A stretch of 61,921 nucleotides of DNA, filler included, from Stramenopiles sp. TOSAG23-6 (taxonomy: Eukaryota): NCBI GenBank assembly GCA_900128565.1. It is 4 parts of 4 records of this genome, joined end to end, with 100 filler letters (N's around TTAATTAATTAA, not from the genome) between each part and the next. Parts side by side here need not be neighbours in the genome. Positions count along the whole stretch, not along the records: positions 1 to 15,450 come from LT636115.1; positions 15,551 to 30,968 come from LT636116.1; positions 31,069 to 46,448 come from LT636117.1; positions 46,549 to 61,921 come from LT636118.1. One strand, given 5' to 3'. Of the stretch, positions 1 through 61,921 are shown piece by piece; the stretch's first letter is position 1, and each line of letters opens with the position of its first letter. The position numbers were made by a program, and so were the translations under genes. Below the pieces are notes generated by a model that ran no database searches, had not been told where the DNA came from, and saw only the letters and a program-made list of their open reading frames with translations.

Positions 1-591
1 TAAGCCTGCAGACGGGACATCACGAAGCAACGTGACATACCATCCTCGGTAAAGGCCACGGATTCCACCATTTCTTAATACTTGCTGTGCACAATGAAAA
101 GAGCTCTTAAACTTTGATGTCTGAACACTTCCAGTCTGTACTTGCATTTGAATTTTAACAAAGTCACACGGTGTGGTTACGAGAGTTGTCATAAAACCTG
201 CCACAAGTCCAGCTGTAGTTTGTTTTATAAGACTGTTTGAACTACTCATTGATTCCGATGACCCATATTTTGATAAAAAATTATTTATAATTGGCATTGA
301 ACCATTGTATGAAGCAAATAAAACAGCTTGATATGCTCCGATTCCACATAGTGGAGCAGATAAACCACGCCAAAATGATCGAAACCCCTCATTTTTCAAC
401 ATTGACGAAACGCATTGCCGAGTACTTGGAGAAAAATTTGATCGCGTAGTATCCTGTAGACGAGTCTTTACAACGTCTATGGGATGTCCNGCGATGCAAC
501 CTGTGGCACCCGCTAAAGACCCAGCGAATAAATCCAAGAGAATAGATTTAATTTTGCCATGACGTTGTTTATTATTTTCACTCGGCGACAT
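1..591 (-). CDS. Mitochondrial carrier family (SLC25; carnitine/basic amino acid carrier-like), 3' partial
   Basis: Hand translation from ATG at 591 (absent from ORF track as it runs off the edge): DLFAGSLAGATGCIAGHPIDVVKTRLQ, EGFRSFWRGLSAPL, PCDFVKIQMQ = Px[DE]xxKxR signature repeats. Confidence 0.9.
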   Translation of the reverse strand, partial: MSPSENNKQRHGKIKSILLDLFAGSLAGATGCIXGHPIDVVKTRLQDTTRSNFSPSTRQCVSSMLKNEGFRSFWRGLSAPLCGIGAYQAVLFASYNGSMPIINNFLSKYGSSESMSSSNSLIKQTTAGLVAGFMTTLVTTPCDFVKIQMQVQTGSVQTSKFKSSFHCAQQVLRNGGIRGLYRGWYVTLLRDVPSAGL

Positions 592-1133
592 ATTTTGTTA
601 CTTATATCTATATGTATTTGTAGGGATGCCAGAGAGCCACGCCAAAATAATATAGGATTGTTAATCTCTTCACTAACTATATTTTAAACGATGCAAAGTT
701 ATGGGTAATGAATCTATCATGAATAAATTGAAAGTAGTGTAAAATAATTTTAACAACAATTGGAATATTCAATAGTAGCAGGGCTATTTCATTGTCAAAA
801 AAAAGCTATATGATGATCAATCTGGTCAACTTGAAAACGAAAACCTTGAAAACATCAATTGAATTTTTTTTTTATGTTCAGTTCGAAATTATCAGCTAAA
901 TTTGTTTTGGTACTACGTAGTATACGGCCTATATACTACTATAGTAGTACCTGTATACAGTACCTATATACTTACTTACTACAGTACAAGTAATTACTAG
1001 TGACTTACTAGTATACTACGTAAACCAGCAGCAGTAGCTACTATAGAAATATTGTGCTACACACTGTAGCTACTGTCGAGTTAGTCATCGCACCTTGACT
1101 AGAGTATTTAGCTATTCAATATTTATCATCCGT

Positions 1134-2063
1134 ATGGACGACTCCAAAAGCAAAAAACTGACTTTGACAGGCCCAGATGCAATTCAACTTGAGAAAAAAG
1201 GCTACGTAGTGATTGATGACTTTTTAGGATTGGAGTGGTCTACATCATTACGAAGTGAGCTTAAAAATCTGGTCGATAGTGACCAACTTTTACCAAACCA
1301 AGTGCAGTTTGGTTCACCTAGTGGTCCTGTGCGTTTTACAAAACCTCATATATATGAAGCTGACCTGCACAATATAACACTTCGGCAGCAGTGTCCAGAA
1401 TTTAGTTCGCTTTACTACAGTGATAATATATGTGAAGCAATTAATACTGCCCTTCCAAACTTTGGATTAGCGCCTGGAGTTACTGGAAAAGTGGTCAAAC
1501 TTCAATATAATGCAGGTTCTGGTGCGTGCTTCCCACTTCATTTTGATAACCCAGGCCGTCCTAATCAAAGAAAACTTACTTGTTTAGTATATCTTAATCC
1601 AAATTGGAAAAAGGGCGACGGTGGTGAACTTCAGCTAGTCCCATTTTTAGAACGTCCAGTAACAATTGATCCTATCATGGATAGAGCAGTTTTATTCCGC
1701 AGTGATGTTTTACTTCACCGCGTTCTTCCTACGCATAAGCCGCGTTTCTGTTTCACTGTATGGCTTGATGCAATAGTTGGCGCCGTAAATAGAAACAGTG
1801 ATATTCAGCTCAAAGCTAAACATTTAACACTTTCACCGACAAATCTGTCCGCTTTATTTAATTCACCTTTACAAAGAATTTTGTCACGCGCTGTTTATGC
1901 GGATGAATACGAAGCGTCTATTCAGGAATGTATGCAAGGTAGTGACGGTGCTCAATATATGACTCAGTATCATCGGAAGCATATAGAAATGTTGAAAACA
2001 AATACTTCGTTAGCCCTTTGCATTGAACGTTTGCGCGATATGAAGTATAAGGATCAAAAATAA
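1134..2063 (+). CDS. 2OG-Fe(II) dioxygenase, EGLN/prolyl-4-hydroxylase-like
   Basis: LHFDN...RKLTCLVYLNPNW..GDGGEL...HRVLP...RFCFTVW (HxD...H...R); first ATG 1134. Confidence 0.85.
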   Translation: MDDSKSKKLTLTGPDAIQLEKKGYVVIDDFLGLEWSTSLRSELKNLVDSDQLLPNQVQFGSPSGPVRFTKPHIYEADLHNITLRQQCPEFSSLYYSDNICEAINTALPNFGLAPGVTGKVVKLQYNAGSGACFPLHFDNPGRPNQRKLTCLVYLNPNWKKGDGGELQLVPFLERPVTIDPIMDRAVLFRSDVLLHRVLPTHKPRFCFTVWLDAIVGAVNRNSDIQLKAKHLTLSPTNLSALFNSPLQRILSRAVYADEYEASIQECMQGSDGAQYMTQYHRKHIEMLKTNTSLALCIERLRDMKYKDQK

Positions 2064-2337
2064 ATAGATGCGTAAAAATTGTATATGAAGTATAAAATGT
2101 AACATTAGGAAATTTTTTATGGTTTATATTATTATCTGAATCTCCAGTATATTTCACTGTTACAGTCTATAAGTTTGTAATCCTTGTATCTTTTTATTCA
2201 ATTCGGTTTTCATCTTGATGATATTGAAAATATGAGAAAAAGCATTTCATTATAATTCTAAACACAAACCCTAACCCTGAAAAACTGGTTGTTTTAGGTT
2301 TTGCATCAGTTTCGGAAGATGTAAAGTTATTAAGATC

Positions 2338-3016
2338 TTACCGACCTCGACCTCTACCACGACCTCTACCACGACCTCCACCTCTACCACGACCACGACC
2401 ACGTCCCCCGCGACTGTAATTGTGAAAATATCTACAAAGTGTGGTAAATGTTAAGAAATGTATGTTGTATAATTAAAAAAAGATTGTGGGACAGTTCATG
2501 CACTCCGAAAGTTGCTATTTCGTATATAAATGTAACTTACCCACCACGACCCCTACCAGATCCTCTGCCCCTACCGCCAGCGCCTTTGGCTGAACGACCA
2601 CCACCTTTAGCTGGTTTCTTTGGACTGGTAAAACGACTCAACGGTAATAACTTCATAGGGTCAATATAGCACAAGTCTCCCGCTTTCCAACTTGAAGCAA
2701 CAACACCATCAGCTGGCTTTACAGAGAAGAATACCTCTTTCAATTTACCAAATATTTCAGATAATGTACCGACTCTTTGAATGCCCTGAAGAAAAATTGG
2801 AGAGTTAAAATAGGGTATTTTTTCGTTACAGCTCTTGAATACCAACTCTCCCTCACATGCATGCGAGAATTTGCCTAACTCAACAACGCTGCTCGGTGGA
2901 CCTGTTGAACGTCCCCTACCCCTTCCGGCACCACCGCGTCCTCGACCTCTGCCTCCACCGCGTCCTCGACCTCTGCCTCTACCAGACCCACGACCTCCCA
3001 TTGGCGACCTTGCCAT
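2338..3016 (-). CDS. GAR1: H/ACA ribonucleoprotein subunit GAR1 (exons 3016-2541, 2413-2338)
   Basis: RGG arms flanking GPPSSVVELGKFSHACEGELV...IPYFNSPIFL...KLLPLSRF; canonical GTAAGT...TACAG intron 2414-2540. Confidence 0.95.
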
Positions 3017-3221
3017 TGTTTTCGTACTTTTTTCTTTGACACTGCCTGAAGAACAGTTTTTGTCGAATGGCAAGAAGATTCAATTTGCCTTCTTCTTCAA
3101 GACGTAATTAATCTAAATCTGAGCTGAATATATAATTTGGTGAACCGGGTATCTAGGAGTATTTTGTTTGAAGACACGATGAAAAAATAAATATAAGTAT
3201 TTGATGAGATATTTTTATTCA

Positions 3222-4288
3222 TTAACACTCTTCTTTATGCAAATCCGTCCCTGCACTAATTACACCATTTTTAAACGTAGAACTAAAAGAAAGAATATCC
3301 TTTCCGGTAAATTTATCTTTGTAAGTACCTCACACTTTAAACAATATATAAAAAATAAGATAAATGAATGCCAGAAGGATACTAGAAATGAATATATTAT
3401 TGACATAGTGCTTGTAATTAGAAATGAATATATTATTGACATAGTGCTTGTAATTGATAAAAATACCCAAGATCCATTTGCTGATCCCATATTAGCAAAT
3501 CCATACCACGGAGCAGTTCTTGGATCTGTTTTTTTCTTATGATTGTTAAAATTAATTAACTGAAACTGCCCACCTGCTGTAGGAACCTCAGGAGCTCCAT
3601 GAGTTTCTTTTTCACTTTTTCGATTATTCTTATGCTCAACTTTATTTTTTTCATCAATGAAGGCATAATTTCGTTGTATATTATCACCGAAAACAGCAAA
3701 AGAGATTGCATGAAGAATGTATTGGGCCTTTGCACCTGCACAAAATGGAGAAGTATCATTTATAACATGTTGTATTTAAATGTGAAAAACAGAATGGTTT
3801 TGAGTTGAGTACAACCAGAAAGTTTGAGAAAAAATTAAAAATTGAAACATTTGAATATAACTTACACTGTCGCAATTTGTAATAGCAAAGAATTGTGCCT
3901 GTCCTGTTGCATATCCTAACCAAACAGCACCGTCTTTATCTTTTCTTTGTGAGTTAGACTGCAGTGTTTTCACCAACATTCGCCATATAGTTTCAATACT
4001 TTCAAATGTATCACAGTTTCCATCGAAAGAGCTCAAATTCATATGAACAGTCCTGGTTGCATTACGTGCCCATGAACTTTTATTTAAACAATGACTCATT
4101 TTCTCTGTGATATCTGTTGTAGACTTTTCTTTTACTGTACCACCAATGATGAGTAAAACCAATAGCAGTAACGCAGAAAACAAATGAGCTAGAAATAGAT
4201 TATTTTCTGCGATGAAATCAAAACGAGTTTTGCGATCTATTACAGGAATATTGTAATTGGCAATCTTACTTTCATTATCCTGAATCAT
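3222..4288 (-). CDS. Membrane-anchored Cache-domain-like protein, probably 3 exons, junctions uncertain
   Basis: N-terminal TM segment; later frames give DPRTAPWY...GSW and YKDKFTGKDILSFSSTFKNGVISAGTD, resembling dCache motifs; probable donors at 3865 and 3466. Confidence 0.55.
3383..3454. repeat. 36-bp tandem duplication (2 copies), probably intronic
   Basis: TAGAAATGAATATATTATTGACATAGTGCTTGTAAT x2. Confidence 0.9.
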
Positions 4289-4605
4289 TATTTTAGTTGA
4301 ATTGCTCTGCTTTTCTCTAGCTTGACACAAACAGATGACTTTATTATTGAGAGGTTTTTTCCGAAGGATTTTTTTCAAAAAACATTTCAAAAATAAAAAA
4401 AATAAAAAAATACAAACCTGCTGCTCTTAGTACTTTGCCGGTTTAGGTAGGAATTGAAAAAAACTATTCTCTTCAAAAAAAGACTGCTCTCTCGAGACAA
4501 AATTCAAAATGCGAATGATCTAGATCTAAGTACTCTTTGCGTAGCTACTAGCAATCAGACTACTACTTAGTGGTTCTATATTATAGCACTTCGTATAATT
4601 CAGGG

Positions 4606-5445
4606 ATGTCAAGTCCAGAAGTAGCTAGTGACGATCAACCGATCAACCGAGTGAAAGCTTTGGTGAATGGTGATGGCTCAAACTTTATGGTCGACGAAGA
4701 TCTCGAGCACGGGTCCGATACGCCGAGTAAAGCGCCAAGTTGGGACTACCCAGTCCAAACTCCTAGTTATGGAATGTCAGATAATACGCCAGAACTATGT
4801 AGTTGTTGCTACATTAGAAAAATAGGTCGATTTTATGTATGTTGTGAACGTCAGGGCCCTCCTCAATATCAAGGTCTTAAAACCCCTACGTGTGTATGAA
4901 ATGTTTATCACGAGCAATACTACAATAGTTCATGTTTTTTGAGCATTACTCTTTATTCATTTACAAACTATATATATATATTACACGAAATACAGATGGT
5001 AGGTCCATGCTGGCCTATGGTTATTTTTACATCCTCACTTATTATTGGAGCTTGTGTGGCTGTTGGGTTGGGCTTTACATCCGCTCTTCACTGGACAATA
5101 TGGATTCCAATAGGAGGTGTTCTCATACTAATGCTCACTACTTACTACTGTACTGCATGTGGAAATCCAGGAATACAACCGAGATTTTCGACAGCTCAAG
5201 GACCTAATTGGATGTATTATGAAAAGGTTGATAGTTTTCGCCCACCTGGTACTACTTTTTGTAGTGAGAGTCAGACCTTAGTGAAAAGAATAGATCATTT
5301 CTGTCCGTGGACGGGTACAACAATAGCTCAAGGAAATCTAAAGTGTTTCTACGCCTTTACATCAAGCTTATGTGTAGGTTTTATTGTATTGGGAGTTATT
5401 TGTGTGATTGGTGTTGCGCGTTTAGGAAAGGGTGAGTCAGGGTGA
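4606..5445 (+). CDS. DHHC-family palmitoyltransferase-like (exons 4606-4893, 4996-5445)
   Basis: TMs, NPGI, RPPGTTFCSE, DHFCPWTGTTIAQGN; canonical GT-AG intron 4894-4995. Confidence 0.85.
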
Positions 5446-6069
5446 AATATTTTATAAAAGAAATATTATCCTATACGTAGTACACCATTTAATCATTTAA
5501 CGTTTGAACAAAAGAAACACATTCCAAGACTTGAGTGAAATCAAAGAATAAAACCAAATACGGAACATCACTATTAAATTGATGAATACTTTATTTATTG
5601 ATAATGTATATATTTATGTATCGTATAATATCAACATCGGCTCTTTTATATTAGTATTAGATGTTTACAAACCCTTGCCAGTCATTCTGGCAGCTGAACG
5701 CTCCACTACTCCAACAAAACGGTAGTGCGCGACACACCCTAAAACTAAACCTAAACTCAATGACAATGCGTGGGTGATCACGCATGTCTTAATACTTACT
5801 TCCATTATGATACTGAAGCGATGTAGATTGTATTACCTACGTTTGTGTGTTTATTTATGATCAGATCAAGGCATAAAAGTTAAAAACTTGTGAACTCGAA
5901 CGAACTCGAACTCGAACTCGCGCACGAAATCAAAAATCTTTTGGTTTTTCCGACCGTTATTTGTTGCTAAAGATACTCTCCCGCATTTAATTAGTACTCT
6001 CTTGCAGCTGAGGTTGTTTTAAGTTTTCTTAGTTAATAGTTATATTAGTTAGTGCATTATAATTGAACA

Positions 6070-8198
6070 ATGTCAGAGTTACAGTTTATAGTAGATGCGC
6101 TCAACAAGCCGCCCTTTAACGCTGGTTTGTCACTAGTAACTTTTGATGAGAAGAGTCCGTTTGAGTTGCTGGAAACTCTTCAAATGGTTCTAGTTTATCT
6201 AGATAACACAACACATGATGTTGATATCCGCGATGAGCCTCGAGATAGTACATGCTCTCGTATAATGCAATTTTTACACCTCTTGAAGTACAAGTTTCCT
6301 CCAGGTAGAATTGAAGAGTTCAAACAATGTGTTATGAAAAGTAATCGTAACGTCATTTATCCAATGTTGTCGTGGATGTTACAACGACTGGCGCCATTAA
6401 AAAAGCGAGCATATTTGGCTCGATTTCTAATAAACGTAGAAGTCCCTTCCGAATTTTTTCAAGATGAAGAAATCAAAGCGGTACATACACATTACAAGCA
6501 ACTACAAAAACAATTTAAAGAAACCCACAAACAAGTGGACAAACTTCGTTCAAACAATCTTGCACCACAAGAACTCAAGAAAGAGATATCTCAACTTGAA
6601 GAAGAACGTCAACAATTAAAGGATAAAATTTCCCGAAATCAGCGAAAGATGCAATCAAAGGAAGGATTTCAAGAATTACTTGATGTGACAAGTGCTCTAC
6701 GTAGAGAGCAAGAAGAGGAAACAAAATTGCATGAAAGAATGCAAGAGCAGGAACATTTACTGTCGAAGGCCGAGGCTGAATATATGTATGTTTTAATTTT
6801 TTTCAAATTCGTTTTTTTTTTCGTACGAAATTTTGTACCTAACGATTTTTTCAACGGGAACTTCAAGAACTTCGTGAAAGTAACAAAGAACGCATGTCCG
6901 CAGAAGATATGCTCAATGATTTAGAGAGGGAGGTTGCTGAAAGTCGAGCTCTTGTCAAGGAAACTCTTCCAAGACAAATGGCACAACAAACTGAAAAACT
7001 GCGGAGACTTCAGAATGTCATGTCTGAACAGCCAAGAAGTGAAGAAGATGTTCGTCATTTAGAAGCTGAATGTATGTCAACTGAGCAAGATATATCTGAA
7101 CTTAGAAGACAAATATCAAACCAACAAGCAAAATTAGGTGATGATAAATTAGGCATATTTCGTCAACAAGCTGCGTTAGTGGAGCGTAAACTTAAAACAA
7201 AGGAAAAAGAGTGTGAAGATGCTGAAGTTGAAGCTGCGGAACTGCAGACAAAGCTACAAGACAAGGAAGCTATTTTATCGGAGTTAACAGGACCAAAATT
7301 TATGAAACGTGAAGAGTTCAAAAAGTACGCAACTGAATTGAGATCAAAGACAAATAAATATAAAAAGTTGAAAAAAGAAATCGCAGTTATTGCTGCTGAA
7401 ACCGTTACCCTAGACAGAACTGAACAACTTTTACGCAGCCGTGACGAAAATGTTCAAGAATTGCTCGCCAAAATTGAAAAAGAAAAAGGTGTTTCTGGAT
7501 ATATGACTACACAGGATGAATTAGCAAAAGTTTCACAGTTGAAGTCAGCAACAGATCAAGTGAAAGGAAAGACCTTGGAAGAGATTTCAAAAATTGTTTC
7601 AGATATAAATTCTTCGTTGAAGAAACGCAAAGTTCAATTACAACCACAAATTAAGAAATTAAGAGCTGTGCGAAAAGGATTTCGAGAATTAGAGCAAGTT
7701 TATCTACAGAAGAAAGCAACATATGATAATACTGCTGTTGGTCTTGAGAGTAGTAGATTGAAACTAGAGAAACAATGTGCAATTCTTCAAGAAGAAACCG
7801 TACAAGAAGAAAGTCGATATCATCATCTTCAATGTCTTATTGCTGTTGCTTCCTTTCGAATGGAGAGAGTGAAGCAAGAAGAAAAGTTCGCTAAAGGTAA
7901 TGGAAAATTATTACGTGATTTCAAAAACTACACCGAACTATACAATCATAAATTATCATCTCAGGCTTCTATGAGCAAGGAACTACACAAAAGACAGAAA
8001 GAAATAAAAGAGAATGCTTTGGGAAATATGAAGCAAAAAGGAATGTTTGAAGATCTCAGAAAGTTATTAGAAGCAAAAAAGCAAATTGCATTGGATCAGA
8101 AGAATGAGTCAAAGAAAGATGATGTAGATGATGATATTGATATGTTAACTAACATGGGGACAATAGTTGATGGTGCAAATGTAATGACTATCGAATAA
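6070..8198 (+). CDS. IFT81: Intraflagellar transport protein 81 (one family intron from 6786)
   Basis: MSELQFIVDALNKPPFN, LKKRAYLARFL, KGKTLEEISKIV...LQPQIKKLR; frame change coincides with the intron element. Confidence 0.95.
6786..6851 (+). mobile_element. Introner-like intron in IFT81, 3' box missing (probable assembly collapse)
   Basis: AT|GTATGT...TTCGTACGAAATTTTGTACCTAAC then directly coding-frame sequence. Confidence 0.7.
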
Positions 8199-8345
8199 GT
8201 AGTTATTATGGATATGTTTACTAATATCAGAACTCGCAAGGGTGATTAGAGCTTATACTATACAAGTAGAGCATCGTATATGAAAGAAAACGGCAATAAT
8301 AAAACAAAAGTAACTACACAGCATTTTATCAATGAATTTTAAATT

Positions 8346-10589
8346 TTATCGAACCAAAATCTCATATTTTTCCTTCAATTGTGCCACTTCTTTTTCCAAC
8401 AATTGTATTGTATGTTTTCGTTTTGAAAAATCCTTAATCAGAGACTTTGATCCAGAAAAACCACCACCCGTAGATTTCTTCTGAATTAACTTTTCACGAA
8501 TAATGTCACGTTCTTTCTTAAATTTAGTTAACTTTTCGCGTTCTAATATAACACTACCTTCAAGTGATTCATTTTCCTTAAGAAACTGATCCTTTTTAGC
8601 ATTCACAAATTGCAACTTCTCCTTCACATGCGATAAATGCTGAACACTCAATGAAATCTTGCTCTTAAATTTGAGTACCTCTTCAATTCTTTCTTCAATT
8701 TTTTCATTTAATGTTTGATTTTCAATTTTAAGTTGTTCAAAGTCAATCATGTGTAGTCCTTCAGCTAATTGTTCTTTTTCTTTCAGATCTCTACCTAACT
8801 TTTGTAATTGCATTCTGTACTTAATATTTGTAATTCTTACTTTTTCCATTTCAGAGTCCTTGCGCTGCTCTGCCAGTTCAAATTGCCGTATTATTTTTCG
8901 AGGGATAGTTTTACCAGTTCGCGAGTTTTCAGCAGCTTTTGCAATTTCTCGTTTAAAATCAGCAAATGATTCAGATATTTCTGTAGCTTTACCTTGTTTG
9001 TCATCAAGGCGAGCTTGAAGCTCCATTGCTTGTCGATTAAATGTATCTCTAATCTCATCTAATTCCTTTAAAGAGTCACACCAAATACTTAATTGTTTCA
9101 AATACCTTCTTTCCAATTCCATTGCGGATGATGTTGTTTCTGCAGCACCTCCATTTGAATTCAAAAGTTGTCTCCTTTTAAGAGTTAAAAGAGCGTGTCC
9201 ACTTAATAAAGCATTTTCTTCTTCTAACCTTTGAAGGTCACGATCAATATTCGGTTTCTGTCTTGCTTTCTTTTGTAGCGGATCTATGTACGTCTCGTCC
9301 TCAACTACGTTTTCATCTCGGGCTTTTTGCGCAGATATTTTCATTGTACTAGCTCCTACTGCTTCAGTAGCTTCAATTTCTGGTACCCATATTTGCGTAC
9401 GGACAAGAAGGTGTGCCCCCGTAGCAATAGGTACTGGAAGTATTACATCGTAGCCAGGCAATATATCACCAAAAGCGAGTGCAACCTGAGTTACCACAAC
9501 ATCACCTGCAACTGCTTTACCTTTTCTTTGACTTATAAAAACATCATTGACATGACCCTCTTCTACAGTATTCGGTGCAAGTGATACTGGTAATAATTCA
9601 AATCCTTCATTTGCTTCCTCTAATGATGATAACTGTACTTCAAGTAGTGGCAATTGATCTATTTCTTTCTCAAATGCAACCAATACTCCAAAATTCTCAT
9701 TGCTGCCTGACACCCGAGTTACGGTACCAGGCGGTGGAAGTACTGATTCGTCTTCTTCTGATTTTATAACCCATAAACCTGTTATAGGTGGTTCGGAGTA
9801 CCGACCTTTATTATGGTCAAGTACTATAGTATTTCCTATGAAGCCAAAATCACCTGGTAAAGTAAAAGTTTCCATGTCAGAAGGTTTGCTTCGTGGAATT
9901 TGTGTAGCTTTCCAGTCTGCAACATAAATAACGAGAGTGTATACCCCAGGTTTAAGCATAGATTCATCAAATTCAAGAGTAAATGCCCATTTACAACTAT
10001 CGCTATCACTACTTTGTATCTTCCAAGGTGGAATAGATACTATTTCTTTGCCCAAGGCAGCCTCTTTGCCTACTATTTGAAGAGTTCTAGCTTCACTAGG
10101 TGTTAGTGTAGAGTCAGCTCGTGAATCATAGAACAAAGAAGCTCCATATGGTTTGAATACATCACCCATTGTCTGTAATGCCACGGTTGTCCCATCCTTG
10201 TACCAATTCTCATCGATTTGATTCACGACAAGCTCTTGGCAAAGGTAAACTTCCGAGTATCGCATTCGACCTTTCCCAGTTGCAAACCCAATACCAACAT
10301 GTGTGACGTGTGGTGAGAGTGCGTTATCTTCTTCAACAATGCGTTCAATTTCGACACCTTCATCATTACCTCCAATGTTTTCACTTACAAAGCCATTGCA
10401 GTTTCTATATCGCTCGGATGCTCGAGAACCAGTCATATTCCAGGAACTAAGTGCGTTAAATTTCACCATGGCTTCACAGTGTTCAGTAGCGCAAGTAGAC
10501 GCCGTTTCGTCTAGTTTCACTGGTTTCAAAGATGCTGCTTTACGAAGCATATTAATTTCTCCCAAAATGCGTTTGCGTACATCACTCAT
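8346..10589 (-). CDS. CCDC96/CFAP184-like coiled-coil protein with N-terminal CAP-like domain
   Basis: C-terminal EQLAEGLHMIDFEQLKIENQTLNEKIEER (DUF4201); N-terminal INMLR...HCEAM...SENIG...THVGIG; first ATG 10589. Confidence 0.8.
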   Translation of the reverse strand: MSDVRKRILGEINMLRKAASLKPVKLDETASTCATEHCEAMVKFNALSSWNMTGSRASERYRNCNGFVSENIGGNDEGVEIERIVEEDNALSPHVTHVGIGFATGKGRMRYSEVYLCQELVVNQIDENWYKDGTTVALQTMGDVFKPYGASLFYDSRADSTLTPSEARTLQIVGKEAALGKEIVSIPPWKIQSSDSDSCKWAFTLEFDESMLKPGVYTLVIYVADWKATQIPRSKPSDMETFTLPGDFGFIGNTIVLDHNKGRYSEPPITGLWVIKSEEDESVLPPPGTVTRVSGSNENFGVLVAFEKEIDQLPLLEVQLSSLEEANEGFELLPVSLAPNTVEEGHVNDVFISQRKGKAVAGDVVVTQVALAFGDILPGYDVILPVPIATGAHLLVRTQIWVPEIEATEAVGASTMKISAQKARDENVVEDETYIDPLQKKARQKPNIDRDLQRLEEENALLSGHALLTLKRRQLLNSNGGAAETTSSAMELERRYLKQLSIWCDSLKELDEIRDTFNRQAMELQARLDDKQGKATEISESFADFKREIAKAAENSRTGKTIPRKIIRQFELAEQRKDSEMEKVRITNIKYRMQLQKLGRDLKEKEQLAEGLHMIDFEQLKIENQTLNEKIEERIEEVLKFKSKISLSVQHLSHVKEKLQFVNAKKDQFLKENESLEGSVILEREKLTKFKKERDIIREKLIQKKSTGGGFSGSKSLIKDFSKRKHTIQLLEKEVAQLKEKYEILVR

Positions 10590-10836
10590 CTTTGATATTT
10601 TTGCTTCCGCAAGAAACTTAAGTTTATTGTTATTTTTGCTGACGTAATCTACAGCACATATACTACTATCAATAAAAAAGAAACGCTTCAATTCCGTAAC
10701 GGTAACGGTAACGCACAATCTTCTGTAGTAGTAGATACAAAAGATATGACATTATATTTGAGTACAGCAATCATAAACAATTAACTAAGAACATATTGAT
10801 AATATCTCACACTGAAGAATAAATTAAGCACAAAAG

Positions 10837-13800
10837 ATGTCGGTATCTATTAAAGTATCCGTTCGTTGTCGTCCGTTTACAATCGACGACAAGCTTGGTG
10901 TGCAAATGCTTCAGTTGGACGAAAATAATGGCGAAATTAATCTCATTAATTCGTCTTACTCGACGAATAGATTTGGTTTTACGTATTCATGGTGGTCTGC
11001 ATATGGTTGGAAGCGTCATTGTAAATCAAACGAAGATATTGCAGAAGACATGAAGTTGACAAATCAAATAGATTGTTATAAGGCATGTGGGCTAAAAGTA
11101 AAAGCTGATTTGTACGACGGTAATGCCGTTGTGCTCTTTGCATATGGACTTTCTGGTTCTGGAAAAACGTTCACTGTATTCGGCCCAGATGACCCTGCGG
11201 CTGATGTCGCATGGTTTAAACATGAAGATCCACATGATTTATGGGGAATTTTTCCACGTTTGGGTCATGAAATTTTTCAAGATATAAAAGACGGTTGGAA
11301 AGTTAAACTAAAATATTTTCAAAATATTGTGGATGTGGTGCGTGATCTTATGGATCCTGTAGGTAAAGAGCAAACATATAAATCAGGTATGGGGAAAGAT
11401 CCTGATGGATTTATGGATGTGAAATGGGCTCGTCAAAAAGTACTTGCAGACTGGGCTGATCTTCGTCAAACTTTTCAAACTGCTAATGGTCGTAAAGCTA
11501 TTGCTCCGACACAATTCAACCACCAATCTACGCGTGGTCATTGTATTATGGTTCTTGAAGTAGAAATGCCAAAGCCGAGTGACCCATCTACAAAGCAAAG
11601 GGGCCGTGTGTATGTTTGTGATTTGGCAGGAACAGAACCAGCAGGTGACATTGTCTTTGCCAAGTATAAAACGAAGAAATATCCAGATGGTACAGTTGAA
11701 CACAAATTCATCGGTGCACATAAAGATAAGAAAAAGACAAAGGAGTTACAAGATCAGGGGAAAAAAATTAATCTTTCTTTATCAGAAATGGCACAGTTCT
11801 TCATGAAAATGGCTCAAGCGATAAAAAAGAAACAATTAAAACCTGGGAAATCTATTCCAGGTTGTAATTCTTATTTCCTTTGTAAATTTCTAAAAGATAC
11901 TATGCTTCAAGCAAGGACATATCTATTTTGTGCAATTCGTCCAGAGTGTAAATATCATCCATATACATTTTCTACTTTAGGGTTTGCAAAGAATGCTAGT
12001 GTAATCAAGTTATCACCTAAAAAGGCTACTGTGGCTTGTTCGCCTGCTGAGAGAAAAATGATGAAAGAACTTGAAAAGATGAAGCAAATGATGGCCGCAA
12101 TGTCTGAGGAAAATGAAAAACTACAAAAGAGTGGCGGTGGCGGCGGTGGTGATGATAGTGCAGAGGTTGCCCGACTTCGTGAAGAACTAGCAGCAGCAAA
12201 GAGAGAAAAGGAAGAAGATGAAGCTCGACTTGCAGAGATGCAAAAGAATTTAGACAAAGCTAAAGCTCAGCGTGCATCTGCAAACACAACAGTCACTGAT
12301 CTTCAGGCTAAACTTGCGAAAGCGGAAGCTGCTGGTGAAAGTGAAAAGGTAAAAGCCCTCGAAGCAGAACTTGCAGAAGCGAAGCAAAAGTATGAGGAGG
12401 AGACAAATGAAGTGAATAAAGCCAAAGAAGAACTCTCAGCTGCTGAAACTAAAGAAAGCGGTGGTGCAGATGTAGCTAAACTTGAAGCTATGCTTGAGAA
12501 AGAAAAGGCATTGGCTGAAGAAGCAGCAGCAGCTAATGCAAAAGCTCATAAAGCCGATGCTGCAATGCAGGCAGCTCAAGCCCAAGCAGCAGAAACCCAG
12601 CGAAAAATGGAAGAGATGCAAAAAGCTTTTGAGGAAAAGCAAAACGAACTTCGTAACCAAATGAATGCCGAGGATCCAAATGCTGCAGAGCGTGTTGAGC
12701 GTGAACGCAAACAAAAGCAGAAAAGGGAGGAATATGCTGCCCGTGGAATTGGCATGGTTGCATTTGAGCCAGAAGAGTCGGAGCCTCATTTTGTTAATCT
12801 AGATGAAGATGAATACAGAAGTGAGCGCTTTATTTTCTGGTTAAAAAAAGATGAAAATGTATTTGGACCAGGTGGTGATGTGCGCCCCTTTTCTGTTAAT
12901 ACTGTTCAAGGTCATTGCACAGTGAAGAGAAAGGGTAAAAAGTGGACATTGGTTGGAGGTGCTGGTGCAACATATTTGAATGGTAAAACAGTACCTAAAG
13001 GAAAGTCAAAGTCGATTAAAGCATGGGATCGTGTTGTCATTGGAGGTGATGTCTTACAATTTGTTATCCCTGGAGTTGCTCCAAATGACAATAAATTCCC
13101 AGCCGAAGTTGCTATTGGTGAATACCAATCAGCGTTATCCGAAGAGCGCCGTAAAAAGTCAGGAGTGAGTGCAGAACAAGAGGAAAATCTATTAGCAAGA
13201 CTTGCTCAGTTTGAAGAGGAAAAGAAACAATGGGAGGCAAAGATGAAAGCTGGGCGAGGGAAACTAAGTGTTGAGGAAGAAAATGCATTACGTGAAGAAG
13301 ATCGTAAACGCAGGAAGCAAATGGAGAAATTGCAAATGCAAGTTATGAATGGACAAATTATACAATTATTACCAAAGTTAAAGGAATTGAAAATTTTGAC
13401 TGATACGATGGATCGCGGTTATCTTTCTTTTGAGGCAAAGCTTTTACAATCACATACAAATTCTGGAAAACTTGAATTAAAGGTAAAAGTACATAATGGT
13501 AATACACATGAAGATACTTTGATTGATACTTTTGAGCTTGACAAGGCTTATAATGTATTGAAGGAAGAACATCGTAATCTTTCAATTGCAGTTGAAAATG
13601 GCAGAGACTATACAGTTGAGTTACACCATGATCCTGTACAATTACTATTTGATAATACATTTCATTTGGGTACTTCAATAATATTTCCAGAGTTTTTATT
13701 GGGTTATATGTTGGGCACAGATGAGGAAGAAGATGAGCAGTTTGTGGATATTAAGAATTCTATGGCACTTTCAAAACATATTGGTAAATTGGAGGTTATT

Positions 13801-14367
13801 TGGATACCAATGGAACCCGATGACATTTATGGTGAAGGAGAAGAACTAGAAGTTTATGTCGAAGATACTGAAGATTTAATTGGAAAACCATGGACATATA
13901 AATTAATGATTCGAAATGCATCAGGCCTTCCAATAACTGCTGATGTATCTTTTGTACAATATGATTTCTTTGGTGAATTGTTCACAACAGAAACAATCAC
14001 GGAGGAAACTGATAATCCCATCTTCAATTACACGTATATACATCATTTAGATGCAGTTACAGATGAATTTATTCAATGGTTGAAAAAACCGATGGAATTT
14101 CATTTACATGTATCACCTGTAGTAAAAGATACTGGAGATGAGATTAGTTCAAAAAATCCACATGTGCATGCTACATTGAGTGGGAAAGTTTCGTCATTTG
14201 CTACAAAATCAGAACTAATCAAAAAGATTAGTAAATTAGAAAATACGAAAACAAAATTGGAAAAGAAATTGTCTTTGTGTGCACAAGAACTGGACCAATA
14301 CAGATCAGGAAAAAAACCAAAAAAAATAGCTGGAGATATTTCAAAAGAGAAACTACTTCAAAAGTGA
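10837..14367 (+). CDS. Kinesin (kinesin-3/KIF28-like architecture: motor, coiled coil, FHA-like, C2-like)
   Basis: KVSVRCRP, AYGLSGSGKT, NHQSTRGH, DLAGTE; PHFVNLDED...YLNG...WDRVVIG FHA-like region. Confidence 0.9.
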   Translation: MSVSIKVSVRCRPFTIDDKLGVQMLQLDENNGEINLINSSYSTNRFGFTYSWWSAYGWKRHCKSNEDIAEDMKLTNQIDCYKACGLKVKADLYDGNAVVLFAYGLSGSGKTFTVFGPDDPAADVAWFKHEDPHDLWGIFPRLGHEIFQDIKDGWKVKLKYFQNIVDVVRDLMDPVGKEQTYKSGMGKDPDGFMDVKWARQKVLADWADLRQTFQTANGRKAIAPTQFNHQSTRGHCIMVLEVEMPKPSDPSTKQRGRVYVCDLAGTEPAGDIVFAKYKTKKYPDGTVEHKFIGAHKDKKKTKELQDQGKKINLSLSEMAQFFMKMAQAIKKKQLKPGKSIPGCNSYFLCKFLKDTMLQARTYLFCAIRPECKYHPYTFSTLGFAKNASVIKLSPKKATVACSPAERKMMKELEKMKQMMAAMSEENEKLQKSGGGGGGDDSAEVARLREELAAAKREKEEDEARLAEMQKNLDKAKAQRASANTTVTDLQAKLAKAEAAGESEKVKALEAELAEAKQKYEEETNEVNKAKEELSAAETKESGGADVAKLEAMLEKEKALAEEAAAANAKAHKADAAMQAAQAQAAETQRKMEEMQKAFEEKQNELRNQMNAEDPNAAERVERERKQKQKREEYAARGIGMVAFEPEESEPHFVNLDEDEYRSERFIFWLKKDENVFGPGGDVRPFSVNTVQGHCTVKRKGKKWTLVGGAGATYLNGKTVPKGKSKSIKAWDRVVIGGDVLQFVIPGVAPNDNKFPAEVAIGEYQSALSEERRKKSGVSAEQEENLLARLAQFEEEKKQWEAKMKAGRGKLSVEEENALREEDRKRRKQMEKLQMQVMNGQIIQLLPKLKELKILTDTMDRGYLSFEAKLLQSHTNSGKLELKVKVHNGNTHEDTLIDTFELDKAYNVLKEEHRNLSIAVENGRDYTVELHHDPVQLLFDNTFHLGTSIIFPEFLLGYMLGTDEEEDEQFVDIKNSMALSKHIGKLEVIWIPMEPDDIYGEGEELEVYVEDTEDLIGKPWTYKLMIRNASGLPITADVSFVQYDFFGELFTTETITEETDNPIFNYTYIHHLDAVTDEFIQWLKKPMEFHLHVSPVVKDTGDEISSKNPHVHATLSGKVSSFATKSELIKKISKLENTKTKLEKKLSLCAQELDQYRSGKKPKKIAGDISKEKLLQK

Positions 14368-14669
14368 AACTATTAGGTAGTGTTTGGTTCTACCAATTAT
14401 TTTGGAATCAAAAAATGGAAAAGTTTGCAAAATTTCCTTTTGATTATTATTATGACATAAAATTTGATCTTCCTTTATCTTTTGCAAAATTTCAATTTTT
14501 TTCTCTTTTTTTTTTTTTATAATCTCAAATCGCAATGATCAACAACCCTAACCCTAGGCTAGCGAATTATCGCTGTCAAAAAACAGAACACAAACGAATC
14601 ATCATCAATCAAGAGATGTATCATATTTTTTTATCTCAATATTAACAGTTGATAATTAAATTCTGCATC

Positions 14670-15396
14670 ATGCTTGGTCGTGTCGCTGGCAACTTTTTAA
14701 AGAGAGGAATGGGGAAACGAATGCTCTTAGCTTGTGTTCCTGTATCGTCTGACCGTTCAATAATGCAAAAGTGGATGGAAGAGGCCGCTGAGCCAGGTAA
14801 GTCTCCGACTGACATTGACTATAGCACAGTTACCGTTGATGGTGATTCTCACGGTGTCATTACGATAAAATTGAATAGACCTAAACAACGAAATGCGTTC
14901 AATATGCAGATGTGGGAGGATTTGAGTGATATATTTGAGCGCCTTGATCAAACGAATATTGCTCGTTGTGTTATTCTTCGTGGAGAAGGTACGCATTTTA
15001 GTTCTGGTATGGATTTAAGTGTTTTTCCCGAACTAGCGGCAGTGGGTATACAGAACTCCTGCGACGGAAGACGAAGAGAACAACTGATGAGAGTCATTTC
15101 TCGGTTTCAAAAGGCTGTAAGTGCACCAGAAAATTGTCGTGTTCCTGTGATTGCTGCTATTGAAGGCGCTTGCATCGGTGGAGCTGTTGATCTTATTACA
15201 GCTTGTGACATTCGCCTTGCAACAACTAATTCAAAGTTTTCAGTGAAAGAGGTTGATCTAGGAATTGTTGCAGATATAGGCACGTTACAACGCTTACCAT
15301 TTTGTGTAGGTGAACAACGTGCTCGAGAGTTGACATTTACAGGTCGTTTATTTGATGGAGAAGAAGCACGACAATATGGACTTGTTTTAGAAACTT
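14670..15396 (+). CDS. Enoyl-CoA hydratase/dienoyl-CoA isomerase (ECH1-like), 3' partial
   Basis: LNRPKQRNA, HFSSGMDL, CIGGAVDLITACDIR, KEVDLGIVADIGTLQRLP; ends at family intron donor 15397. Confidence 0.9.
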
Positions 15397-15450
15397 GTAT
15401 GTTTTATTTTTTTTTCAAATTCGAGTTTTTTTTCATACGAAATTTTGTAC
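15397..15450 (+). mobile_element. Introner-like intron, truncated by contig end
   Basis: T|GTATGTTTT...CATACGAAATTTTGTAC. Confidence 0.85.
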
Positions 15451-15550
15451 NNNNNNNNNNNNNNNNNNNNNNNNNNNNNNNNNNNNNNNNNNNNTTAATT
15501 AATTAANNNNNNNNNNNNNNNNNNNNNNNNNNNNNNNNNNNNNNNNNNNN
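15451..15550. other. Artificial contig linker
   Basis: N-run + TTAATTAATTAA (stops in all six frames) + N-run. Confidence 0.97.
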
Positions 15551-15605
15551 AACAATTTTTTTTTTTTTTGGTAAAAAAATTTTGAAATATTTTTCCAAAA
15601 TACAT
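15551..15605 (+). mobile_element. 3' part of introner-like intron (AT end)
   Basis: TATTTTTCCAAAATACAT|CTT GTT AAC. Confidence 0.8.
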
Positions 15606-15938
15606 CTTGTTAACTTTTGTACTTTAGACGTCAGTCAAAAAAATAGTATCGCTTTATTATTGCGTACAGTGGATAAAGCAATCGGATATTCCGGACCTGG
15701 TGCTGCAATATTATCTTCACTCCCTCTTGGTTTGTCTGACCAATCAGAAGAAATGCATAATATAATGGAAAAATATTCATCTGCCTTTGGTACACGAAAT
15801 ACACTAGAAATCTCTGAACACCCGACTCCTCAAAATGATAACCCTAACCCTTCCGATGATTATACTGAATCAATTCAAGATGAAAAAAAAACACTTTTAT
15901 CTGATGTTGTATGGAATGAAATATCAAAGGAGATTTAA
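15606..15938 (+). CDS. GPN-loop GTPase (GPN2-like), last exon
   Basis: LVNFCTLDVSQKNSIALLLRTVDKAIGY resembles the GPN2 C-terminus. Confidence 0.7.
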   Translation, partial: LVNFCTLDVSQKNSIALLLRTVDKAIGYSGPGAAILSSLPLGLSDQSEEMHNIMEKYSSAFGTRNTLEISEHPTPQNDNPNPSDDYTESIQDEKKTLLSDVVWNEISKEI

Positions 15939-16191
15939 ATTGTTGTTATAAAAATGTAAAAATAAAAAATGATATAATTGGATCTTGTCTTTTTGATATA
16001 TATATGAAAGCGAAAGAGTCTATATTGCGATTTCAGAATGGATATCGAATACGTAACGGATAATTCGTTTGGATACCGAAGAAGAACACAGACAACCAAA
16101 GATAGGAAAGATCTCCTACCTTTTGATAGATCTGCTGACATTACTTGGACACGCAAACCGCAAATTACGGACTGCAAGAGGTTTTGAAAAC

Positions 16192-18402
16192 ATGGATCCC
16201 AGCGAAGAAGTGAAAGTAGAAACTAAGTTACCACCCAGTCCACCGAAAGATACCAAAACTGTCAGAAGCAAATTGGAGCGGCTCAGGCAGAATCACGCGA
16301 ATGACATTGCAAAGCGTGAAACTGAACAACCAATAGTGACTACAGATGTAAAAGAACAACCTAATAAAAATGATAAAAATACTTCTTCAGCTTGGTGTGA
16401 TTCAGAATTCCCAGCGTCGGAACAGTCAATGGGTACTGTAGCAGAACAGAACGTTCTCAAAAAAGAGGGTGCTCAATGGTGCCGCTTGCCCAAGATTCCC
16501 TGCAGACATCATAGAGACGTCAACGGGACAAAGAAGCACATATTGTTCAATAAAACGGTGAGTGCAAATGATATACGTCAAGGTATGTTGGGTACATGTT
16601 ATTTCCTTGCTTCTTTAGCAGCACTCTGTGAACATCCAGACTTCCTACGTAGTCTTTTTTTGAAACAAACTGAAAGCAAGACTGAACACGAGGATGCTGC
16701 GTTTCAAGATGCACTTTCCCAGGGTCGTCTGCTACCTCAATCGGGTGGTGCAGGAGATGAAGATGACGTGCAGTTTTATAGTCCTTCCAACGGAGCCGTC
16801 ACCGTGCGTTTCTGTGTAAAAGGTTACTGGACTGACGTAACTATAGACGACTTTTTCATCTGTGTGCCATCAGTACAAAACGGCTTACCCGACACACCTG
16901 CGTTTGCTCGTTCCGCGGGGGCAGAGATTTGGGTCATGGTTTTAGAAAAGGCATTTGCAAAGTTGCACGGGTCGTATGCTGCTATTGAGTCGGGTAGTAT
17001 AACAGACGCGCTTTTTGCCCTCACTGGTTGTCCACCTTTTCGACTAGATCTGGCTGGTGGAGATACCAAAGTCACCTTGACAAATGACGAACTCTGGGCA
17101 ACATTATTGAACAAGCACTCAAAGGGTGCCGTCGTGTGTGCAGCAATGGCTTCGTATAAAGATCCAAAGACAGGAAAATCGATTGCAGGTGAACATGAGA
17201 ACGACTGTGGACTAATTCATGGACATGCATATACTGTCCTTGGCCTTCACATTGTCAAGGCCACTGGTCAGCGATTATTGCAGATGCGAAATCCATGGGG
17301 ACGAGGTGAGTGGAACGGTGAGTGGAGTGATGGTTGGGATGGATGGACGCCAGAGTTTAAGGAAGAGCTAGGGAAGTCAGATCCTGTTGGCGACGATGAA
17401 GAAAACGACGGTGTTTTTTTCATGGCGTTCGATGATGTAGTCAAACACTACGCTTCTCTCGAGGGTACTATGCTTGGACCTCAGTGTGAAGTACCATGGC
17501 GACATCAATGTACTAATTTGACTTTTTCGGCGGTAAATACAAAACATATGACAACAGCAGTTGCATTTGACTTAAGTGTTACTGAAGGTGGTACAGCTTA
17601 TTTTATGCTTGGACAAGATGGCGGTCAAAACAAAGAAAGTGGAGAAGCCTTAAAGCACACACCAATTCAGGCAAATATATACCGCATGGGGTGTAACGTG
17701 GGGAAAGATGGCAAGTCGACAGAGAAAATGACCACTGTTGCTACACCGATGTATTCAGGACCACTTCTTGTGGTTGGTGAAAGAGAGAACTCTCATAGTG
17801 TACCAGAAGCACTAGATTTAAAACCAGGGAAATATATTTGCGTCATAGAACGATCAGCTAATGGAGAAGATGGGAATGATATAAATCTCAAAGAGATGCC
17901 ACTTATGGTCAGTGCCTGCTCGGAAAAGGCTATTACAATGACACCTCATGAACTCTCGATTGGATCTGACAGTGAGGATATTTTTACTGTCGGTCATGGT
18001 GACGGTGTTACACATTTGCTATATAAGGAGTACTTTAATCGGACACAACAAGATGGTACAAAAAATGTAATCACTGATCAAACTGATCCGAAATTTGTAA
18101 AGACAGATTGGGAATTTTCTGAAGGTTCGTGTGTGCTTTTTACGGCAGAAAAGAACGATGGTGGGGTTCCTAATGGTGTTCTTACTTGTACTGTGACTGT
18201 GACTGGCGATAATATCGTTGTGCATAGCCCTGAAACTGCCACTGTTGAGGTGCCGGAGACTGCAGAAGGTGTTGCCAAGGTAACTTTTAAAATCAGTAAA
18301 GATTCGAAACTTGAAGATGGATTTTTGATTATTCGTAGGAAAAGTCCTGGAAGCTATAAGTTTGGAATGGGTTTCCAGATGGGTTTTACAGCCGGTGGTT
18401 GA
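16192..18402 (+). CDS. Calpain-family cysteine protease
   Basis: DIRQGMLGTCYFLA, LEKAFAKLHGSY, HAY, RNPWG catalytic triad; first ATG 16192. Confidence 0.93.
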   Translation: MDPSEEVKVETKLPPSPPKDTKTVRSKLERLRQNHANDIAKRETEQPIVTTDVKEQPNKNDKNTSSAWCDSEFPASEQSMGTVAEQNVLKKEGAQWCRLPKIPCRHHRDVNGTKKHILFNKTVSANDIRQGMLGTCYFLASLAALCEHPDFLRSLFLKQTESKTEHEDAAFQDALSQGRLLPQSGGAGDEDDVQFYSPSNGAVTVRFCVKGYWTDVTIDDFFICVPSVQNGLPDTPAFARSAGAEIWVMVLEKAFAKLHGSYAAIESGSITDALFALTGCPPFRLDLAGGDTKVTLTNDELWATLLNKHSKGAVVCAAMASYKDPKTGKSIAGEHENDCGLIHGHAYTVLGLHIVKATGQRLLQMRNPWGRGEWNGEWSDGWDGWTPEFKEELGKSDPVGDDEENDGVFFMAFDDVVKHYASLEGTMLGPQCEVPWRHQCTNLTFSAVNTKHMTTAVAFDLSVTEGGTAYFMLGQDGGQNKESGEALKHTPIQANIYRMGCNVGKDGKSTEKMTTVATPMYSGPLLVVGERENSHSVPEALDLKPGKYICVIERSANGEDGNDINLKEMPLMVSACSEKAITMTPHELSIGSDSEDIFTVGHGDGVTHLLYKEYFNRTQQDGTKNVITDQTDPKFVKTDWEFSEGSCVLFTAEKNDGGVPNGVLTCTVTVTGDNIVVHSPETATVEVPETAEGVAKVTFKISKDSKLEDGFLIIRRKSPGSYKFGMGFQMGFTAGG

Positions 18403-18549
18403 TGAAGTTCTTTGTTAAACCTCGTTATTAAAATAAACAAGCACTTAATTTCCTGGTTTCATAAAACATATTTAATAACGAATTGTATAACATCTCTATT
18501 CTTTTTGATTAGATTTTATTATTATTTAAGAGACAATGAAACATTTTAT

Positions 18550-18646
18550 GTAGACATCCAGTTTCTAATTTTTTTGTTTTTTTTTCATAGTAAATTTCGT
18601 ACCTAAAAAAATTATTAAATTTTTAAAATATTTTCCTGAAATACAT
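18550..18646 (+). mobile_element. Introner-like element outside coding sequence (calpain 3' UTR orientation)
   Basis: AT|GTAG...AATTTCGTACCTAA...TATTTTCCTGAAATACAT. Confidence 0.75.
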
Positions 18647-18659
18647 CCAGCTACATTAG

Positions 18660-20383
18660 CTACATTATAGTACAGTCATCTTTTGACATTGCAGCATCAT
18701 AAGATTTTCGTTTCAACATCCACGCAGGAAAGTCCCATGTATTATGAAAAGATATTTCAAAAATTAAAATCGTTAGGTACACATTTTCGTATGAAAAAAA
18801 AAACTAAATTAAAAATTCATGATGGAAACGTACATGGCGATTTCGTTTCATTTTTTACTGAAGACTTTTTAAATATAGAATATTCAAAATCTGCTAATTC
18901 CATTAAAAATGTTCTATTGGGGTCTATTATCGGCCGTCTTCGAGCTATATATTTATATGCTGCTTTAAGGTATTTATGCTCCTCCGACATCATAAATTAT
19001 GAAAAAATATTTCAAAAAAATACTAAAATTTGTTAGGTACAAAATTTCCTATAAAAAAAAATTATGAAAAAATATTTCAAAAAAATACTAAAATTTGTTA
19101 GGTACAAAATTTAGTACGAAAAAACAATTATGAAAAAATATTTCAAAAAAATACTAAAATTTGTTAGGTACAAAATTTACTATAAAAAAACAATGTAGAT
19201 AAAAAATTGAAATGAAAACGCACATATATGCTAAACAACAACTTGCCGAGCGTGACACACCTGCTCGACAATGCACTAGCACTTTTCCCTGTGTCTGTCT
19301 CACATTGCATATAAATTCTATTGCTTTAAGAAAATGTGGTTTAATGTTTTGTGTTACAGCGTCATCTACAGCAATTCTCATATAAATAAAATCATTTTCA
19401 TGTATTTTGGAAAAATATTTCAAAATTTTTTTTTGAAAAATTTGTTAGGTACAAAATTTCGTACGAAAAAAAAACTTTCCAAAAAAACTTTCCAAAAAAA
19501 AAAATTAAATTTGTTAGGTACAAAATTTCGTACGAAAAAAAAAATAAAATAAAACGTACATGATAACACGGAATGTCTCTTGTTACATTTAGAATGTGCG
19601 TAATACCAATTTGTTTTAATTTTTTAAAACCTAACGCATCATGTCTATCTCCTAAGTACATGAATGTTCTTATCATGTATTGTATAAGAAAAAGAAATAT
19701 AGTAAAACATTTGTTAGGTAGACATTTTTATATATAATGAAAATACTCAAAAAAAAACTTTTTTGTTTTTTTGTTAGGTACAATATTTCGTATGAAAAAA
19801 AATCTACTCAAAAAAAAAAATCTACTCAAAAAAAAAAAAAAAAAAGTTTGTGTAAGGTAAAATTTTGTATGAAAAAATATATATAATTCATAATGTAAAA
19901 CTACATGGACGGTTTATCATAGACAATTCCACCTCGTACAAAATTAACAATCTCCGCTGGCAATATTTTGGATTCTTTATATCGTTGAATTATTGTTCTT
20001 TTTCTATTTTTAGGGTTAGGGTTTCTATGTATTGGTGTTGATATTTTCTTTATTTTTTTTCTATCACTCTTACTTGATGTTGCTTTTTTCTTTTTAATCA
20101 TTTTATGATGTCGAACTTTTGGTGAATGTTTTTGTCCTGAATGTTTATTTGGTTGTATCGTGTTTTTTTTTACAGTAGATAATGATACACTGTACCTTCG
20201 ACCAATTTGACTGCTGCCTCGATTACTTTTACTATTGTTTTTCTTTACAGTAGATGATAATATAGGTAAACTATTTGCTCGCCGAAGCCTATTTTTTGTA
20301 TTTTTTGTATTCGCCATACTATCTTTAGGTAGCATATTCAGCACAGAACGGCTCTTGGAAAGCTTTACTGCACGTTTCGACAT
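18660..20383 (-). CDS. Dual-specificity phosphatase with basic N-terminus and C-terminal CTIM (exons 20383-19905, 19674-19560, 19399-19224, 18991-18834, 18736-18660)
   Basis: Spliced product PSMIRTFMYLGD...GITHILNVT...VHCRAGVSRS...AYMM...RRPIIDPNRTF...CTIM*; requires four GT-AT introns. Confidence 0.9.
18737..19904 (-). mobile_element. Four GT-AT introner-like introns in DUSP: 19675-19904, 19400-19559, 18992-19223, 18737-18833
   Basis: Each has a GT donor, 1-3 core/branch modules and an AT end; removal restores the DSP motifs. Confidence 0.88.
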
Positions 20384-20466
20384 TTGTAAGACAGCTTTAT
20401 CTCACGTGTAAAGTAATTAGTGTCATTTGTAAGACAGCTTTATCTCACGTGTAAAGTAATTAGTGT
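20381..20466. repeat. 43-bp tandem duplication spanning the DUSP start codon
   Basis: CATTTGTAAGACAGCTTTATCTCACGTGTAAAGTAATTAGTGT x2. Confidence 0.9.
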
Positions 20467-21171
20467 CATGGAAATTTGTTCTTTTGTAGTTTTTACAGAA
20501 GAATGTCGAGACAAAGAAGCCCTTTATTTTGGTTATACCACGTATGTACAGAAAACGGTGTATAGCCTTTTAACGCTGCTATTCGAAAAGAGTCTCAAAT
20601 GAACAACATCTATTCTATTGTGCCATTTTCGATAGTCGTCGATACCCTATACGCTTTTTTATTGCAAGTCAAAAAGGTAAAAAATTGTGAAACGTTCAAA
20701 TTTTCTATATTACGTGTCCTACCGTACTCTATCTAATATTCATATCGCCGACGGCGGTATATTAAACTATATTTACTATGAAAAAATAATAACAGCGTAA
20801 TACTAAAATGAATATATTTTGAATTTATAAATTGTATTTAACATTCGATCCTTTTTGATCTTTTTTTTTGATTTTTTATGTATACTATACAAATGTTTCT
20901 ATATCATATATATGTTTTCTTTTTGATTTTTTCCTTTTTTTTCATTTTTTTCATTTTTTTCATTTTTATGTACACTATACTTCCTTCATTATGATTTTTG
21001 TACTTCCTTCATTATTTTCTTTCTTTTCTGTCTTTTTTGTCTTTTTTGTCTTTTTTTTAATTTTTATTAAATTTTTATTCTTCACGCATGTGTACACACG
21101 ATATCTGTACTTAAATTTCGTAGTTAAAATTATTCCAAGTGATTTGTTCTGAAATAATAATAAAGAATGGA

Positions 21172-22527
21172 TTATGACTCAGCTGTGTTATCAACTGTTG
21201 CATTATAATCCTGAGATTGAATAGTCTCATCATTATAATCATTAGAATCATTGTATTTGTTTTTCAATAAAGTAGAACAACAACAACAACATGAAGATAA
21301 GAAAATTTGAATTCCAGTTTTTGCGGCATTTTCATTTTGTTTTGTTCTGACATCAACCACAGGTAACATTTTTAACGAATTATAAAGCATTTGAATAATG
21401 TAAGCACCAACGACTATACATATACCTATGAGGACAAAACTCAAGTCTTCTGGACCTCCCCAAAACTTTTCAAATAAGATAAAATCGTAGATACCGTGCA
21501 TTGCAACAGGAATGATGATGATTTTCCAAAATGGCATTTTTTCTTTTAAAAATTTTTTCTTTGCAAGAAAAGCACCAGTAATGATGGCCCAAAACGCATG
21601 AAGTTGAACGCAGCAGATGCCTCGAAGAAAAAGTATACTTCTTATATGATCATGACTACCTAATGCTTTACCTAATACAATAGAATCATGATAATACATA
21701 ACGTTCTCAACGCAGGCAAATGTAGTTCCAGCAATTAAAGCGTAGACTAACAATGCCTTATAGTCAACAACAAAAATATTCTTATAAAAGATCGCAATTG
21801 CACAATATTTTAGCAGTTCTTCGCCAAAGCCAGCTCCAACAAAAGCATTGAAAAATGACTTCCAAGTACATGATCCCATTGGTATTCCTATTGGACCATA
21901 TTCATGGTACCCTCGAAAGCCTAACAAACACATTGGCCCTTGCTCTTTAAACTGATTTTGTATTCCGAGTTTTTCATACATTTTTGCGCATTTTGGATCC
22001 CAACTTACTATCCATTGTTCTAAACCCGAACATCCCATGAAGTTATGTCCCAGAAATAATGGGATAACGAAAATAGTCGTAGTCATACAGACGAGAAGCG
22101 CAAGAGGTATGCTGACGGAAATTTCGTGTTTTTTTACAGCGTAAACAACACCCGTAAAGAGTGGAAGGAGAGCAGCAATTGTACCAATAACAACTGCAAA
22201 TTCGAATTGATTTTCGTTCAAAGCAAGATGAGAAGCGACAGCTGCAAGACCTATGAGACCGAAGAAATACACCCCCAGAACAAGCACAAATGGACCCACT
22301 TCGCCACATTCGCCAAATGCAGACTGGTAGTCAAATATGCGTTTTTTGCCAACACCAGCGGTACCATCTACTACATCAGCTACTTGTGTTGCTGGTACCG
22401 GCACCATGACTTTTTCTGATGTTGTATTACTTGTAGTTACAGCCTGTTTTTGTACACATTTTACATCAGGCATTACTGACGCAGTATTCATCTGATTATT
22501 CTTTATATTCGTTTCTGATGGATTCAT
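21172..22527 (-). CDS. PrsW-family intramembrane metalloprotease
   Basis: Multi-TM; GFGEELLKY, FACVENVMY, LHAFW, MHGIYDF motifs. Confidence 0.85.
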   Translation of the reverse strand: MNPSETNIKNNQMNTASVMPDVKCVQKQAVTTSNTTSEKVMVPVPATQVADVVDGTAGVGKKRIFDYQSAFGECGEVGPFVLVLGVYFFGLIGLAAVASHLALNENQFEFAVVIGTIAALLPLFTGVVYAVKKHEISVSIPLALLVCMTTTIFVIPLFLGHNFMGCSGLEQWIVSWDPKCAKMYEKLGIQNQFKEQGPMCLLGFRGYHEYGPIGIPMGSCTWKSFFNAFVGAGFGEELLKYCAIAIFYKNIFVVDYKALLVYALIAGTTFACVENVMYYHDSIVLGKALGSHDHIRSILFLRGICCVQLHAFWAIITGAFLAKKKFLKEKMPFWKIIIIPVAMHGIYDFILFEKFWGGPEDLSFVLIGICIVVGAYIIQMLYNSLKMLPVVDVRTKQNENAAKTGIQIFLSSCCCCCSTLLKNKYNDSNDYNDETIQSQDYNATVDNTAES

Positions 22528-23053
22528 TTTCTTTTAATTACACAACAAATATTGATTTGTACTCAAAGAAGAACTAACAAAAAATGTTTGAGGAACTCAA
22601 AACTACTAGCAAAACAGTTTACTGAGTTCCTCGCGAACTTCCGCCGAACTTCTCGGTGAACTCTCAACTGGACTGGCTCGAAATAGTTAACTACGGAATT
22701 TTGTACCAAAACACACAAAATCCGTTGATTTCATTCATATTTTCATCATATTTGTACCTTTTTATGTTACCCGGTAACCAAATCTGACAGTAACAATTGT
22801 GAACATTGTGAACCGACAATTATTATTGTGGGATGATGATACCAAGAATGAAAATTTAATCATCAACACACACATTTTTTTTATTTCTTTACAATTTCCA
22901 TCTTTTACCGTTCAAACATTTCATTTTTTTTTGTTTTTTTACCTTTTGTTTCTTGCTTTCAAAAATTCCAAAAATTCCTAAAAACAAAAAAACCTAAAAA
23001 CCAAAAAACCTAAGAAAAATATTTTTTTCCTCAAAATAATATCAGTTACGCTT

Positions 23054-24065
23054 TTACATATTAATACTTGAACTTTCTTTTAGTAAAGTATTCATTGATA
23101 CTTTAAGCTTTAATAACTCTGCTTCTTTTTTTTCAATCATTCTTTCCAGTTTTCTACGCTTTACAGATCGTCTGGATCTTGATTTGTCTGTATTGTGAAA
23201 AAATATTTAAAAAAAAAAAAAATGTTAGGTACAAAATTTCGTATGAAATGATTTTTTTTTAAATTTTTGTTAAAAAACATACATCTATCCACCATTGTAC
23301 ACAAATCAGGCCCAACGATGCCTTTAGAACTACTAAGTGGTATTTCATATGCTTCATCGGCGTTAAATGGTTTAATTTTATGATCTTTTCCTAAAATCTC
23401 CGGACAATGTATTTTGGAAACATATTTCAAATTTTTTTTTACCAAAAAAAAAAAAAAATTGTTAGGTACAAAATTTACTATAAAAAAAAAAAAAAAATCG
23501 ATTTTTTTGTAAAAAAAAAAAATAAAACAAACATGCAATGTGCCCTCACTAATAGATTTAATGCTATACAACAAATCATATGCTACTACTTCATTTATAG
23601 TGGAATCCTTCTTATATTTCGGATGTTCAGACACGAATTTCCGCATCCATGCTGCATTTGTGAGAAGCTCCCCAGTAGCCCTCATGACAATAAATTCCAA
23701 ATATTTGTTTACAGTAAGTCTAGTGGTATGTATTGTGAAAAAATATTTTTTTTGTTTTTTTGAGATTTTTAATTTTTTTTGTTTTTTTTTGTTAGGTACA
23801 AAATTTCGTACGAAAAAAAAAAATTAAATTCAAAATTGAAAAAAATGTAACATACACTATCACATTTGATGGTATCTAAATAAGCATGAATCAGAGGAAC
23901 AAAACCAGGGAAGAAGTTCCCTTTTCCAATGAGTATTTCGAGAGCAGTCATTTCAATTGAGCCATCATGTATTTTGGAAAAATATTTAAAAAAAAAATCT
24001 AAAAAAAATCGTTAGGTACAAAATTTCGTACGAAAAAAAAATTCGATTTTTTTTTTTTTTTTACC

Positions 24066-24096
<31 letters not shown>

Positions 24097-24724
24097 AAAC
24101 GTACATGGTCACTATGTATCGCACATTTTTTTATTCCTTTTTCCGATTTACATTCATTTTCAGATGGAGGCGCTAAATGTTTACGAAACCAAAATTTTTC
24201 TTTATTCACTGCATCAACGTTATACAATGTAGAAAAATATTTTTTTTGGTAAAATTTGTTAGGTACAAAATTTCGTATGAAAAATGTTTTAATTTTTTTT
24301 TTTTAGGAAAAAAAAACTACATGCGCTCTTTTAAGACTTTCATCAATCTTTGATATTGGTATATACATATTCAAATCGAATGCAAGAATAACACGAGATA
24401 CAAGAACTACAAAGACAGTAAATGCAGCATTTTCAAAGTCTGTTATTTGAGCTTCCATTGGTCGAAATTCTGTTCGCCATCCAATGTGATGATGTTTTTT
24501 CTGAGAATTCGTGTTTTCTTCATCCTCTGAATTATTTTTTGTTTTTTTTCGTTTTCTATTTTTTTCTACATAAGAGTCAACTGAAGAAATATCATCATCA
24601 GAATGATGAGAAGGAGTCGTTGGAGGTGAATCAGGCATATGATTGTTGTTCGACGCTGGTGGAGGTTTCCAACGGACAGTTTGCCAATTTGTAGACTGAA
24701 TATTTTCCCATGTATTGTGTAGAA

Positions 24725-24768
<44 letters not shown>

Positions 24769-26180
24769 TCGTTAGGTACAAAATTTCGTACGAAAAAAAT
24801 GTTTGGAAAAAAAAAAAAAAACATACAGTGATCAGAGTCTCGCTCGTCGTCTAGCTCAACACGCTCTTTAAACACAACTAATGGATCCCGGACGAAAAGA
24901 TGAGCAATATGAGCGGCTAAAACATCATCAACGCCACCTCGTTTCAACTCCTCTTTCACGTCTTCATCAATAGCAACTGGTACATCATTATAGCATTCAC
25001 TACATGTATTGTGAAAAATATTTTTTTTTTTTTGATTTTTTTTGTTAGGTACGGAATTTCGTACGAAAACCAAAAATAAAAATTAAAAAAAAAAATAAAA
25101 CATACATGAATGGATGTCTTTTCCTGCTTTATGGTTACATATAAAATGCGAAATAGAATCGTATCTAGACTTGTACAGACGTTTTTCACCAAATCCTGCC
25201 ATTTCTTTTTTAGATTTTGTTCCATTGAGTTGTACTGCAGGTGGAGAATGACTTCGAATAGCGGAGCAAGAATCACCAGCATAAATGCCACTCTCTTCAG
25301 GTGTGCGATCATCAACACTAGCAGCAATATAACGCCATCGAGCATCCGTATTGAGTAATTTCCCGCGCATGATAGGACATGCTGCTGTTAATGCCAACAT
25401 GACTGGAGCAAATACTGCTAAAGCATCATACAAATGGCGGGACTCTTGGATATCACAACATTGAAAAGTAACCTGCAGGCAACAGCAGCCCATGCCAAAC
25501 GCCATACAGTCCATGTGCACTTGACGATCACTTGGTGGAGTATTCGTATCTCGAAATACTGGAGCAGTAATATTTACACGACTACCTCGACGCATTCTAA
25601 TATTTTGTGTTAATGTTTTGAAACGAGGGTGAGGATTAATACACTCATCCGGAACATAAGCAGATTTTGAGTATTGACCAGGGACTTGTGCCTTGGGTAC
25701 TGTAAAGTCACCAACACCTAATAGCGGAAAGGCAACGGTAGATATCGCTGATTCATTGGGACGTAAAACTTTGATAAGTCGATTACGACGATTACGCATA
25801 TTACGTTCTACTGCAATGAGATCACTTGTGTAACCACCGTATGCAGTACGTGGTGTTGCTTCAACCATCCATGAACCGTATTCTACATGCCAGTTACACT
25901 CGCCCAGTAGAGCATCTTCTCTACCTCTTTGATTCTCCATGGTAGATAGTTCTTCAATTATTTCATGAGCACGTAAAGAAACGCGCACGCGCTTTTCTTC
26001 GTGGTCAAAAGCAACGATGTGATATTCAACTTCGTCACCCCACATAAGCACATCACCTTTGAGATTACGCATTCTACGCCAAATTGTCAAGAACTGTTGA
26101 ACACCGTGCTCACGAACATACTTTATCACGGATAGAGAATCATTCCATGGTAATGGAGTCCCTGTTTCAAGAAAACCCAT
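23054..26180 (-). CDS. GCLC: Glutamate-cysteine ligase catalytic subunit, 8 exons
   Basis: MGFLETGTPLPW, WGDEVEY, MDCMAFGMGCCCLQVTF, KSRYDS, ENIQSTNWQT, GWRTEFRPME; stop 23054 after removing 7 introns. Confidence 0.95.
23188..25105 (-). mobile_element. Seven introner-like introns in GCLC: 25004-25105, 24710-24826, 24222-24320, 23967-24104, 23728-23855, 23407-23532 (GT-AT) and 23188-23282 (GT-AG)
   Basis: Shared core TACGAAATTTTGTACCTAAC; removal gives HSCSECYND, DHWENIQ, RAHNVDAV, SDHDGSIEM, DSTTRLTV, LHCPEILG. Confidence 0.9.
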
Positions 26181-26573
26181 TTATATAATACAAGTTCTGA
26201 CAATGAATCACTAAAACAATACAACTTATTCTAGTGTGTTGTGCCACACAACTTGTGGAGAGAGATGATCGAAAACAAAAGATATAAGAAAAACACATGT
26301 TTTTTTCGTTCGTTTCTTGCGGTGGCCAAAAAAATAGCAAAGTTTTCGTGTTTTTAGTTAGTTCCGTCATTTTTTAATTTTTAAAAAAATTTTAAAAACG
26401 TATTCTTCGCGTATCTTCAATAGCTACTCGGCGGAACATATTATTACTACACATTCCCTCCTTCAGATTATGAACATTTCGATATTCTAACATTTCTGAA
26501 ACATTGTAAAAGACATCGTCTGACTAGAGATAAATTTGGTAACGTGAAATTAAATATCGCTATATAAAGTGAT

Positions 26574-27578
26574 ATGGAAAATAAGAAACTTGTTGCGTGT
26601 TACGAAAGTTCTATATTTGGCAATACACAGAAATATGGCATTCCGTTAGTGTTTGATCAACTTCAACTAATACAAAACATATTAGAAGAAGAGTTCGACA
26701 TAACAGAAGAAGAGTCGAACTGTGAAAAAAGGAAAACAATAATGAACATAGTAACGCTCATACGAAAAAATTTACAAAAACTCATATATCAACAACCAAA
26801 TACATTTAGAAGTAAATCAGTTAAACAGCAAAGGACGGCACAAAACATATTTGTGAAGTTAAAGAGTGTCGTGTCAACATTATTTCTAAAGTATGAAACG
26901 GAATTTTCACATCTAAACAATGACAACATAAGTAAAATAATCGAAACAATAATTCGAGAAAGCATAATGACAGTAGCACATACAATTGATCCAATTCCGT
27001 ATTTACTAAACGCCGGATTGTATAAAGCAAAAGGAAGCATCAAAGGTAGAAGATGTCCTTGTTTAGATTGCCAAGAAAGTAGTAAAAAAATACACGATGC
27101 AAAACAAATTCAAAAGAAAATACTGAATCCAGCATATATAATAAAACAATATAAACCACAGAAAGATCCATTTCCAATATGGTATATATATTCTAACCCA
27201 GACGATATTCATGGCTATAAAACTGAAGAAAAAAAGAAAAGTCTTCATGTAAAAAATCCAGAAATATGGGGATATGATCCTACAAAGCGAATAGGATATA
27301 GAGTCCGACACAAAATAACAAAAAAATTTCCTGTATTTGGTGAAGGAGTTTTTGAAAAATATAAAGGAGCAAGACGAGTCTACATAAATGCATTAAACAA
27401 AATTGAACTAAACAATTTAGTCTTTAGTCAACTTAATTATGAACATCAAAAAAAGTTACGTGAATATATCAAACTAATGATAAACCGTAGCAAGCTATGT
27501 GTTCCCGACAGTGGGTGGGTCGGACATGGCCAAACATATACCTATGGTCATGCCAAGCCAAGTTTTTTTGAAGTGTGA
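26574..27578 (+). CDS. Hypothetical protein
   Basis: 334-aa ATG-initiated ORF with CPCLDC; no family recognised. Confidence 0.65.
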   Translation: MENKKLVACYESSIFGNTQKYGIPLVFDQLQLIQNILEEEFDITEEESNCEKRKTIMNIVTLIRKNLQKLIYQQPNTFRSKSVKQQRTAQNIFVKLKSVVSTLFLKYETEFSHLNNDNISKIIETIIRESIMTVAHTIDPIPYLLNAGLYKAKGSIKGRRCPCLDCQESSKKIHDAKQIQKKILNPAYIIKQYKPQKDPFPIWYIYSNPDDIHGYKTEEKKKSLHVKNPEIWGYDPTKRIGYRVRHKITKKFPVFGEGVFEKYKGARRVYINALNKIELNNLVFSQLNYEHQKKLREYIKLMINRSKLCVPDSGWVGHGQTYTYGHAKPSFFEV

Positions 27579-27994
27579 ATCAATATGTTAAACAACTTCA
27601 ATATAAATTAAATATATCTGGGGGGTTTTTTCTTGATATATTATTATTTCACTTATATGGCACCATATATCAACATATGCAGTGTGTCGGGCGCTATTCT
27701 TTTCCTTGATAGTTTTTGTGTTTGTACTTCCTTCAAGATTTTGATTATGCTTCAAAATTCAAAATATTTTCATGCCGCGTCCCATGGCATTTGTTTTATA
27801 TAATTATTTAAAATCGTCTTCCATAAGAGAGTTTTATCACTGGTTGAACTTGTTATGAAAAAAAACAGGATTTTTTTTTGGATTTATTTCGAATTTTTCG
27901 TCGAATTTGACAAGCTTGAAGCATCCTCCTAAAACTACTATAGTGTTGACAAGAATGCAGTAATTAGATAAAATGCGTTGACTTACGAAATTTA

Positions 27995-29114
27995 ATGTCG
28001 GAAGTCGGAGTTGCCGCTATCACCAAGTCTTCAGATCCATATTACGGGGCGCGAGATAGTATCCAAGTGTCACTTCTCGATGCTGAGCGGAACTGCAGTG
28101 AGTTACAGTCTCTACTGAGTTCTTTACAATCATCTTCGAGTTCACGAGATACTGTTGTCCCAAAACTGAACTCAGCATCATTGCAAAGTGCCAAAGAAAT
28201 GACTACATCGATATGCTCTGAAGTGGCTCATTTAGAGGTTTCTCGTCAGGAGCTTTCTCGTGCAGTCTCGATGGCAAAAAAAGTAGAAAAGGAAGAAAGC
28301 AATGAAAAATTTCGTCATCTGGATGCCTTGGAAATTAGTACCCGTGAAAGTTTCATGCGTGATTTGAAATTTCGAATTGAAGAAATGAATCATGTACTTG
28401 ATAAAGCAACTACATTCCTCGATGCTGCCGAGGAATCGTTTACATCGGGTGGAGTACAAGATTCATTTGCCAATAAACATTTCAATGCATTGAAAACAGT
28501 CAGTCATAAAAACACGATAAACAGCAATCATAGTAATAATAGTACCCATATGCATTCTTCTTCCCCGTATGGAATATTTGATAAAAAGATAACAATGGAT
28601 GATTGGGATGATGAAGAAGAAACTTCTGGACTCATTCCTGTCATGACAAAAGACCATCGTCGGAATTTATTTGGACATGTTGACACGTGTATGTTTTCAT
28701 CATGAATTTATGAATTTATTTTTTTTTTTATTTTTTCGTACGAAATTTCGTACCTAACGAATTTTTTCCACCCATTTTTTTTTCCACAGTACATCTGATT
28801 CACACTTAGCTGTAGGTGGAGGACGTCAATGTATTGTCGATTTAGAGATGCAGCAAAATGAACATTTGAGTAAAATGTCTGATGCTCTACATCGTATTGG
28901 TGGTTCTGCATTAGCCATTGGAATAGAGCTCGATGAGCACAAGAAAATTGTGGATACCCTTGAAGACGACGTTGATACAACACAGATGATGATGGATCGA
29001 GGCTTAGGCAAAGTGAAGGATTTGTTAGATACCGACTCAAATTGTCATATCACCATTATATTTGCTCTCATAGCCATTGCAATACTTCTTATTATAGCAA
29101 TAGTTTTTTATTAA
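27995..29114 (+). CDS. Qc-SNARE, syntaxin-6/10/61-like, 2 exons
   Basis: DPYYGARDSI N-terminus, SNARE motif QNEHLSKMSDALHRIG...IGIELDEH, C-terminal TM. Confidence 0.85.
28689..28794 (+). mobile_element. Introner-like intron in syntaxin (GT-AT; in-frame GT-AG alternative 28687-28789)
   Basis: GTATGT...GTACGAAATTTCGTACCTAAC...TTCCACAGTACAT. Confidence 0.8.
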
Positions 29115-29208
29115 GTTTTAAGTATGCTTTAATTTATAAATAACCAAAAACAAAAAAGTAAAAGAAGTGGTTGCTTATATTTGGAGATTTTCAATTCTTT
29201 TCTTAAAC

Positions 29209-29682
29209 TCAGTCAACAATATTTATCGCTGGACCCTCTTCCACACGTTCAAGAGTTTTGTGTGTTATATCTGTTACTATATCTGATGTTGCATTAGTTA
29301 CTGACACGTCAGGAGTTTTTTCATTTGTCTTATTTTCACAGGAAACAACAGCGCTTTCCTTGCTTTTAAGCTGCTGAACCTGATACTCAAAGCTCGTAAT
29401 GCACTCAACAGCGGCTTGCAAAATTGAACCTTTATCTCGCTTTCCAACATCCCATCCAAAATCATCTAGTGTAGCCTTCATTTCCTTCATAAGTACATTA
29501 ATTTGTTTTGTTCGTTTTCGTTCCACTTCACGATGTAACGCTTTACTTTCCTCTACCGTACGTCGTCTCTTACGACCGACTTTTTTTTTCTCAGGTGGAG
29601 TGCCGACTGGAATCACTTTACCATCGCCTGTCGCCATGACAGGTAATGGTTCTGGAGGTGGGGGAGGCAGAGGGGAGGACAT
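29209..29682 (-). CDS. bHLH transcription factor
   Basis: HREVERKRTKQIN...DKGSILQAAVECI. Confidence 0.85.
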   Translation of the reverse strand: MSSPLPPPPPEPLPVMATGDGKVIPVGTPPEKKKVGRKRRRTVEESKALHREVERKRTKQINVLMKEMKATLDDFGWDVGKRDKGSILQAAVECITSFEYQVQQLKSKESAVVSCENKTNEKTPDVSVTNATSDIVTDITHKTLERVEEGPAINIVD

Positions 29683-29782
29683 GTATTCTATACGATTACT
29701 CTTTTAATCTAATATAATACACATTTGTGAAACACCATTGGGTAGACTGTGGCAGATTGAGTACGTAATTACTAATTTTGAT

Positions 29783-29813
<31 letters not shown>

Positions 29814-29823
29814 CAACAACAAC
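29783..29823. repeat. (CAA)n microsatellite
   Basis: Imperfect AAC/CAA run. Confidence 0.9.
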
Positions 29824-30068
29824 TCAAAGGGACTTGGACTTCTAAAAAAAAAAGCCCTAACCCTTGGCAAAAATTCTTATAGGAGATTGATCACAAAAAT
29901 GGTACAAATTTTCTTACTTAAAAAATATAGCTATTTTTCACTTCGGTTACATTTTTTTCATGGTAAAATTAGTAAGCCCTCCATATCAAACAAATCAATA
30001 TCAACAAATTTGAATTACTTGTAGCAAATTTCATTGAAAACCAAACAAATTAGCATATACAAGGAATC

Positions 30069-30914
30069 ATGGATACAGAAGGTGGTGTTGCAGAGGAAAA
30101 AGGTTCTTCTTCCCCTCGCGTTTCAGCTCAAGTCTCTTCCGTCGTTCAAAAGAATGTCGGAATTCGTGTTTATCCTCCCGCCCTCGATTTCGTTGGTGTT
30201 GAATTTGGACCTCTTTACGTTATGACAGTGTCTGTTCAAAACACAGACTCAAAAGTGCGAAGAATACGCATAAAACCACCCACATCAAAGTTTTTTCGCT
30301 TAGCTTATTTTCCAAATACAGCAGTAGCCCCAGGTCTAGACGCTGAATTTGAAGTTGAATTTCAAGCCTTAGTCGAACAAGATTATCATGACTCATTAGT
30401 TGTTTATTCTGGTGATGATGAAATAGAAATTCCTTTACATGCATATACCCCAGCACCCAATATTGAGTTTGAAACATTTTGTGATCTTGGTGTGGTCGTT
30501 CTTGGTAATAAAATCTCAAAATTTGTTGAATTTACTAATTTTGGACATCGACAAGGTGAAATTTCGATCGAGTGCGACGATACTAACTTTATTATATCAC
30601 CGACGAAATTTGTGATCGGTCCTAAAGGTCATTTCATTGATCAAGATAAAGACGGTCGTATGGAAGAGGATGAATGGGTTGATTTCCCACGTGATCAATG
30701 GTCTCAAAAAATTCGTGTTGAAATTGTTGGACAAGATATTGGGCCATTGAGGGCTTTAGCACAAATCAAAGTAAAAGGCGTTGATGGTTCCCGGGTTCTT
30801 GATATGAATGCTGAAATTGTCGATCAACGACTTGAGCTAGTCCCGACTGGAGGTGGAGGAGGAAAGGCCGTCACATCAATTCCATTTGGTATCATGTATT
30901 TTGGGGAGAGTCGT
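30069..30914 (+). CDS. CFAP47-like ASH/Ig-fold ciliary protein, first exon, 3' partial
   Basis: IRVYPPALDF...VSVQN...RIRIKPP...VAPGL...EIPLHAYTP; family intron donor at 30915. Confidence 0.75.
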
Positions 30915-30968
30915 GTATGTTTTATATGAATTTCTAATTTAATTTTTTTTTTTTGGTTTTCATACGAA

Positions 30969-31068
30969 NNNNNNNNNNNNNNNNNNNNNNNNNNNNNNNN
31001 NNNNNNNNNNNNTTAATTAATTAANNNNNNNNNNNNNNNNNNNNNNNNNNNNNNNNNNNNNNNNNNNN
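30969..31068. other. Artificial contig linker
   Basis: N-run + TTAATTAATTAA + N-run. Confidence 0.97.
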
Positions 31069-32713
31069 AATATTTCAAAAAAAAAAAACTTAAATTTGTT
31101 AGGTACAAAATTTCGTACGAAAAAACATCCGAATTTGAAAAAAATAAAACATACATGCTTGAGAATCAATAATATTTTTACATAAAATAGTTTTTGTGTT
31201 TTTTGTAGTATTGCAATTATCAAGTTGAATCATATTTGTATTATCAGACATTATATTTTTTTCATTGTTTGTGTTTTTTGTAGTATTGCAATTGTCAAGT
31301 TGAATCATATTTTGATCGCCATTCCTAAAATGACGCTGCGTACGCAAAAACTCTTGTGCTATATCAGGTTGTTCAAATCCATCAATTTGTTTCTTTTTAC
31401 AATCCGGGCAAGTAATGTGAAAAATATTTTTGTTTTTCGTTAGTAAAAGAAATTCGTTAGGTACAAGATTTTCATACAAAAAATAAAAAAAAATTAAAAA
31501 TGATGAAAACATACAAAACCAATCGCCTTTGGGTAAACTAACGAGAATTGGTTGTAAACAAAACATATGAAACCCTCTATCACATTTATCACATAAAAGC
31601 AGTGAATCATCGTCGCTATCATGTATTTTGAAAAATATTTCCAAAAAAAAAACTTAAATTTGTTAGGTACAAAATTTCGTACGAAAAAAAATCGATTTTT
31701 TTGTTTAGGTACAAAATTTCGTACGAAAAAAAATCGATTTTTTTGTAAAAAAAAAAAATAAAACATACATCTACAATTTTACATATATGACATTTCGCTG
31801 CACCGAACGCCAATTCTAAGAGAGCAAATTTCACTGGATTTCGTGCGAGTTTTGGTAATGATTTTTTTACCATTTTGGTTAACTTTTCGGTTTGATCATC
31901 TGATCGAATCACTTTTTTTAATTTTGGTCCAATTCGAAATTCTATATTTTCAGGATTTTTCATTGGTTTTTGATTCTGACTAAAACTAAAACAAAAATTT
32001 CTTTCTTTGTGCCATCTTGAAATCATTTGAGAAATTTGATTTCGTCTAAGAGTTACTTCGATTTCAGTAATATCAGGTGGGCCAGGTACCCTTCCTCGTC
32101 CATTGCTACTTTGTATTGTGTCATATATCTTTTGTTGTTTTTGATCATATATCTTTTGTTGTTTTTGATCATATATCTTTTGATGTTTTTGATCTTCGGT
32201 CCATCCGTCTATATCAATTGTGTAATCGTCACATACAAAAACTTCAGCAAATCCATTTGTTTGACGAGGTTTAACAAGTCGCCAATTATAGAAATAACGT
32301 AGTGCTGAATGTGAGAAATATTCAGAATTTGCAAAATTATGCGAAAGAAGACAACCATCTGCATAATCGACAGTATACTTTTGGTTACCGTGGCTTGCGA
32401 TCACTCGACCTACGTACATGTATTTTGGAAAAATATTTCAAAAAAAAAAAACGTTAGGTACAAAATTTCGTAAAAAAAAATAAATTCGAAATTGAAAAAA
32501 AATAAAACATACCAACATTTTTCTGCAACCCAATGTACACTAACAACATGGTCAAGAATATTCAAAACATCTTCTCCAGAACAATAACCTTCGGACAACT
32601 CTCTTTTTTGATACTCGACACACGTACTGTGAAAAAATATTTCAATTTTTTTTTGTTAGGTACTAAATGTCGTATGAAAAAAACATTACATTAGAAATTC
32701 ATATAAAACATAC
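31069..32713 (-). mobile_element. Introner-like introns in Tudor/PHD gene: 32622-32713 (GT-GT), 32418-32512 (GT-AT), 31621-31768 (GT-AT), 31410-31514 (GT-TT), partial 31069-31154
   Basis: Shared core and 3' box; removal restores Tudor WY.G and PHD cysteine spacing. Confidence 0.87.
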
Positions 32714-33746
32714 TTTGTTTGTACGCTTTTTTTTTTCTTTCTTCGCGAGCAGCTTTTATAGCTTTACGTTTTATCTTTGCTCTATAGCTTTGCGAGGAAT
32801 TATGGATGAACCGTTTCGCATATTTACATCTAATCGGCTGTGTCTTCCTTCGTGTTTTATTTTTTTGTTTCCTATTTTTTGAGGAGAGTGACCACCAAGC
32901 CCCAAGGTTAGTACCAACATCACCAGTTCCAGTAGATGTCTCACATTCCCAAAGCTTACCTGGATATGAATCTATGCCAACGTTTATACGAAATAAATTG
33001 TTTTCAAAATGAGTGAGGACACCTCCATGGACCAGTTTTTCTATGAGCGTCACTTGTCCCATAGCCTCCTTTGCTGCATGTAAAGCAATAGATGCAGATT
33101 TTCTTGCTTCAATGCTAGATGGCGAATCGGGTAGTGGAGGTGGTACACACTCATCTGAACTACTTGTGAGACGTCTCTTTTTCTTTCGTTTTTTAGAACT
33201 TGAGGATTGCCTCCTCTTCCTCTTCTTAATCTTTTTACTATTTGATTGTAACGGTATTTCTGTTTTGTCGAGTTCGTTCCTCTCCTTCTTAATATTTTTA
33301 CTATTTGATTGTAACGATATATCTGTTTTGTCGAGTTCGTTGAGTTTGTAGAGCACTTTTCGACATTTTCCTTCTGCTAAGTTATTCTGCAGCGACAATA
33401 ATTGCTCATGAGTCAAATTCTGCTTTTCGGTATTATCTGCTAAGCTATTCTCCAGCGACAATTCATCGTTTTTGATCTCCAAATTATTCATTGTTTCGTT
33501 ATTTTGTTTCTTTTTTGCACTCCGCTGAATTCTCTTCATCATTTCTGCTTCTTTTTTTATGTATTGGGCAAAAACACCTAATTCTATGTCACCGTCGTCG
33601 TATGCAATGTCAAATACAGTGCGGGTACTACCTTTATATGTTTTTATATTGCGGATGTTTATTATCTTCCCTGCATAGTACCCTTTTAGCTTCTTCCATC
33701 TAGCATACACGCGATCGCCATCTTTGTGAGAGGTTCTATTCTTCAT
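31155..33746 (-). CDS. Tudor-Tudor-PHD chromatin reader, 3' partial (exons 33746-32714, 32621-32513, 32417-31769, 31620-31515, 31409-31155)
   Basis: GDRVYARW..YYAGKI..YDDGD; VHWVAEKCWYVGRV..YTVDYADG; CHIC...LLLCDKCDRGFHMFCLQP...GDWFCPDC. Confidence 0.88.
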
Positions 33747-34153
33747 TATATTATCATTAATGGTGTTTCTACCTAGGAGGAGGACATCATCAAGGCGATA
33801 TACCCACGTATTGCAGAGATCGACTTTTGACGCGCGCGAGTTGAGTGATTGGATTGATCAATTGACTCCAGTTGAACCCCGATTTCGTGGACCACACTAA
33901 ATTTCGTTGTAAGTCTAGTAGTATTAGATTGAATATTTTTATGTTTTGTTTATTTATAAAAGTGATTGAATATTTTTATGCATGATTACAATACTTTGTT
34001 TCTGAACATTTTACAAACAACTAGGAGTTATTTTTTATATAAACTCTGTAAAACTGTAAAATCTCTATAGATATTTTGCGCTCGACAAATTCGAAATTCG
34101 TTTATTACGAAATTTGGTACAAATTCAATTACAGTCGTTTCTTCCAAAACAGG

Positions 34154-34766
34154 TCACAAAGAACTTGGAGAGTTTTTAGATATGGGATTAGTCCACCTAC
34201 TTTCATCAGTTTCCGCATTGTACCAGTATTTTTGGCCTATTACTATGAGAATATGATACATAAAATAGTTGTGAGTTATACAATTAACTTTCAATGTCAA
34301 AAAACGAAGGAAAAAAAAAAAAAAAGGCATTTGAAAACGTACCTGTATTTGGACAGATTGCTTCTTCCCATTTATCGTTATCGTGAAGCAAACGAGCTTC
34401 TTTCGAATTTTCTCTATAAGCGAGTTCTTGCGCCCTATTCAAGTTCTGGTTTGTCATTTGGACGTCTCTCTGTTTCATACACGGAGTAGAACCAGTGGAA
34501 TGGCGTTGAACCAATAGAAACGCCCCAACTAAAAATAGAAAATACGTTGCTGATGCAAGAAAAATTTGAGTTGATACTTTGGATACATTACCCTGCTTAT
34601 ACGTTAACTCAGGGATAAAGTCTTTTTGTGTCTTTGCTAGTATGCCCAGTATACCCAGGAAGGTCCCTGCAACTGCCGAAAATATACCACAGAATGTGCA
34701 ACACTCAGCAGATAAACAAACGTGAGTTTTAGGAGCAACACTGTCAAAATTCCAATCGTCAATCAT
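34154..34766 (-). CDS. Two-TM RNASEK/V-ATPase subunit f-like protein with C-terminal WW domain (exons 34766-34343, 34235-34154)
   Basis: CLSAECCTFCGIFSAVAGTFLGILG + second TM; GT-AG intron 34236-34342 joins WEEAICPNTG-QKYWYNAETDESRWTNP. Confidence 0.7.
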
Positions 34767-34911
34767 TTCTTCTTCAAATGCTACAAAAATACACCCACTC
34801 AAATACGAAGCTTAATAATCAATAATGACAATGCAAATATTTAATAGCACTTCTCTACTTCCTACAAAGTCTTAACAAAGATGATGAGAGAGAAGGATCG
34901 TTCACTTCGAC

Positions 34912-34933
34912 TTGATTGGCCTGATTGGCCAAT
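34912..34933. promoter_or_regulatory. Clustered CCAAT/ATTGG boxes in divergent promoter
   Basis: TGATTGGCCTGATTGGCCAAT between divergently transcribed genes. Confidence 0.45.
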
Positions 34934-35144
34934 AATTCAATTTCGATTTGCACACACACATTTTTTGCATTTATTTTTGAATGCGAATTTAGCTTAGGGT
35001 TAGGTTTTTTTTAGGAGTCATTTTCAATTTTTAATTCAATTTTCATATCATTTCAAGGAATACAAAAGAAAAATGTTTAGGTAAAATGAGTGAGAGTAAT
35101 CACAAAACGATGAACCAGATTTCAGAAATTATGTGTCAATAATC

Positions 35145-38100
35145 ATGCCCAAACCTACCACTGAATCGCTCTTCTATGATGTTGATGCACTTCGGTCTGA
35201 TGATTTTCCTCACTTAAACACAGAGATATATGCAGATTATGCAGGTGCTACTTTACCAGCAAGGTCTCAGGTGACAGCAGCAACACGTGATATTCTTGAG
35301 TATCCCTTTGGTAATCCTCATTCACGAGGACCAGCTTCCCAAAGAACATTGTCTCGTGTACAGCGAGTTAGGGAAATGGTACTGGAGTACTTTAATACAT
35401 CATCCGACGATTACTCTGTAATATTTACCGCTGGTGCAACGTCAGCCCTTAAAATGGTTGGGGAGTGTTATCCTTGGAGTAAAGAGAGTAATTTTTTTTA
35501 CTTAAAGAATAGCCACAATAGTGTCGTAGGTATACGAGAATATGTACTCAAAGCTGGCGGATCTTTCAAGGCTATACATCCGTATGAATTATTTACTGAA
35601 CATGATAATACAATTGAGTCTGATCATCAGAATCCCAACTCCAGTTTTCATAAAAAAAAAAAAGATAAATGTAGCAGTAATTTAGTGGCATTTCCCGCAG
35701 AATGTAACTTTAGCGGTACGAAATATGACTTAAGTGTCATTCATTCTATTCAAAATGGTAACATCTCTAAAAGAAGTTCGAATATTTGGGGAAGTGGACG
35801 GTGGCGAATTTTACTCGTATGTCTCATGTATTTTTGTAAAATATTGTACAATTTTTGATTTTGTTTTGTTACGTACAATATTTCGTATGAAAAAAATATT
35901 TTTTTTTAACCTACGTCTTTACCATTTGATTTCAAATTTAATTTTTTTTCACAGAAAATTTTGTATTTCATGTTTTTTTTTTGTGACATATTTTTCACAG
36001 CACTTGATGCTTCTAAATATATTTCAACGAATACTTTAGACTTAGAGAAATATTCTCCTGACTATCTCGTGTTTTCGTTTTATAAATTATTTGGATTCCC
36101 TACAGGTATCGGTGCATTATTAGTAAAGCATGATGCTGCACAAGCTCTATGTCAAAATCAAGTGTATTTTGGTGGAGGTACTATTCTTAGATTAGGTTCA
36201 GAGGGATCAGAGTTATCTTCTCTACAGCGTAAATCTGCAATGAATGAACGATTTGAACATGTATGTTTTATTTTTTTTCAAATTCGATTTTTTTTTCATA
36301 CGAAATTTTGTGAACAATAAATTATAATGCCATTATAGAACTTGAGCATGGATTTGTGTTTCTTACGTCAATTTTGAAGTATCTCAATACAAACAAATTG
36401 CTTGATGCTCAAAATGATGATTATCTCAATGCATATAAAACACAAAGTACAACAATGGATAAAACAAGAATTGATACAAACCAAAACGACACAACAATGG
36501 ACAAAACAAGAATTGATACAAACCAAAACGACACTTTACAACGAATAGCAAAATTGGCAAAAACAGCAATGAAACTAGTGAATCATCAAACATTTACTCT
36601 TGCAACGTTTTTATGGTCACAAATGACAAATTCTTCATTTCAACATTTCAATGGAAATCCAGATACGTTTTCGAAATTGAATTTTTTACCTAAATTTTGT
36701 TCTATTCCAAATTTCGTACCTAATGAATAAAACCAAAAAAAAAATATTTTTTCATAATATTGGTTGTGTTATCTATGGATGGTCAAAAAAAGTAGTACAG
36801 TCACGGATGCAAGGACCAGTGATTACTTTTAACATTATTGACCATCGAGGATTCTTTATTCCGTGTACGTTTTTATCATTCATTTCCATTTTTTTTTTCG
36901 TACGAAATTTCGTACCTAACAATAAAAACTCAAAGAAAAAAAAAATTCACATTACATATACACAAGTAGAAGAAGTACTAAATAAATACAAAATTCAAGT
37001 ACGTAGTGGGTGTTTTTGCAATCCAGGGGCGTGTACGTTTTCGTTTCAATTTCGATTTTTTGTTCGTACCAAACTTTGTACCTAACGAAAAATTTAAATT
37101 TAAAGTTTTTTCACAATACATGCCAGATATTTCTGAATCTTTCGGATGATGACATTAATGCTCAATACAAAGCTGGACATGTTTGCGGTAGTGATATTGC
37201 AGTAGTGAATGTTTTATATGAATTTCTAATTTAATTATTTTTTCATACGAAATTTCGTACCTAACATTTTTTTTTTTTTGAAATATTTTTTCACAATATG
37301 TAAATGGTATGCCTACCGGTGCAATTCGTATATCTCTAGGATCTACAAGTAACATATCAGATTGTGAATTTATAATTTCAATATTACGAAAATATTTTCT
37401 TGTCAAGAAAGATCCAAACATTCGAAATTCTTTCGAGACGAAATTTGGTACAAAATTTGGTACAGATTCAACAAAAAATGTACAAAAGAGTAGTGAGATG
37501 GTTAAAGAGCTTTGGATATATCCTATAAAATCATGCTCCGGAATACGAAAGTCATCTTGGCCTATAACAGCAAAAGGCTTTTTACTTGATCGTCATTGGG
37601 TCATCATTGAAGAAAAAGAAAACAATCTATTCACAGCATTGACACAAAAGAATTGTCCACGAATGTGTATGTTTTATTTTTTTTCAAATTCGATTTTTTT
37701 TTCGTACGAAATTGTGTACCTAACAGATTTTTTTTCAAAATATTTTTCTTAAATACATGCTTAATCCAACCAAACATTCAATTGAGGTATAAAAATAAGC
37801 AACATAATACATTTTGTGGTATCCTTCAGTTGTAGATTTTCATTATTCGTTTCCTTTTTTTTTCATACGAAATTTTGTACCTAACAAAAAAAACATTTTT
37901 TTTGACCAATTTCGAATTTCTCAACTTTTTTACAACACAGGGATGCACCAGGAATGCCTACTTTACATATACCAATATCACAGCTTGGTATTTTAAAATC
38001 ATCAATCAGTAATGCACAAGTGGAATGTGGCACTGAGCAAATTGGAAATTTCTTAGGTACGAAATTTGGTACAGATTCAATTTCGAATAATAGCTTATGT

Positions 38101-39172
38101 TTGAATAAAGCTATTGTATGTGGCAGTCAGCAAAAGATTGAATTTGTCCCAGATGCAGAGAAACAAATTTCAGATTGGCTCTCAAATTTTCTTGGACTTA
38201 CCTCTGTTTTTCTCGCCATACAACCAGAAAAATCTTTTCGAAATTTTGCAAATACAAGAGGTACTATCCTTCTTATCGGCGAAAAGAGTGTGACAGATGT
38301 ACGTTTTCATGATGAATTAAAAAAAATTTCGTACAAAATTTTGTACCTAACATTTTTTTTAGTAAAAAAAAATATTTTTTCACAATATATATACGAAACC
38401 ATGACTCTATCAATAATATACCAAGTGATATATCTGAGTCATCAGTAGGTACTACATCACGATTTAAGAACTTATCTCCACATCGATTTAGGCCTAATAT
38501 TATTATTTCATCTAATACAAAAAATGTACTTTTTCATTATGAATTTCAATTTTTTTTCCATAAAATTTGTTGTACCTGATAACAACCTAATAACAACTTT
38601 TGTATTTTTAACTTTTTTACAGTACATGCGTCTTTTATAGAGGATTCTTGGAATAAAATTTTAGTAGGAAATGTCTTACTAGATTTCGTGTCTCCATGTA
38701 TGTTTTCATTTCAATTTCGTTTTTTTTTTCGTACGAAATTTTGTACCTAACAATTGTTTTTCAAATATTTTTCAAAATACATGCAATCGATGTAGAATGG
38801 TAAATATTGACCAAACCAATGGCAAAGAATCCCCTGAATTACTCATTGTACGTTTTCAACATTGAATGTCGAATTTATTATTTTTTTCATAGAATTTTTG
38901 TTTTCTCTAATGAATTATTTTAGTAAAAAAAACATATATTTTTCACAATATTTACTCTGTCGAGGTATCGAAGGCAAAAATACAAAATCTTATTTGGGCA
39001 CTTGATGAAAATAAATGAAAGACACCATTTGGATATTGATAGAAAAACTTACCAAAAGAAGAATGGTGAATCTGATATTTTAGAAAATTTTGATTGTTCA
39101 AATATTATTTGTGAAAATACTTGTATAAAAATTATTGAGAGAAGGCGCCCACCGGCTTTGTCATTATTATAA
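35145..39172 (+). CDS. MOCOS: Molybdenum cofactor sulfurase (NifS-like + MOSC domains), 13 exons
   Basis: YADYAGATL, GNPHS, FPAECNFSG, SFYKLFGFPTGIGAL, RSGCFCNPGAC, IYPIKSC, RFRPN, CNRC; continuous after removing 12 introns (intron 2 junction damaged). Confidence 0.93.
35817..38953 (+). mobile_element. Twelve introner-like introns in MOCOS: 35817-36005 (TT end), 36261-~36311 (truncated), 36663-36762 (AT-TG), 36865-36957, 37033-37121, 37207-37301 (GA-GT, or GT-AT at 37205-37299), 37667-37758, 37832-37940 (AG end), 38299-38390, 38526-38627, 38698-38782, 38848-38953 (TT end); unlabelled ones are GT-AT
   Basis: Shared motifs; removal restores conserved MOCOS motifs at each junction. Confidence 0.87.
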
Positions 39173-39255
39173 TACTAAAAAAAAAAGTTTATTTTGTTTA
39201 ATGCATTAACTAAAACCCTAGACGTTTATTATAGAATCGATGCTATAAAAAAATA

Positions 39256-42200
39256 TCATCTATTATTTGAATGCATTTTACTTTGCAAATTTGCAATTTT
39301 TTTTTCTATTTCTTCAGTCTTTTTCTTCTCAAATTCTTGTTCAACTTTAAACTTTAGAGCTTCAAATGACCTTGGAGAAGCTTTCTCAGTATCTACAATA
39401 TCTACAATATCGTTGTTGGAAATATTTGAAGCACCCCATGAAAGACCACTGGTAGGATCGTTGTTTTTCATCCATTCAGCTGTCTCTACCCATAATTTGT
39501 TATTTGGAGTGTCGCCATTTGGCACTGCGGAAAGAAAATGTTGTTTTGACATTTTATTAGCTCTAGTGGTTGTATGTGCAAAACGCATTCTACGTATATC
39601 CCGATTATACAGTTCTTTGTTTTTTTGTGCTTCTCTTTGAGCTTGCCTCATACTACCAAGGAGGTTATTAAGATGATTCAAGTTTGGGGAGAGTTGAAAT
39701 TTTTTATCTATTAATGTAGGTTTGACCCCCATGATATTCATGTTTCCCTCTCCTTTTCCCGCAGAATTTGAACTGACTTCAAGAAATGATTCATTTCCAA
39801 AACCTGTTACAAAGCCCCCTAATTGAGAAAGGCCACTTGTAATACCAGGATCATTATTTTCAATACCCGCATAATTCAGATTTTGTGTCCCTTGTATTGA
39901 TTGTTGATTGGGTACTGGTTTATTTATTGGTATTCCCGATCCTGCTCCCGAATTGGTCGTTATTTGCTGTGCTTGTCTTTGTTGATTCATCTGCTGTGCT
40001 TGCATTTGTTGATTCATTAGCTGTATCTGTTGATTCATCTGCTGGTTCATTGGTTGATTCATCTGCTGGTTCATTGGTTGATTTATTCGGTGTATATTAT
40101 CCATGTTTATATTTGGCAAAACAATGTCCAAAGAAGCTCTACTTAGTCTAGATTGTAACTGCATCTTTCGATACTGAAACAATTGAAGGATTGAACGTTG
40201 AAGGAACTTTTCTTGATTCTTTACTTCTGTATCAGTATTTGAAGCAGCATTTGAATATTGTCGGGCAACTTCTAATGCCTTCACCGAATCATCAAGCACA
40301 TCTTGACTCACATTCCCGTTTGCAGCTGCCGCTTGCATTTCCGCAACTGTTTTTAGCGACGCTTCAAAATTCTTTTGTTTTTGAGAATTTTTAGATTTAA
40401 TTTCATTCAATAGAGTAGTCATTTGAACTGTTTTTTTCTCTTGCATAACATACATACTATCATCAGTATCAGCATTTTGTTTGCGTTGTTGAATGAATGA
40501 AAAATGCGCATTTCTGTAAATTTGTTCCATTGAGGATAGCATGTTCTTTTCAGTTACAAAGATTTGTTTTGCCTGATCCACTGCACGCTTAGAAGCAGAA
40601 TTAGCATCGTCATGATAGCTACCAGCAGTGATTAAGTTTATTCGATTTTGATGTTCTATTTTTTGACCAGCCAAATAAGCATTAAGTTGAATATTGTTAT
40701 CGTGCATCTCAATTGTTGCTTTGCTTTCCTTTTGTGTAAGTTGAAGAATCATTTCTGTATTTCTTGACTTCAAGTTTTTTGTTTTCTCTTCTAAGGACGC
40801 AATTTCAAGTTCCAAAGGGGTAATTTGTTCTTTATCATTTTCTTCATCGAAAAGATTTCTTAATTTTTGGTCTGCTATTATTTTCTCAACAATACTTTTG
40901 GAGGACTCTAAAATTTGCTTCTTTGCATTTTCTAATCGAACTGCAATATTGTGTTTCAACGAATCATTTGTAATTTTTATATTCTGAACTTGTTTTTCCC
41001 AGTAACGTTCATTTCTCAATGCTACTTCTACTTTAGCTTCCTCTCCTTGGCTTTTACTGTAACTCTTGTCTTCTTTTTTCTCAGAATCTTTTAATATGGC
41101 CCATGATTTTTTAACCGCCTCTTTGACATCGCTTATTTTTTTTTTAGATTTTTTTAATTGTAATTTTGCATCCTTTATAGATTTTTCCATTACTTTTTGA
41201 GCTTTTCCTATTTCATCCAAACGTAATTTTTGTCTCTTTTCAAAGTTTTCTTTCTCGGTCTTTGCTTTCTTTTTGCGTTCTTTTTCTTCTTCCTCCTTCT
41301 TTGCCTTTGCTTCAGCTTTAACTTGCTTTAGCGGTTTACTTGAAACAAAACAGTTTACTCTATCAAATCGTTTTGATCCATCATCGCATTTGAAAAATCC
41401 TCTTTCTTCATCATCCTTTTGCTTAGCCTCATATTTCTTTTTCTCCTCTATTTGCCATTCTTTAAATTTCTTTGCTTCACTCTCAAGGTTTTTCTTGTCT
41501 TCTTCAAAACCACTGAGTTGATTTTTTCCCAAAGCTATTATATATTGTGCGGACTCAATCTCTGCCTCAGCTGTCAACTGTTTCTCACCGAAATTGTTCG
41601 AATCTCGTTCTGTTTGTGTGCCAATCTTATAAAGAGCTTGTGAAGACGATACAGTTGCCGAAGTTGCTCTTCTTAATGCTTGTGCAGCTTCTGTACTCTC
41701 CTGCTTTGCTTTTTCAAATTTTTCCACTGCCTTCTTTAAATTAGAATCAGCTTTATCCAGCTCTTTTTTAGCTTTTTCTTCTTCTACTTTGATATTTTTT
41801 TCACTTTTTGATTTTTGTTCCAATCGAATCTTTTTTTGTTTTTCGATTTGTACCTTTTTTCGTTTCTTTTGATCAGCTTCAACTTTAGTTTTCACTGAAT
41901 TCAGGCGTTCACGTGCTTTGTCAACATCCTTTTCTGCATCGTCCATTTCCTTATGTAAAAGATTTGTTCTAGTCATGGTCTCATTGTGTAGATTTTCAAT
42001 TTGAGCGTTGATTGTTTTATTTTTCAAATTGACTTGACGTATAGCGGTAACAAACATTTCCTCAGCTTGCGCCAAATTTTTGGATTTTGTGAGGTTTACT
42101 TGTTCGTTGGCAAGTTTTACTGTTTTTTTGAAATGTTTCTCTGCTTGATCAACTTTTCGTTTCAACTCCTTCAATTTCTTTTTGATCAAAACACCCGCTC

Positions 42201-44265
42201 TATGATCTTGCGTTTTGATTTTATTTTGTATTTTTTTAGCTAGTTTATCCAACTCAGACTCTTGTTCTTCATTAAAAATTGACGATGGTTTGACCACTTT
42301 TGTACTCGCTTCCATTTCAAGAAATGATGTATTTGTGCTATTTAATGTACTTGTGCTATTTTTATCTTCTTCGTCTGGATTAAAGTACAAGGATAATGAT
42401 GATCGCCTTGGAGCATTATCATCATCGGTAGTAGAATCCGTATTGTTGCTAGATGTTCCATCGGGTATAGTAGAATTACTCAATGAAATATCAAGTGTAG
42501 TAGAATCACTAGATGAAGTATCAGGTAAAGTAGAATTACTCAATGAAATATCAACCGTAGTAGAATTACTATTCGCTATTTTCTGATTCTTTTGATTTGT
42601 ATATAAAAGAACATCCATGAGAGAATTTTCAAGTGTAAGACGAAGTTCTAGTTGATCCATCATCTTTCGTTGGTAATCCATTTTTCTTGCTCTTTCAACC
42701 ACATTTTCTATTTGTTGTTCAATATCCTCGTAGGAAGACCCGAGTTGTAAACCTTCTTTTTCTGTGTTTCGAATATTAATTGTTGTAGTTTTTGTTGACC
42801 CTTCTTTTGTTGAAAAATAATGTGGCTCGAAACCTTTGTCAAAATTATACTTTACGGTTGTATTGGCGTGCTTCGTCACATCTATTGATATTGGATATGA
42901 CTTGGCAATAAATTTGTTGTCTTTTGTGAAATAACGTAAGTTGTACAATCCACTTTGCGTTAGTTCATTGCCTACATCCCATCTAAATCCTCCATCTTTT
43001 ACTGTTTCAATACCAACAGGAAACTTGTGAATAATAAATTTATTTTGTTTACCAATGGGATAGAGGCCAACATAATCTCCTGGGACATACTTTCGGTTAG
43101 ACGGTTGACCGAATTTCAAGAAGACTTTTGTACTACCCAATAATGGTTTCAGCCACTTTTTTGATTTTTTTGCGTTTTCTTTTTCTTTTTGTAGTTTATC
43201 TTGGCCAAGTGAATCTATAACAGAGTCATGGTGAATCCCCATATTTGCAGAATGATCAGAAGAATGATCAGCTCGCAATACCTTGGGAGATGTAGATGTT
43301 TCGTCACTTTCAATTCCAAGTATTGTCAGTTGCTGAAGTCTATCAAGAAATGAAGTCTCAATTATGTGACCGTTTGGCATAAATGGCATATTCATTTCTG
43401 AGTTGTTTTGTGGCTCATTATTTGGCATAAATGGCATATTCATTTCTGAGTTGTTTTGGCGCTCATTATTTAAAGTGGAAACTTTGTTTGATGATTCCAA
43501 CTCCACGAAAGAATTCACTGTCTCAGCATCAAAACCCTCCAATGATTGACTATTCAATTGTGATGAAAGACTCGTAGCACGAATGGCCATACCTACTACT
43601 TCATTTTCTGCTTTCAGGTTAAAAGCTGCCATGTCTTGTTGGACTAGATTCGCGGTAGTTCCTTTGAATCGAGCAGTGTCATTATCGCTAGGGGGAATCA
43701 AGCATGTAGATTGTGTTTCATAGCACTGTGATCTTTTCAACTGACAACCTTTTTTTCCATCAGAGCCCAAACACCAACTACAATTCGCATTGCCTAAGCA
43801 AACGCTACAGTCTTTAATGTTCAAACAATCTTCTTCACAGACGTTAAACATCCAACTACTTCCACAGATATGTGCCAAATCACCCATATTATTACCTCTA
43901 CGACATGTGGAAGTAGATGCACACCATCCACAATCAATATTTGAGGTGCACTCAGAACATGAAGCAGCTCCAAGTGCCGTACAATCATCGAGAGGATTTT
44001 TTAGCGTTAGGCTTATATCTCTATTAGTATTTTCAGAAGGTAACATACCACCTCGTAAGTGAAGACCAAGACGCTCAAATTCATTTACTGCTGCTCGAGT
44101 TTCTCTTTCAACGTACTTTATATCTTCAGCTGGAACGTCTCTATACGAGTGGATAGGAATGTCCCTTACTTCATTTTGAATAATTTGTATAGCACAAACC
44201 TTTAACCAAACTAGTATAAAGTATATGAGTGATAGAGGTTGTATAAATTTGTAATGATGCGACAT
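39256..44265 (-). CDS. Large secreted protein: signal peptide, PSI-like Cys repeats, long coiled coil, Q/N-rich tail
   Basis: Hydrophobic N-terminus; SCSECTSNIDCGWCASTSTC and DCSVCLGNANCSWC; 1669-aa intronless ORF. Confidence 0.8.
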   Translation of the reverse strand: MSHHYKFIQPLSLIYFILVWLKVCAIQIIQNEVRDIPIHSYRDVPAEDIKYVERETRAAVNEFERLGLHLRGGMLPSENTNRDISLTLKNPLDDCTALGAASCSECTSNIDCGWCASTSTCRRGNNMGDLAHICGSSWMFNVCEEDCLNIKDCSVCLGNANCSWCLGSDGKKGCQLKRSQCYETQSTCLIPPSDNDTARFKGTTANLVQQDMAAFNLKAENEVVGMAIRATSLSSQLNSQSLEGFDAETVNSFVELESSNKVSTLNNERQNNSEMNMPFMPNNEPQNNSEMNMPFMPNGHIIETSFLDRLQQLTILGIESDETSTSPKVLRADHSSDHSANMGIHHDSVIDSLGQDKLQKEKENAKKSKKWLKPLLGSTKVFLKFGQPSNRKYVPGDYVGLYPIGKQNKFIIHKFPVGIETVKDGGFRWDVGNELTQSGLYNLRYFTKDNKFIAKSYPISIDVTKHANTTVKYNFDKGFEPHYFSTKEGSTKTTTINIRNTEKEGLQLGSSYEDIEQQIENVVERARKMDYQRKMMDQLELRLTLENSLMDVLLYTNQKNQKIANSNSTTVDISLSNSTLPDTSSSDSTTLDISLSNSTIPDGTSSNNTDSTTDDDNAPRRSSLSLYFNPDEEDKNSTSTLNSTNTSFLEMEASTKVVKPSSIFNEEQESELDKLAKKIQNKIKTQDHRAGVLIKKKLKELKRKVDQAEKHFKKTVKLANEQVNLTKSKNLAQAEEMFVTAIRQVNLKNKTINAQIENLHNETMTRTNLLHKEMDDAEKDVDKARERLNSVKTKVEADQKKRKKVQIEKQKKIRLEQKSKSEKNIKVEEEKAKKELDKADSNLKKAVEKFEKAKQESTEAAQALRRATSATVSSSQALYKIGTQTERDSNNFGEKQLTAEAEIESAQYIIALGKNQLSGFEEDKKNLESEAKKFKEWQIEEKKKYEAKQKDDEERGFFKCDDGSKRFDRVNCFVSSKPLKQVKAEAKAKKEEEEKERKKKAKTEKENFEKRQKLRLDEIGKAQKVMEKSIKDAKLQLKKSKKKISDVKEAVKKSWAILKDSEKKEDKSYSKSQGEEAKVEVALRNERYWEKQVQNIKITNDSLKHNIAVRLENAKKQILESSKSIVEKIIADQKLRNLFDEENDKEQITPLELEIASLEEKTKNLKSRNTEMILQLTQKESKATIEMHDNNIQLNAYLAGQKIEHQNRINLITAGSYHDDANSASKRAVDQAKQIFVTEKNMLSSMEQIYRNAHFSFIQQRKQNADTDDSMYVMQEKKTVQMTTLLNEIKSKNSQKQKNFEASLKTVAEMQAAAANGNVSQDVLDDSVKALEVARQYSNAASNTDTEVKNQEKFLQRSILQLFQYRKMQLQSRLSRASLDIVLPNINMDNIHRINQPMNQQMNQPMNQQMNQQIQLMNQQMQAQQMNQQRQAQQITTNSGAGSGIPINKPVPNQQSIQGTQNLNYAGIENNDPGITSGLSQLGGFVTGFGNESFLEVSSNSAGKGEGNMNIMGVKPTLIDKKFQLSPNLNHLNNLLGSMRQAQREAQKNKELYNRDIRRMRFAHTTTRANKMSKQHFLSAVPNGDTPNNKLWVETAEWMKNNDPTSGLSWGASNISNNDIVDIVDTEKASPRSFEALKFKVEQEFEKKKTEEIEKKIANLQSKMHSNNR

Positions 44266-44599
44266 TTGTGGTTATATTCAGCTATGTAATGTATAGAATG
44301 TTCGAGTATAGCATGCACCACTTGTAATTGTTTTCGTGTTTCCTGCGAGTAGCTACCTCTTGCTCTTGGTTTTTAGAAATAGAAATTTTGAATTTTTTTA
44401 CACAGGAACAACGACTTTTGAAAAAAAACTGCATAATTTATGAACAAACCTGTCCCAGCGCAATTGTAACCGTCCTCCTCATCTTAGCAAAAAGGGAATC
44501 TTTGATTTTAGTCTCTTTTGTAGTTAACAAACTATGAACAATGCATTTACTTTGATTACTCATCGCGAAATTACTCTCTAAATTACACCCAATATTCGA

Positions 44600-46448
44600 A
44601 TGACGGAAGTAATACACACGACTGATTCTCCAACATTTGAAAGTAAATCAGAATCTAATGAATATTTACCGAAACGTCAAAATATAAAACAGCAAAATAT
44701 TGAAACTGATTCAGTAAAGATATCCTTTTCTTTACAAGAGAGCTCTATTACAAGTGATGATTTTGTTCACTGGGTTCGAAAAACTCAAGGAGATAAGGCA
44801 GCAGACCTTCTCTCATATATTCGGAGTTTGTTTCATTCACTTGATATAAAAGGCTCAGGAAAACTAAGTAAGAAAAGAATAAGCAAATTATCAAAAATGC
44901 TTGGAGAACCACTTTATTCAAAGTTTATGGGTTCAAAAATATTAGGAAATTCTAAAAAACTTAAGCGCGCCTTTGCTCAAATGGATGCTGATGGAAATGG
45001 AGAAGTTTCATTAGAAGAGTTTATGAAGTGGTATATGGATCCTAATCGTGAAGGTCAGGGTGAAAAATTTGCACTTGTTGTTGGAATTGTTAATGCGATG
45101 GAGTTGAATAAAAAAAATGCAATACGGTTAAATAAAAATAATGAAATGCGACCAACGACTATAGATAAAATTCCAAAACAAGATGTCGTCGATGATAGGA
45201 AGACAATATTTAATAGTGGAAATTTATATAGTGAAGAAAGAGATGTAGAATTATTGAATAGAAAAAGTCAACAAGATGAATATTTTATAGATTTGGAGTC
45301 CATAGGAGCCAGTGATATTCAATCAATTGAAACGATTGCTTCTATAGATGATATAAATTCCGATACACTTCTTGCATCATCTTTAAAACATATTGTAAGC
45401 AACTCAAAGATAGCAGGTGGTTTACCGGATTATAATTCATATATACAAAAGAAAATTCACGGGTGCTTACCAGAGTTTAGTCAGAGAGAGGCTCAGTTAT
45501 ACAGGCCAATATCACAGTATGCATATCAATTGGTATACAAGGAAAAGCATTTAGATGTAGAAAGTATATTATTTTATACAAAAAACCATTTTAATTGTAT
45601 CTTAAAATTCGCCAAAAATATCAGTATAGAATTTGATGGTAGCACTACTACACAGAGCACGAATATAGCGAGTGGAGTCATGAAAGAACTATATGATGAA
45701 TTATTAATAGCTACAAACTGTGTTCGCACTATATGCCAAGAAGGAAAGATAAAAGGTCATCAAATTCGACAGCGATTAACAACTTCTGCTCAGAATTATG
45801 CTTCTATGACATCTATTTTCGATTCGAAAAATGAAAATGGATCAAAGTTAAATTCAAATTTTAATTCGACCCTGACGTACGGTATTTCATTGCTTAGAGA
45901 GAACTTAATGAAACTTCAGGATAATATTGAAATGTCAAAGTATGAATTTGAAAATATAGATGAAGAATTCACAAAAAGTTCAATACATTTTCTATCAAGT
46001 AAAATTTTGAAAAGTAAACAAACTCTTGAAGAGTGTAAGGAGAAATTAGAAATTGAGTATACCACGTTACAAAAAGATGCTCAATCAAAATGGATCCTGG
46101 AAGACTGTAAAAAACAACAAAAGATATATCTTCCGAATGTATATGTAAATAACAGCCGATCAAATTCCGTGCAGGTTGAGTTTCAGAAAAATATATCTAA
46201 GAATAGTTTGTTATACAATGACGATTTTTTTTGTGATGAAAATCCCGAAATAATTTTCAAACAGTTAGAAGATTCCAAAAGTGACAAGAATAAATTATAT
46301 TTAGAAACTCGATGGGCAATAATCTCCAAATTAGAAAAGTTATATCGCACGGCACAATCAAAGTGTGAATTACTACAAAGACTTCTTCAAAAGACAAACC
46401 TGCCGTTACTACCTTTACATAAAGAATCAAATAATAAAACAAAAACTA
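44600..46448 (+). CDS. EF-hand protein, 3' partial
   Basis: FAQMDADGNGEVSLEEFMKW and LDIKGSGKLSK; truncated by linker. Confidence 0.75.
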
Positions 46449-46548
46449 NNNNNNNNNNNNNNNNNNNNNNNNNNNNNNNNNNNNNNNNNNNNTTAATTAA
46501 TTAANNNNNNNNNNNNNNNNNNNNNNNNNNNNNNNNNNNNNNNNNNNN
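46449..46548. other. Artificial contig linker
   Basis: N-run + TTAATTAATTAA + N-run. Confidence 0.97.
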
Positions 46549-46966
46549 GTAAAGTATATTTATTTATATATATGAAAGAAAAAATTGGGAAAAAGAAAAA
46601 AAAGTAGGAGAGTAATTCTCTTAGGATTGAGTTTATTTAATCTTAATAATAAACAATGAGGTCCGCCAGAATTGTATTGTTGTATATATATATTTATTTA
46701 TAGTTATTGTTGAGAAGTTATGTTTCATTATATTTATGTATAGTTATTGTTGAGAAGTTATGTTTCATTAGAATATTGTAGTTTCTATTGTTGTTCTTTA
46801 TAATAAAAATGGGCATATTACAGTATGTGATGAATGCCCTTCAGCCGGACTCCTGCGGAGAGCTTGTAAATAAAAATGTGACCCTGACCCTCCCAATGGT
46901 AAAGTAAAACTAATGAAAATTCAATAAAACGTTTATTTTTTTGATTTTTTTGATTTTAATCCGAGG

Positions 46967-47252
46967 AAAATATTTCAAAAAAAGTGTTAGGTACAAAATT
47001 ATCTACGGAAAAAAAAACAGGATAACCCGAGGAATAAAAGTCTCGCGAGAATGCATTATGGTCATCGAAAGTATACTTTGAGGCTATTTAAATGCTCAGT
47101 GATGACTTGGTCTAAGTGTATGAAGTTCATGACAAAAAAAAAGAAGTCATTCTATGTATACTTGAGGTGGCTATTTCGGCTATTTCAAAAAAAAAAATTC
47201 CTATTTTTTTGTTTTTCGTACGTAATTTTGTACCTAAGAGATTTTTTTAAAA
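46967..47252. repeat. Inverted pair of introner-core sequences (possible MITE-like element)
   Basis: TTAGGTACAAAATTA..TACGGAAAAAAAAACAGG and CCTATTTTTTTGTTTTTCGTACGTAATTTTGTACCTAA. Confidence 0.55.
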
Positions 47253-47447
47253 GGTTGAGCAAATTGAGCCATCGGGACACAAAACTGCTCAAAAACAGCT
47301 CGAATATTCAATATCTCTCTGTATGTGTAACGGTTACAACGTGAACGAAGGGCAAGTACATATAGGTACTTGTATACGGTACCAAATAAAGGTATCGTGT
47401 CGTTGATTAAACTGTTTGAAAGAGTGATATACCGCACAAAGAACCAA

Positions 47448-48503
47448 ATGAGATATATTATCCTCCAGACTTTACTCCTTTGTATTTATCATATACACGT
47501 AGAATCATTAAAATTTGTTCAATATAATCTTAAGCAATATACTGATGAGAAATGCACTACAGAGGTTACAGAGGAAAAAAACAAAGTACTAAAATCCCCT
47601 TTCTGGAATGTTCTAGATTACCAGGGTTTATGTTGGGTTTATCATACACCTGGAAGTGGTTCTAATCAAGACAGCATAGAAACATCACCATCACCATCAC
47701 CAACAACAACAAAATCAGAAACAAACAAAGACAGTATACAGTCAATAGTCTTTGATTGTGAAGGAACATGGAGTCTTTATAATGACGTAGACTGTGAATC
47801 AGAGAAAAAACAAAAATTAGGTTCGCTGAATCCCGCTATGGGTTTCACAAACTTCAGCATTTTTGAAAAATGCACAAAGTTTGATTATACAAATAATAGT
47901 GATACTGGCACAACAGGAAATACTAAATCTATATATTTGAAAATTACCGGAGAACAAGACTTAAAAGCTGGAGTAAGTTACCCAGAGTGTTGGGGTACAC
48001 CTGAGACTCCTACTGTTTTAGTACGGGAGTGGTCGTCGTTGTACCAAGAAGATAATTCTTCGGCAGATGGTATACTTGAATCCAACTGTGGGGGGAAAGG
48101 TTACATTTTTTCATATATTGTCTCAGACAAAGGTTCATGCTGGAGATATTTTAATAAAACTGGATCAATGAAATTAGACTGTGATGGAACTTGGAAAATA
48201 TATAGTACACCAACCTGTGATGGTCCTGTGCTGGATATATATAACATTTCCCCTAGTAGTGAGTCAGTAGCTGATACAATTGCAGAAAAGATTCATCTGA
48301 GTGTAGAATATCTAACAAGTGAAGAATGTTCCCAATTTCGGCATTCCAACGACTATGATGGGGTTACTGCAAAAATTAAAACACCTAATTTAGTTGCTGG
48401 TAAACATTATCCAAAATGTTGGGACAGAGCTTCTGTTCCCCAACCCTCAATGTTTTTAGTAGTGATGATACTTTTTACTGTTATTAGTAGCCAACTTCAT
48501 TGA
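47448..48503 (+). CDS. Secreted, probably GPI-anchored Cys-rich protein with two internal repeats
   Basis: Signal peptide; repeat G.CW...DC.GTW..Y....C...L.AG..YP.CW; hydrophobic C-terminus. Confidence 0.75.
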   Translation: MRYIILQTLLLCIYHIHVESLKFVQYNLKQYTDEKCTTEVTEEKNKVLKSPFWNVLDYQGLCWVYHTPGSGSNQDSIETSPSPSPTTTKSETNKDSIQSIVFDCEGTWSLYNDVDCESEKKQKLGSLNPAMGFTNFSIFEKCTKFDYTNNSDTGTTGNTKSIYLKITGEQDLKAGVSYPECWGTPETPTVLVREWSSLYQEDNSSADGILESNCGGKGYIFSYIVSDKGSCWRYFNKTGSMKLDCDGTWKIYSTPTCDGPVLDIYNISPSSESVADTIAEKIHLSVEYLTSEECSQFRHSNDYDGVTAKIKTPNLVAGKHYPKCWDRASVPQPSMFLVVMILFTVISSQLH

Positions 48504-48990
48504 AAACATTTATAGAAATATATTATTTTTCTTTTGATAAATTCAAATTCTTTTAATCAAAAAAACTCATACAACTATGCTATGTTTTATAGAGAAACTA
48601 TTTCCAAATTAACTGGGCTAAAAAACATACCACAATTACCAACCAACACCTTTTCCCATCCAATGGGAATTGTACGCTGCTTCCAATTATTGATTTAGTC
48701 AGTACCATTATACCAATTATATTTGAAATAAATAAACATCGAAATCATTTAAATGTAAACAGTACTCATCTTTTGGAAACAAAAACGAACATATCTCCAA
48801 TAATCTATACAATATATCAATTATACTTGAAATAAATAAATATTCTCATGTAACAACCTTTTGACACTATACCATTGATTGTACAATAGTGTATCCTACA
48901 ATATCTACAAGTATAAATCTATATTTTATTCAAAAGACTAACAGTGATTAATTACGGTAATAATCTATCATACTGAGAAAGTACTGTATA

Positions 48991-50976
48991 TTATCGAGTA
49001 CTAGTTCTCCAAGCAGTGTTACTTTCTAAATGATTGGATGGGCTTTTTTCTATTTCACTAATCGTTGTACTTGGACAAGAATGTTCACTATCTGCACCAG
49101 CAATGCATAGTCTTTGTCCATGTCTTGTTAATGTTGTGCCACCAAAAGAATAGTGTCCACTTGTCACATCTTGTCTACTACCAGATCCATGTGGACAGAA
49201 ATATCTCTCTCCACCACATTCTCGGAAAGAACTACTACTCCCCTCAGGACAATAATATCCTGCAGCACAAGGACCTGTACACTTGTTGTTGGTAAGACCT
49301 TCAGTTGATCCATATGTACCTGGAGGGCATGGGATTGGTGTGATTGAACCGAGAGGGCAGTAATTACCAGCTGGGCAGTTTCCAGAACATAATTGTGAAT
49401 CAAGTCCAGATTTTAAGCCATATACACCAGGTGGACACTGAATGCGCTCACCTCCTACACAATATGATCCGGGTGGGCAAATTACCTGAGAACTTCTTGT
49501 ATTTTTTCCACCTTTAGTAGTATAAAATCCAATCGAAACCTTGATTGGTTTAGGTGAAGCAGCTGGACAATATACACTAATACCACCACATTGTTTTGCA
49601 GTTGATGTAATTGATCCCGTGGGACAGTAATAACCTTCTGAGCAATTACCTTCGCATGTTTTTTCCTTTGTATATGTTGTATAAGCATTATCACTAAAAT
49701 AATCAGTGTTCCCATTATTATATATACCTACACAATGCACAGTATCATTATCATTTGCATTTTTTTCTCTTGAAAACCCTTTACATCCACCATTATTTAT
49801 GATCATACTACAGTGAATCTTACACTGTTTTAAAGTGCCTTTTAAATTCCAATTTGAACCGTTGCGTTGATATGAATATCCAGGATTTAGTGTATAAACT
49901 GGATCACTTGTTTTAGATTGTGTACTGTATGTTCCACTGGGGCAAAGTATCTTCAAACCTCTCACACAATATGACCCAGGTGGACATGGTAACTGATGTG
50001 AACGGGTTGTTTCTGGAAAATTTCCATCCTCGCCTTCCAATGGCAATGTATAATACCCCAAAGATACAGGTGTCGGCTGAGATGACCCTTTTGGGCAAAA
50101 TACATCGCTTCTACCACATTGCCTTTCTTTTGCTGATTTTGATCCAAAAGGACAATAAAAACCAGCTGTGCATGTATTACTACAGAATCGATTGCTTAAA
50201 CCTTTTCTGTTGCCAAAATAGCCAGCAGGGCAGAGTTTTGGTAGAATAGATGACATTTCACAATAACTCCCCACTGGACATTGCCCAGAACAATCTTTGG
50301 TAGTCAGTCCTGCTTTATTACCATATACGCCAACAGGGCAAGGCTTTGGTAGGATAGATGACATTACACAATAACTCCCCGCGGGGCAGGGTCCAGAACA
50401 CTCTTTAGTAGACAGTCCTGCATTCCTACCATATACACCTGGAGGACAGGGGTTTTTTATACCATTTTTGCAGTACCAACCTGGTTCACACTGTTTCTGT
50501 GCTTGTCTCGTTGTGCTTGAAGCACTAATCAATGGAATTGTATAATATCCAGTATCTACATGGCGTGGTGATCCAGAACCTTCTGGGCAGAATACTTGGT
50601 CTTCATTTTTACCAGTTATTCCACAAGTATGTTGCCGAGATGATACAGCGCCAGGATTTGTATAATATCCTGCTTGAGACAGTCCCGAACATTTTGCAGA
50701 GCTTAATCCGCGGTCTTTACCATACGTTCCTGCAGGACATTGCTTTTCTTTATTGGATGTTGAACCTGGAGGACAATAGTGACCCCTAGAACATAGTCCA
50801 CTACAGTCAGATGTTGTTGCTCCCGAATAATCACCATAGCGACCCGAAGGACATAAAGCACATTTATTTTTTTTCGCCTCTACAACCCCATCAACCAAGT
50901 AGTATCCTGCACTACATTTAGAAAGTCCGCCTGGTATAAACGCAAAAAGTATTGCAAATATTTGAACATAGTGCAT
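48991..50976 (-). CDS. Secreted Cys-rich repeat protein (GCC2/GCC3, CPxGxYC repeats)
   Basis: Signal peptide; many CPAGxYC / CSGxCxxGxYCPxGS repeats. Confidence 0.88.
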   Translation of the reverse strand: MHYVQIFAILFAFIPGGLSKCSAGYYLVDGVVEAKKNKCALCPSGRYGDYSGATTSDCSGLCSRGHYCPPGSTSNKEKQCPAGTYGKDRGLSSAKCSGLSQAGYYTNPGAVSSRQHTCGITGKNEDQVFCPEGSGSPRHVDTGYYTIPLISASSTTRQAQKQCEPGWYCKNGIKNPCPPGVYGRNAGLSTKECSGPCPAGSYCVMSSILPKPCPVGVYGNKAGLTTKDCSGQCPVGSYCEMSSILPKLCPAGYFGNRKGLSNRFCSNTCTAGFYCPFGSKSAKERQCGRSDVFCPKGSSQPTPVSLGYYTLPLEGEDGNFPETTRSHQLPCPPGSYCVRGLKILCPSGTYSTQSKTSDPVYTLNPGYSYQRNGSNWNLKGTLKQCKIHCSMIINNGGCKGFSREKNANDNDTVHCVGIYNNGNTDYFSDNAYTTYTKEKTCEGNCSEGYYCPTGSITSTAKQCGGISVYCPAASPKPIKVSIGFYTTKGGKNTRSSQVICPPGSYCVGGERIQCPPGVYGLKSGLDSQLCSGNCPAGNYCPLGSITPIPCPPGTYGSTEGLTNNKCTGPCAAGYYCPEGSSSSFRECGGERYFCPHGSGSRQDVTSGHYSFGGTTLTRHGQRLCIAGADSEHSCPSTTISEIEKSPSNHLESNTAWRTSTR

Positions 50977-51573
50977 CTTTACAATAGATAACTGTACAAT
51001 GTGACTGAATTGTATTGTAACTTATAACGAACGTAACTATCGACTGGTAGTAATGGTACCTTACCACTAGGATACTGACTGGTAGTACTATCACTCAGGA
51101 TACTTGCCAGTAATATGGGTGTATGTTGTACTGTGTGTCGTAGTCAGCAACCCAATACAAAGAGGGTGTATACTTATAAAGTGCCCTAATATACGAGTAG
51201 TACTAGGTTACTAGAGCTAACGCTAAATTAGCAGTTACAAAAATGCCGTTGCGGGTTCACCAGCTACTACTAGTACTAGTAGTACTATATTTGTGTTATC
51301 GTTATCATCTAAGATCGATACTAGCTAACAAAGTCACAGTAGTACGCCAGTAGTTACTTTATAAGATTTGATAACAACTCACTGCAAGCAGCAACTGTTG
51401 CTTTAGACGAGATTACAAGAAGTAACGTGAACATCTCTCATTCTTTTTTATCTTTACTTACGACGAAAGCGCTTTCTGGACACAAACTTGTAAACCTTCA
51501 ATACCGGGATACATCATAGAAATTAGTAGAACAATATTTTGATTACTTAATTTATTGCAGTATTATAGAAGGA

Positions 51574-53391
51574 ATGGATTTAAAAGGAAAGAGCAACTCC
51601 ATTTCACTTCCAAGACCAAAATTAGCGTCGAAGGAGAATATAGTTGATCAAAGTCATTTAGTTATGGAAGCTGAAGCTCGGCGAATCAGAAGAGAGGCTA
51701 AAACTGCTGAAAGCCAATGGCATGCTGACTGTGTTCTTCAAGAGCAATCGAAAATAAGTCTTGCGAGTGTGTCATCTTTGACACCAACTCTGACAGAAGA
51801 AACTCTTGCTTATGAAATTTGTACATCGCGGGAAAAGATTCATCATATTCTTGCAGAGCTATCATCTTGTCACAAAGAATTTAAGTCAATATCCAAGCAA
51901 ATTTTCAATGAAACTGATGGATTTGTTGCAAATAAGATAAATAATAGTGAAACGACTGATGATGATGATACAACGCTACAAGTGTATACTAGTGAAACAA
52001 ATGATGATGATGATGATGATACAACACTGCAAGTAAAAAATAGTGAAACGACTAATCAAGGCACTACAATACTAAAACTAAATAATAGTGAAACGACTGT
52101 TGATGATGCTACAACACTAAAAGTAAATAATAGTGAAAAACCTTACCGAAAGACACAAAAAGAAGAAGCAAAACAATGTTTTAAAAGTCGATTTAATATA
52201 TCTGAGCAAAATGAAACTGGTTACGCAAAGTGTCTTAAAAAGCTAAAACATGGATTTCACAGCACCAAATCATCAGATGATGTTTTGAGCACAGTATTCA
52301 ACTTAATGATTGTTCATTCTGAAAGTTTTATCAGTTTTTTTGACTTTAAGAAATTTATTCAAAAAAAGACAAAACTAAATGACTTTGAGTGTGCCATTTT
52401 ATTTAAAGAACTTGATGATAAAAATGAGGGCAAAATAAGTACACATCAACTGCTTGATGCTATAACTCAAAGGTCGTCACAAGACACAAAATTTACAGAA
52501 CATAATAAAAACAATGTAAATACTAATTACATTAATCGTAGAAAGCGAATAAGGGAATACGATATAAACCGAAAGTGTAGAATCCAAGGTAATAGTTACA
52601 ATATCATCGATAAGCCAGCTTATCATCAAAGTAAGAGGTACCTCGCTAAACTAAATAGTCATCAACGAAGTCTACAGATAAGCAAACCAAATGATACAGT
52701 TTCTGAAAATGTTGATAATATACCAAATCTTAAAACATTTCATGACAATCTAAACAATATGCCGATGCTTAATAAAAGCACTATTATCAATATTGTAGAA
52801 TATATTGCAACTATCCAAGAAGTCAATATGTCACTCCTTCAAGCTCAAGAGTGTAATACAATATTAGAATCTTTATTGATATATTGTCGGTCAATTACTT
52901 TTGAGAGTCATTTTAATCATGGCCATAAACTAATTCCAAATGCATCCCATGCACAAGGATTACTAACCAAAATTGCTGCGGCCATAAAAGCAACATTAAA
53001 TCCATTGCGGGATATTGTCCCAAGATCACAAACATCAGAAGAAAGTAAGTTATATACTTTTCCAACTTCGACATCATTACAAAAGCAAAATGCTAATGTA
53101 AGATACAGGTCTAGTAATTTTTCTCCCCTTCCGCCAAAATATTTCATTACTGTAGATGCACCAACATCTTTGCCACTAGAAAGCAGCAGCTCGCCAACAT
53201 ATATGCAATCAACTAGAAGGCAAAGAATAAAGAGAACCCCAAGAACCCTAAAACAGTTGATTAAAGAGAAATCTTCAATTAATTTACAAAAACAAATATC
53301 TCACACATTCAAAATATACAAAGACGACCCTTGTACCATCAAAATACCAGAAAAAAGAGCCAAGTCGAAAATTACTAGTGTTTTTGAATAA
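51574..53391 (+). CDS. Hypothetical protein with degenerate EF-hand and short internal repeats
   Basis: LFKELDDKNEGKISTHQL; NSETT..D.TTL.V repeats. Confidence 0.7.
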   Translation: MDLKGKSNSISLPRPKLASKENIVDQSHLVMEAEARRIRREAKTAESQWHADCVLQEQSKISLASVSSLTPTLTEETLAYEICTSREKIHHILAELSSCHKEFKSISKQIFNETDGFVANKINNSETTDDDDTTLQVYTSETNDDDDDDTTLQVKNSETTNQGTTILKLNNSETTVDDATTLKVNNSEKPYRKTQKEEAKQCFKSRFNISEQNETGYAKCLKKLKHGFHSTKSSDDVLSTVFNLMIVHSESFISFFDFKKFIQKKTKLNDFECAILFKELDDKNEGKISTHQLLDAITQRSSQDTKFTEHNKNNVNTNYINRRKRIREYDINRKCRIQGNSYNIIDKPAYHQSKRYLAKLNSHQRSLQISKPNDTVSENVDNIPNLKTFHDNLNNMPMLNKSTIINIVEYIATIQEVNMSLLQAQECNTILESLLIYCRSITFESHFNHGHKLIPNASHAQGLLTKIAAAIKATLNPLRDIVPRSQTSEESKLYTFPTSTSLQKQNANVRYRSSNFSPLPPKYFITVDAPTSLPLESSSSPTYMQSTRRQRIKRTPRTLKQLIKEKSSINLQKQISHTFKIYKDDPCTIKIPEKRAKSKITSVFE

Positions 53392-53644
53392 ATAATTTAT
53401 AAAGAGTTTTTCAATTGCTTTTATATTTTTTCTAGAAAAAAGCGTCCAGGGAAATAACCAAAGAAAACATATGTCAATCCGAAGTATATTTGGACGATAT
53501 AATAATAGTCATTTATCTAATCACAAGAAACGTAAGATACATTTTCTGTTTTTAGCTAACTTTACAGGTAAAGACAAGTTAGAAAATGAAAGCTCCAAGT
53601 ATCATAACATATACTACCTCTCTCTTCATAATAAAATTACATTT

Positions 53645-56600
53645 TTATTCCAACACATTACTCGCCTCTATACTCGCTACATCAGTTTTTTCATTATCAT
53701 ACCAATGTTTGTAATTACCCGTCTCAATCGCCATTCGGTCTTGAGATCTAAAAATATTTACAATAACACTAAAAATATTTTCCTCTACATACATACATTT
53801 TCGTATATGTAAGTCTCGACTTTCTCTATCATTTGTCATCATTTCTTGCCCGCTAGCTCTTTCATTTGCAACAGTCTCAGATGGAGGAAATTGTGCCATA
53901 ATTCGAGCTTGGCCCATAATAGCACAAAGAGACTCTAAATGAAAACACTCTGGCATTTCTTGATAGCACAAAGAAGCCTTGGTTGAGAAAACGCCTTGTA
54001 AAAGTAAAGCTACGGTGAAAAAGAAGGCGGAATATAAAGTAAAAATAGATGATGAATTCACCAAAATTGATTCAACACTATAAGTACCTAAAAATAGAGC
54101 AAATACACCGGTTTGGTACTGTTCATAAAAAAACTTGACGTTGTCGTTGAAGTCAAAATTTAGGCTAGGATCTGATTCATTCCTGCAATATGAATTTAAA
54201 TAGTTAGTATACTCTGGATTTTCTAAATCTAAGTAGGTTGTGGGTTGTTCGCTTTCTTCAGAGTTTTGAGCCGCTCCGGAACCGGTAAAACAATATTTTG
54301 CAGTATCTCCTCTGCAGCAACTCGTTGACACTAAATTTGAAAAGTCAGCCTTTTTTTTCCTTTCTTCTTTAAAATACCTACACGATTGGAAACATTTAAT
54401 TGCATTAGCATCCCATGGAACTCCCCACCATGATAGCATCGGTTCAAATCCAAATGGATGACAACATTCTTTACAACCATCGTAAAGAATGCTTGTTTTA
54501 TCAATAATTGTTTTTGAATAACAAGAAATAGCTGCACTACGCACTGAATCATCGTACACTTCGTTTTTTTGGTAATCATAAGTATCCGAGATCAAGATAT
54601 CACACGACGCGTGCTCTGTTGATAAATTGGAATTGAAGACAAGATTATCATTTTCGAGTATAAATATCAGTGGATATAAAGCATCGACTGTGAATATTCT
54701 CTGGTATGGGTCGATAACTGTCTTTGGATCTTGCATTAATGCAAGATCCAAAGACATTTTTTCTTTTTGGTTCAGAACTCTCTGGATGTTATAATCCCCA
54801 TAATTGGTCTTTATGCTTAAATTAATAAAAATAGTGTCGTCGTTCTTAATTTCCAATTCCATGCCTGGATAAGATTTCCAGTTTGTCTGACTATTTGTGC
54901 CAACATATGCTAACTGTGAGTAATCTGGATAAATTTGACTACTCCCCAAATTAAAATTTACATAAACAGAAGAACCCAGACATTCAAACGACAATACCTC
55001 TTCTGAGATATTATCGTTTACGGTATTAAACTTAACCGGAAAACTTTTGGGGCATGCACCTTTTGCTGGCAATGTTTTTTCCCAACCCATCTGTCCATAA
55101 ACGGTACCCGATTCACTGATTACTGCAGTATGCAACACCCCATAGAGAAGAGAAAAGTTAGTATTCATCCATGTAACAGTGGTTGGCTTTTTTGATGGAT
55201 TAAAGTCAGAATACACAAATAATGGTGCCAAAATTATACCTACAAGTATAATTACAAATGCATAGCCCATGAAAATCTTTTTATGTAATGGTTGAGGTGT
55301 TCCTTTGTTTCGTTTCTCCAACATTCTTGAATGCATATCACAAATCGCATACACAATGGTGAAATGAATCTCCTGGAGTTTGTTCCATTCGCCCCAATAG
55401 AGTGTTGTAGTTGAACATGCCCAGTCTATGATTATGCATATCTGAGGTACAAATGGAGCATATTTCCAAATAAAATATATGTAAAGCCAAAAATCGCTAA
55501 TATGTTCTCTTGAAACAAAAGTATATGGGTTGCGAAATATTGGATAACCATATGCAATTTGTAATGACGATACAAGAAAATACAAGGAGCCTAAAAATCG
55601 CAAATAGAATGACCCAGTAAAATACGCAAAAAAAGTATCCCTGCTATAGATACTTACACATGCAACTACAAAAACACTTAGCAGCATAAAGTGTATCACC
55701 ACTTTGAATATTATCGATCGCTTCAAGTATATAACTCTTTCAGCCACTAATATAAAGAGAGTTATAACTATTGATACGATATATCTATAGGAAATAAAGT
55801 TCCTTTTCAATTGGTCAGCAAAGTCATTATTGAAGATCAAACATATAAGATAAAACAATTGAATAACTACGGTTTGGTTATAAAAATTATGACCTGGCTT
55901 GTCTTTGGAAGCTATGCCTAAATTTTTCCATGAGAATATGATAAAAGCCCAAACATCAAATTTTTTTCCATCTTGTCCACATTTGGCGTAAAATTCGGCA
56001 TCATACGAATTTAAAAAACGCACACCACTCATGAATTGATCATTCAGTATTCTCTTCTGTTCTCTATATCTAGAAAATCTAGAATCTATTTTTCTACTCA
56101 TATTTTTATCCTTCGTTTTTAACTTAATTGGGGACTTACTTAAAGTCAAAATTTCTTGAACAGTATCATTAGTTTTAGAATATTTGGTCTCGGCATGTTC
56201 ATTTAAATCCTTAGTTTTATCAAGAATCAATTCGGGTAAATTCGCCTTCGGTAACTCAGTCGAGTTCATCCTGTTCCAAACTACCACATTATATATGTTT
56301 TTGACAGTCATCTTACGGAAAATCTTTTGTAAAAAAAATTTACCCAAAGTATAGCGTTCTTCTGTTTCTTGCCAGTACACAATACCATCAGAATAAGACA
56401 TTTGTATCTCGTGAAAAATAAAAATTGCGAGTACAATGCTAGAGAGAGACGTAAAAATAAAGGCACTGGGATGATGATCTTGAAGAGATGAGCTCTTAGA
56501 ATTACCTGAAACAGCTTGACGAAACATTAGGCTGGGTTTCAGGGTAGGTTGAATGCTAACTTCTACTTCCGATTCTTGACATATAGCCTTGCATGAATCA

Positions 56601-59600
56601 TCATATGATACAAAATACTGATCAATATCATCAGAGGTCTCACAGAACTTATCCACATAATAATTTGCCTTTGCTTCTCTTATTGTAAACACTGGTAATC
56701 TATTACTATCACAAATACAGAAAATGCGCATTTGAGCAGTGAAATTCCACACAATTTCTATAAAAACGAGAAAAATTATGAGTTTCAAAAGTTTTATCGA
56801 AGGCTGGTGTATTCTTCGATTACCATGATGCAAAATGTTTCTCGTATTCAATTTTAATTTGTGTTGAATTTCAGCAGCACTCCGAAGTTTTACTGCTTGT
56901 TCCAAAGCATCAGAATCATTTGGATCAATTCCATAACGATTCATACACAATTTATTGAATATGGGTAAATGCTTTCTACCACTACTCCAACGAATATTGT
57001 GATCAAAAGTAAAGTTTTTGCCAATCTTTCTATGATGTCGCCGTTGAATCAACTTTGTATACTTCGAGACAGAAGTATCTGCAGATATAAATTCCTTGTA
57101 TTGCTCCAACATTCTTTTATGAGAACGTATTTTTCTCAAATCTTCACTTTTTTTGAAAATTTTTAGAATAAATGACTTTGTCTGTTTCAATTCTTGTACA
57201 AGATTTGAAAAATCTCCAGAAAAATTGCAACTTAAATTATCTGAATGAATAATGGGCATCAGGTAACGCTTTGCATCACACCTTCTACTCCCCGTAACGC
57301 TGTTAATTTGATAACGCTTCTCGGGATCAAAACATAACGATGGAAATGTGTTCACATCATCCGTATCAGGAGTATTATCAACCGTATAAGGATTTCCCTT
57401 TCCATTTATTATTGACCAAAGAGCATGATTACATTGAAATTCCGTTTCAGCATTTCCAACTATATATTCTACATCATCATCACTAACATTATCATCAGCA
57501 TCAGGCATGTGCAGCTCTTTGAATGAATTATTTTCGTCAATTAATGGGTTATAATTATCATCAATTGCTGCCTTTACAGATCTTAAATATATTTCAAAAC
57601 TATTATCATCAATGATTTCCATTAAGTGGTATTTACTTTCAACAGGACTTAAAAAGTGCAAGCGCGAAGAAAGATTACTTTTAGGATCTGTAACAACTAA
57701 ATCTAAAAGCCTTTGTAAAACATGTTTTGCTTCCCTTCTAGAAGAAACAAGATTATTATCAAGAAGCCATTTGATAGCATCCTCGCCCAAGAATGATAAT
57801 TTTGTCGGGGAAATAGAAGATACAAGAGAAACCGAGCTTAAGCGCTTCATGAGTTTTTTTTTAGGGACATCATTCTTCTCTTCACTATCTTCTGAAAGTT
57901 CTATGTCTTCTAGATCTGGAGGTTCTGGTTTCCACGTTTTGTTTACCAATGCAGAGAGCATCAGACGTATAATACGTATTGCAATACTAAAATTATGATG
58001 TATTTCTTCGGTTATACCCATAAAACTGTACAACTTCATATCGTTTCGCATACCAACTAAAGGATTAATGCAAGACATGAGTTTATTGTTAATCAACATG
58101 TTGATGATATGGGTAACTCCATGATTATCCCGTGAAACATATTTCCCTCCAATTTGAAGTTTTTTAAAAGCAAGCGCAATCTTATTACCATGCGTGGTAT
58201 TGTCCATGCGACGAGCTCGGTAGCGATGGCACCCGATTAACTGAGACAGTTCCGTGCGCAATAAATTAAGTAGCTGAAACAATTGAAAATAGGTATAGCA
58301 ATTTACATTAATATTTGAGTTTGGTTGTAATAATACAACCTCACCCATGGAAGACTTGCTAACGTACCACAAAACAATTTTTTCTGCCGAAGGGGAAAAA
58401 ACAACAACAACTCTTTTTTTATCCGAATTGTATGAAAATACCATCGATTTATCAACATTTAATCCCGTGCCATGAGATGAAAATGCCTGATGTAGTTTTG
58501 GTCGCGTATTGCTGTAATTTAAGACTGTAAGAATTTTCCATTTTTTCAGCTCAACTCGACCTCGTTTTCGATTTATGCAAGTGTTCTTCAATTTGTGAAG
58601 ATAAACCTGACCTAACGCCGACTGCCTATAATTTTCAATGGCATAAAATCCGAATTCCAACTGCAATTGAACTAAAAGTGAAGAAAAATTTTCAGCAACT
58701 TGCCAAAGTTCCTTTGTTCGCTTATGTATTGCATCTATTGTTGCCCCTTTGAAATGAGGGAACAACCAATGACTAATTATATTAGCTCGTGTACCAATAC
58801 ATAATTGTGTTTGCGATGACTCGACACTGCTAAAAACTCCTAGAGTTGTCGGAGCAGAAGCAAGCTCAATTACATGCAAACATAAAATAGGTTGATAATC
58901 TTCGCCACACTTGACGTATTCTATTTGAGATACATCCCAGATGCAGACACGAAAATCTGTATGCCCACTGACACAAATACTTCCAGAACAATTCATAGAA
59001 ATACACGAGATAATTGAAAGTGGATCAGGGTAGGTTAGTCTAACAGAAACTAGACCTTCGACAGTCGTCGTAACACCTGAATGAGATAATTCGCTATCCA
59101 AAAGATTCTCCCCATGCCACAGACGAAGATAGCCTCCAGGACTCGCAAAGAGTAATGATCTCTCTCGGTCCTCAATACCGGACAATTCCATTTGTTCAAA
59201 CGGGGCTCTCACAAACGTCATCCAACTACTTTTCTTTGAAGGTCTAAGTTCACTCCCATAGAGAGTATCTAAATTCCAGATCATCACCAAACCTAACAGA
59301 TCACAGGTCACTGCCCGATGTCCTGTATGTGAGACAACAACATATTTTGGGAAATGAGGTAAAGCTTTATCTGTTTTGAGCAATATATTGTGAATTTCAG
59401 GGAACTTTCTATCGATCATCATAACTTTTCCAGATTTGTACACTGTAACAATACGAGATCCATCAAAAGAAAGAGCGACACCTTCTATGCAATCTTCAGT
59501 CAAAAAGGAATCAGAGAAACGTTTTATACAAACTAGAGAATTAAAGATGTACTCTTCACTAATGCCCTTTTTCAATTTTGTTACGTTTACTGTGTCCAAC

Positions 59601-61865
59601 ACTTCAGCATTAGTATCACCAATAATCAAACAATTATTTCCAGAACTCACAGCAACCCTGCCATTGCCAGATATACCTACACATGATTTTCTATTGGCAT
59701 ATTCATTAGCATTTTCTGATTCTATGCCATTCTTCAGAGGATTTCCTGTGAGCATAAATCCAAACACTAAACAACTATAGATAGATGGGAAAATGCCAGA
59801 TTCAAAGGTTTGTTTCATTAAAATCATTAAAATAAGGAAGTATGAAGAATACCTACTCAGAAACCAGGTTGTGCATATCACAAAACATTCCACACAAATC
59901 AAAGGAATATGTAGCAACTTTTGCCATCTTGACGGGTCTTCTTCTTTCTTTAATTTGGAAGTAACTGGAGGAGCATCCTTTTTAATATTCTCCGTGTTGG
60001 ATTCAAAGGATGTTTTATCCGTGTTGGATTCAAAGGATGTTTTATTTTGGATCTTTTCCTCGGCCGAATCTCTTTGCAATGGCTGTTCAAAATTACCATT
60101 CCACGAATGCTTATCTGGAGAAATGTTTATTTGGTCTTCACCTACATGTAATCTATTTTCGTATGTTTTTAACAATTTTGGAACCAATGAAACATTGGCT
60201 TTAGTATTATTTTCAATCTTTTGTGGGGAATATATTTGTTGTGTACTATAAGTTGATATATGACTCTTAAGGAATGACATAATTTCACGATACTTGAAAT
60301 CAATGTTTGTAATTAATTGATCCCGTAGGCATTTTCCACGATAAAGATTGTTGCGACCAATGTGTATTCTCTGATATTCCTGAAACCTGAACTTGCCTAT
60401 TAAATTCCCCAAATACTTATTTTGGAAAATTGCATGAATAATGAGCAATAGACCAAAGATAATGATATCACAAAAAAGCTGAGGAGTATCGTATAGTTTT
60501 AGTGTTGTACATGATTGACAATGAGATTTAGGGTTTTCCGGACAAAAATCATCACCACTACAGTATTCGTAATCCAAATTCTTACACAATCCCAACAAAT
60601 TTATATATGAAGTCATTGAGACACAAGCACATGAACGAAACAAGCCAGGAATGTTTGCAACCCCCATTCGAAGAAAAATTAAAAGTATATTATAACCCCA
60701 TAGCCATGTAAAAAAATGCCGTCGCCCTCCATAAGAACTTTCATCCATGAAAGAACCATAGTTGTAGTTATTTGTAATCAGAGTGAAAGGAAACACTATA
60801 TATATTACAGAGAGTATGTTGAATGATGCAGCACCAAATGCAAAAATAAGAATAAGAATTATGTGAGGTAAAACTTTGATAGTAAAAGTTACCAACACAG
60901 ACTTCAAAGATTTCCAATTTATCTGGTGTGCGAGAATAACATCATCATTACCAGTAAAAGAGCCCTGTGATACCCGGTTATTTAAATAATTCATCATTTG
61001 TTGAACTCTGATAGATGCTTCAAACGACATTTTACTGGAGAAAATACACCCTCTTGATTCAAGTGTTGAAATACTCTTCCTTCCATGAGCATTCGCATAA
61101 AGAAGAATCGTTAAAGCTAAAAAATCGAATCCCAAATTAGTCTGAACAGGCATTGAACCTATCCATATGTCCCATATTCTATTATCCAAAGTTCCGTCAC
61201 TATATACGTCTAATTCATTGTCACCAAATGACAAAACTAAAAGTGTAGCTACATACTGCCACAACATCAAAACTAGAATAATAAGAATCATATTACTTGC
61301 ATTTTTCAAAACATAATCACGGGTTTGCAAAAGGCAATACACTACCATACAGAAGAAAATGACTCCTATTAAATTAGAGTGTACATATACACAAATTATC
61401 AAAGAAAATACGATTAAATCTACTGTCCAACGTTGAAATAAAAATCTATGATTCACAAAAATATATGCATGTCTGGATATAGGTTCTGTCTGAGGGGTGG
61501 TACTCGGAAATTTTGAAATTGAATCCTTACCAATTTTAGTACCCCACGAATTTCGACTTTTCAGGGTGCCTCCCTCCTCTATTATGGGTGTAGTTTTAGT
61601 CGACTCTACATTATGATTTGATGTTTTATTCATTATTACATAATTTTCTTGTTTTTGGAAAAATGGCAATGTATTGTATTCTCTGCTCCAATGTTCGCAC
61701 ATACAAAGATAAACACAACAAGTCAAAAACAAAAGTTGATCTCTCAAGTTTACGAAATCTGTTAATGGCCAATCAAGACGAAAATTCGACCTGCCAAGAG
61801 ATTGTACGAGAAAATTCGACTCGTCAGATTCCAGGAGGGCACTTGAGTATACATTACAAGCCAAC
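53645..61865 (-). CDS. Piezo-type mechanosensitive channel, 5' partial, with inserted WD40-like and DEP-like domains
   Basis: ERVIYL, SLQIAYGYP, APFVPQICIIIDWACSTTTLYWGEWNKLQEI, KKIFMG...ILAPLFVYS; 4-TM repeats; preceded by a family intron ending AT at 61866. Confidence 0.85.
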
Positions 61866-61921
61866 ATGTATTTTGGAAAAATATTTCAAAATTAAATTCG
61901 TTAGGTACAAAATTTCGTATG
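61866..61921 (-). mobile_element. 3' part of introner-like intron (AT end), truncated by window end
   Basis: CATACGAAATTTTGTACCTAAC...TATTTTTCCAAAATACAT|G. Confidence 0.85.

What the first reader, a model, noticed from the sequence alone, without database searches (positions are those of the whole stretch)
6786..61921. Introner-like intron family spliced without a 3' AG (predominantly GT-AT)
Seen: more than 30 copies of one element across all four contigs, always in the host gene's sense orientation when inside a gene, with GTAYGT donor, TACCTAAC branch-like motif and 3' box TATTTTTYCAMAATAY-NN. Of 27 complete coding copies, the boundary that restores frame and conserved motifs ends in AT (19), TT (3), GT (2), TG (1) or AG (2), usually with no AG nearby. 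Known: U2 introns almost always end in AG, U12 AT-AC introns start ATATCCTT (not seen here), and transposon-derived non-canonical introns are reported in Fritillaria and Amoebophrya. Inference: this lineage has a spliceosome with relaxed 3' dinucleotide recognition, and a mobile intron family exploits it. I know of no description of a GT-AT-dominated system, but I cannot search.
Basis: partly seen in the sequence, partly recalled or inferred. Interest (0 to 1): 0.95.

Follow-up and report, generated by a model that had tools for sequence, protein, structure and literature searches.

The report
Mobile introns spliced without AG
A marine protist (MAST-3 stramenopile) carries a very high-copy family of look-alike introns that start normally with GT but are cut out after AT (or another base plus T) instead of the near-universal AG, which public gene models of this organism have missed.

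Summary
One about 85-230 nt element occurs about 37 times on all four contigs. Its parts are GTAYGTTTT, a T-rich spacer, a conserved core ending in TACCTAAC, an A/T spacer and a ..CAMAATAC box plus 2 nt.

Of the 26 complete copies in coding sequence, all lie in the sense orientation.

Removing exactly "G of GTAYGT to box+2" restores the frame in 19 of 19 informative copies with well-defined ends. It gives gap-free alignments to GCLC, MOCOS, DUSP and PHD homologues. GT-AG alternatives are absent or at least 7.6 bits worse, except at one intron.

One polyA metatranscriptome contig joins 37665|37758, a 92-nt skip. That fits GT..AT and excludes AT-AC and AG there.

AGs lying between the branch motif and the 3' end are ignored in 10 of 23 copies.

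The host is a MAST-3 stramenopile, and its public gene models read through or mis-splice these introns. I found no published GT-AT-dominated system.

Weak points: RNA proof covers a single junction, no snRNAs or splicing factors could be examined, and mobility is inferred from copy number alone.

Verdict: a real new variant of introner and non-canonical splicing, of high interest.

The parts
6786..6857 (+). Truncated copy in the IFT81-like gene: GTATGT donor and core, but no 3' box. The 3' end is unresolved.
15397..15450 (+). 5' half of a copy at a contig end, in the enoyl-CoA hydratase-like gene.
15551..15605 (+). 3' half of a copy at a contig start; ends ..ATACAT.
18509..18646 (+). Degenerate copy on the strand opposite the DUSP-like gene.
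18737..18833 (-). DUSP-like gene intron, GTACGT..AT, 97 nt.
18992..19223 (-). DUSP intron with three tandem cores, GTGCGT..AT, 232 nt.
   Evidence: In frame. Pfam DSPc profile runs 94, split codon, 96 across the junction.
19400..19559 (-). DUSP intron with two cores, GTACGT..AT, 160 nt.
   Evidence: In frame. DSPc profile about 33 to 37 across the junction.
19675..19825 (-). Copy GTAGAT..AT, 151 nt, upstream part of the DUSP gene.
   Evidence: frame test not informative
23188..23282 (-). GCLC intron 7, GT..AG at the box+2 position.
23407..23532 (-). GCLC intron 6, GTTTGT..AT, 126 nt.
   Evidence: rank 3 of 510; best GY..AG 14.8 bits lower
23728..23855 (-). GCLC intron 5, GT..AT, 128 nt.
   Evidence: rank 2 of 473; no in-frame GY..AG
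23967..24104 (-). GCLC intron 4, GTACGT..AT, 138 nt.
   Evidence: Gap-free against 4 of 10 homologues. The profile scan does not decide (rank 100 of 493).
24222..24320 (-). GCLC intron 3, GTAGTT..AT, 99 nt.
   Evidence: rank 1 of 484
24710..24826 (-). GCLC intron 2, GT..AT, 117 nt.
   Evidence: rank 1 of 541; no in-frame GY..AG; the AT-AC register loses an invariant His
25004..25105 (-). GCLC intron 1, GT..AT, 102 nt. An equal-length GT-AG alternative exists at 25101-25000.
   Evidence: 82.4 against 81.8 bits: undecided
28689..28794 (+). Syntaxin-6/SNARE gene intron, GT..AT, with an unused AG 5 nt before the end.
   Evidence: An in-frame GT(-2)..AG alternative is not excluded.
30915..30968 (+). 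5' half of a copy at a contig end.
31069..31154 (-). 5' part of a copy at a contig start, in the PHD-finger gene.
31410..31514 (-). PHD-finger gene intron, GT..TT, 105 nt.
   Evidence: Joining restores the canonical W-F-C-P-D-C end of the PHD finger.
31621..31768 (-). PHD-finger gene intron with two cores, GT..AT, 148 nt.
32418..32512 (-). Intron GT..AT, 95 nt, same gene.
32622..32713 (-). Intron GT..GT, 92 nt, with an unused AG 5 nt before the end.
35817..36005 (+). MOCOS intron 1, GT..TT, 189 nt. Composite: holds the antisense copy. The AG at 35999-36000 is not used.
   Evidence: rank 1 of 515; best GY..AG 7.6 bits lower
35826..35914 (-). Antisense copy nested in MOCOS intron 1.
36261..36325 (+). 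Truncated copy, MOCOS intron 2. The 3' end is unresolved; 36325 is a guess from the frame.
36663..36762 (+). MOCOS intron 3, ATACGT..TG (or GA..TT after a 1-nt slide), 100 nt.
   Evidence: In frame; no homologue cover.
36865..36957 (+). MOCOS intron 4, GT..AT, 93 nt.
   Evidence: rank 5 of 501
37033..37121 (+). MOCOS intron 5, GT..AT, 89 nt.
   Evidence: rank 1 of 506
37205..37301 (+). MOCOS intron 6, 95 nt: GT..AT (37205-37299), which gives the same product as GA..GT (37207-37301).
   Evidence: rank 1 of 400
37667..37758 (+). MOCOS intron 7, GT..AT, 92 nt; the junction is seen in RNA.
   Evidence: table 8, run X10 record 2.
37832..37940 (+). MOCOS intron 8, GTAGAT..AG, 109 nt.
   Evidence: The RNA contig stops aligning at 37832.
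38299..38390 (+). MOCOS intron 9, GT..AT, 92 nt.
38698..38782 (+). MOCOS intron 10, GT..AT, 85 nt.
   Evidence: rank 2 of 520
38848..38953 (+). MOCOS intron 11, GT..TT, 106 nt, with a degenerate core.
   Evidence: rank 1 of 425
46968..47257 (.). Two degenerate copies in an intergenic stretch (about 46968-47076 minus strand, 47201-47257 plus strand).
61866..61921 (-). 3' part of a copy at a contig end, in the Piezo-like gene; ends ..ATACAT.

Best explanation
These are spliceosomal (U2-type) introns of one very high-copy introner family in a MAST-3 stramenopile. Each copy brings its own yeast-like 5' splice site (GTAYGT) and its own branch motif (TACCTAAC, at the end of a conserved core of about 25 nt that holds a 12-nt palindrome). 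The second splicing step cuts at a fixed place, 2 nt after a conserved 3' box (..TTTTTYCAMAATAC). The intron therefore ends in A-T in most copies and in T in 23 of 26. AG dinucleotides upstream of that place are passed over.

Shown here: the family exists; the exact removed length is fixed; the boundary is compatible with GT..AT; AT-AC and AG are excluded at several junctions; one junction is spliced in RNA.

Inferred: the spliceosome does the cutting; the 3' box, not an AG, sets the cut site; the family spread by transposition into a preferred CAT|G context.
For: 1. Family.

2. Frame test: with the rule 'G of GTAYGT to box+2', 21 of 23 informative copies join the two flanking long ORFs in frame. 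The two misses are a copy that spans a contig gap and a truncated copy whose 3' end was mis-called. With well-scored ends the result is 19 of 19, against a null of 1/3 each. In 18 of the 26 copies the length is not a multiple of 3.

3. GCLC: the rule-spliced model aligns to 10 homologues with no indel at junctions 1-3, 5 and 6; at junction 4 it is gap-free against only 4 of the 10. It scores 1013 bits against a 40-homologue profile, while the public annotation of the same gene scores 861.

4. Junction scans: every donor within +/-18 nt was combined with every acceptor within +/-36 nt, giving 400-541 distinct peptides per junction. The rule ranks 1-5 at 11 of the 12 non-AG junctions tested; GCLC intron 4, in a variable loop, ranks 100. 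The best GY..AG choice is absent (4 junctions) or 4.4-20.5 bits worse (7 junctions), and at least 7.6 bits worse everywhere the scan decides. Only GCLC intron 1 is close, at 0.6 bits.

5. Pfam continuity: the DSPc profile runs 94, split codon, 96 across 19223-18992. The PHD finger ends correctly across 31514-31410, which is a TT end.

6. RNA: a polyA metatranscriptome contig (X10 record 2, 217 nt, 0 mismatches over the 200 nt laid) joins 37541-37665 to 37758-37832. By the 92-nt skip can be read as TG..CA, GT..AT or TA..TG, but not as AT-AC, GT-AC or anything ending in AG. The contig also stops aligning exactly at the next donor (37832).

7. Orientation: 26 of 26 complete coding copies are in the sense orientation.

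8. Unused AGs: 10 of 23 copies have an AG between the branch motif and the 3' end that is not used.
Against: Only one junction is seen in RNA: one contig, depth 4.9, one run.

Element sequence is itself abundant in the RNA libraries. Word depth runs into the hundreds to thousands in element bins, against about 0-10 in exon-only bins. Retention, lariats or contaminating DNA cannot be told apart.

Protein evidence fixes the removed length but leaves +/-1-3 nt of register open at most junctions.

GCLC intron 1 has an equally good GT-AG reading. The introns at 28689 and 32622 have in-frame GT..AG alternatives that no homologue could test.

No snRNA, U2AF, Prp8, Slu7 or Prp18 could be inspected.

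No ordinary GT-AG intron population was found in the window for comparison.
Confidence: 0.75

Rival explanations
1. The same excision, but in another register: the true ends are TG..CA (the typical 5'-TG..CA-3' of a DDE transposon), one base to the left, or another shifted pair, rather than GT..AT.
For: At the RNA-proved junction TG..CA and TA..TG fit as well as GT..AT. The base before the element is T in 21 of 26 copies and the last base is T in 23 of 26, so a 1-nt slide is possible in 19 of 26 copies.
Against: In 7 of 26 copies no leftward slide is possible. If all copies are cut in one register relative to the conserved ends, only register 0 is shared by copies that slide only left and copies that slide only right. 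G+1 (25 of 26) and T+2 (25 of 26) are better conserved than the preceding T (21 of 26). GTAYGT is the classical U1/U6 site. The AT-AC register changes an invariant His at GCLC intron 2 (4.1 bits lower) and contradicts the RNA contig.
Confidence: 0.08
2. Removal is not spliceosomal. The ends are brought together by RNA structure, or recognised by an endonuclease and a ligase, as proposed for euglenid and diplonemid nonconventional introns.
For: The 3' end is not AG. The ends are complementary over 3-4 nt (GUA(U) with (A)UAC; the +1/-3 pair can form in 26 of 26 copies). In 2 of the 6 copies folded, the minimum-energy fold pairs the ends.
Against: The complementarity is only 3-4 bp. Fold z-scores range from +1.3 to -2.8 with no shared structure. 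The consensus fold is -1.5 kcal/mol with no compensatory pair. The strongly conserved GTAYGT and TACCTAAC are textbook U1/U6 and U2 targets, which nonconventional introns lack (abstracts of PMC6221363 and PMC3935182 in the listing).
Confidence: 0.07
3. The introns use cryptic GT-AG pairs, as the public gene models assume, or are simply retained and translated.
For: GCLC intron 1 has an equal-length GT-AG alternative (81.8 against 82.4 bits). 8 of the 26 copies have lengths divisible by 3, and several are open in frame. The public models P0001 and P0121 were built this way.
Against: At 4 of the 12 scanned junctions no in-frame GY..AG exists within the window. At 7 more it costs 4.4-20.5 bits, and at least 7.6 bits wherever the scan decides. 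Retention puts 30-45 low-complexity residues into invariant GCLC blocks and costs 152 bits overall. In 18 of 26 copies retention would shift the frame. The RNA contig shows precise removal with no AG.
Confidence: 0.04
4. The elements are cut out of the DNA, like ciliate internal eliminated sequences, and the RNA contig reflects an element-free somatic copy.
For: The elements are short, A/T-rich, very numerous and precisely removable, and they interrupt coding sequence with a repeated (C)AT at both junctions.
Against: The strict sense orientation (26 of 26) is expected for RNA splicing and not for DNA excision. An independent seawater DNA run (X3) carries element-containing contigs, for example records over 35869-36278. 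None of the 15 joints listed for it is an intron-sized skip at an element's own ends, although 409 more joints were not shown. Nuclear dualism is not known in stramenopiles (recalled).
Confidence: 0.02

Closest known systems
Introners (Micromonas, Aureococcus, dinoflagellates and others; survey PMC9860276, passages read)
   Same: Many near-identical short introns sit at unrelated sites. They are A/T-rich relative to exons. Each element brings some or all of its own splicing signals, and removal restores the host reading frame.
   Different: The introner families in the passages I read are described with GY 5' sites and AG 3' sites, and they were found from annotated introns. Here 24 of 26 copies end without AG. 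No copy-specific target-site duplication could be shown, and the terminal inverted repeat is only 3-4 bp.
Fritillaria borealis non-canonical introns (PMC13326754, abstract and passages read)
   Same: Spliceosomal removal of introns whose 3' end is not AG, 3' AU among them. The cited work discusses a likely transposon origin. It proposes divergent U2AF paralogues as the adaptation, which is a testable lead here.
   Different: There about 95% of introns escape GT/AG at both ends, with diverse ends. Here the 5' site and the branch site are fully canonical and only the 3' dinucleotide departs, in one uniform way. The organism is a protist, not a chordate.
Amoebophrya introner elements and non-canonical introns (PMC7789003, passages read)
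   Same: A marine protist in which repeated intronic elements with non-canonical borders have spread through the genes.
   Different: Amoebophrya elements have 8-20 nt inverted repeats that form hairpins and 3-5 nt direct repeats, no dominant dinucleotide pair, and no detectable U1 snRNA. Here there is no hairpin, the motif is a strong U1-type GTAYGT, and one 3' pattern dominates.
Euglenid and diplonemid nonconventional introns (abstract starts in the listing; PMC12621601 passages)
   Same: Introns lacking GT-AG that are nevertheless removed precisely. Short repeats at both junctions make the borders ambiguous.
   Different: Those introns lack U1 complementarity and rely on extensive end-to-end pairing, and their mechanism may be non-spliceosomal. 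Here the 5' site and branch site are canonical and end pairing is 3-4 bp.
U12-type (minor) introns
   Same: Known to tolerate several terminal dinucleotides (recalled). The branch motif here, ACCTAAC, faintly resembles the U12 branch consensus (recalled).
   Different: The 5' motif RTATCCTT is absent from all copies: 4 window hits against 4.17 expected, none at a copy's 5' end. The branch-to-3' distance is 30-64 nt, whereas about 10-26 nt is the recalled range for U12 introns.

Membership tests
Introner / introner-like element | Many introns of similar sequence at non-homologous positions in unrelated genes | tested here: met
   About 37 copies in 62 kb. They sit in GCLC, MOCOS, DUSP, PHD-finger, SNARE, IFT81, ECH and Piezo genes. 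About 10,600 contigs of one seawater DNA run match the 15-kb stretch, mostly at elements.
Introner / introner-like element | Copies are removed from the transcript as introns | tested here: met
   One RNA junction, 19 of 19 in the frame test, and 15 junctions fitted to homologues or profiles, of which 3 stay undecided (GCLC introns 1 and 4, and the first DUSP junction).
Introner / introner-like element | Signs of transposition (target-site duplication, terminal inverted repeat, empty sites) | tested here: inconclusive
   The flank consensus is CAT|..|G, but within-copy matches do not exceed shuffled partners except weakly at -2 (p=0.04). The terminal inverted repeat is 3-4 bp. No empty site was available.
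U2-type GT-AG intron | 5' GT with a U1/U6-type hexamer | tested here: met
   GT in 24 of 26 copies, with GTAYGT-like hexamers.
U2-type GT-AG intron | Branch-site motif upstream of the 3' end | tested here: met
   TACCTAAC, or a variant one or a few bases off, in 25 of 26 copies, 30-64 nt from the 3' end. Actual use as the branch point was not tested.
U2-type GT-AG intron | 3' terminal AG | tested here: not met
   AG in 2 of 26 copies. AG alternatives were rejected at 10 of the 12 scanned non-AG junctions; GCLC introns 1 and 4 stay undecided. The RNA junction also excludes AG.
U12-type intron | 5' RTATCCTT and a branch site 10-26 nt from the 3' end | tested here: not met
Hairpin-type non-canonical introns (Amoebophrya, euglenids, diplonemids) | Extensive pairing of the intron ends (inverted repeat of 8 nt or more, or a stable structure) | tested here: not met
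   The Watson-Crick run at the ends is at most 4 bp. There is no shared stable fold.

The most novel reading that the evidence does not exclude
In this lineage the 3' splice site is not read as a dinucleotide. It is measured from a conserved intronic box: the cut falls 2 nt after ..CAMAAUAC whatever those 2 nt are (AU, UU, GU, UG or AG), and upstream AGs are ignored. The measuring could work through pairing of the intron's first bases (GUA) with the UAC of the box, or through a retargeted U2AF-like factor. One introner family carrying this signal makes up essentially the whole intron complement of the genome, in thousands of copies.
Probability: 0.3. Interest if true: 0.9.

Novelty: new variant of a known kind. 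Interest (0 to 1): 0.8.

Why it matters
The 3' AG is among the most constant signals in eukaryotic gene expression. The known large-scale departures (Fritillaria, Amoebophrya, euglenozoans) change both intron ends and are hard to interpret. Here only the 3' dinucleotide has changed. The 5' site and the branch site stay textbook, and the change is uniform across a huge, nearly identical intron family. That makes this a clean natural experiment on how the second catalytic step chooses its site.

It also shows that introner surveys built on GT/GC-AG annotation can miss whole families.

There is a practical consequence too. The public MAST-3 gene models carry read-through intron peptides or are truncated: P0001 loses 152 bits against a GCLC profile, and P0121 is 457 aa against about 800 for its homologues. 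This affects phylogenomic and functional work on these abundant uncultured grazers.

Tried and rejected
- **Whole genome:** not held, so snRNAs and splicing factors could not be searched. Rfam at gathering threshold finds nothing in the window.
- **More RNA evidence:** the single read-laying run showed one clean spliced contig. The 15 joints listed in table 5 are dominated by repeat-induced chimeras, and 409 further joints were not shown.
- **Transcript-derived proteins:** a third protein search with GCLC exon 3 gave no match above 51% identity over the whole exon.
- **More copies from public collections:** the exact core pattern gave 0 loci in genome contigs and 0 in viral contigs. It gave 1 locus in JGI metagenome contigs (L001, one copy with CAT|GTATGT..ATACAT|G).
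- **Target-site duplication:** no copy-specific signal.
- **Hairpin or end-pairing model:** not supported.
- **U12 reading:** rejected.
- **AT-AC reading:** it gives the same product as GT-AT wherever the exon ends in AT (13 of 26 copies). It is rejected at the RNA junction and at GCLC intron 2.
- **Ordinary intron in the DHHC gene downstream region (5380-6080):** none found. I saw no non-family intron in the window.
- **Left unresolved:** the 3' ends of the truncated copies at 6786 and 36261, GCLC intron 4 by profile, and the copies at 28689 and 32622 against in-frame GT..AG alternatives.
- **Supplements:** supplementary files of papers are closed. Supplementary tables of PMC5778133, PMC9860276 and PMC12130899 might hold intron statistics or MAST entries that I could not see. 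My look-up in PMC12130899 failed on a term format and was not repeated.

Full report
**What the window is.** The window is four contigs joined by N spacers, and no whole genome is held for it. Overall G+C is 28-44%. The genes are eukaryotic: Piezo, kinesin, calpain, CCDC113, GCLC, IFT81, Gar1, DHHC, enoyl-CoA hydratase, a SNARE, a PHD-finger protein, a DUSP and MOCOS. The best protein matches are two EukProt models labelled GSMAST32. P0001 has exons nearly identical to the window's GCLC, with 12 mismatches. P0121 matches MOCOS. Next comes an Incisomonas transcript at 52%. The host is therefore a MAST-3 (Nanomonadea) stramenopile. Runs that hold the DNA are a small 2015 data set and seawater metagenomes.

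**The family is real.** TACCTAAC occurs 32 times against 1.15 expected, and the 3' box 13 times against 0.24. A profile of the core gives 38 hits at E<0.01. Aligned copies share three conserved blocks separated by homopolymer-rich spacers of variable length:
- GTAYGTTTT at the 5' end;
- a core of about 25 nt that holds the palindrome TTTCGTACGAAA and ends in TACCTAAC;
- AAATATTTTTYCAMAATAC followed by 2 nt.

Some copies carry two or three tandem cores. Five of the eight contig ends fall inside a copy. In one seawater DNA run 10,648 contigs matched the 15-kb stretch I laid. Summed word depth was 1,400-14,000 in element-bearing bins against about 0.2-15 in most bins without an element. Such depth cannot be read as a copy number, but it shows a very large family.

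**Where the introns end: frame test.** I located the ends of each copy with position weight matrices. I then asked whether removing 'G of GTAYGT to box+2' joins the dominant upstream and downstream ORFs. Of 35 candidate end pairs, 23 were informative and 21 of those were in frame. The two misses are a pair spanning a contig gap and a truncated copy with a mis-called 3' end. Two of the 21 hits are not trustworthy copies. With well-scored ends the result is 19 of 19, against a chance rate of 1/3 each.

**Where the introns end: homologues.** For GCLC (7 introns) the rule-spliced protein aligns to 10 homologues without any indel at junctions 1-3, 5 and 6. At junction 4, in a variable loop, it is gap-free against 4 of the 10. 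I then scanned every donor within +/-18 nt against every acceptor within +/-36 nt, using profiles of 40 homologues each for GCLC and MOCOS.
- The removed length is fixed exactly: 102, 117, 99, 128 and 126 nt in GCLC; 189, 93, 89, 95, 92, 85 and 106 nt in MOCOS.
- The rule ranks 1-5 among 400-541 peptides at 11 of the 12 non-AG junctions. GCLC intron 4, in a variable loop, is undecided.
- The best GY..AG choice is absent at 4 junctions and 4.4-20.5 bits worse at 7. It is at least 7.6 bits worse wherever the scan decides.
- Only GCLC intron 1 has an equal GT-AG reading, and that is the one the public model used.
- Pfam coordinates add two junctions. DSPc runs 94, split codon, 96 across the three-core intron 19223-18992. 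The TT-ending intron 31514-31410 restores the final Cys pair of a PHD finger.

**RNA.** One contig of a polyA metatranscriptome (X10 record 2) joins 37665 to 37758 with no mismatch, and it stops aligning at the next donor, 37832. The 92-nt skip can be placed as TG..CA, GT..AT or TA..TG. It cannot be AT-AC, GT-AC or any AG-ending intron, and an AG 3 nt after the branch motif is not used. This is the only junction I could see in RNA. Element sequence is also plentiful in the RNA libraries, so I cannot say how efficient splicing is.

**Anatomy and mechanism.** The 5' ends are GT in 24 of 26 copies. The 3' ends are AT 18, TT 3, GT 2, TG 1 and AG 2, and one GT end is equivalent to GT..AT after a 2-nt slide. 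The last base is T in 23 of 26, and every copy, including the two AG copies, ends exactly 2 nt after the box. Branch motif to 3' end is 30-64 nt. Ten of 23 non-AG copies hold an unused AG in that interval, nine of them at least 10 nt from the branch motif. Three copies have an unused AG 5 nt before the end.

The cut site therefore follows the box and not the first AG. I take this to be U2-type splicing with ordinary 5' site and branch recognition and an altered rule for the second step. The conserved GTAYGT and TACCTAAC, and the strict sense orientation (26 of 26), argue for the spliceosome and against DNA excision.

A structure-guided mechanism is not supported. End complementarity is 3-4 bp, single-copy folds have z-scores from +1.3 to -2.8, and the consensus fold is -1.5 kcal/mol with no compensatory pair. 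Still, the +1/-3 pair can form in 26 of 26 copies (G-C 20, G-U 5, A-U 1), which is a lead for how the 3' end might be docked.

**Origin.** Exon flanks read CAT|element|G: T at -1 in 21 of 26 copies, and G after the element in 17 of 26. Within-copy repeats do not exceed shuffled partners, except weakly at -2 (p=0.04). A fixed 2-3 nt duplication and a target preference therefore cannot be told apart. Mobility is inferred from copy number and from insertion into unrelated genes.

**Literature.** The following searches found no such system:
- MAST-3, introns and non-canonical;
- introner, non-canonical, splice sites and stramenopile;
- the MAST single-cell genomics paper and relatives;
- 'GT-AT' and 'GU-AU' intron or splice phrases (7 papers hold a term, 6 were listed, and all are incidental by title and abstract start);
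- Incisomonas, Nanomonadea, MAST-3 and introner.

The MAST single-cell paper (PMC5778133) mentions introns only in its methods. The Incisomonas genome paper (PMC12614181) has no occurrence of intron or splice. The introner survey (PMC9860276) describes GY-AG families found from annotated introns. The closest systems differ as set out under Closest known systems.

**Verdict.** This is a new variant of a known kind (introners; non-canonical spliceosomal introns). It is directly testable with existing marine metatranscriptomes, and it has immediate consequences for MAST-3 gene models.

Noticed in passing
window 15450, 15551, 30968, 31069, 61921: Five of the eight contig ends break inside an element copy, so the family is what fragments this assembly. 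The spacers between contigs carry an artificial TTAATTAATTAA tag.
   Followed up: yes
P0001 (GCLC) and P0121 (MOCOS), against window 23100-26180 and 35178-39050: The public EukProt GSMAST32 gene models translate through in-frame elements or pick cryptic GT-AG pairs. P0001 carries four long and one short low-complexity insertions, plus a deletion at junction 3, and scores 152 bits below the GT-AT model. P0121 is cut to 457 aa.
   Followed up: yes
window 18992-19223, 19400-19559, 31621-31768: Some copies hold two or three tandem repeats of the core-plus-spacer unit and still appear to be removed as a single intron.
   Followed up: partly
core of every copy, e.g. window 37693-37724: The core holds a perfect 12-nt palindrome (TTTCGTACGAAA). 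Its CRTAC is complementary to the 5' splice site GTAYG (15 of 17 copies can pair at the variable position, with no significant covariation). Its function is unknown: it could be a protein-binding site in DNA or a 5'-site/branch bridging helix in RNA.
   Followed up: partly
window 35826-35914 (minus strand), inside 35817-36005: An antisense copy sits nested in a sense intron that has its own GTATGT donor and a box-like 3' end (..CACAGCAC+TT). The AG inside that box is out of frame and unused.
   Followed up: yes
window 36663-36762: This is the only copy with A at +1 (ATACGT). It also has T instead of C at -3, which keeps the +1/-3 pair. It is a single event and not significant.
   Followed up: partly
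window 31069-39276, runs X6, X9 and X10: Element sequence is very abundant in metatranscriptome contigs (1,468, 1,647 and 163 contigs laid). This suggests retained introns, stable excised introns or carried-over DNA.
   Followed up: no
window 39256-44271 (minus strand) and 48991-51021 (minus strand): Two long intron-free ORFs (1671 and 676 aa) have no Pfam family.
   Followed up: no
whole window: I found no intron that is clearly outside the family. Long genes (Piezo 2746 aa, kinesin, calpain) are otherwise intron-free, so the family may be most of the organism's intron complement.
   Followed up: partly
L001 2466-2586 (minus strand): The only JGI metagenome contig with the exact core carries one copy with the same CAT|GTATGT..ATACAT|G junctions, in a different host sequence.
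   Followed up: partly

What the first reader, a model, noticed from the sequence alone, without database searches (positions are those of the whole stretch)
18737..38953. 2-bp target-site-duplication signature and imperfect terminal inverted repeats
In 15 of 27 copies the last two intron bases equal the last two upstream exon bases (AT/AT x12, TT/TT x2, GT/GT x1). Five further single mismatches fall at synonymous third codon positions (ctc/tt, cca-g/tg, ccg-t, gcg-t, acg-t vs at). The exon ends in T in 23 of 27. Element ends are near-complementary (ATGTATGTTTT vs AAAATACAT). Inference: a GTA...TAC-ended DNA element inserted with a 2-bp duplication, whose second copy becomes the acceptor whatever its sequence, allowing seamless intron gain. 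An alternative is selection for exon-end/acceptor identity in the splicing mechanism. Three copies show no duplication at all.
Basis: partly seen in the sequence, partly recalled or inferred. Interest (0 to 1): 0.8.

Follow-up and report, generated by a model that had tools for sequence, protein, structure and literature searches.

The report
Transposon-like introns lacking AG acceptors
Nearly all introns in this stretch of a marine protist genome are copies of one short transposon-like element that seems to be cut out at a fixed place two bases past its end instead of at the usual AG signal, one more case of mobile DNA creating introns.

Summary
Between 18737 and 38953 I find 29 introns. 27 are copies of one ~90-230 nt family (GTAYGTTTT .. 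CGTACGAAATTTTGTACCTAAC .. TTTTTCACAATAC+2 nt) and 2 are ordinary GT..AG introns. Splicing them conceptually from the G of GTAYGT to 2 nt past the terminal TAC restores two conserved proteins without gaps at 13 junctions, so the non-AG ends are real. The last two intron bases equal the last two exon bases in 18 of 29 (permutation expectation 10.6, P=7e-5; 16 of 27 without the two canonical introns, P=0.005; 14 of 25 in the strictest set, P=0.03). Copies in unrelated genes are up to 86% identical with unrelated flanks, fall into subfamilies, include a nested antisense copy, and match over 10,000 contigs of one seawater metagenome. Best reading: a MITE-like "introner" with a 2-bp target-site duplication whose second copy supplies the acceptor. 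Caveats: AT is clearly favoured at the acceptor, the inverted termini are only 4 perfect bases, and no RNA junction, empty site or transposase could be examined. The mechanism is already known from Micromonas, Aureococcus, Amoebophrya and Fritillaria. New here are the host lineage (MAST-3-like stramenopile by the label of the nearest protein), the uniform canonical donor and branch site, and the position-defined acceptor.

The parts
18737..18833 (-). Intron A4, family copy; ccat|GTACG..ATACAT|g, AT/AT
   Evidence: Frames join; nhmmer full-length hit E=4.7e-13
18992..19223 (-). Intron A3, family copy with three tandem 65-nt 3' halves; tat|GTGCG..ATTTAT|g, AT/AT
   Evidence: Frames join; tandem units (D7)
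19400..19559 (-). Intron A2, two cores; AT/AT
19675..19904 (-). Intron A1, degenerate multi-core copy; AT/AT
23188..23282 (-). GCLC intron G7; ends ACAG at the family's usual position; exon AT vs AG
   Evidence: Frames join
23407..23532 (-). GCLC intron G6; donor GTTTGT; AT/AT
   Evidence: Near-gapless junction vs homologs
23728..23855 (-). GCLC intron G5; exon GT vs intron AT
   Evidence: Gapless junction
23967..24104 (-). GCLC intron G4; AT/AT
   Evidence: Frames join
24222..24320 (-). GCLC intron G3; GTAGTT..TTGTAT; AT/AT
   Evidence: Only length 99 gives a gapless junction RAH|NVDAV
24710..24826 (-). GCLC intron G2; exon CT vs intron AT; upstream copy kept (conserved His)
   Evidence: DH|WENIQSTNW aligns without gap to the homologs
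25004..25105 (-). GCLC intron G1; AT/AT
   Evidence: 358- and 232-codon frames join
28689..28794 (+). Syntaxin-6-like gene intron S1; exon GT vs AT; a CACAG 5 nt upstream is out of frame with this donor
31414..31514 (-). Intron H4; 3' end shortened (..CACATT); TT/TT; boundary from frame only
31621..31768 (-). Intron H3, two cores; AT/AT
32418..32512 (-). Intron H2; exon TG vs AT (no left repeat; GTA repeated on the right side)
   Evidence: metagenome contigs diverge exactly at 32417/8 and 32512 (table 7)
32622..32713 (-). Intron H1; ends ACGT; exon AA vs GT
34237..34342 (-). Intron K1, ordinary GT..AG intron without the family core; exon AG / intron AG
   Evidence: Restores a WW-domain-like motif WEEAICPNTGQKYWYNAETDESRWTNP (motif consensus recalled)
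35817..36005 (+). MOCOS intron M1: sense copy (end CACAGCAC+TT) carrying a nested antisense copy; exon TC vs TT
   Evidence: Only length 189 gives gapless WRILL|DASKY vs 12 homologs
35826..35915 (-). Full-length antisense copy nested in M1 (GTAGGTT..AAATACAT on the minus strand), flanks AC / AT
   Evidence: nhmmer core hit E=6e-5; sequence
36261..36325 (+). MOCOS intron M2, copy lacking its 3' half; 3' boundary uncertain (AT/AT if 36325)
   Evidence: product 5 aa shorter than homologs
36663..36762 (+). MOCOS intron M3; starts ATACG (G1 to A), ends TG; exon AG
   Evidence: Gapless NGNP|GCVIYG
36865..36957 (+). MOCOS intron M4; exon GT vs AT
   Evidence: Gapless
37033..37121 (+). MOCOS intron M5; exon GT vs AT; junction rebuilds the Cys of GCFCNPGAC
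37207..37301 (+). MOCOS intron M6; GAATG..ATATGT, GT/GT (two places to the left it reads GT..AT)
   Evidence: Gapless
37667..37758 (+). MOCOS intron M7; exon GT vs AT
   Evidence: Gapless CPRM|CLIQP
37787..37940 (+). MOCOS intron M8; GT..AG with the family core inside; AG/AG
   Evidence: Frame chain
38299..38390 (+). MOCOS intron M9; ..CAATAT+AT; AT/AT
   Evidence: Gapless
38526..38627 (+). MOCOS intron M10; AT/AT; ACAG 5 nt upstream skipped
38698..38782 (+). MOCOS intron M11; AT/AT
   Evidence: Gapless FVSP|CNRCRM
38848..38953 (+). MOCOS intron M12; ..CAATAT+TT; TT/TT
   Evidence: Gapless PELLI|TLSRYRR
18546..18650 (+). Copy between two convergent genes (non-coding), AT|GTAGAC..ATAC AT|
   Evidence: nhmmer E=1e-5; sequence
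6786..6856 (+). IFT81 intron I1, copy without the 3' half; 3' boundary unresolved
31069..31154 (-). Intron H5, 5' part only (cut by the N linker); exon end AT
46970..47248 (.). Two intergenic core fragments (47021-46970 minus, 47207-47248 plus) without the GTATG / ACAT ends

Best explanation
These are copies of a short, non-coding, MITE-like DNA element (an 'introner') that makes up nearly all introns of this AT-rich marine protist. By the source label of the nearest protein it is a MAST-3-like stramenopile. The element brings its own donor (GTAYGTTTT), a branch site (TACCTAAC inside the conserved core CGTACGAAATTTTGTACCTAAC) and a pyrimidine-rich 3' block (TTTTTCACAATAC). It is inferred to have inserted with a 2-bp duplication of the target, most often AT within CAT|G. 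In the RNA it is removed from the G of the donor to the end of the second duplicate, which restores the original reading frame exactly. The acceptor is therefore fixed by position, 2 nt after the terminal TAC or 6 nt after YYYYCA[CT]A, and not by an AG. AT is the usual and apparently preferred dinucleotide, but TT, GT, TG and AG occur there too. Shown: family membership, exact excised length and position, excess of exon-end/intron-end identity, and skipped AGs. Inferred: insertion as DNA, the duplication, and removal by the spliceosome.
For: (1) One family: 51 nhmmer hits in 62 kb with a profile of 21 introns. Copies in different genes are up to 86% identical over their full length, while 30-nt flanks are 10-37% identical. 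Subfamilies share non-signal blocks, e.g. H1, M6 and the cut copy at 30915. (2) Exact excision: the rule joins the two longest frames in 14 of the 16 introns first tested, and in all 16 after G3 and H4 were re-placed. It gives gapless junctions to homologs at G2, G3, G5, G6 and at M1, M3, M4, M5, M6, M7, M9, M11, M12. (3) No AG needed: 20 of 29 end in AT, and AGs lying 5-22 nt before the real end are skipped in S1, H1, M10, M5, M4 and M1. (4) Duplication signal: 18/29 identical dinucleotides vs 10.6 expected, P=7e-5. Exon AT goes with intron AT (13, 7, 1, 8; Fisher P=0.014). 5 of 9 non-AT ends match. (5) DNA-level hints: a full antisense copy nested in M1, a non-coding copy with AT/AT flanks, and element-like DNA inside a ~27-aa insertion in a MOCOS exon that is absent from the 11 homologs aligned. 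(6) Abundance: 10,571 contigs of one seawater metagenome lie on the stretch, almost all on the elements; element bins reach summed depth 10^3-10^4 against about 2-7 on unique exons. (7) A contig from another metagenome (L001) has the same intron type with AT/AT.
Against: No spliced RNA was seen. The RNA-run contigs listed are colinear with the DNA across H1 and the 3' end of M1 (records 11 and 16), which may be DNA carry-over. No empty site and no transposase were seen. The inverted termini are only GTAT/ATAC, and their 5' half is the donor consensus. Predicted end-to-end pairing is 0.3 or more in only 8 of 29. In 7 of 11 mismatched pairs the intron copy is AT, and in G2 the exon copy sits in a conserved His codon, so AT at the acceptor is constrained and not merely inherited. 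Without the two canonical introns and the two frame-only boundaries the excess is modest (14/25 vs 10.5, P=0.028). H1, H2 and G7 show no left-hand repeat. M3 lacks the donor G. The summed depth is not a copy number and may include related organisms.
Confidence: 0.6

Rival explanations
1. Same repeated intron family, but spread at the RNA level (reverse splicing and reverse transcription, or gene conversion between introns) without any target duplication. On this view exon-end AT and acceptor AT are two separate splice signals of this organism, CAT|GTATGT and ACAT|G, a G-to-T version of the classical MAG|GT .. CAG|G.
For: The restored junction consensus is C A T | G (15, 18, 23 and 18 of 29), matching the shape of the classical proto-splice site (recalled knowledge). 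The intron copy is AT in 7 of 11 mismatches. All but one of the in-gene copies are in sense orientation. The two GT..AG introns have AG at the exon end, as any canonical intron tends to.
Against: TT/TT (M12, fixed by homology), GT/GT (M6, fixed by homology) and TT/TT (H4) are not expected from independent signals. The excess survives removal of the canonical introns (P=0.005). The nested antisense copy cannot come from sense-strand reverse splicing.
Confidence: 0.22
2. Not mobile at all: old introns that look alike because this organism demands unusually long, strict splicing signals, as yeasts and Ostreococcus do.
For: The donor GTAYGT and TACCTAAC resemble strict yeast-type signals (recalled). 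Earlier notes of this scan filed similar-looking 'intron grammar' in Ostreococcus as ordinary.
Against: Conserved blocks lie outside any known signal (CAAATTCGA, GAAATAT). There are subfamilies, internal tandem duplications, 86% full-length identity between genes, copies outside introns, over 10,000 matching metagenome contigs, and long neighbouring genes with no intron at all.
Confidence: 0.08
3. The elements are removed by something other than the spliceosome: at the DNA level like ciliate IESs, or at the RNA level like euglenid nonconventional introns that rely on paired ends.
For: Non-AG ends, short direct repeats at the boundaries and complementary termini are also features of those systems (passages read in PMC6221363, PMC12621601, PMC11282704).
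Against: A conserved U1/U6-type donor and a branch-site motif 32-64 nt from the end are present in most copies. End pairing is weak in 21 of 29. DNA contigs of an independent metagenome keep the elements (records 4-6). Genes are open under the standard code.
Confidence: 0.07

Closest known systems
Introner elements of Micromonas pusilla and Aureococcus anophagefferens (Huff, Zilberman and Roy 2016; read here only as summarised in passages of PMC11282704 and PMC7789003)
   Same: Short non-autonomous DNA elements with TIRs and a short TSD, present as thousands of similar introns. One splice site comes with the element and the other is taken from the duplicated target, so the mRNA is restored exactly.
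   Different: Those use canonical GT/GC..AG, and the TSD must supply an AG. The TSD is 3 nt in Micromonas. Here the duplicate is 2 nt, usually AT, and is used although it is not AG.
Introner elements / non-canonical introns of Amoebophrya (PMC7789003, passages read)
   Same: Repeated introns with direct repeats that overlap the exon/intron boundaries, inverted repeats at the ends, non-GT-AG borders, and a MITE-like interpretation in a marine protist.
   Different: There the DRs are 3-5 nt, the IRs 8-20 nt, no dinucleotide pattern dominates and U1 was not found. Here a uniform GTAYGT donor and branch motif are kept, the TIR is about 4 nt, the DR is 2 nt and one family dominates.
Non-canonical introns of Fritillaria borealis (Henriet et al. 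2019; read only as summarised in PMC11282704)
   Same: MITE-derived introns with TIR and TSD whose 3' splice site is formed by the duplicated exonic sequence. The ends AC and AT are accepted by a U2-type spliceosome.
   Different: The donors there are mostly AG rather than GT, the host is an animal, and the families are diverse.
Nonconventional and 'intermediate' introns of euglenids and diplonemids (PMC6221363 and PMC12621601, passages read; PMC4770533, search listing only)
   Same: Non-AG borders, short repeats at the junctions, complementary ends, and a proposed MITE origin.
   Different: Those lack a conserved donor and depend on stable pairing of the ends; the euglenid ones leave as circles. 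Here the donor and branch site are conserved and end pairing is weak.

Membership tests
Introner (transposon-derived spliceosomal intron family) | Many introns in unrelated genes share sequence along their whole length, with unrelated flanks | tested here: met
   51 profile hits; up to 86% identity between genes; flanks 10-37% identical
Introner (transposon-derived spliceosomal intron family) | Each copy is removed precisely so that the host reading frame is restored | tested here: met
   By frame and homology only; 13 junctions gapless; no RNA evidence
Introner (transposon-derived spliceosomal intron family) | Target-site duplication at the boundaries | tested here: inconclusive
   18/29 identical dinucleotides, P=7e-5; 14/25, P=0.028 in the strictest set. 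AT is favoured at the acceptor whatever the exon end
Introner (transposon-derived spliceosomal intron family) | Evidence of mobility: presence/absence between individuals or species, or an autonomous partner | not testable with these tools
   No genome held; the one read-laying run listed no clean empty-site joint
MITE (miniature inverted-repeat transposable element) | Terminal inverted repeats | tested here: inconclusive
   GTAT..ATAC perfect, then 5-6 of 8. Too short, and the 5' half doubles as the donor
MITE (miniature inverted-repeat transposable element) | Small, non-coding, high copy number, found in both orientations | tested here: met
   About 85-230 nt with no ORF; 10,571 matching contigs in one metagenome; one antisense nested copy and intergenic fragments; the orientation sample is small
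Tc1/mariner (the classical 2-bp TSD superfamily; feature recalled) | TSD is TA | tested here: not met
   The duplicate is AT (also TT, GT), never TA
U12-type AT-AC introns (features recalled) | Donor ATATCC and a branch site TCCTTAAC about 10-26 nt from the 3' end | tested here: not met
   Donor is GTAYGT; the branch motif lies 32-64 nt from the end in most. Reading the intron two places to the left (AT..AC) is excluded at G2 by the conserved His
Euglenid/diplonemid nonconventional introns | No conserved donor; stable pairing that brings the ends together | tested here: not met
   The donor is conserved (27 of 29 start GT); end-pairing probability is 0.3 or more in only 8 of 29
Ciliate-type IES (DNA elimination) | Element absent from somatic DNA; TA-bounded; ciliate genetic code in many lineages | tested here: not met
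   An independent metagenome's DNA contigs keep the elements. Boundaries are AT, not TA. Long ORFs are open under the standard code

The most novel reading that the evidence does not exclude
In a widespread marine stramenopile lineage the machinery that removes introns no longer reads an acceptor dinucleotide for a whole family of thousands of introners. The 3' cut is set by position, two bases past the element's end (that is, at the end of the target-site duplicate), and nearby AGs are passed over. Any 2-bp target could then become a seamless new intron. It would be a natural system, with a canonical donor and branch site but a position-defined acceptor, for asking how the second splicing step chooses its site.
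Probability: 0.4. Interest if true: 0.75.

Novelty: new variant of a known kind. Interest (0 to 1): 0.6.

Why it matters
It would add a stramenopile lineage, abundant in seawater samples, to the few known cases where transposon-like elements create introns with non-canonical ends. This case is unusually clean: one family, a conserved donor and branch site, and only the acceptor freed. That makes the question of what defines a 3' splice site directly testable by RNA sequencing. There is also a practical consequence. A public gene model of the same gene (P0123) translates four of these introns and skips conserved exons, so proteomes predicted for this lineage with GT-AG-based tools are likely corrupted.

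Tried and rejected
(1) Whole-genome contingency test: no genome is held. (2) More copies from public collections: the core pattern gave 0 hits in genome contigs, 1 in metagenome contigs (L001) and 0 in viral contigs. (3) RNA proof of the junctions: the one read-laying run listed only repeat-driven joints. The RNA-run contigs listed are colinear with DNA (records 11, 16, 20), and the tool warns that DNA can be present in such libraries, so this gives no verdict either way. Parts without cover are not used. (4) Canonical GT..AG readings: the AG lying 5 nt before the real end is out of frame in H1 and M10 and gives a 3-aa insertion in the conserved LLDA motif in M1. Only S1 allows a GT(GTATG)..CACAG alternative, with one extra codon. 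(5) AT..AC reading two places to the left: excluded at G2 by the conserved His; elsewhere it often gives the same protein. (6) Rfam and tRNA scans of the window: nothing, so no snRNA gene to inspect. (7) A hairpin in the conserved core (GTAC..GTAC): the common CGTACG to CATACG change breaks it without compensation (alignment), so it was dropped. (8) IFT81 intron I1: PDB homologs did not fix its 3' boundary. (9) Diplonemid or syndinian origin, considered early: the nearest labelled protein points instead to MAST-3, while the GCLC second-best cluster holds a Symbiodinium protein at 53%; no phylogeny was made. (10) Earlier notes of this scan: none on this genome or sequence; two Ostreococcus notes do not bear on it. 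(11) Literature: searches and passages of PMC5778133 and PMC12614181 gave no report of unusual introns in MAST-3. PMC12130899 has no occurrence of 'MAST' in its main text. Supplements were closed and may list species or intron statistics that I could not see. Gawryluk et al. 2016 is not held.

Full report
WHAT THE WINDOW IS. The window is AT-rich eukaryotic DNA (GC 0.28-0.44 per 2 kb). It is made of four pieces of about 15.4 kb joined by N..TTAATTAATTAA..N linkers at 15451-15550, 30969-31068 and 46449-46548. Three of the piece ends fall inside copies of the element discussed here. No whole genome is held. The genes are eukaryotic and include ciliary ones: IFT81, a CCDC113/96-like protein, kinesin, calpain, a Piezo-like protein, a syntaxin-6-like SNARE, glutamate-cysteine ligase (GCLC) and molybdenum cofactor sulfurase (MOCOS). 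The nearest protein in the large database is P0123. It is a gene model of the same MOCOS gene and carries the EukProt label 'GSMAST32...'. On that label alone I call the organism MAST-3-like. No tree was built. The stretch occurs in seawater metagenomes and metatranscriptomes.

THE INTRONS ARE ONE FAMILY. Repeat finding, a motif scan and a profile of 21 introns (51 nhmmer hits) show one shared architecture. In sense orientation it reads GTAYGTTTT(A/T-rich), then often CAAATTCGA, then T-run CGTACGAAATTTTGTACCTAAC, then a variable A/T run, then GAAATATTTTTCACAATAC followed by two bases. Copies in different genes, and on different pieces of the window, are up to 86% identical over their full length. 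The median is 66% over 253 pairs of 23 copies, while 30-nt flanks are 10-37% identical. Subfamilies share blocks that are not splice signals. For example H1, M6 and the cut copy at 30915 all begin GTATGTTTTATATGAATTTCTAAT. Some copies carry internal tandem duplications (A3, A2, H3). Intron load is very uneven: 12 in MOCOS, 7 in GCLC, and none in neighbouring ORFs of 1671 and 2746 codons.

THE BOUNDARIES, AND THAT THERE IS NO AG. I took the G of the donor as the first intron base and the second base after the terminal TAC as the last. This joined the two longest reading frames in 14 of the first 16 introns tested. The other two, G3 and H4, were placed by frame, and G3 also by homology. GCLC spliced by this rule aligns to 12 homologs without a gap at G2 (DH|WENIQSTNW), G3, G5 and G6. 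MOCOS aligns without a gap at M1, M3, M4, M5, M6 and M7 (12 homologs) and at M9, M11 and M12 (11 homologs). M5 rebuilds the Cys codon of GCFCNPGAC across the junction. M2 gives a product 5 aa shorter than the homologs, M10 one 3 aa longer, and M8 lies in a variable region, so these three are less certain.

AGs lying 5, 16 or 22 nt before the real end are passed over in S1, H1, M10, M5 and M4. In M1 a CACAG 5 nt before the end is skipped; using it would insert residues into the conserved LLDA motif. The cut lies 2 nt after TAC/TAT/CAC in every family copy that keeps its 3' block. H4 and M2 have lost part of that block. Two introns, K1 and M8, are ordinary GT..AG.

THE DIRECT REPEAT. The last two exon bases equal the last two intron bases in 18 of 29 introns: AT 13, TT 2, GT 1, AG 2. 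With the L001 intron it is 19 of 30. Shuffling the pairing gives 10.6 on average (P=7e-5). Without the two canonical introns the count is 16/27 (P=0.005). Without H4 and M2 as well it is 14/25 (P=0.028). For junctions fixed by homology it is 7/14 (P=0.003). Exon AT goes with intron AT (13, 7, 1, 8; Fisher P=0.014). Of 9 non-AT intron ends, 5 equal the exon end (P=6e-4).

Against a pure, undisturbed duplication, the intron copy is AT in 7 of the 11 mismatched pairs. In G2 the exon copy CT is part of a His codon conserved in the homologs aligned there. The acceptor AT there cannot simply be inherited, so AT is favoured in its own right. The restored exon junction reads C A T | G (15, 18, 23 and 18 of 29). 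That is the shape of the classical proto-splice site MAG|R with T in place of G (recalled knowledge), and it keeps a splice-signal reading of the AT/AT majority alive.

THE INVERTED ENDS. The consensus 5' end GTATGTTT, compared with the reverse complement of the 3' end (GTATTTTG or GTATTGTG), gives 4 perfect bases and then 5-6 of 8. In thermodynamic folding the four terminal pairs form with probability 0.3 or more in only 8 of 29 introns. The ends are compatible with a short TIR but prove little, because the 5' half is the donor consensus.

DNA-LEVEL HINTS. M1 is a sense copy whose 5' part is interrupted by a complete antisense copy (35826-35915; minus strand GTAGGTT..AAATACAT). Such a nested, opposite-strand insertion is not expected from reverse splicing. 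A further full copy with AT/AT flanks lies in non-coding DNA between two convergent genes (18546-18650). Core fragments without the usual ends lie in intergenic DNA at 46970-47021 and 47207-47248. A MOCOS exon holds a ~27-aa insertion, absent from all 11 homologs aligned, whose DNA resembles the middle blocks of the element (38025-38110). A second such stretch lies at 37404-37470 and a third in intergenic DNA at 34073-34130.

ABUNDANCE. In one seawater metagenome, 10,571 contigs lie on the 8.4-kb stretch at 90% likeness or more. Bins that contain elements reach summed depths of 10^3-10^4, against roughly 2-7 on unique exons. The flanks of those contigs diverge exactly at 32417/32418 and 32512, the ends of H2. 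The tool warns that summed depth is not a copy number and may include other organisms.

WHAT COULD NOT BE SHOWN. No spliced RNA contig was listed. The RNA-run contigs shown are colinear with the DNA, which the tool says can be DNA carry-over. No empty site, no population polymorphism and no transposase could be examined. I1 (IFT81), a copy without its 3' half, could not be delimited. M3 begins with A instead of G, and the same letters stand in the public model P0123.

COMPARISON WITH WHAT IS KNOWN. The idea that a MITE-like element brings one splice site and takes the other from its target-site duplication, so that the mRNA is restored exactly, is published for Micromonas and Aureococcus. Non-canonical versions are published for Amoebophrya (DR 3-5 nt, IR 8-20 nt) and Fritillaria (AG-AC and AG-AT; the 3' site formed by duplicated exonic sequence). 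Euglenid and diplonemid nonconventional introns share junction repeats and a MITE hypothesis. I read passages of PMC11282704, PMC7789003, PMC12621601 and PMC6221363, and saw only the search listing of PMC4770533.

The present case differs in four ways: a uniform canonical donor and branch site, a 2-nt duplicate that is usually AT, very short inverted ends, and its host lineage. My searches and passages of two MAST genome papers found no report of such introns in MAST-3 or other heterotrophic stramenopiles. In those papers, PMC5778133 uses 'intron' twice, in its methods only, and PMC12614181 has no occurrence. Supplements were closed and could hold relevant tables.

VERDICT. This is a new variant of a known kind.

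Noticed in passing
15451-15550, 30969-31068, 46449-46548: The window is four pieces joined by N runs around TTAATTAATTAA. Three piece ends stop inside intron copies (15397-15450, 30915-30968, 31069-31154), so the assembly seems to break at this repeat. The end of piece 1 (..TTTTGTAC) and the start of piece 2 (AACAATTTT..ATACAT) could be two halves of one intron of the enoyl-CoA hydratase gene.
   Followed up: partly
35376-37749 (protein P0123): A public gene model of this MOCOS gene (label GSMAST32..) translates into introns M2, M3, M5 and M7 and skips the conserved VCVIYG exon. GT-AG-based annotation fails on these introns.
   Followed up: yes
37404-37470, 38025-38110, 34073-34130: A shared motif ACGAAATTTGGTACA[AG]ATTCAA, preceded by AAATTCGAAATTC, resembles the element's middle blocks. 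It is translated twice in MOCOS as ..GTKFGTDS.. . The second occurrence lies in a ~27-aa insertion absent from 11 homologs. These may be exonised element fragments.
   Followed up: partly
2267, 14544, 15840, 20010, 29856, 34994: The telomere-like motif AACCCTAACCCT / TTAGGGTTAGG occurs six times. Those at 29856 and 34994 lie between divergently oriented genes, so it may be a promoter motif. L001 carries similar motifs.
   Followed up: no
46958-47033: The intergenic core fragment on the minus strand is flanked by an 8-nt direct repeat TTCCTCGG. It may be chance, or a different insertion event.
   Followed up: no
18995-19219; 19400-19559; 31621-31768: Some introns have duplicated their 3' half or core in tandem: three 65-nt units in A3, two cores in A2 and in H3.
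   Followed up: no
39256-44271, 53645-61885, 10828-14367: Very long ORFs (1671, 2746 and 1179 codons; the second Piezo-like, the third with a kinesin motor domain) have no intron, while MOCOS has 12 in 3.8 kb. Intron load is strongly clustered by gene.
   Followed up: no
36663: Intron M3 begins ATACGTTTT instead of GTACGTTTT and ends TG. The same letters are read in the public model P0123, so this is unlikely to be a sequencing slip in this assembly alone.
   Followed up: partly

What the first reader, a model, noticed from the sequence alone, without database searches (positions are those of the whole stretch)
23188..25105. GCLC: six consecutive GT-AT introns in a conserved, intact enzyme
Junctions such as GAT CAC T|GTATGT...AATACAT|GG GAA AAT give DH-W-ENIQSTNWQT. 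Shifting two bases to make an NN-AC intron would change the conserved His to Gln, which supports the GT-AT register. The exons carry no stops or frameshifts, so precise removal is implied. The seventh copy has the same 3' box but ends AG at the identical position.
Basis: partly seen in the sequence, partly recalled or inferred. Interest (0 to 1): 0.8.

Follow-up and report, generated by a model that had tools for sequence, protein, structure and literature searches.

The report
Repeat-derived GT-AT introns in GCLC
A glutathione-synthesis gene of an uncultured marine protist is interrupted by seven copies of one small repeated element that are removed from the RNA as introns, six of them ending in AT instead of the near-universal AG, and current gene models of this organism miss them.

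Summary
Observation confirmed, interpretation supported. The minus-strand GCLC gene (26180-23054) carries seven 95-138 nt, 16% GC insertions. Removing them in the GT..AT register gives a 773-aa open frame. That frame is collinear with 59 orthologues, including an invariant His at junction 2. Poly-A metatranscriptome contigs join the exons across intron 4 (an AT-ending one, skipping an internal AG) and across intron 7 (GT-AG, register unique).

All seven are copies of a ~90-nt element with 39 profile matches in the 62-kb window. It carries a GTAYGT 5' end, a CTAAC branch-like motif and a conserved 3' box ending ACAT. Of 27 copies in six genes, 25 start GT. The 3' ends are AT 19, AG 2, TT 3, GT 2 and TG 1.

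Best reading: an introner-like (MITE-like) family removed at RNA level, probably by a major-type spliceosome that does not need AG here. The machinery and the way the element spreads are inferred, not shown. No target-site duplication was found. No description of GT-AT introners in marine stramenopiles turned up in six paper searches. It is a new variant of a known kind (Fritillaria, Amoebophrya, Physarum).

The parts
23054..26180 (-). GCLC (glutamate-cysteine ligase catalytic subunit) coding region, ATG at 26180 to TAA at 23056-23054; 2322 nt of CDS in 8 exons, 773 aa
25106..26180 (-). exon 1 (1075 nt)
   Evidence: Pfam GCS; DNA contig X3 record 8 and RNA contigs cover it
25004..25105 (-). 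intron 1, 102 nt, GTATGT...ACAT. Cuts giving the same mRNA include AT-AC (-2). A canonical GT-AG pair at +4/+4 would change one residue (S to I)
24827..25003 (-). exon 2 (177 nt)
24710..24826 (-). intron 2, 117 nt, GTATGT...ACAT. Only TG-CA, GT-AT or TA-TG keep the invariant His; no canonical pair within 24 nt gives a net-zero product
24321..24709 (-). exon 3 (389 nt)
   Evidence: DNA contig X3 record 7 covers 24320-24714
24222..24320 (-). intron 3, 99 nt, GTAGTT...TTGTAT (variant 3' box, still AT); no canonical net-zero alternative
24105..24221 (-). exon 4 (117 nt)
23967..24104 (-). intron 4, 138 nt, GTACGT...ACAT. It is skipped in a poly-A RNA contig (X7 record 14 joins 24104 to 23965, the same mRNA as the prediction). 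An AG between the CTAAC and the 3' end is not used
23856..23966 (-). exon 5 (111 nt)
23728..23855 (-). intron 5, 128 nt, GTATGT...ACAT. TG-CA gives the same mRNA; an AT-AC pair at +2/+2 would give V instead of T at a variable residue
23533..23727 (-). exon 6 (195 nt)
23407..23532 (-). intron 6, 126 nt, GTTTGT...ACAT
23283..23406 (-). exon 7 (124 nt)
23188..23282 (-). intron 7, 95 nt, GTATGT...ACAG. Same element, canonical GT-AG, register unique. RNA contig X6 record 9 joins 23283 to 23187 with no mismatch
23054..23187 (-). exon 8 with the TAA stop
18737..19904 (-). four element-derived introns (19904-19675, 19559-19400, 19223-18992, 18833-18737) in a gene whose product carries an HC..G..RS phosphatase-like motif (the motif name is recalled). 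Two of them hold 2-3 tandem core units
28689..28794 (+). element-derived intron, GT...GTACAT, in a plus-strand gene
31410..32713 (-). element-derived introns 32713-32622 (ends GT), 32512-32418, 31768-31621 and 31514-31410 (ends TT), plus a fifth copy running from 31154 into an N gap
35817..38953 (+). molybdenum-cofactor sulfurase gene with 12 element-derived introns. Examples: 35817-36005 (GT..TT, passes over an AG at 36000), 36663-36762 (AT..TG), 37033-37121 (GT-AT inside the CNPGAC motif), 37832-37940 (GT-AG), 38848-38953 (GT..TT)
6786..6855 (+). 3'-truncated copy in a plus-strand coiled-coil-like ORF; its 3' boundary was inferred from reading frame only

Best explanation
The seven interruptions of GCLC are copies of one short (~90 nt unit), AT-rich, MITE-like repeat that acts as an intron, that is, an introner-type element. 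Each copy brings three signals: a major-spliceosome-like 5' splice site (GTAYGT), a CTAAC branch-like pentamer just after a central palindrome, and a conserved T-rich 3' box ending ...CA(C/A)AATACAT. The copies are removed from the pre-mRNA exactly at the element's ends. That gives GT-AT introns, or GT-AG where the last base is G. Shown: the repeat family; the restored frame and collinearity with orthologues; RNA contigs lacking introns 4 and 7; and disuse of AGs that lie upstream of the AT end. Inferred: that the major (U2-type) spliceosome does the cutting, that CTAAC is the branch site, and that the 3' cut is placed by the 3' box or position and not by an AG. How the element spreads is not known. 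There is no target-site duplication. A few fragments lie outside coding sequence in either orientation, which leans towards insertion at the DNA level.
For: Family. The core 20-mer gives 35 matches against 0.03 expected. A profile built from 19 copies finds 39 matches at E<=1e-3. Mean pairwise identity is 0.70 over 171 pairs, and the introns are 15.8% GC against 38.9% for the CDS.

Precise removal in GCLC. Splicing gives a 773-aa ORF. Against 59 orthologues there is no gap at junctions 2, 3, 5 and 6. His is 59/59 at junction 2, His 56/59 at junction 3, Cys 45/59 and Pro 54/59 at junction 6, and Tyr 38/59 at junction 7. The best profile-scored candidate removes exactly the predicted length at 7 of 7 introns. 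Introns 2 and 3 have no canonical (GT/GC-AG or AT-AC) net-zero alternative within 24 nt.

RNA. X7 record 14 (poly-A metatranscriptome contig, 207 nt) runs 24200-24104 and then straight on to 23965-23856. X6 record 9 runs 23368-23283 and then 23187-23077 with 0 mismatches.

DNA keeps the introns. The window itself does.

Family-wide. 20 of 21 copies give an open 50-codon frame when removed in this register; the one failure contains an N gap. Of 27 copies, 25 start GT, and the 3' ends are AT 19, AG 2, TT 3, GT 2, TG 1. 10 of 21 non-AG copies have an unused AG between the last CTAAC and the 3' end, intron 4 among them.

Second gene. In the Moco sulfurase gene, the register that aligns with the family is best or tied at the introns that could be scored in conserved sequence, including the CNPGAC junction and 35817-36005, which passes over an AG.

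Ordinary introns exist too. A likely GT..AG intron that is not a copy of the element lies at about 3867-3736, so AG sites are probably in normal use elsewhere.
Against: Only 1 of the 6 AT-ending GCLC introns has a bridging RNA contig. Contigs come from an assembler, and RNA libraries can contain DNA. The RNA cannot fix the register: intron 4 has five cuts that give the same mRNA, AT-AC among them. The profile test does not separate net-zero registers at introns 1, 4, 5 and 6. Intron 1 has a canonical GT-AG alternative at +4/+4 and intron 5 an AT-AC alternative at +2/+2. No snRNA or splicing-factor gene could be examined: Rfam found nothing in the window and no genome is held. So assigning the cutting to the U2-type machinery rests on motif resemblance alone. 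One truncated copy (36261 to about 36311/36322) fits orthologues best with TA..GT ends, which the model does not explain. One RNA contig (X8 record 25) runs 5 nt into intron 2, so unspliced RNA or DNA is present as well.
Confidence: 0.75

Rival explanations
1. The introns are real, but a minor-type (U12-like) or otherwise specialised spliceosome removes them. It would place the 3' cut by distance from a branch site inside the conserved 3' box, which would explain why the terminal dinucleotide does not matter.
For: GT-AT is a known rare boundary of U12-type introns: it makes up 17% of 1,014 non-canonical U12-type introns in Physarum, where the U12 system expanded, possibly through a transposon (passages of the preprint). 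The 3' box sits at a fixed distance from the cut, whereas CTAAC lies 30-64 nt away. The run GTATGTTTT shares most positions with the U12-type 5' motif quoted.
Against: Position +4 varies T/C and +5 is G in about 85% of copies, whereas the U12-type motif quoted has C at +5. A CTAAC pentamer is present in nearly every copy. No U11, U12, U4atac or U6atac gene could be searched for.
Confidence: 0.1
2. The registers are mixed. Where the upstream exon ends in AT (introns 1, 4, 6, and about half of the family) the chemical cut is AT-AC, and other cuts are used elsewhere. In that case GT-AT is not the true boundary of all six.
For: AT-AC at -2/-2 gives exactly the same mRNA for introns 1, 4 and 6. The base before the intron is T in 24 of 27 copies and the one before that is A in 15 of 27. 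The RNA contig across intron 4 cannot tell the registers apart.
Against: Introns 2, 3 and 5 cannot be AT-AC at that position without changing conserved residues or length. The seventh copy is unambiguously GT-AG in RNA at the aligned position. The 5' sequence read as ATGTAYGT does not fit the AT-type 5' splice-site motif quoted.
Confidence: 0.07
3. The excision is guided by structure and is not spliceosomal, as in euglenid nonconventional introns. The short terminal inverted repeat pairs the two ends, and the cuts fall at fixed places on that helix, leaving a 2-nt 3' overhang on the excised hairpin.
For: Intron +1 can pair with position -3 in 27 of 27 copies (G:C 21, G:U 5, and one A:U double change in the AT..TG copy). 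+2:-4 pairs in 25 of 27 and +3:-5 in 24 of 27. Many minimum-energy folds pair the two ends. The terminal dinucleotides vary while the position stays fixed.
Against: The helix is only 5-7 bp. C at +4 is not compensated (8 C:A cells). Sliding the partner by two columns pairs about as well, because the ends are alternating purine-pyrimidine repeats. Fold z-scores are mostly unremarkable, from -4.0 to +1.3 over 20 copies. The elements carry textbook spliceosomal 5' and branch-like motifs.
Confidence: 0.05
4. The elements are not spliced from this locus. The joined RNA contigs would then come from an intron-free paralogue or allele, or from DNA-level elimination as with ciliate IESs.
For: The joined forms were seen only as assembled contigs in RNA libraries, which may hold DNA. 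Many copies are flanked by a CATG-like repeat of which one copy remains after removal.
Against: All eight exons are intact and conserved, which would be unexpected for a dead copy. The same is true of the 12-intron sulfurase gene and others. DNA contigs of an independent sample keep the intron ends. The flanking repeat is a family-wide consensus, not a duplication specific to each copy. The only near-identical protein record, P0001, is a model of this same intron-bearing locus.
Confidence: 0.03

Closest known systems
Introners of Micromonas and Aureococcus (non-autonomous DNA-transposon introns; Huff et al. 2016 as summarised in PMC11282704 and PMC9860276)
   Same: Many near-identical short introns spread over unrelated genes. 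The element supplies splice signals. It is AT-rich relative to the exons. Removal leaves the coding sequence unchanged.
   Different: Those families use canonical GY-AG sites, and many have clear TSDs and/or TIRs (passages). Here most copies end in AT, no TSD is detectable, and the inverted repeat is only about 6-7 nt.
MITE-derived non-canonical introns of the tunicate Fritillaria borealis (Henriet et al. 2019, read only through the review PMC11282704 section 6, and the search listing of PMC13326754)
   Same: Transposon-derived introns with non-GT-AG ends, removed efficiently by a host-adapted spliceosome. Some 3' ends are AT.
   Different: In Fritillaria the 5' end is the odd one (AG-AC and AG-AT are commonest) and TSD/TIR are evident. 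Here the 5' end is a standard GTAYGT and only the 3' end departs. The host is a stramenopile, not an animal.
Introner elements of the parasitic dinoflagellate Amoebophrya (PMC7789003, passages)
   Same: Repeated non-canonical introns with inverted repeats at both ends and 3-5 nt direct repeats across the boundaries, so the borders are ambiguous. Standard annotation pipelines failed on them.
   Different: Amoebophrya shows no dominant dinucleotide pair, many families, and no U1 snRNA was found. Here there is one family with a fixed GT 5' end and mostly AT at the 3' end.
Expanded U12-type introns of Physarum polycephalum (preprint 10.1101/2020.10.12.336362, passages)
   Same: GT-AT occurs as a real boundary class, and a transposon origin is proposed for the expansion.
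   Different: Physarum introns carry the U12-type 5' motif and a branch motif 9-12 nt from the 3' end, and GT-AT is a minority class. Here the 5' motif is U2-like and AT is the majority.
Euglenid nonconventional introns (review PMC11282704 section 6)
   Same: Variable terminal dinucleotides, end-to-end pairing, TSD-like repeats at the junctions, and a likely MITE origin.
   Different: Euglenid introns lack a polypyrimidine tract and conserved spliceosomal motifs and are released as circles. The elements here have a T-rich tract, GTAYGT and CTAAC.

Membership tests
Introner / transposon-derived spliceosomal intron | Many similar intron sequences in unrelated genes of one genome | tested here: met
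   39 profile matches in 62 kb. Copies lie in GCLC, a phosphatase-like gene, a sulfurase gene and at least three other ORFs.
Introner / transposon-derived spliceosomal intron | Copies are removed precisely from the transcript | tested here: met
   RNA contigs skip introns 4 and 7. For the other copies the evidence is frame restoration (20 of 21) and collinearity with orthologues.
Introner / transposon-derived spliceosomal intron | Hallmarks of a DNA transposon: target-site duplication and terminal inverted repeats | tested here: inconclusive
   TSD: within-copy matches equal between-copy matches at all 20 positions over 23 copies. TIR: only ATGTAT/ATACAT, about 6-7 nt. Published introner families include some with neither feature.
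Introner / transposon-derived spliceosomal intron | Recent gain: the positions are empty in relatives or polymorphic | not testable with these tools
   No relative's DNA was reachable. The metagenome scan gave 0 of 64 true copies, protein searches found no relative above 54% identity apart from the same-locus model, and no genome is held.
Canonical U2-type GT-AG intron | GT at the 5' end with an extended 5' splice-site consensus, plus a branch-site motif | tested here: met
   GT in 25 of 27 copies. +3 A, +5 G and +6 T in at least 19 of 22. CTAAC or CTAAT present in 22 of 22.
Canonical U2-type GT-AG intron | AG at the 3' end; the first AG after the branch site is used | tested here: not met
   AG ends only 2 of 27 copies. 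10 of 21 non-AG copies pass over an AG after the last CTAAC, intron 4 with RNA support.
U12-type (minor) intron | The [A/G]TATC[C/T]TT-type 5' motif (as quoted) and a branch motif about 9-12 nt from the 3' end | tested here: not met
   +5 is G, not C, in 19 of 22 copies and +4 varies. No motif like those quoted lies in the last 14 nt.
U12-type (minor) intron | The organism has U11, U12, U4atac and U6atac snRNAs | not testable with these tools
   No snRNA in the window. No genome held.
Ciliate-type internal eliminated sequence (DNA-level excision) | Absent from the DNA of the expressing nucleus; TA-bounded ends (the TA rule is recalled) | tested here: not met
   The elements are in the assembled DNA window and in contigs of an independent DNA run. 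Their ends are GT..AT, and the genes use standard stop codons.

The most novel reading that the evidence does not exclude
In this uncultured marine stramenopile lineage the major spliceosome has stopped needing AG at the 3' splice site for a whole class of introns. A still-spreading ~90-nt element that carries its own 5' site, branch site and 3' box ending in U has become the main intron type of a compact, otherwise intron-poor genome. The 3' cut is set by the box, or by pairing of the intron's two ends, and not by the dinucleotide. That would be the first large-scale set of U2-like GT-AT (GT-NU) introns. It would also be a natural system for asking how 3' splice sites are chosen without AG.
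Probability: 0.3. Interest if true: 0.8.

Novelty: new variant of a known kind. Interest (0 to 1): 0.65.

Why it matters
[quoted passage not shown] Here the 5' end is standard and the 3' end is mostly AT. That bears on two questions: how new introns arise, and how much freedom the catalytic core allows at the 3' splice site.

Second, it has a practical cost. The only database models of these genes (P0001 for GCLC, P0121 for the sulfurase) read through the introns or mis-splice them, which yields proteins with runs of F, I and K junk. The large introner surveys start from annotated introns and accept only AG or AC 3' ends (passage), so a family like this one would be missed. Proteomes of uncultured protists built from such models are partly wrong.

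Third, the elements coincide with three assembly gaps in the window.

Tried and rejected
- Whole genome: none is held, so there is no census, no snRNA search and no paralogue search.
- Rfam on the window: 0 matches.
- Scan of metagenome contigs with a 17-nt core: 64 loci, none with the element's flanks or ends (0 of 64).
- Close relatives of GCLC: the 'longer' search and the 'near' search found nothing above 54% identity except P0001, which models the same locus. Intron presence or absence in relatives could therefore not be checked.
- Profile scoring of registers: it fixes the length removed but not the exact register at introns 1, 4, 5 and 6. In the sulfurase gene it was uninformative at introns 8-10 and produced no candidates for introns 7 and 11, a limit of the script.
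- TSD search: negative.
- RNA folding of 20 copies: z-scores from -4.0 to +1.3, with no consistent strong structure. The terminal-helix counts are no better than those with the partner slid by two columns.
- The copy at 15397-15605 failed the frame test because it contains an N gap.
- Parts of the gene with no RNA contig cover (introns 1, 2, 3, 5, 6) say nothing either way.
- Earlier findings of this scan: none.
- Paper searches for GT-AT introners or non-canonical introns in MAST or other stramenopiles: nothing relevant. Supplementary tables of the introner surveys are closed and could list such a family.
Full report
What is there. The finding's span, 23188-25105, lies inside a minus-strand gene. 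Read on the minus strand, an ATG at 26180 opens a 1075-nt exon. This exon matches Pfam GCS (E 3.4e-42) and the solved yeast glutamate-cysteine ligase 3ig5 (E 2e-59). Seven short AT-rich blocks follow: 25105-25004 (102 nt), 24826-24710 (117), 24320-24222 (99), 24104-23967 (138), 23855-23728 (128), 23532-23407 (126) and 23282-23188 (95). Six begin GT and end AT. The seventh has the same 3' box and ends AG at the same aligned column. Removing all seven in that register gives a single 773-aa frame ending at TAA 23056-23054. The blocks are 15.8% GC and the coding sequence is 38.9%.

Protein-level tests. I aligned the spliced product, computed inside the script box from window coordinates, with 59 orthologues.
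- Junction 2: the residues are D-H-W-E-N-I-Q. His is invariant (59/59), the next residue is F (55) or W (4), and there is no gap.
- Junction 3: His is 56/59.
- Junction 6: the Cys-Pro that follows is 45/59 and 54/59.
- Junction 7: Tyr is 38/59.
- Junctions 5 and 6 are also gap-free.
- Junctions 1 and 4 lie in variable, indel-rich stretches.

I then built a profile from the orthologues alone and scored every stop-free combination of donor and acceptor shifts within 12 nt. At all seven introns the best candidate removes exactly the predicted length. The predicted register itself is top at introns 2, 3 (tied) and 7. At introns 1, 4, 5 and 6 the test does not separate the net-zero registers.

A search for canonical pairs (GT/GC-AG, AT-AC) within 24 nt gave these results:
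- Introns 2 and 3 have no net-zero alternative.
- AT-AC at -2/-2 gives the identical mRNA for introns 1, 4 and 6.
- GT-AG at +4/+4 is possible for intron 1 (Ser to Ile).
- AT-AC at +2/+2 is possible for intron 5 (Thr to Val, at a variable column).

But 'GT-AT' is a choice among cuts that give the same mRNA. It is justified because it is the only register common to all six.

RNA and DNA evidence. Twenty of the 21 runs listed hold part of the gene, 12 of them on record as RNA. I laid three RNA runs and one DNA run. All are assembler contigs, so they show presence and not level.
- X7 record 14 (poly-A metatranscriptome, 207 nt) runs 24200-24104 and continues without extra letters at 23965-23856. 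It skips 138 nt and gives the same mRNA as the predicted intron 4; the one-base offset is the shared G.
- Intron 4 contains an AG between its CTAAC and its 3' end, and that AG is not used.
- X6 record 9 (197 nt, no mismatch) runs 23368-23283 and then 23187-23077. That is intron 7 removed as GT-AG, and here no other register is possible.
- In the independent DNA run X3, contigs covering exon 3 (24320-24714) and exon 6 (23595-23733) stop 1-6 nt inside the introns. The tool skips the repeats there.
- One RNA contig (X8 record 25) also runs 5 nt into intron 2, so unspliced RNA or carried-over DNA is present too.

Two of the seven introns, one of them AT-ending, thus have direct support for removal from RNA. 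The other five have none either way.

The introns are one repeat family. The shared 20-mer occurs 35 times in the window (up to 3 mismatches) against 0.03 expected. A profile of 19 copies finds 39 matches at E<=1e-3. The consensus unit is about 90 nt. In order it holds GTAYGTTTT, a T-rich stretch, a central near-palindrome (CGTACGAAATTTTGTAC), CTAAC, a second T- or A-rich stretch, and a 3' box GAAATATTTTTYCA(C/A)AATACAT. Some introns hold two or three tandem core units.

Copies interrupt GCLC (7), a phosphatase-like gene at 18.7-19.9 kb (4), a gene at 28.7 kb (1), a gene at 31.4-32.7 kb (5), a molybdenum-cofactor sulfurase gene at 35.8-39.0 kb (12), and ORFs at 6.8, 15.4 and 61.9 kb. When removed in the register aligned with GCLC, 20 of 21 copies give an open 50-codon frame. 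Shifts of 1 or 2 nt gave no open frame at 13 of those 20 copies. The single failure contains an N gap.

In the sulfurase gene, a profile of 45 orthologues puts the family register first or tied at the junctions that lie in conserved sequence. These include the one inside the CNPGAC motif, and 35817-36005, where the aligned 3' end (…CACAGCACTT) passes over an AG five bases upstream.

Over 27 copies the 5' end is GT in 25, and AT and GA in one each. The 3' end is AT in 19, AG in 2, TT in 3, GT in 2 and TG in 1. So the family's rule is 'GT … mostly AT, nearly always T', at a fixed place in the 3' box.

How it most likely works. The 5' end (GTAYGT; +3 A, +5 G and +6 T in at least 19 of 22 copies) looks like a major-spliceosome 5' site. 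A CTAAC pentamer fits the usual branch-site pattern (pattern recalled) and lies 30-64 nt from the 3' end. A T-rich tract precedes the 3' end. I therefore read these as spliceosomal introns whose element supplies all the signals. The 3' cut is placed by the conserved box or its position and does not need AG. This is supported by 10 of 21 non-AG copies leaving an AG unused after the last CTAAC.

A probable ordinary intron with GT..AG ends that is not a copy of the element lies at about 3867-3736 on the minus strand, judged by frame continuity only. AG sites are thus probably in normal use elsewhere.

The following are shown:
- the repeat family;
- exact-length removal;
- RNA junctions for two introns;
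- AGs passed over.

The following are inferred:
- the machinery;
- the branch site;
- the register at the chemical level.

Spread. No target-site duplication appears: over 23 copies the match between 5' and 3' flanks within a copy equals the match between copies at every position. The CAT|…|G flanks are a family-wide preference. The inverted repeat is about 6-7 nt. Fragments of the core lie between genes in both orientations (46965-47023 minus, 47207-47251 plus), one copy lies between convergent genes (18575-18645), and one antisense fragment is nested in a sulfurase intron (35864-35899). This leans towards DNA-level insertion followed by selection for the sense orientation inside genes. Reverse splicing is not excluded.

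Rivals.
- A minor-type or specialised spliceosome. GT-AT is a known rare U12-type boundary, 17% of 1,014 non-canonical U12-type introns in Physarum. The 5' motif here does not fit the U12 motif quoted there, and the snRNAs cannot be checked.
- Mixed AT-AC and GT-AT registers. This is possible for about half the copies and impossible for introns 2 and 3.
- Structure-guided, non-spliceosomal excision. Intron +1 pairs with -3 in 27 of 27 copies, including one G:C to A:U double change. But the helix is short, the slid controls pair as well, and the folds are unremarkable.
- An intron-free paralogue, or DNA elimination. This is made unlikely by intact conserved exons in several multi-intron genes and by the DNA contigs.

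Known relatives and novelty. The host is a eukaryote with standard stop codons. Its nearest records are P0001, whose source label contains 'MAST', and P0002, labelled INCI…, at 52% identity; I take this, from recall, to be the stramenopile Incisomonas.

P0001 (772 aa) and P0121 are models of these same loci that read through or mis-splice the elements. The annotators' pipeline evidently did not recognise them.

I read the following:
- passages of a general paper on marine stramenopile single-cell genomes (PMC5778133): two mentions of introns, neither about splice sites;
- a 2026 preprint on protist single-cell genomes, which covers only intron proportions;
- the Amoebophrya paper;
- the two introner surveys;
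- the Physarum preprint;
- section 6 of a 2024 review of transposon-derived introns.

Six searches found no description of GT-AT introners or of non-canonical introns in these stramenopiles. Supplementary tables were closed and could hold such a family.

The kind itself is known: transposon-like introns with non-canonical ends and a tolerant spliceosome occur in Fritillaria, Amoebophrya, some dinoflagellates, Physarum and euglenids. The variant described here is not known: a standard 5' end, a 3' end mostly AT, U2-like internal motifs, and a stramenopile host.

Limits. There is one 62-kb window, no genome, no relatives' DNA, contig-level RNA only, and one bridging contig for the AT class. One truncated copy (36261 to about 36311/36322) fits orthologues best with TA..GT ends and remains unexplained.

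Noticed in passing
window 23054-26180 (-) and 35145-39100 (+): The only near-identical database proteins, P0001 (772 aa) and P0121 (457 aa), are gene models of these loci that read through or mis-splice the repeat introns. The result is runs of F/I/K-rich junk and missing conserved segments (for example ENIQ is lost in P0001).
   Followed up: partly
window 3736-3867 (-): A probable ordinary intron that is not a copy of the element: GTGTAAGT or GTAAGT at the 5' end and TTTTGTGCAG at the 3' end, about 130 nt. Removing it joins two open frames. It suggests that canonical GT-AG splicing coexists with the repeat introns. Judged from reading frame only.
   Followed up: partly
window 36261-36322 (+): A truncated element copy lacking the CTAAC and most of the 3' box. 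The orthologue profile prefers an intron at 36262-36311 with TA..GT ends, which restores the conserved FE(D/H)GT motif, over any GT-anchored cut. No explanation, and an assembly error is not excluded.
   Followed up: partly
window 36663-36762 (+) and 37207-37301 (+): Two degenerate copies in the sulfurase gene. One has AT..TG ends in the family register, with an A:U pair replacing the usual G:C between intron +1 and -3. In the other, both ends can slide by 2 nt to restore GT..AT with the same protein.
   Followed up: partly
window 35817-36005 (+): A composite intron: sense-type 5' end and 3' box, with an antisense fragment of the same element nested inside (35864-35899). The orthologue-supported 3' end lies 5 nt past an AG.
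   Followed up: partly
window 19223-18992, 19559-19400, 31768-31621 (-): Introns with two or three tandem repeats of the core-plus-3'-box unit, as if elements had duplicated internally or inserted head to tail.
   Followed up: no
window 46965-47023 (-) and 47207-47251 (+); 18575-18645 (+): Core fragments without splice-site ends lie in an intergenic stretch as an inverted pair about 190 bp apart. A fuller copy lies between two convergent genes, just past the stop codon of the minus-strand one.
   Followed up: no
window 15432-15551, about 31000-31090, 46480-46548: Assembly gaps (runs of N around a TTAATTAATTAA linker). Two of them fall inside or next to copies of the element, so the repeat breaks the assembly.
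   Followed up: no
window 24480-24660 (-): Exon 3 of GCLC encodes a low-complexity Ser/Asp/Lys/Asn-rich insert of about 60 residues that is absent from P0002.
   Followed up: no
window 53648-61885 (-), 10828-14364 (+), 8349-10751 (-), 16057-18399 (+): Large genes without introns: a Piezo-like channel (2746 aa), a kinesin, a CCDC113/96-type ciliary coiled-coil protein and a calpain. The genome is compact, and introns cluster in a few genes.
   Followed up: partly

Follow-up and report, generated by a model that had tools for sequence, protein, structure and literature searches.

Two inserts in a Tudor/PHD gene of Stramenopiles sp. TOSAG23-6 are, in our judgment with high probability, U2-type spliceosomal introns made by an introner family of ~100-nt elements with thousands of copies. 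Their borders are probably GT donors with AT (Tudor intron) and TT (PHD intron) acceptors, rather than AG acceptors or TG-CA or AT-AC borders. The evidence for this assignment is drawn from DNA and protein: the copy family itself, the reading frame, homology of the joined products, co-variation of the intron ends and the sequence of U1.

The host gene and its two inserts

The window (the whole 61,921-nt stretch of DNA that was analysed) is AT-rich eukaryotic DNA in which contigs are joined by N runs with a TTAATTAATTAA spacer near 15450-15550, 30970-31068 and 46441-46548. Five exons of the Tudor/PHD gene are visible on the minus strand before it breaks off at 31069 (Table 1). At this joint (30970-31068) both the Tudor/PHD gene and a CFAP47-like gene (30054-30929, a label judged from Ig-like domains) are interrupted inside family introns. 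The SET domain that is present in the orthologue P0336 falls outside the window, past the contig end. P0336 itself has matches to the SET domain (E 5e-48) and the PHD finger (E 2e-15) of ATXR5/6, and its alignment with the joined gene model covers residues 108-729 (E 7e-75). ATXR5 and ATXR6 are H3K27 monomethyltransferases; compared with them, the gene in the window adds Tudor-like segments ahead of the PHD finger.

Table 1. Positions of exons, introns and other genes discussed in the text
Feature	Positions	Strand	Remarks
Exon 1, Tudor/PHD gene	32714..33746	-	First Met 33746; aligns to P0336; weak Tudor-like domain
Intron 1, Tudor/PHD gene	32622..32713	-	Family intron, 92 nt, read GT..GT; ends uncertain
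Exon 2, Tudor/PHD gene	32513..32621	-	Ends TGT TG; second Tudor-like domain begins; P0336 alignment
Tudor intron	32418..32512	-	95 nt, GT..AT, without AG; CTAAC branch A at 32454
Exon 3, Tudor/PHD gene	31769..32417	-	Tudor-like Y-V-G-R-V to first PHD C-x2-C
Intron 3, Tudor/PHD gene	31621..31768	-	Family intron, 148 nt, GT..AT, internal core doubled
Exon 4, Tudor/PHD gene	31515..31620	-	PHD finger to W-F; ends in TT
PHD intron	31410..31514	-	105 nt, GT..TT, without AG
Exon 5, Tudor/PHD gene	31155..31409	-	Final C-x2-C of PHD finger and linker
Intron 5, Tudor/PHD gene	31069..31154	-	Family intron, CAT/GTATGT, cut short by N run
Glutamate-cysteine ligase (GCL)	23188..25105	-	Seven family introns: six GT..AT, one GT..AG
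Molybdenum cofactor sulfurase (MOCOS)	35817..38953	+	Twelve inserts; GT..TT introns 35817-36005, 38848-38953

Exon 1 lies in an open frame that spans 32691-33857, and its matches to Pfam Tudor profiles (E 0.02-0.12) are under the cut-off; a Pfam search of exons 2 and 3 taken singly returned no Tudor match. The Tudor label at the exon 2/3 junction is therefore based on W-Y-x-G, which we take to be a Tudor motif, in combination with the first Tudor-like repeat and the orthologue. Exon 4 matches the PHD profile PF00628 (E 1.1e-8) over profile positions 9-43 of 47, so that the last C-x2-C is left to exon 5.

The junction sequences quoted in a preliminary description of this DNA were all found exactly on the minus strand (a slash marks the border): TGT TG/GTATGT at 32512 and AAAATACAT/G TAC at 32418 for the Tudor intron, and TGG TTT T/GTATGT at 31514 and CACATTACTT/GC CCG GAT TGT at 31410 for the PHD intron. 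Exact excision of the Tudor intron gives W-Y-V-G-R-V, which contains the W-Y-x-G that had been reported, and exact excision of the PHD intron reproduces the reported W-F-C-P-D-C; both joins are gapless against P0336 (AENAWYVGRV; KGSWHCDACK). When frame-keeping variants were scored against P0336, the Tudor join at 0,0 ranked first of 200 (score 199; best GT-AG variant, 157), and the PHD join at 0,0 shared the top score among 350. Combining the GT donor with the first downstream AG leads to a stop 8 codons later for the Tudor intron (AG at +8) and to an immediate stop for the PHD intron (AG at +17), and no stop-free GT/GC-AG option was found at the PHD junction within the range tested. The branch A of the Tudor intron lies 36 nt ahead of the intron end, and the PHD intron has two branch candidates: one, a CTAAC at 31457, lies 47 nt ahead of the intron end, and the other, at 31440, is a perfect TACTAAC 30 nt ahead of it.

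Two other introns of this gene were ranked against P0336 in the same way. Intron 1 must be removed to keep the frame (if it is kept, a stop follows at aa 387), and its GT..GT reading ranks just 141 of 241, with an in-frame GT-AG option (donor +4, AG -5) also available. Intron 3 ranks 14 of 208 and lies in a variable loop.

A probable intron family with thousands of copies

Both inserts belong to a family whose core is a 22-nt motif. We found 39 occurrences of this core in the window (at most 5 mismatches) and 7,499 (3,828 + 3,671) in the 21.1-Mb genome (at most 2 mismatches), where the reversed pattern used as a control had 0 matches. From 336 cores in 857 kb (81 stretches), 169 copies with both ends called were obtained, of which 160 were unique; 167 cores without two ends, and 9 copies that were duplicates or touched N's, were left out. 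The profiles used to call copies omitted the positions being tested. The automatic caller is imperfect, as it missed the PHD intron and miscalled one of 15 copies in the window.

The 160 copies have a median length of 99 nt, without bias to multiples of three (48, 58, 54), and their branch motif lies at a median of 39 nt from the intron end. They start with GT (156), GA (3) or GC (1), counts that come from copies found with a donor profile, and they end in AT (121), TT (13), GT (9), AG (9), AC (3) or other dinucleotides (5). The exons that flank them match many different Pfam families. Joining the exons at the motif ends left a frame open for at least 120 nt on both sides in 126 of 158 copies, compared to 11-19 of 158 for frame-shifting offsets, 29/146 and 30/144 for AG alternatives and 9/158 for the antisense strand. 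With offsets of 3 and 6 the outcome resembles that at the motif ends (116-128 of 158 open), so this test resolves the length removed modulo 3 only.

Homologue profiles were used to rank the joins in other genes. In GCL, the seven joins rank 1, 1, 1, 1, 2, 3 and 1 among 198-232 variants, with a GT-AG reading of intron 1 scoring nearly as well (132.1 vs 133.0). In MOCOS, nine of twelve inserts are at rank 1 or 2 (1, 65, 1, 2, 1, 2, 1, 2, 249, 25, 1, 1), including both GT..TT introns (1/303 and 1/288); those at ranks 65, 249 and 25 are without support. A family intron in PDH E1-alpha ranks 1 of 311 and is without any GT-AG option. Once joined, GCL and PDH E1-alpha, both essential genes, read through intact.

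The top homologue of GCL is its own public model (label GSMAST32, which we read as a MAST-3 stramenopile), followed by a protein with the label INCI, presumably Incisomonas, at 53%. In the public GCL model, intron DNA is translated and real exon sequence is omitted. Protein searches recovered no spliced product of this species, the best non-self matches being 53-55% identical for GCL and 82-83% for PDH.

Matching bases at the intron borders

Across the 160 copies, the last bases of the intron co-vary with the last bases of the upstream exon. Matches number 131 at position -2 (101.7 when shuffled, p 2e-4) and 141 at position -1 (133.7 when shuffled, p 2e-4), and co-variation is absent at -3 and -4. 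Among the 39 ends other than AT, 19 repeat the exon dinucleotide (in 10,000 shuffles, a mean of 2.4 and a maximum of 9), and 9 of 13 TT-ending copies are preceded by an exon that ends in TT. A locus-specific match of ends serves as a criterion for calling target-site duplications in the accessible text of PMC9860276, and co-variation of this kind is what a 2-nt target-site duplication would tend to give. The PHD intron ends in TT and its upstream exon also ends in TT; it would thus end in TT as a result of insertion behind TT. The Tudor intron (exon TG, intron AT) and 23 of 121 AT-ending copies are off the duplication rule, so these must be assumed to have drifted later or to have been converted to the consensus.

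Of the features that mark introners, many copies in unrelated genes and a locus-specific match of ends are both present. The terminal inverted repeats of the family span only ~4-7 nt (GTAT..ATAC), and no autonomous transposon with the family ends was found in a search that covered one transposase family (PF13359, 5 matches) and the inspection of two loci. Those two PF13359 loci were rejected as the partner transposon, both being without the family ends. PF13359 (DDE) transposase-like genes are carried by L112 and L113, and one of them, found at identical coordinates on four contigs, faces a second open frame, a layout that we take to be Harbinger-like.

U1 and other parts of the splicing machinery

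The sole U1 found in the genome occurs on two identical contigs and scores 54.1 bits against an Rfam gathering cut-off of 69.5. Its 5' end reads AAACGUACAUGG, compared to AUACUUACCUGG in Rfam, and is altered at positions 2, 5 and 9 (including U5G and C9A). The C9A change pairs with a T at -1, found in 92% of copies, and U5G pairs with C or T at +4. Mean pairing between donor and U1 is 7.81 of 9, as opposed to 6.27 with a standard end and 0.75-4.62 for shifted donors, a figure that is partly circular because a donor profile was used to find the copies. Three genomic matches to the standard U1 12-mer were considered and are not U1 genes. The snRNA genes for U5, U2, U1 and U4 form a head-to-tail cluster that fits within 640 bases (L011:9-645 on C1146; duplicate C6122). 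U1 positions 5-11 have the same sequence (RTACAT/G) as the usual intron end and the exon base that follows it, so the acceptor mimics U1.

The remaining core components that we examined are largely ordinary. We saw nothing unusual in the U2 branch box, in U5 loop 1 or in the U6 ACAGAGA box, and the family branch motif CTAAC (32454, 31457 and 31440 in the two inserts) can pair with the unchanged U2 GUAGUA. Of the features of a U2-type intron, a donor complementary to U1 and U6 and a branch motif able to pair with U2 are present, and a terminal AG is not: neither insert contains an AG, and 9 of 160 copies end in one. The genome contains U2, U4, U5, U6, Prp8, U2AF65 and Slu7. The part of Prp8 that was examined (941 aa) can be aligned over its full length to human Prp8, and in this part, which includes a region that we take to be the alpha-finger, we found no clear change to account for the acceptor. 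At residues about 308-315, Prp8 (L015) reads MTAGQATF where the human protein has MASGSTTF, in a stretch that is otherwise highly conserved.

One U2AF65-like gene was found, and its product keeps the stretch RKRRKKSNFTDGP, presumably a partner-binding-like motif. U2AF35 was not found in our genome searches, an absence that means little since three of five control families (Prp18, SF1-HH and SF3b1) likewise escaped detection and a fourth came up only weakly. Two candidates for U2AF35 were rejected: the lone motif match lies in another frame of an unrelated gene, and the lone protein match is an RRM protein.

A model for intron insertion and removal

From these data we infer that splicing takes place, that the spliceosome carries it out, that the duplication stems from transposition, and how the acceptor is chosen. 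In the model that we propose, the element comes with its own GTAYGT donor, CTAAC branch and 3' box (TTTTYCAMAATAY), and its insertion would duplicate two host bases, mostly AT in a CAT^G context. The second copy of the duplicated bases would become the last two bases of the intron, such that excision from GT through this copy would restore the frame exactly. The donor would be read by a U1 altered to pair with CAU/GUAYGU and then by a normal U6, and the acceptor would be chosen without AG, probably via the 3' box of the element and its distance from the branch.

A broader proposal, which we offer tentatively and consider somewhat unlikely, is that the entire splicing consensus of this lineage moved from CAG/GT..CAG/G to CAT/GT..CAT/G under the pressure of a single transposon, with U1 rewritten (C9A, U5G) to match the insertion site, AG reading by U2AF35 lost or bypassed, and the 3' cut set by the element box whatever two bases (AT, TT, GT or AG) follow it. 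If this were true, it would describe a natural major spliceosome, with Prp8 and the snRNA core unchanged, that needs no acceptor dinucleotide.

RNA contigs on the stretch

RNA contigs from 4 runs of 3 studies, each with 5-15% of words, were placed on 31075-46425, yielding more than a thousand contigs (X1-X3) and 41 (X4). Among the 15 of 76 joints listed, none spans an intron of the Tudor/PHD gene, and none of the contigs listed bridges the Tudor or the PHD junction. Two contigs, X2 record 10 (32682-33020) and X1 record 5 (35880-36077), cross family-intron borders unspliced and may represent DNA, pre-mRNA or intron retention. Contigs that derive from other family copies accumulate over the introns and end at 32417, 32418 and 32512, and these break-offs support the borders of the element. 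X3 record 18 stops at 34235, beside a GT-AG intron at 34237-34342, with 36 letters unplaced, and was not counted.

Register and alternative explanations

The preliminary description regarded both junctions as fixing the register and the zinc-ligand cysteine of the PHD finger as dependent on a TT acceptor, and both statements go too far. At the Tudor junction, registers 0 to +3 give an identical mRNA and +4 to +7 an identical protein (including a GT..AC reading), so that the Tudor W rules out leftward shifts only; our recalculation agrees that shifts of -1 and -2 replace it by L and M. At the PHD junction, registers -2 to +1 give an identical mRNA (TT-AC, TG-CT, GT-TT and TA-TG) and +2 an identical protein, and this junction therefore rules out none of the readings that had been rejected. 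The cysteine is retained at shifts from -5 to +5, meaning that it depends on the length removed and not on TT as such. The argument that had been made against TG-CA and AT-AC readings is thus insufficient, as it bears on leftward shifts only, but its conclusion has support from U1, from stops and from conserved GCL residues.

What appears to pin the GT donor is the only U1 found, and the stops and conserved residues elsewhere are in agreement. In the established U1/U6 geometry the cut falls before GT, and because the altered U1 pairs at shift 0, the cut would be placed before GT here as well; with a GT donor and a length set by homology, the acceptors would be AT and TT. Removal of the same stretch in another register (AT..AC, TG..CA or TA..NG), for example by a minor-type or altered spliceosome, could draw on the several registers over which most junctions, including the Tudor and PHD junctions, give one mRNA, and on the AT that precedes GT in 111 of 160 copies. 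We judge it very improbable, given that the Tudor W kept in P0336 disappears at -1 and -2, shifts that also give stops in three copies, that a GCL His (117/119 homologues) is altered at -2 and a GCL Cys (80/119 homologues) at +1, and that it is the upstream and not the downstream copy of the duplicated bases that drifts at third codon positions (13/40 vs 4/40, p 0.027; upstream mismatches at -2 fall on third positions in 13/40 vs 8/86, p 0.002). U12 and U6atac were not found in genome searches run without a positive control, and a U12-type intron was rejected, the family donor being GTAYGTTT and not RTATCCTT and the median distance from branch to end 39 nt and not 9-12. That the PHD insert is translated as 35 residues, such that no GT-TT intron exists, is very unlikely in our estimation. 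If kept in the mRNA the insert is indeed in frame and stop-free over its 105 nt, TT is a minority end in the family, this copy diverges from the core and escaped the automatic caller, and an RNA join across it is lacking among those listed; yet translation would part W-F from the last C-x2-C where both the orthologue and Pfam are gapless, and the insert still has its GTATGT, a pair of CTAAC sites and the 3' box. The first-ranked GT..TT introns of MOCOS and the absence of a multiple-of-three bias in family lengths also argue against a translated insert.

Excision by a spliceosome is likewise preferred over removal without one, either by pairing of inverted ends, as in euglenids, or by excision of DNA, which we regard as highly improbable. 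CAT/GTAT is complementary to ATACAT/G, and the ends pair in two of four folded copies (z -3.5, -3.8), but the Tudor and PHD introns fold no better than shuffled sequences (z -0.69, +0.16), on which basis a hairpin or euglenid model was rejected for these two. In addition, the copies are oriented in sense, they keep a branch motif at a median of 39 nt from the end, and U1 matches their donor. The ends of the GT-TT copy cannot pair, and this copy therefore allows spliceosomal recognition to be told apart from removal guided by a hairpin. An explanation of the missing AG as an amplification or assembly artefact, or as a sign of dead genes, can be nearly dismissed: the assembly does consist of 6,236 contigs, a fragmented state, and the 3' half of one MOCOS copy (36261) is absent, but 160 copies with open joins all show this pattern, contigs from three studies carry other copies whose ends break off at the same places, and essential genes such as GCL and PDH E1-alpha read intact.

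Comparison with known systems

According to the accessible text of PMC13326754 and PMC11282704, Fritillaria borealis and F. pellucida have non-canonical U2 introns, and 44% and 34% of introns, respectively, end in AT. As far as these sources describe them, the Fritillaria introns resemble the present family in their transposon-like origin, border duplication, frequent 3' AT and use of the major spliceosome, and in the YAY triplet before the donor and at the intron end (PMC13326754). Fritillaria differs in its mostly AG donors, its strictly preserved U1 5' end and its duplicated U2AF (PMC13326754), whereas the MAST-3 family keeps GT donors (156/160) with an altered U1 and includes TT and GT ends, and a single family dominates the copies examined in the MAST-3 genome. 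The Fritillaria case, in the portions available, is founded on cDNA and the MAST-3 case on DNA and protein sequence.

The Micromonas IE1 and Chrysochromulina sp. family 5 elements, as portrayed in the accessible parts of PMC11282704 and PMC9860276, are similarly short, high in copy number, oriented with the gene and spliced seamlessly, and they too carry a 5' site and take the acceptor from duplicated host bases. Micromonas IE1 co-opts an acceptor AG with a 3-nt duplication, and the Chrysochromulina duplication is 4 nt (PMC11282704, PMC9860276). In contrast, the MAST-3 duplication is 2 nt and mostly AT, and consequently no AG target is needed.

Changes in the U1 5' end that restore pairing with an atypical donor have a parallel in Entamoeba and Mastigamoeba, where, in the text available from 10.1101/2022.06.08.495308, they complement intronic donor positions. 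The MAST-3 genome differs in its non-AG acceptors and in C9A, a change that fits the -1 base of the exon, the base that is also duplicated. The introners of Amoebophrya (PMC7789003, in part) are likewise from a marine protist and consist of numerous repeated introns without GT-AG ends, which standard gene predictors fail to handle, but there no clear end signature and no U1 was detected, whereas the MAST-3 family has strict ends and a U1 is present. U12-type introns of Physarum share GT-AT ends (17% of non-canonical U12 introns) and snRNA co-evolution, according to the available text of 10.1101/2020.10.12.336362, and differ in that their donors read RTATCYTT and their branch lies 9-12 nt from the end, where the MAST-3 family has GTAYGT and a branch about 30-47 nt upstream. 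In a literature search with little coverage of subscription papers, we found neither non-AG introns nor a changed U1 reported for MAST-3; the supplementary tables of introner surveys could already list the family.

Implications

Introns run near-universally from GT to AG, and few eukaryotic signals are more strongly conserved than the terminal AG. If thousands of GT introns in one genome end in AT, TT or GT, alongside a normal Prp8 core, normal U2, U5 and U6 and an altered U1, that genome would offer a natural test of whether AG is needed for the chemistry of splicing or merely for recognition. Such a case would be independent of Fritillaria, and it would become one of few instances of co-evolution between an snRNA and a splice site, here linked to the target site of a transposon.

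There are also consequences for annotation. The public models P0001 and P0208 are wrong, as they translate intron DNA and skip real exon sequence. For MAST-3F, a low gene count and a small enzyme repertoire are reported in the accessible text of PMC5778133, and statements of this kind on MAST-3 gene content deserve a recheck for introns of this class.

Atypical copies and intron density

Several copies depart from the common form. A degenerate, inverted family copy (35824-35972) lies within the first MOCOS intron and suggests insertion at the DNA level; the same intron has an AG 5 nt before its true TT end, out of frame. The MOCOS copy at 36261-36310 is without branch site and 3' half, and the conserved motif there fits no join with a GT start; this copy is a deletion or an assembly error. 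The copies at 36663-36762 and 37207-37301 have atypical starts (AT.. or GA..) and an ambiguous register, and the latter reads GT..AT when shifted two bases leftward. Two or three tandem internal cores are found in family introns at 19000-19560 and 31621-31768. Another PHD finger, at L079:5302-5393, has a conserved W that needs the 0 register at a TG/GT..AT/G junction. On the minus strand at 34237-34342, an ordinary-looking GT..AG intron without the family core follows an exon that ends in AG, in a gene with V-ATPase-f-like and WW-like parts.

Intron density in the window is patchy. GCL has seven introns and MOCOS twelve, compared to none in a 2,746-aa Piezo frame and none in a 1,671-aa frame, and the intron-free frames fall in the regions 39256-44271 and 53645-61885, as opposed to the intron-rich regions 23188-25105 and 35817-38953.
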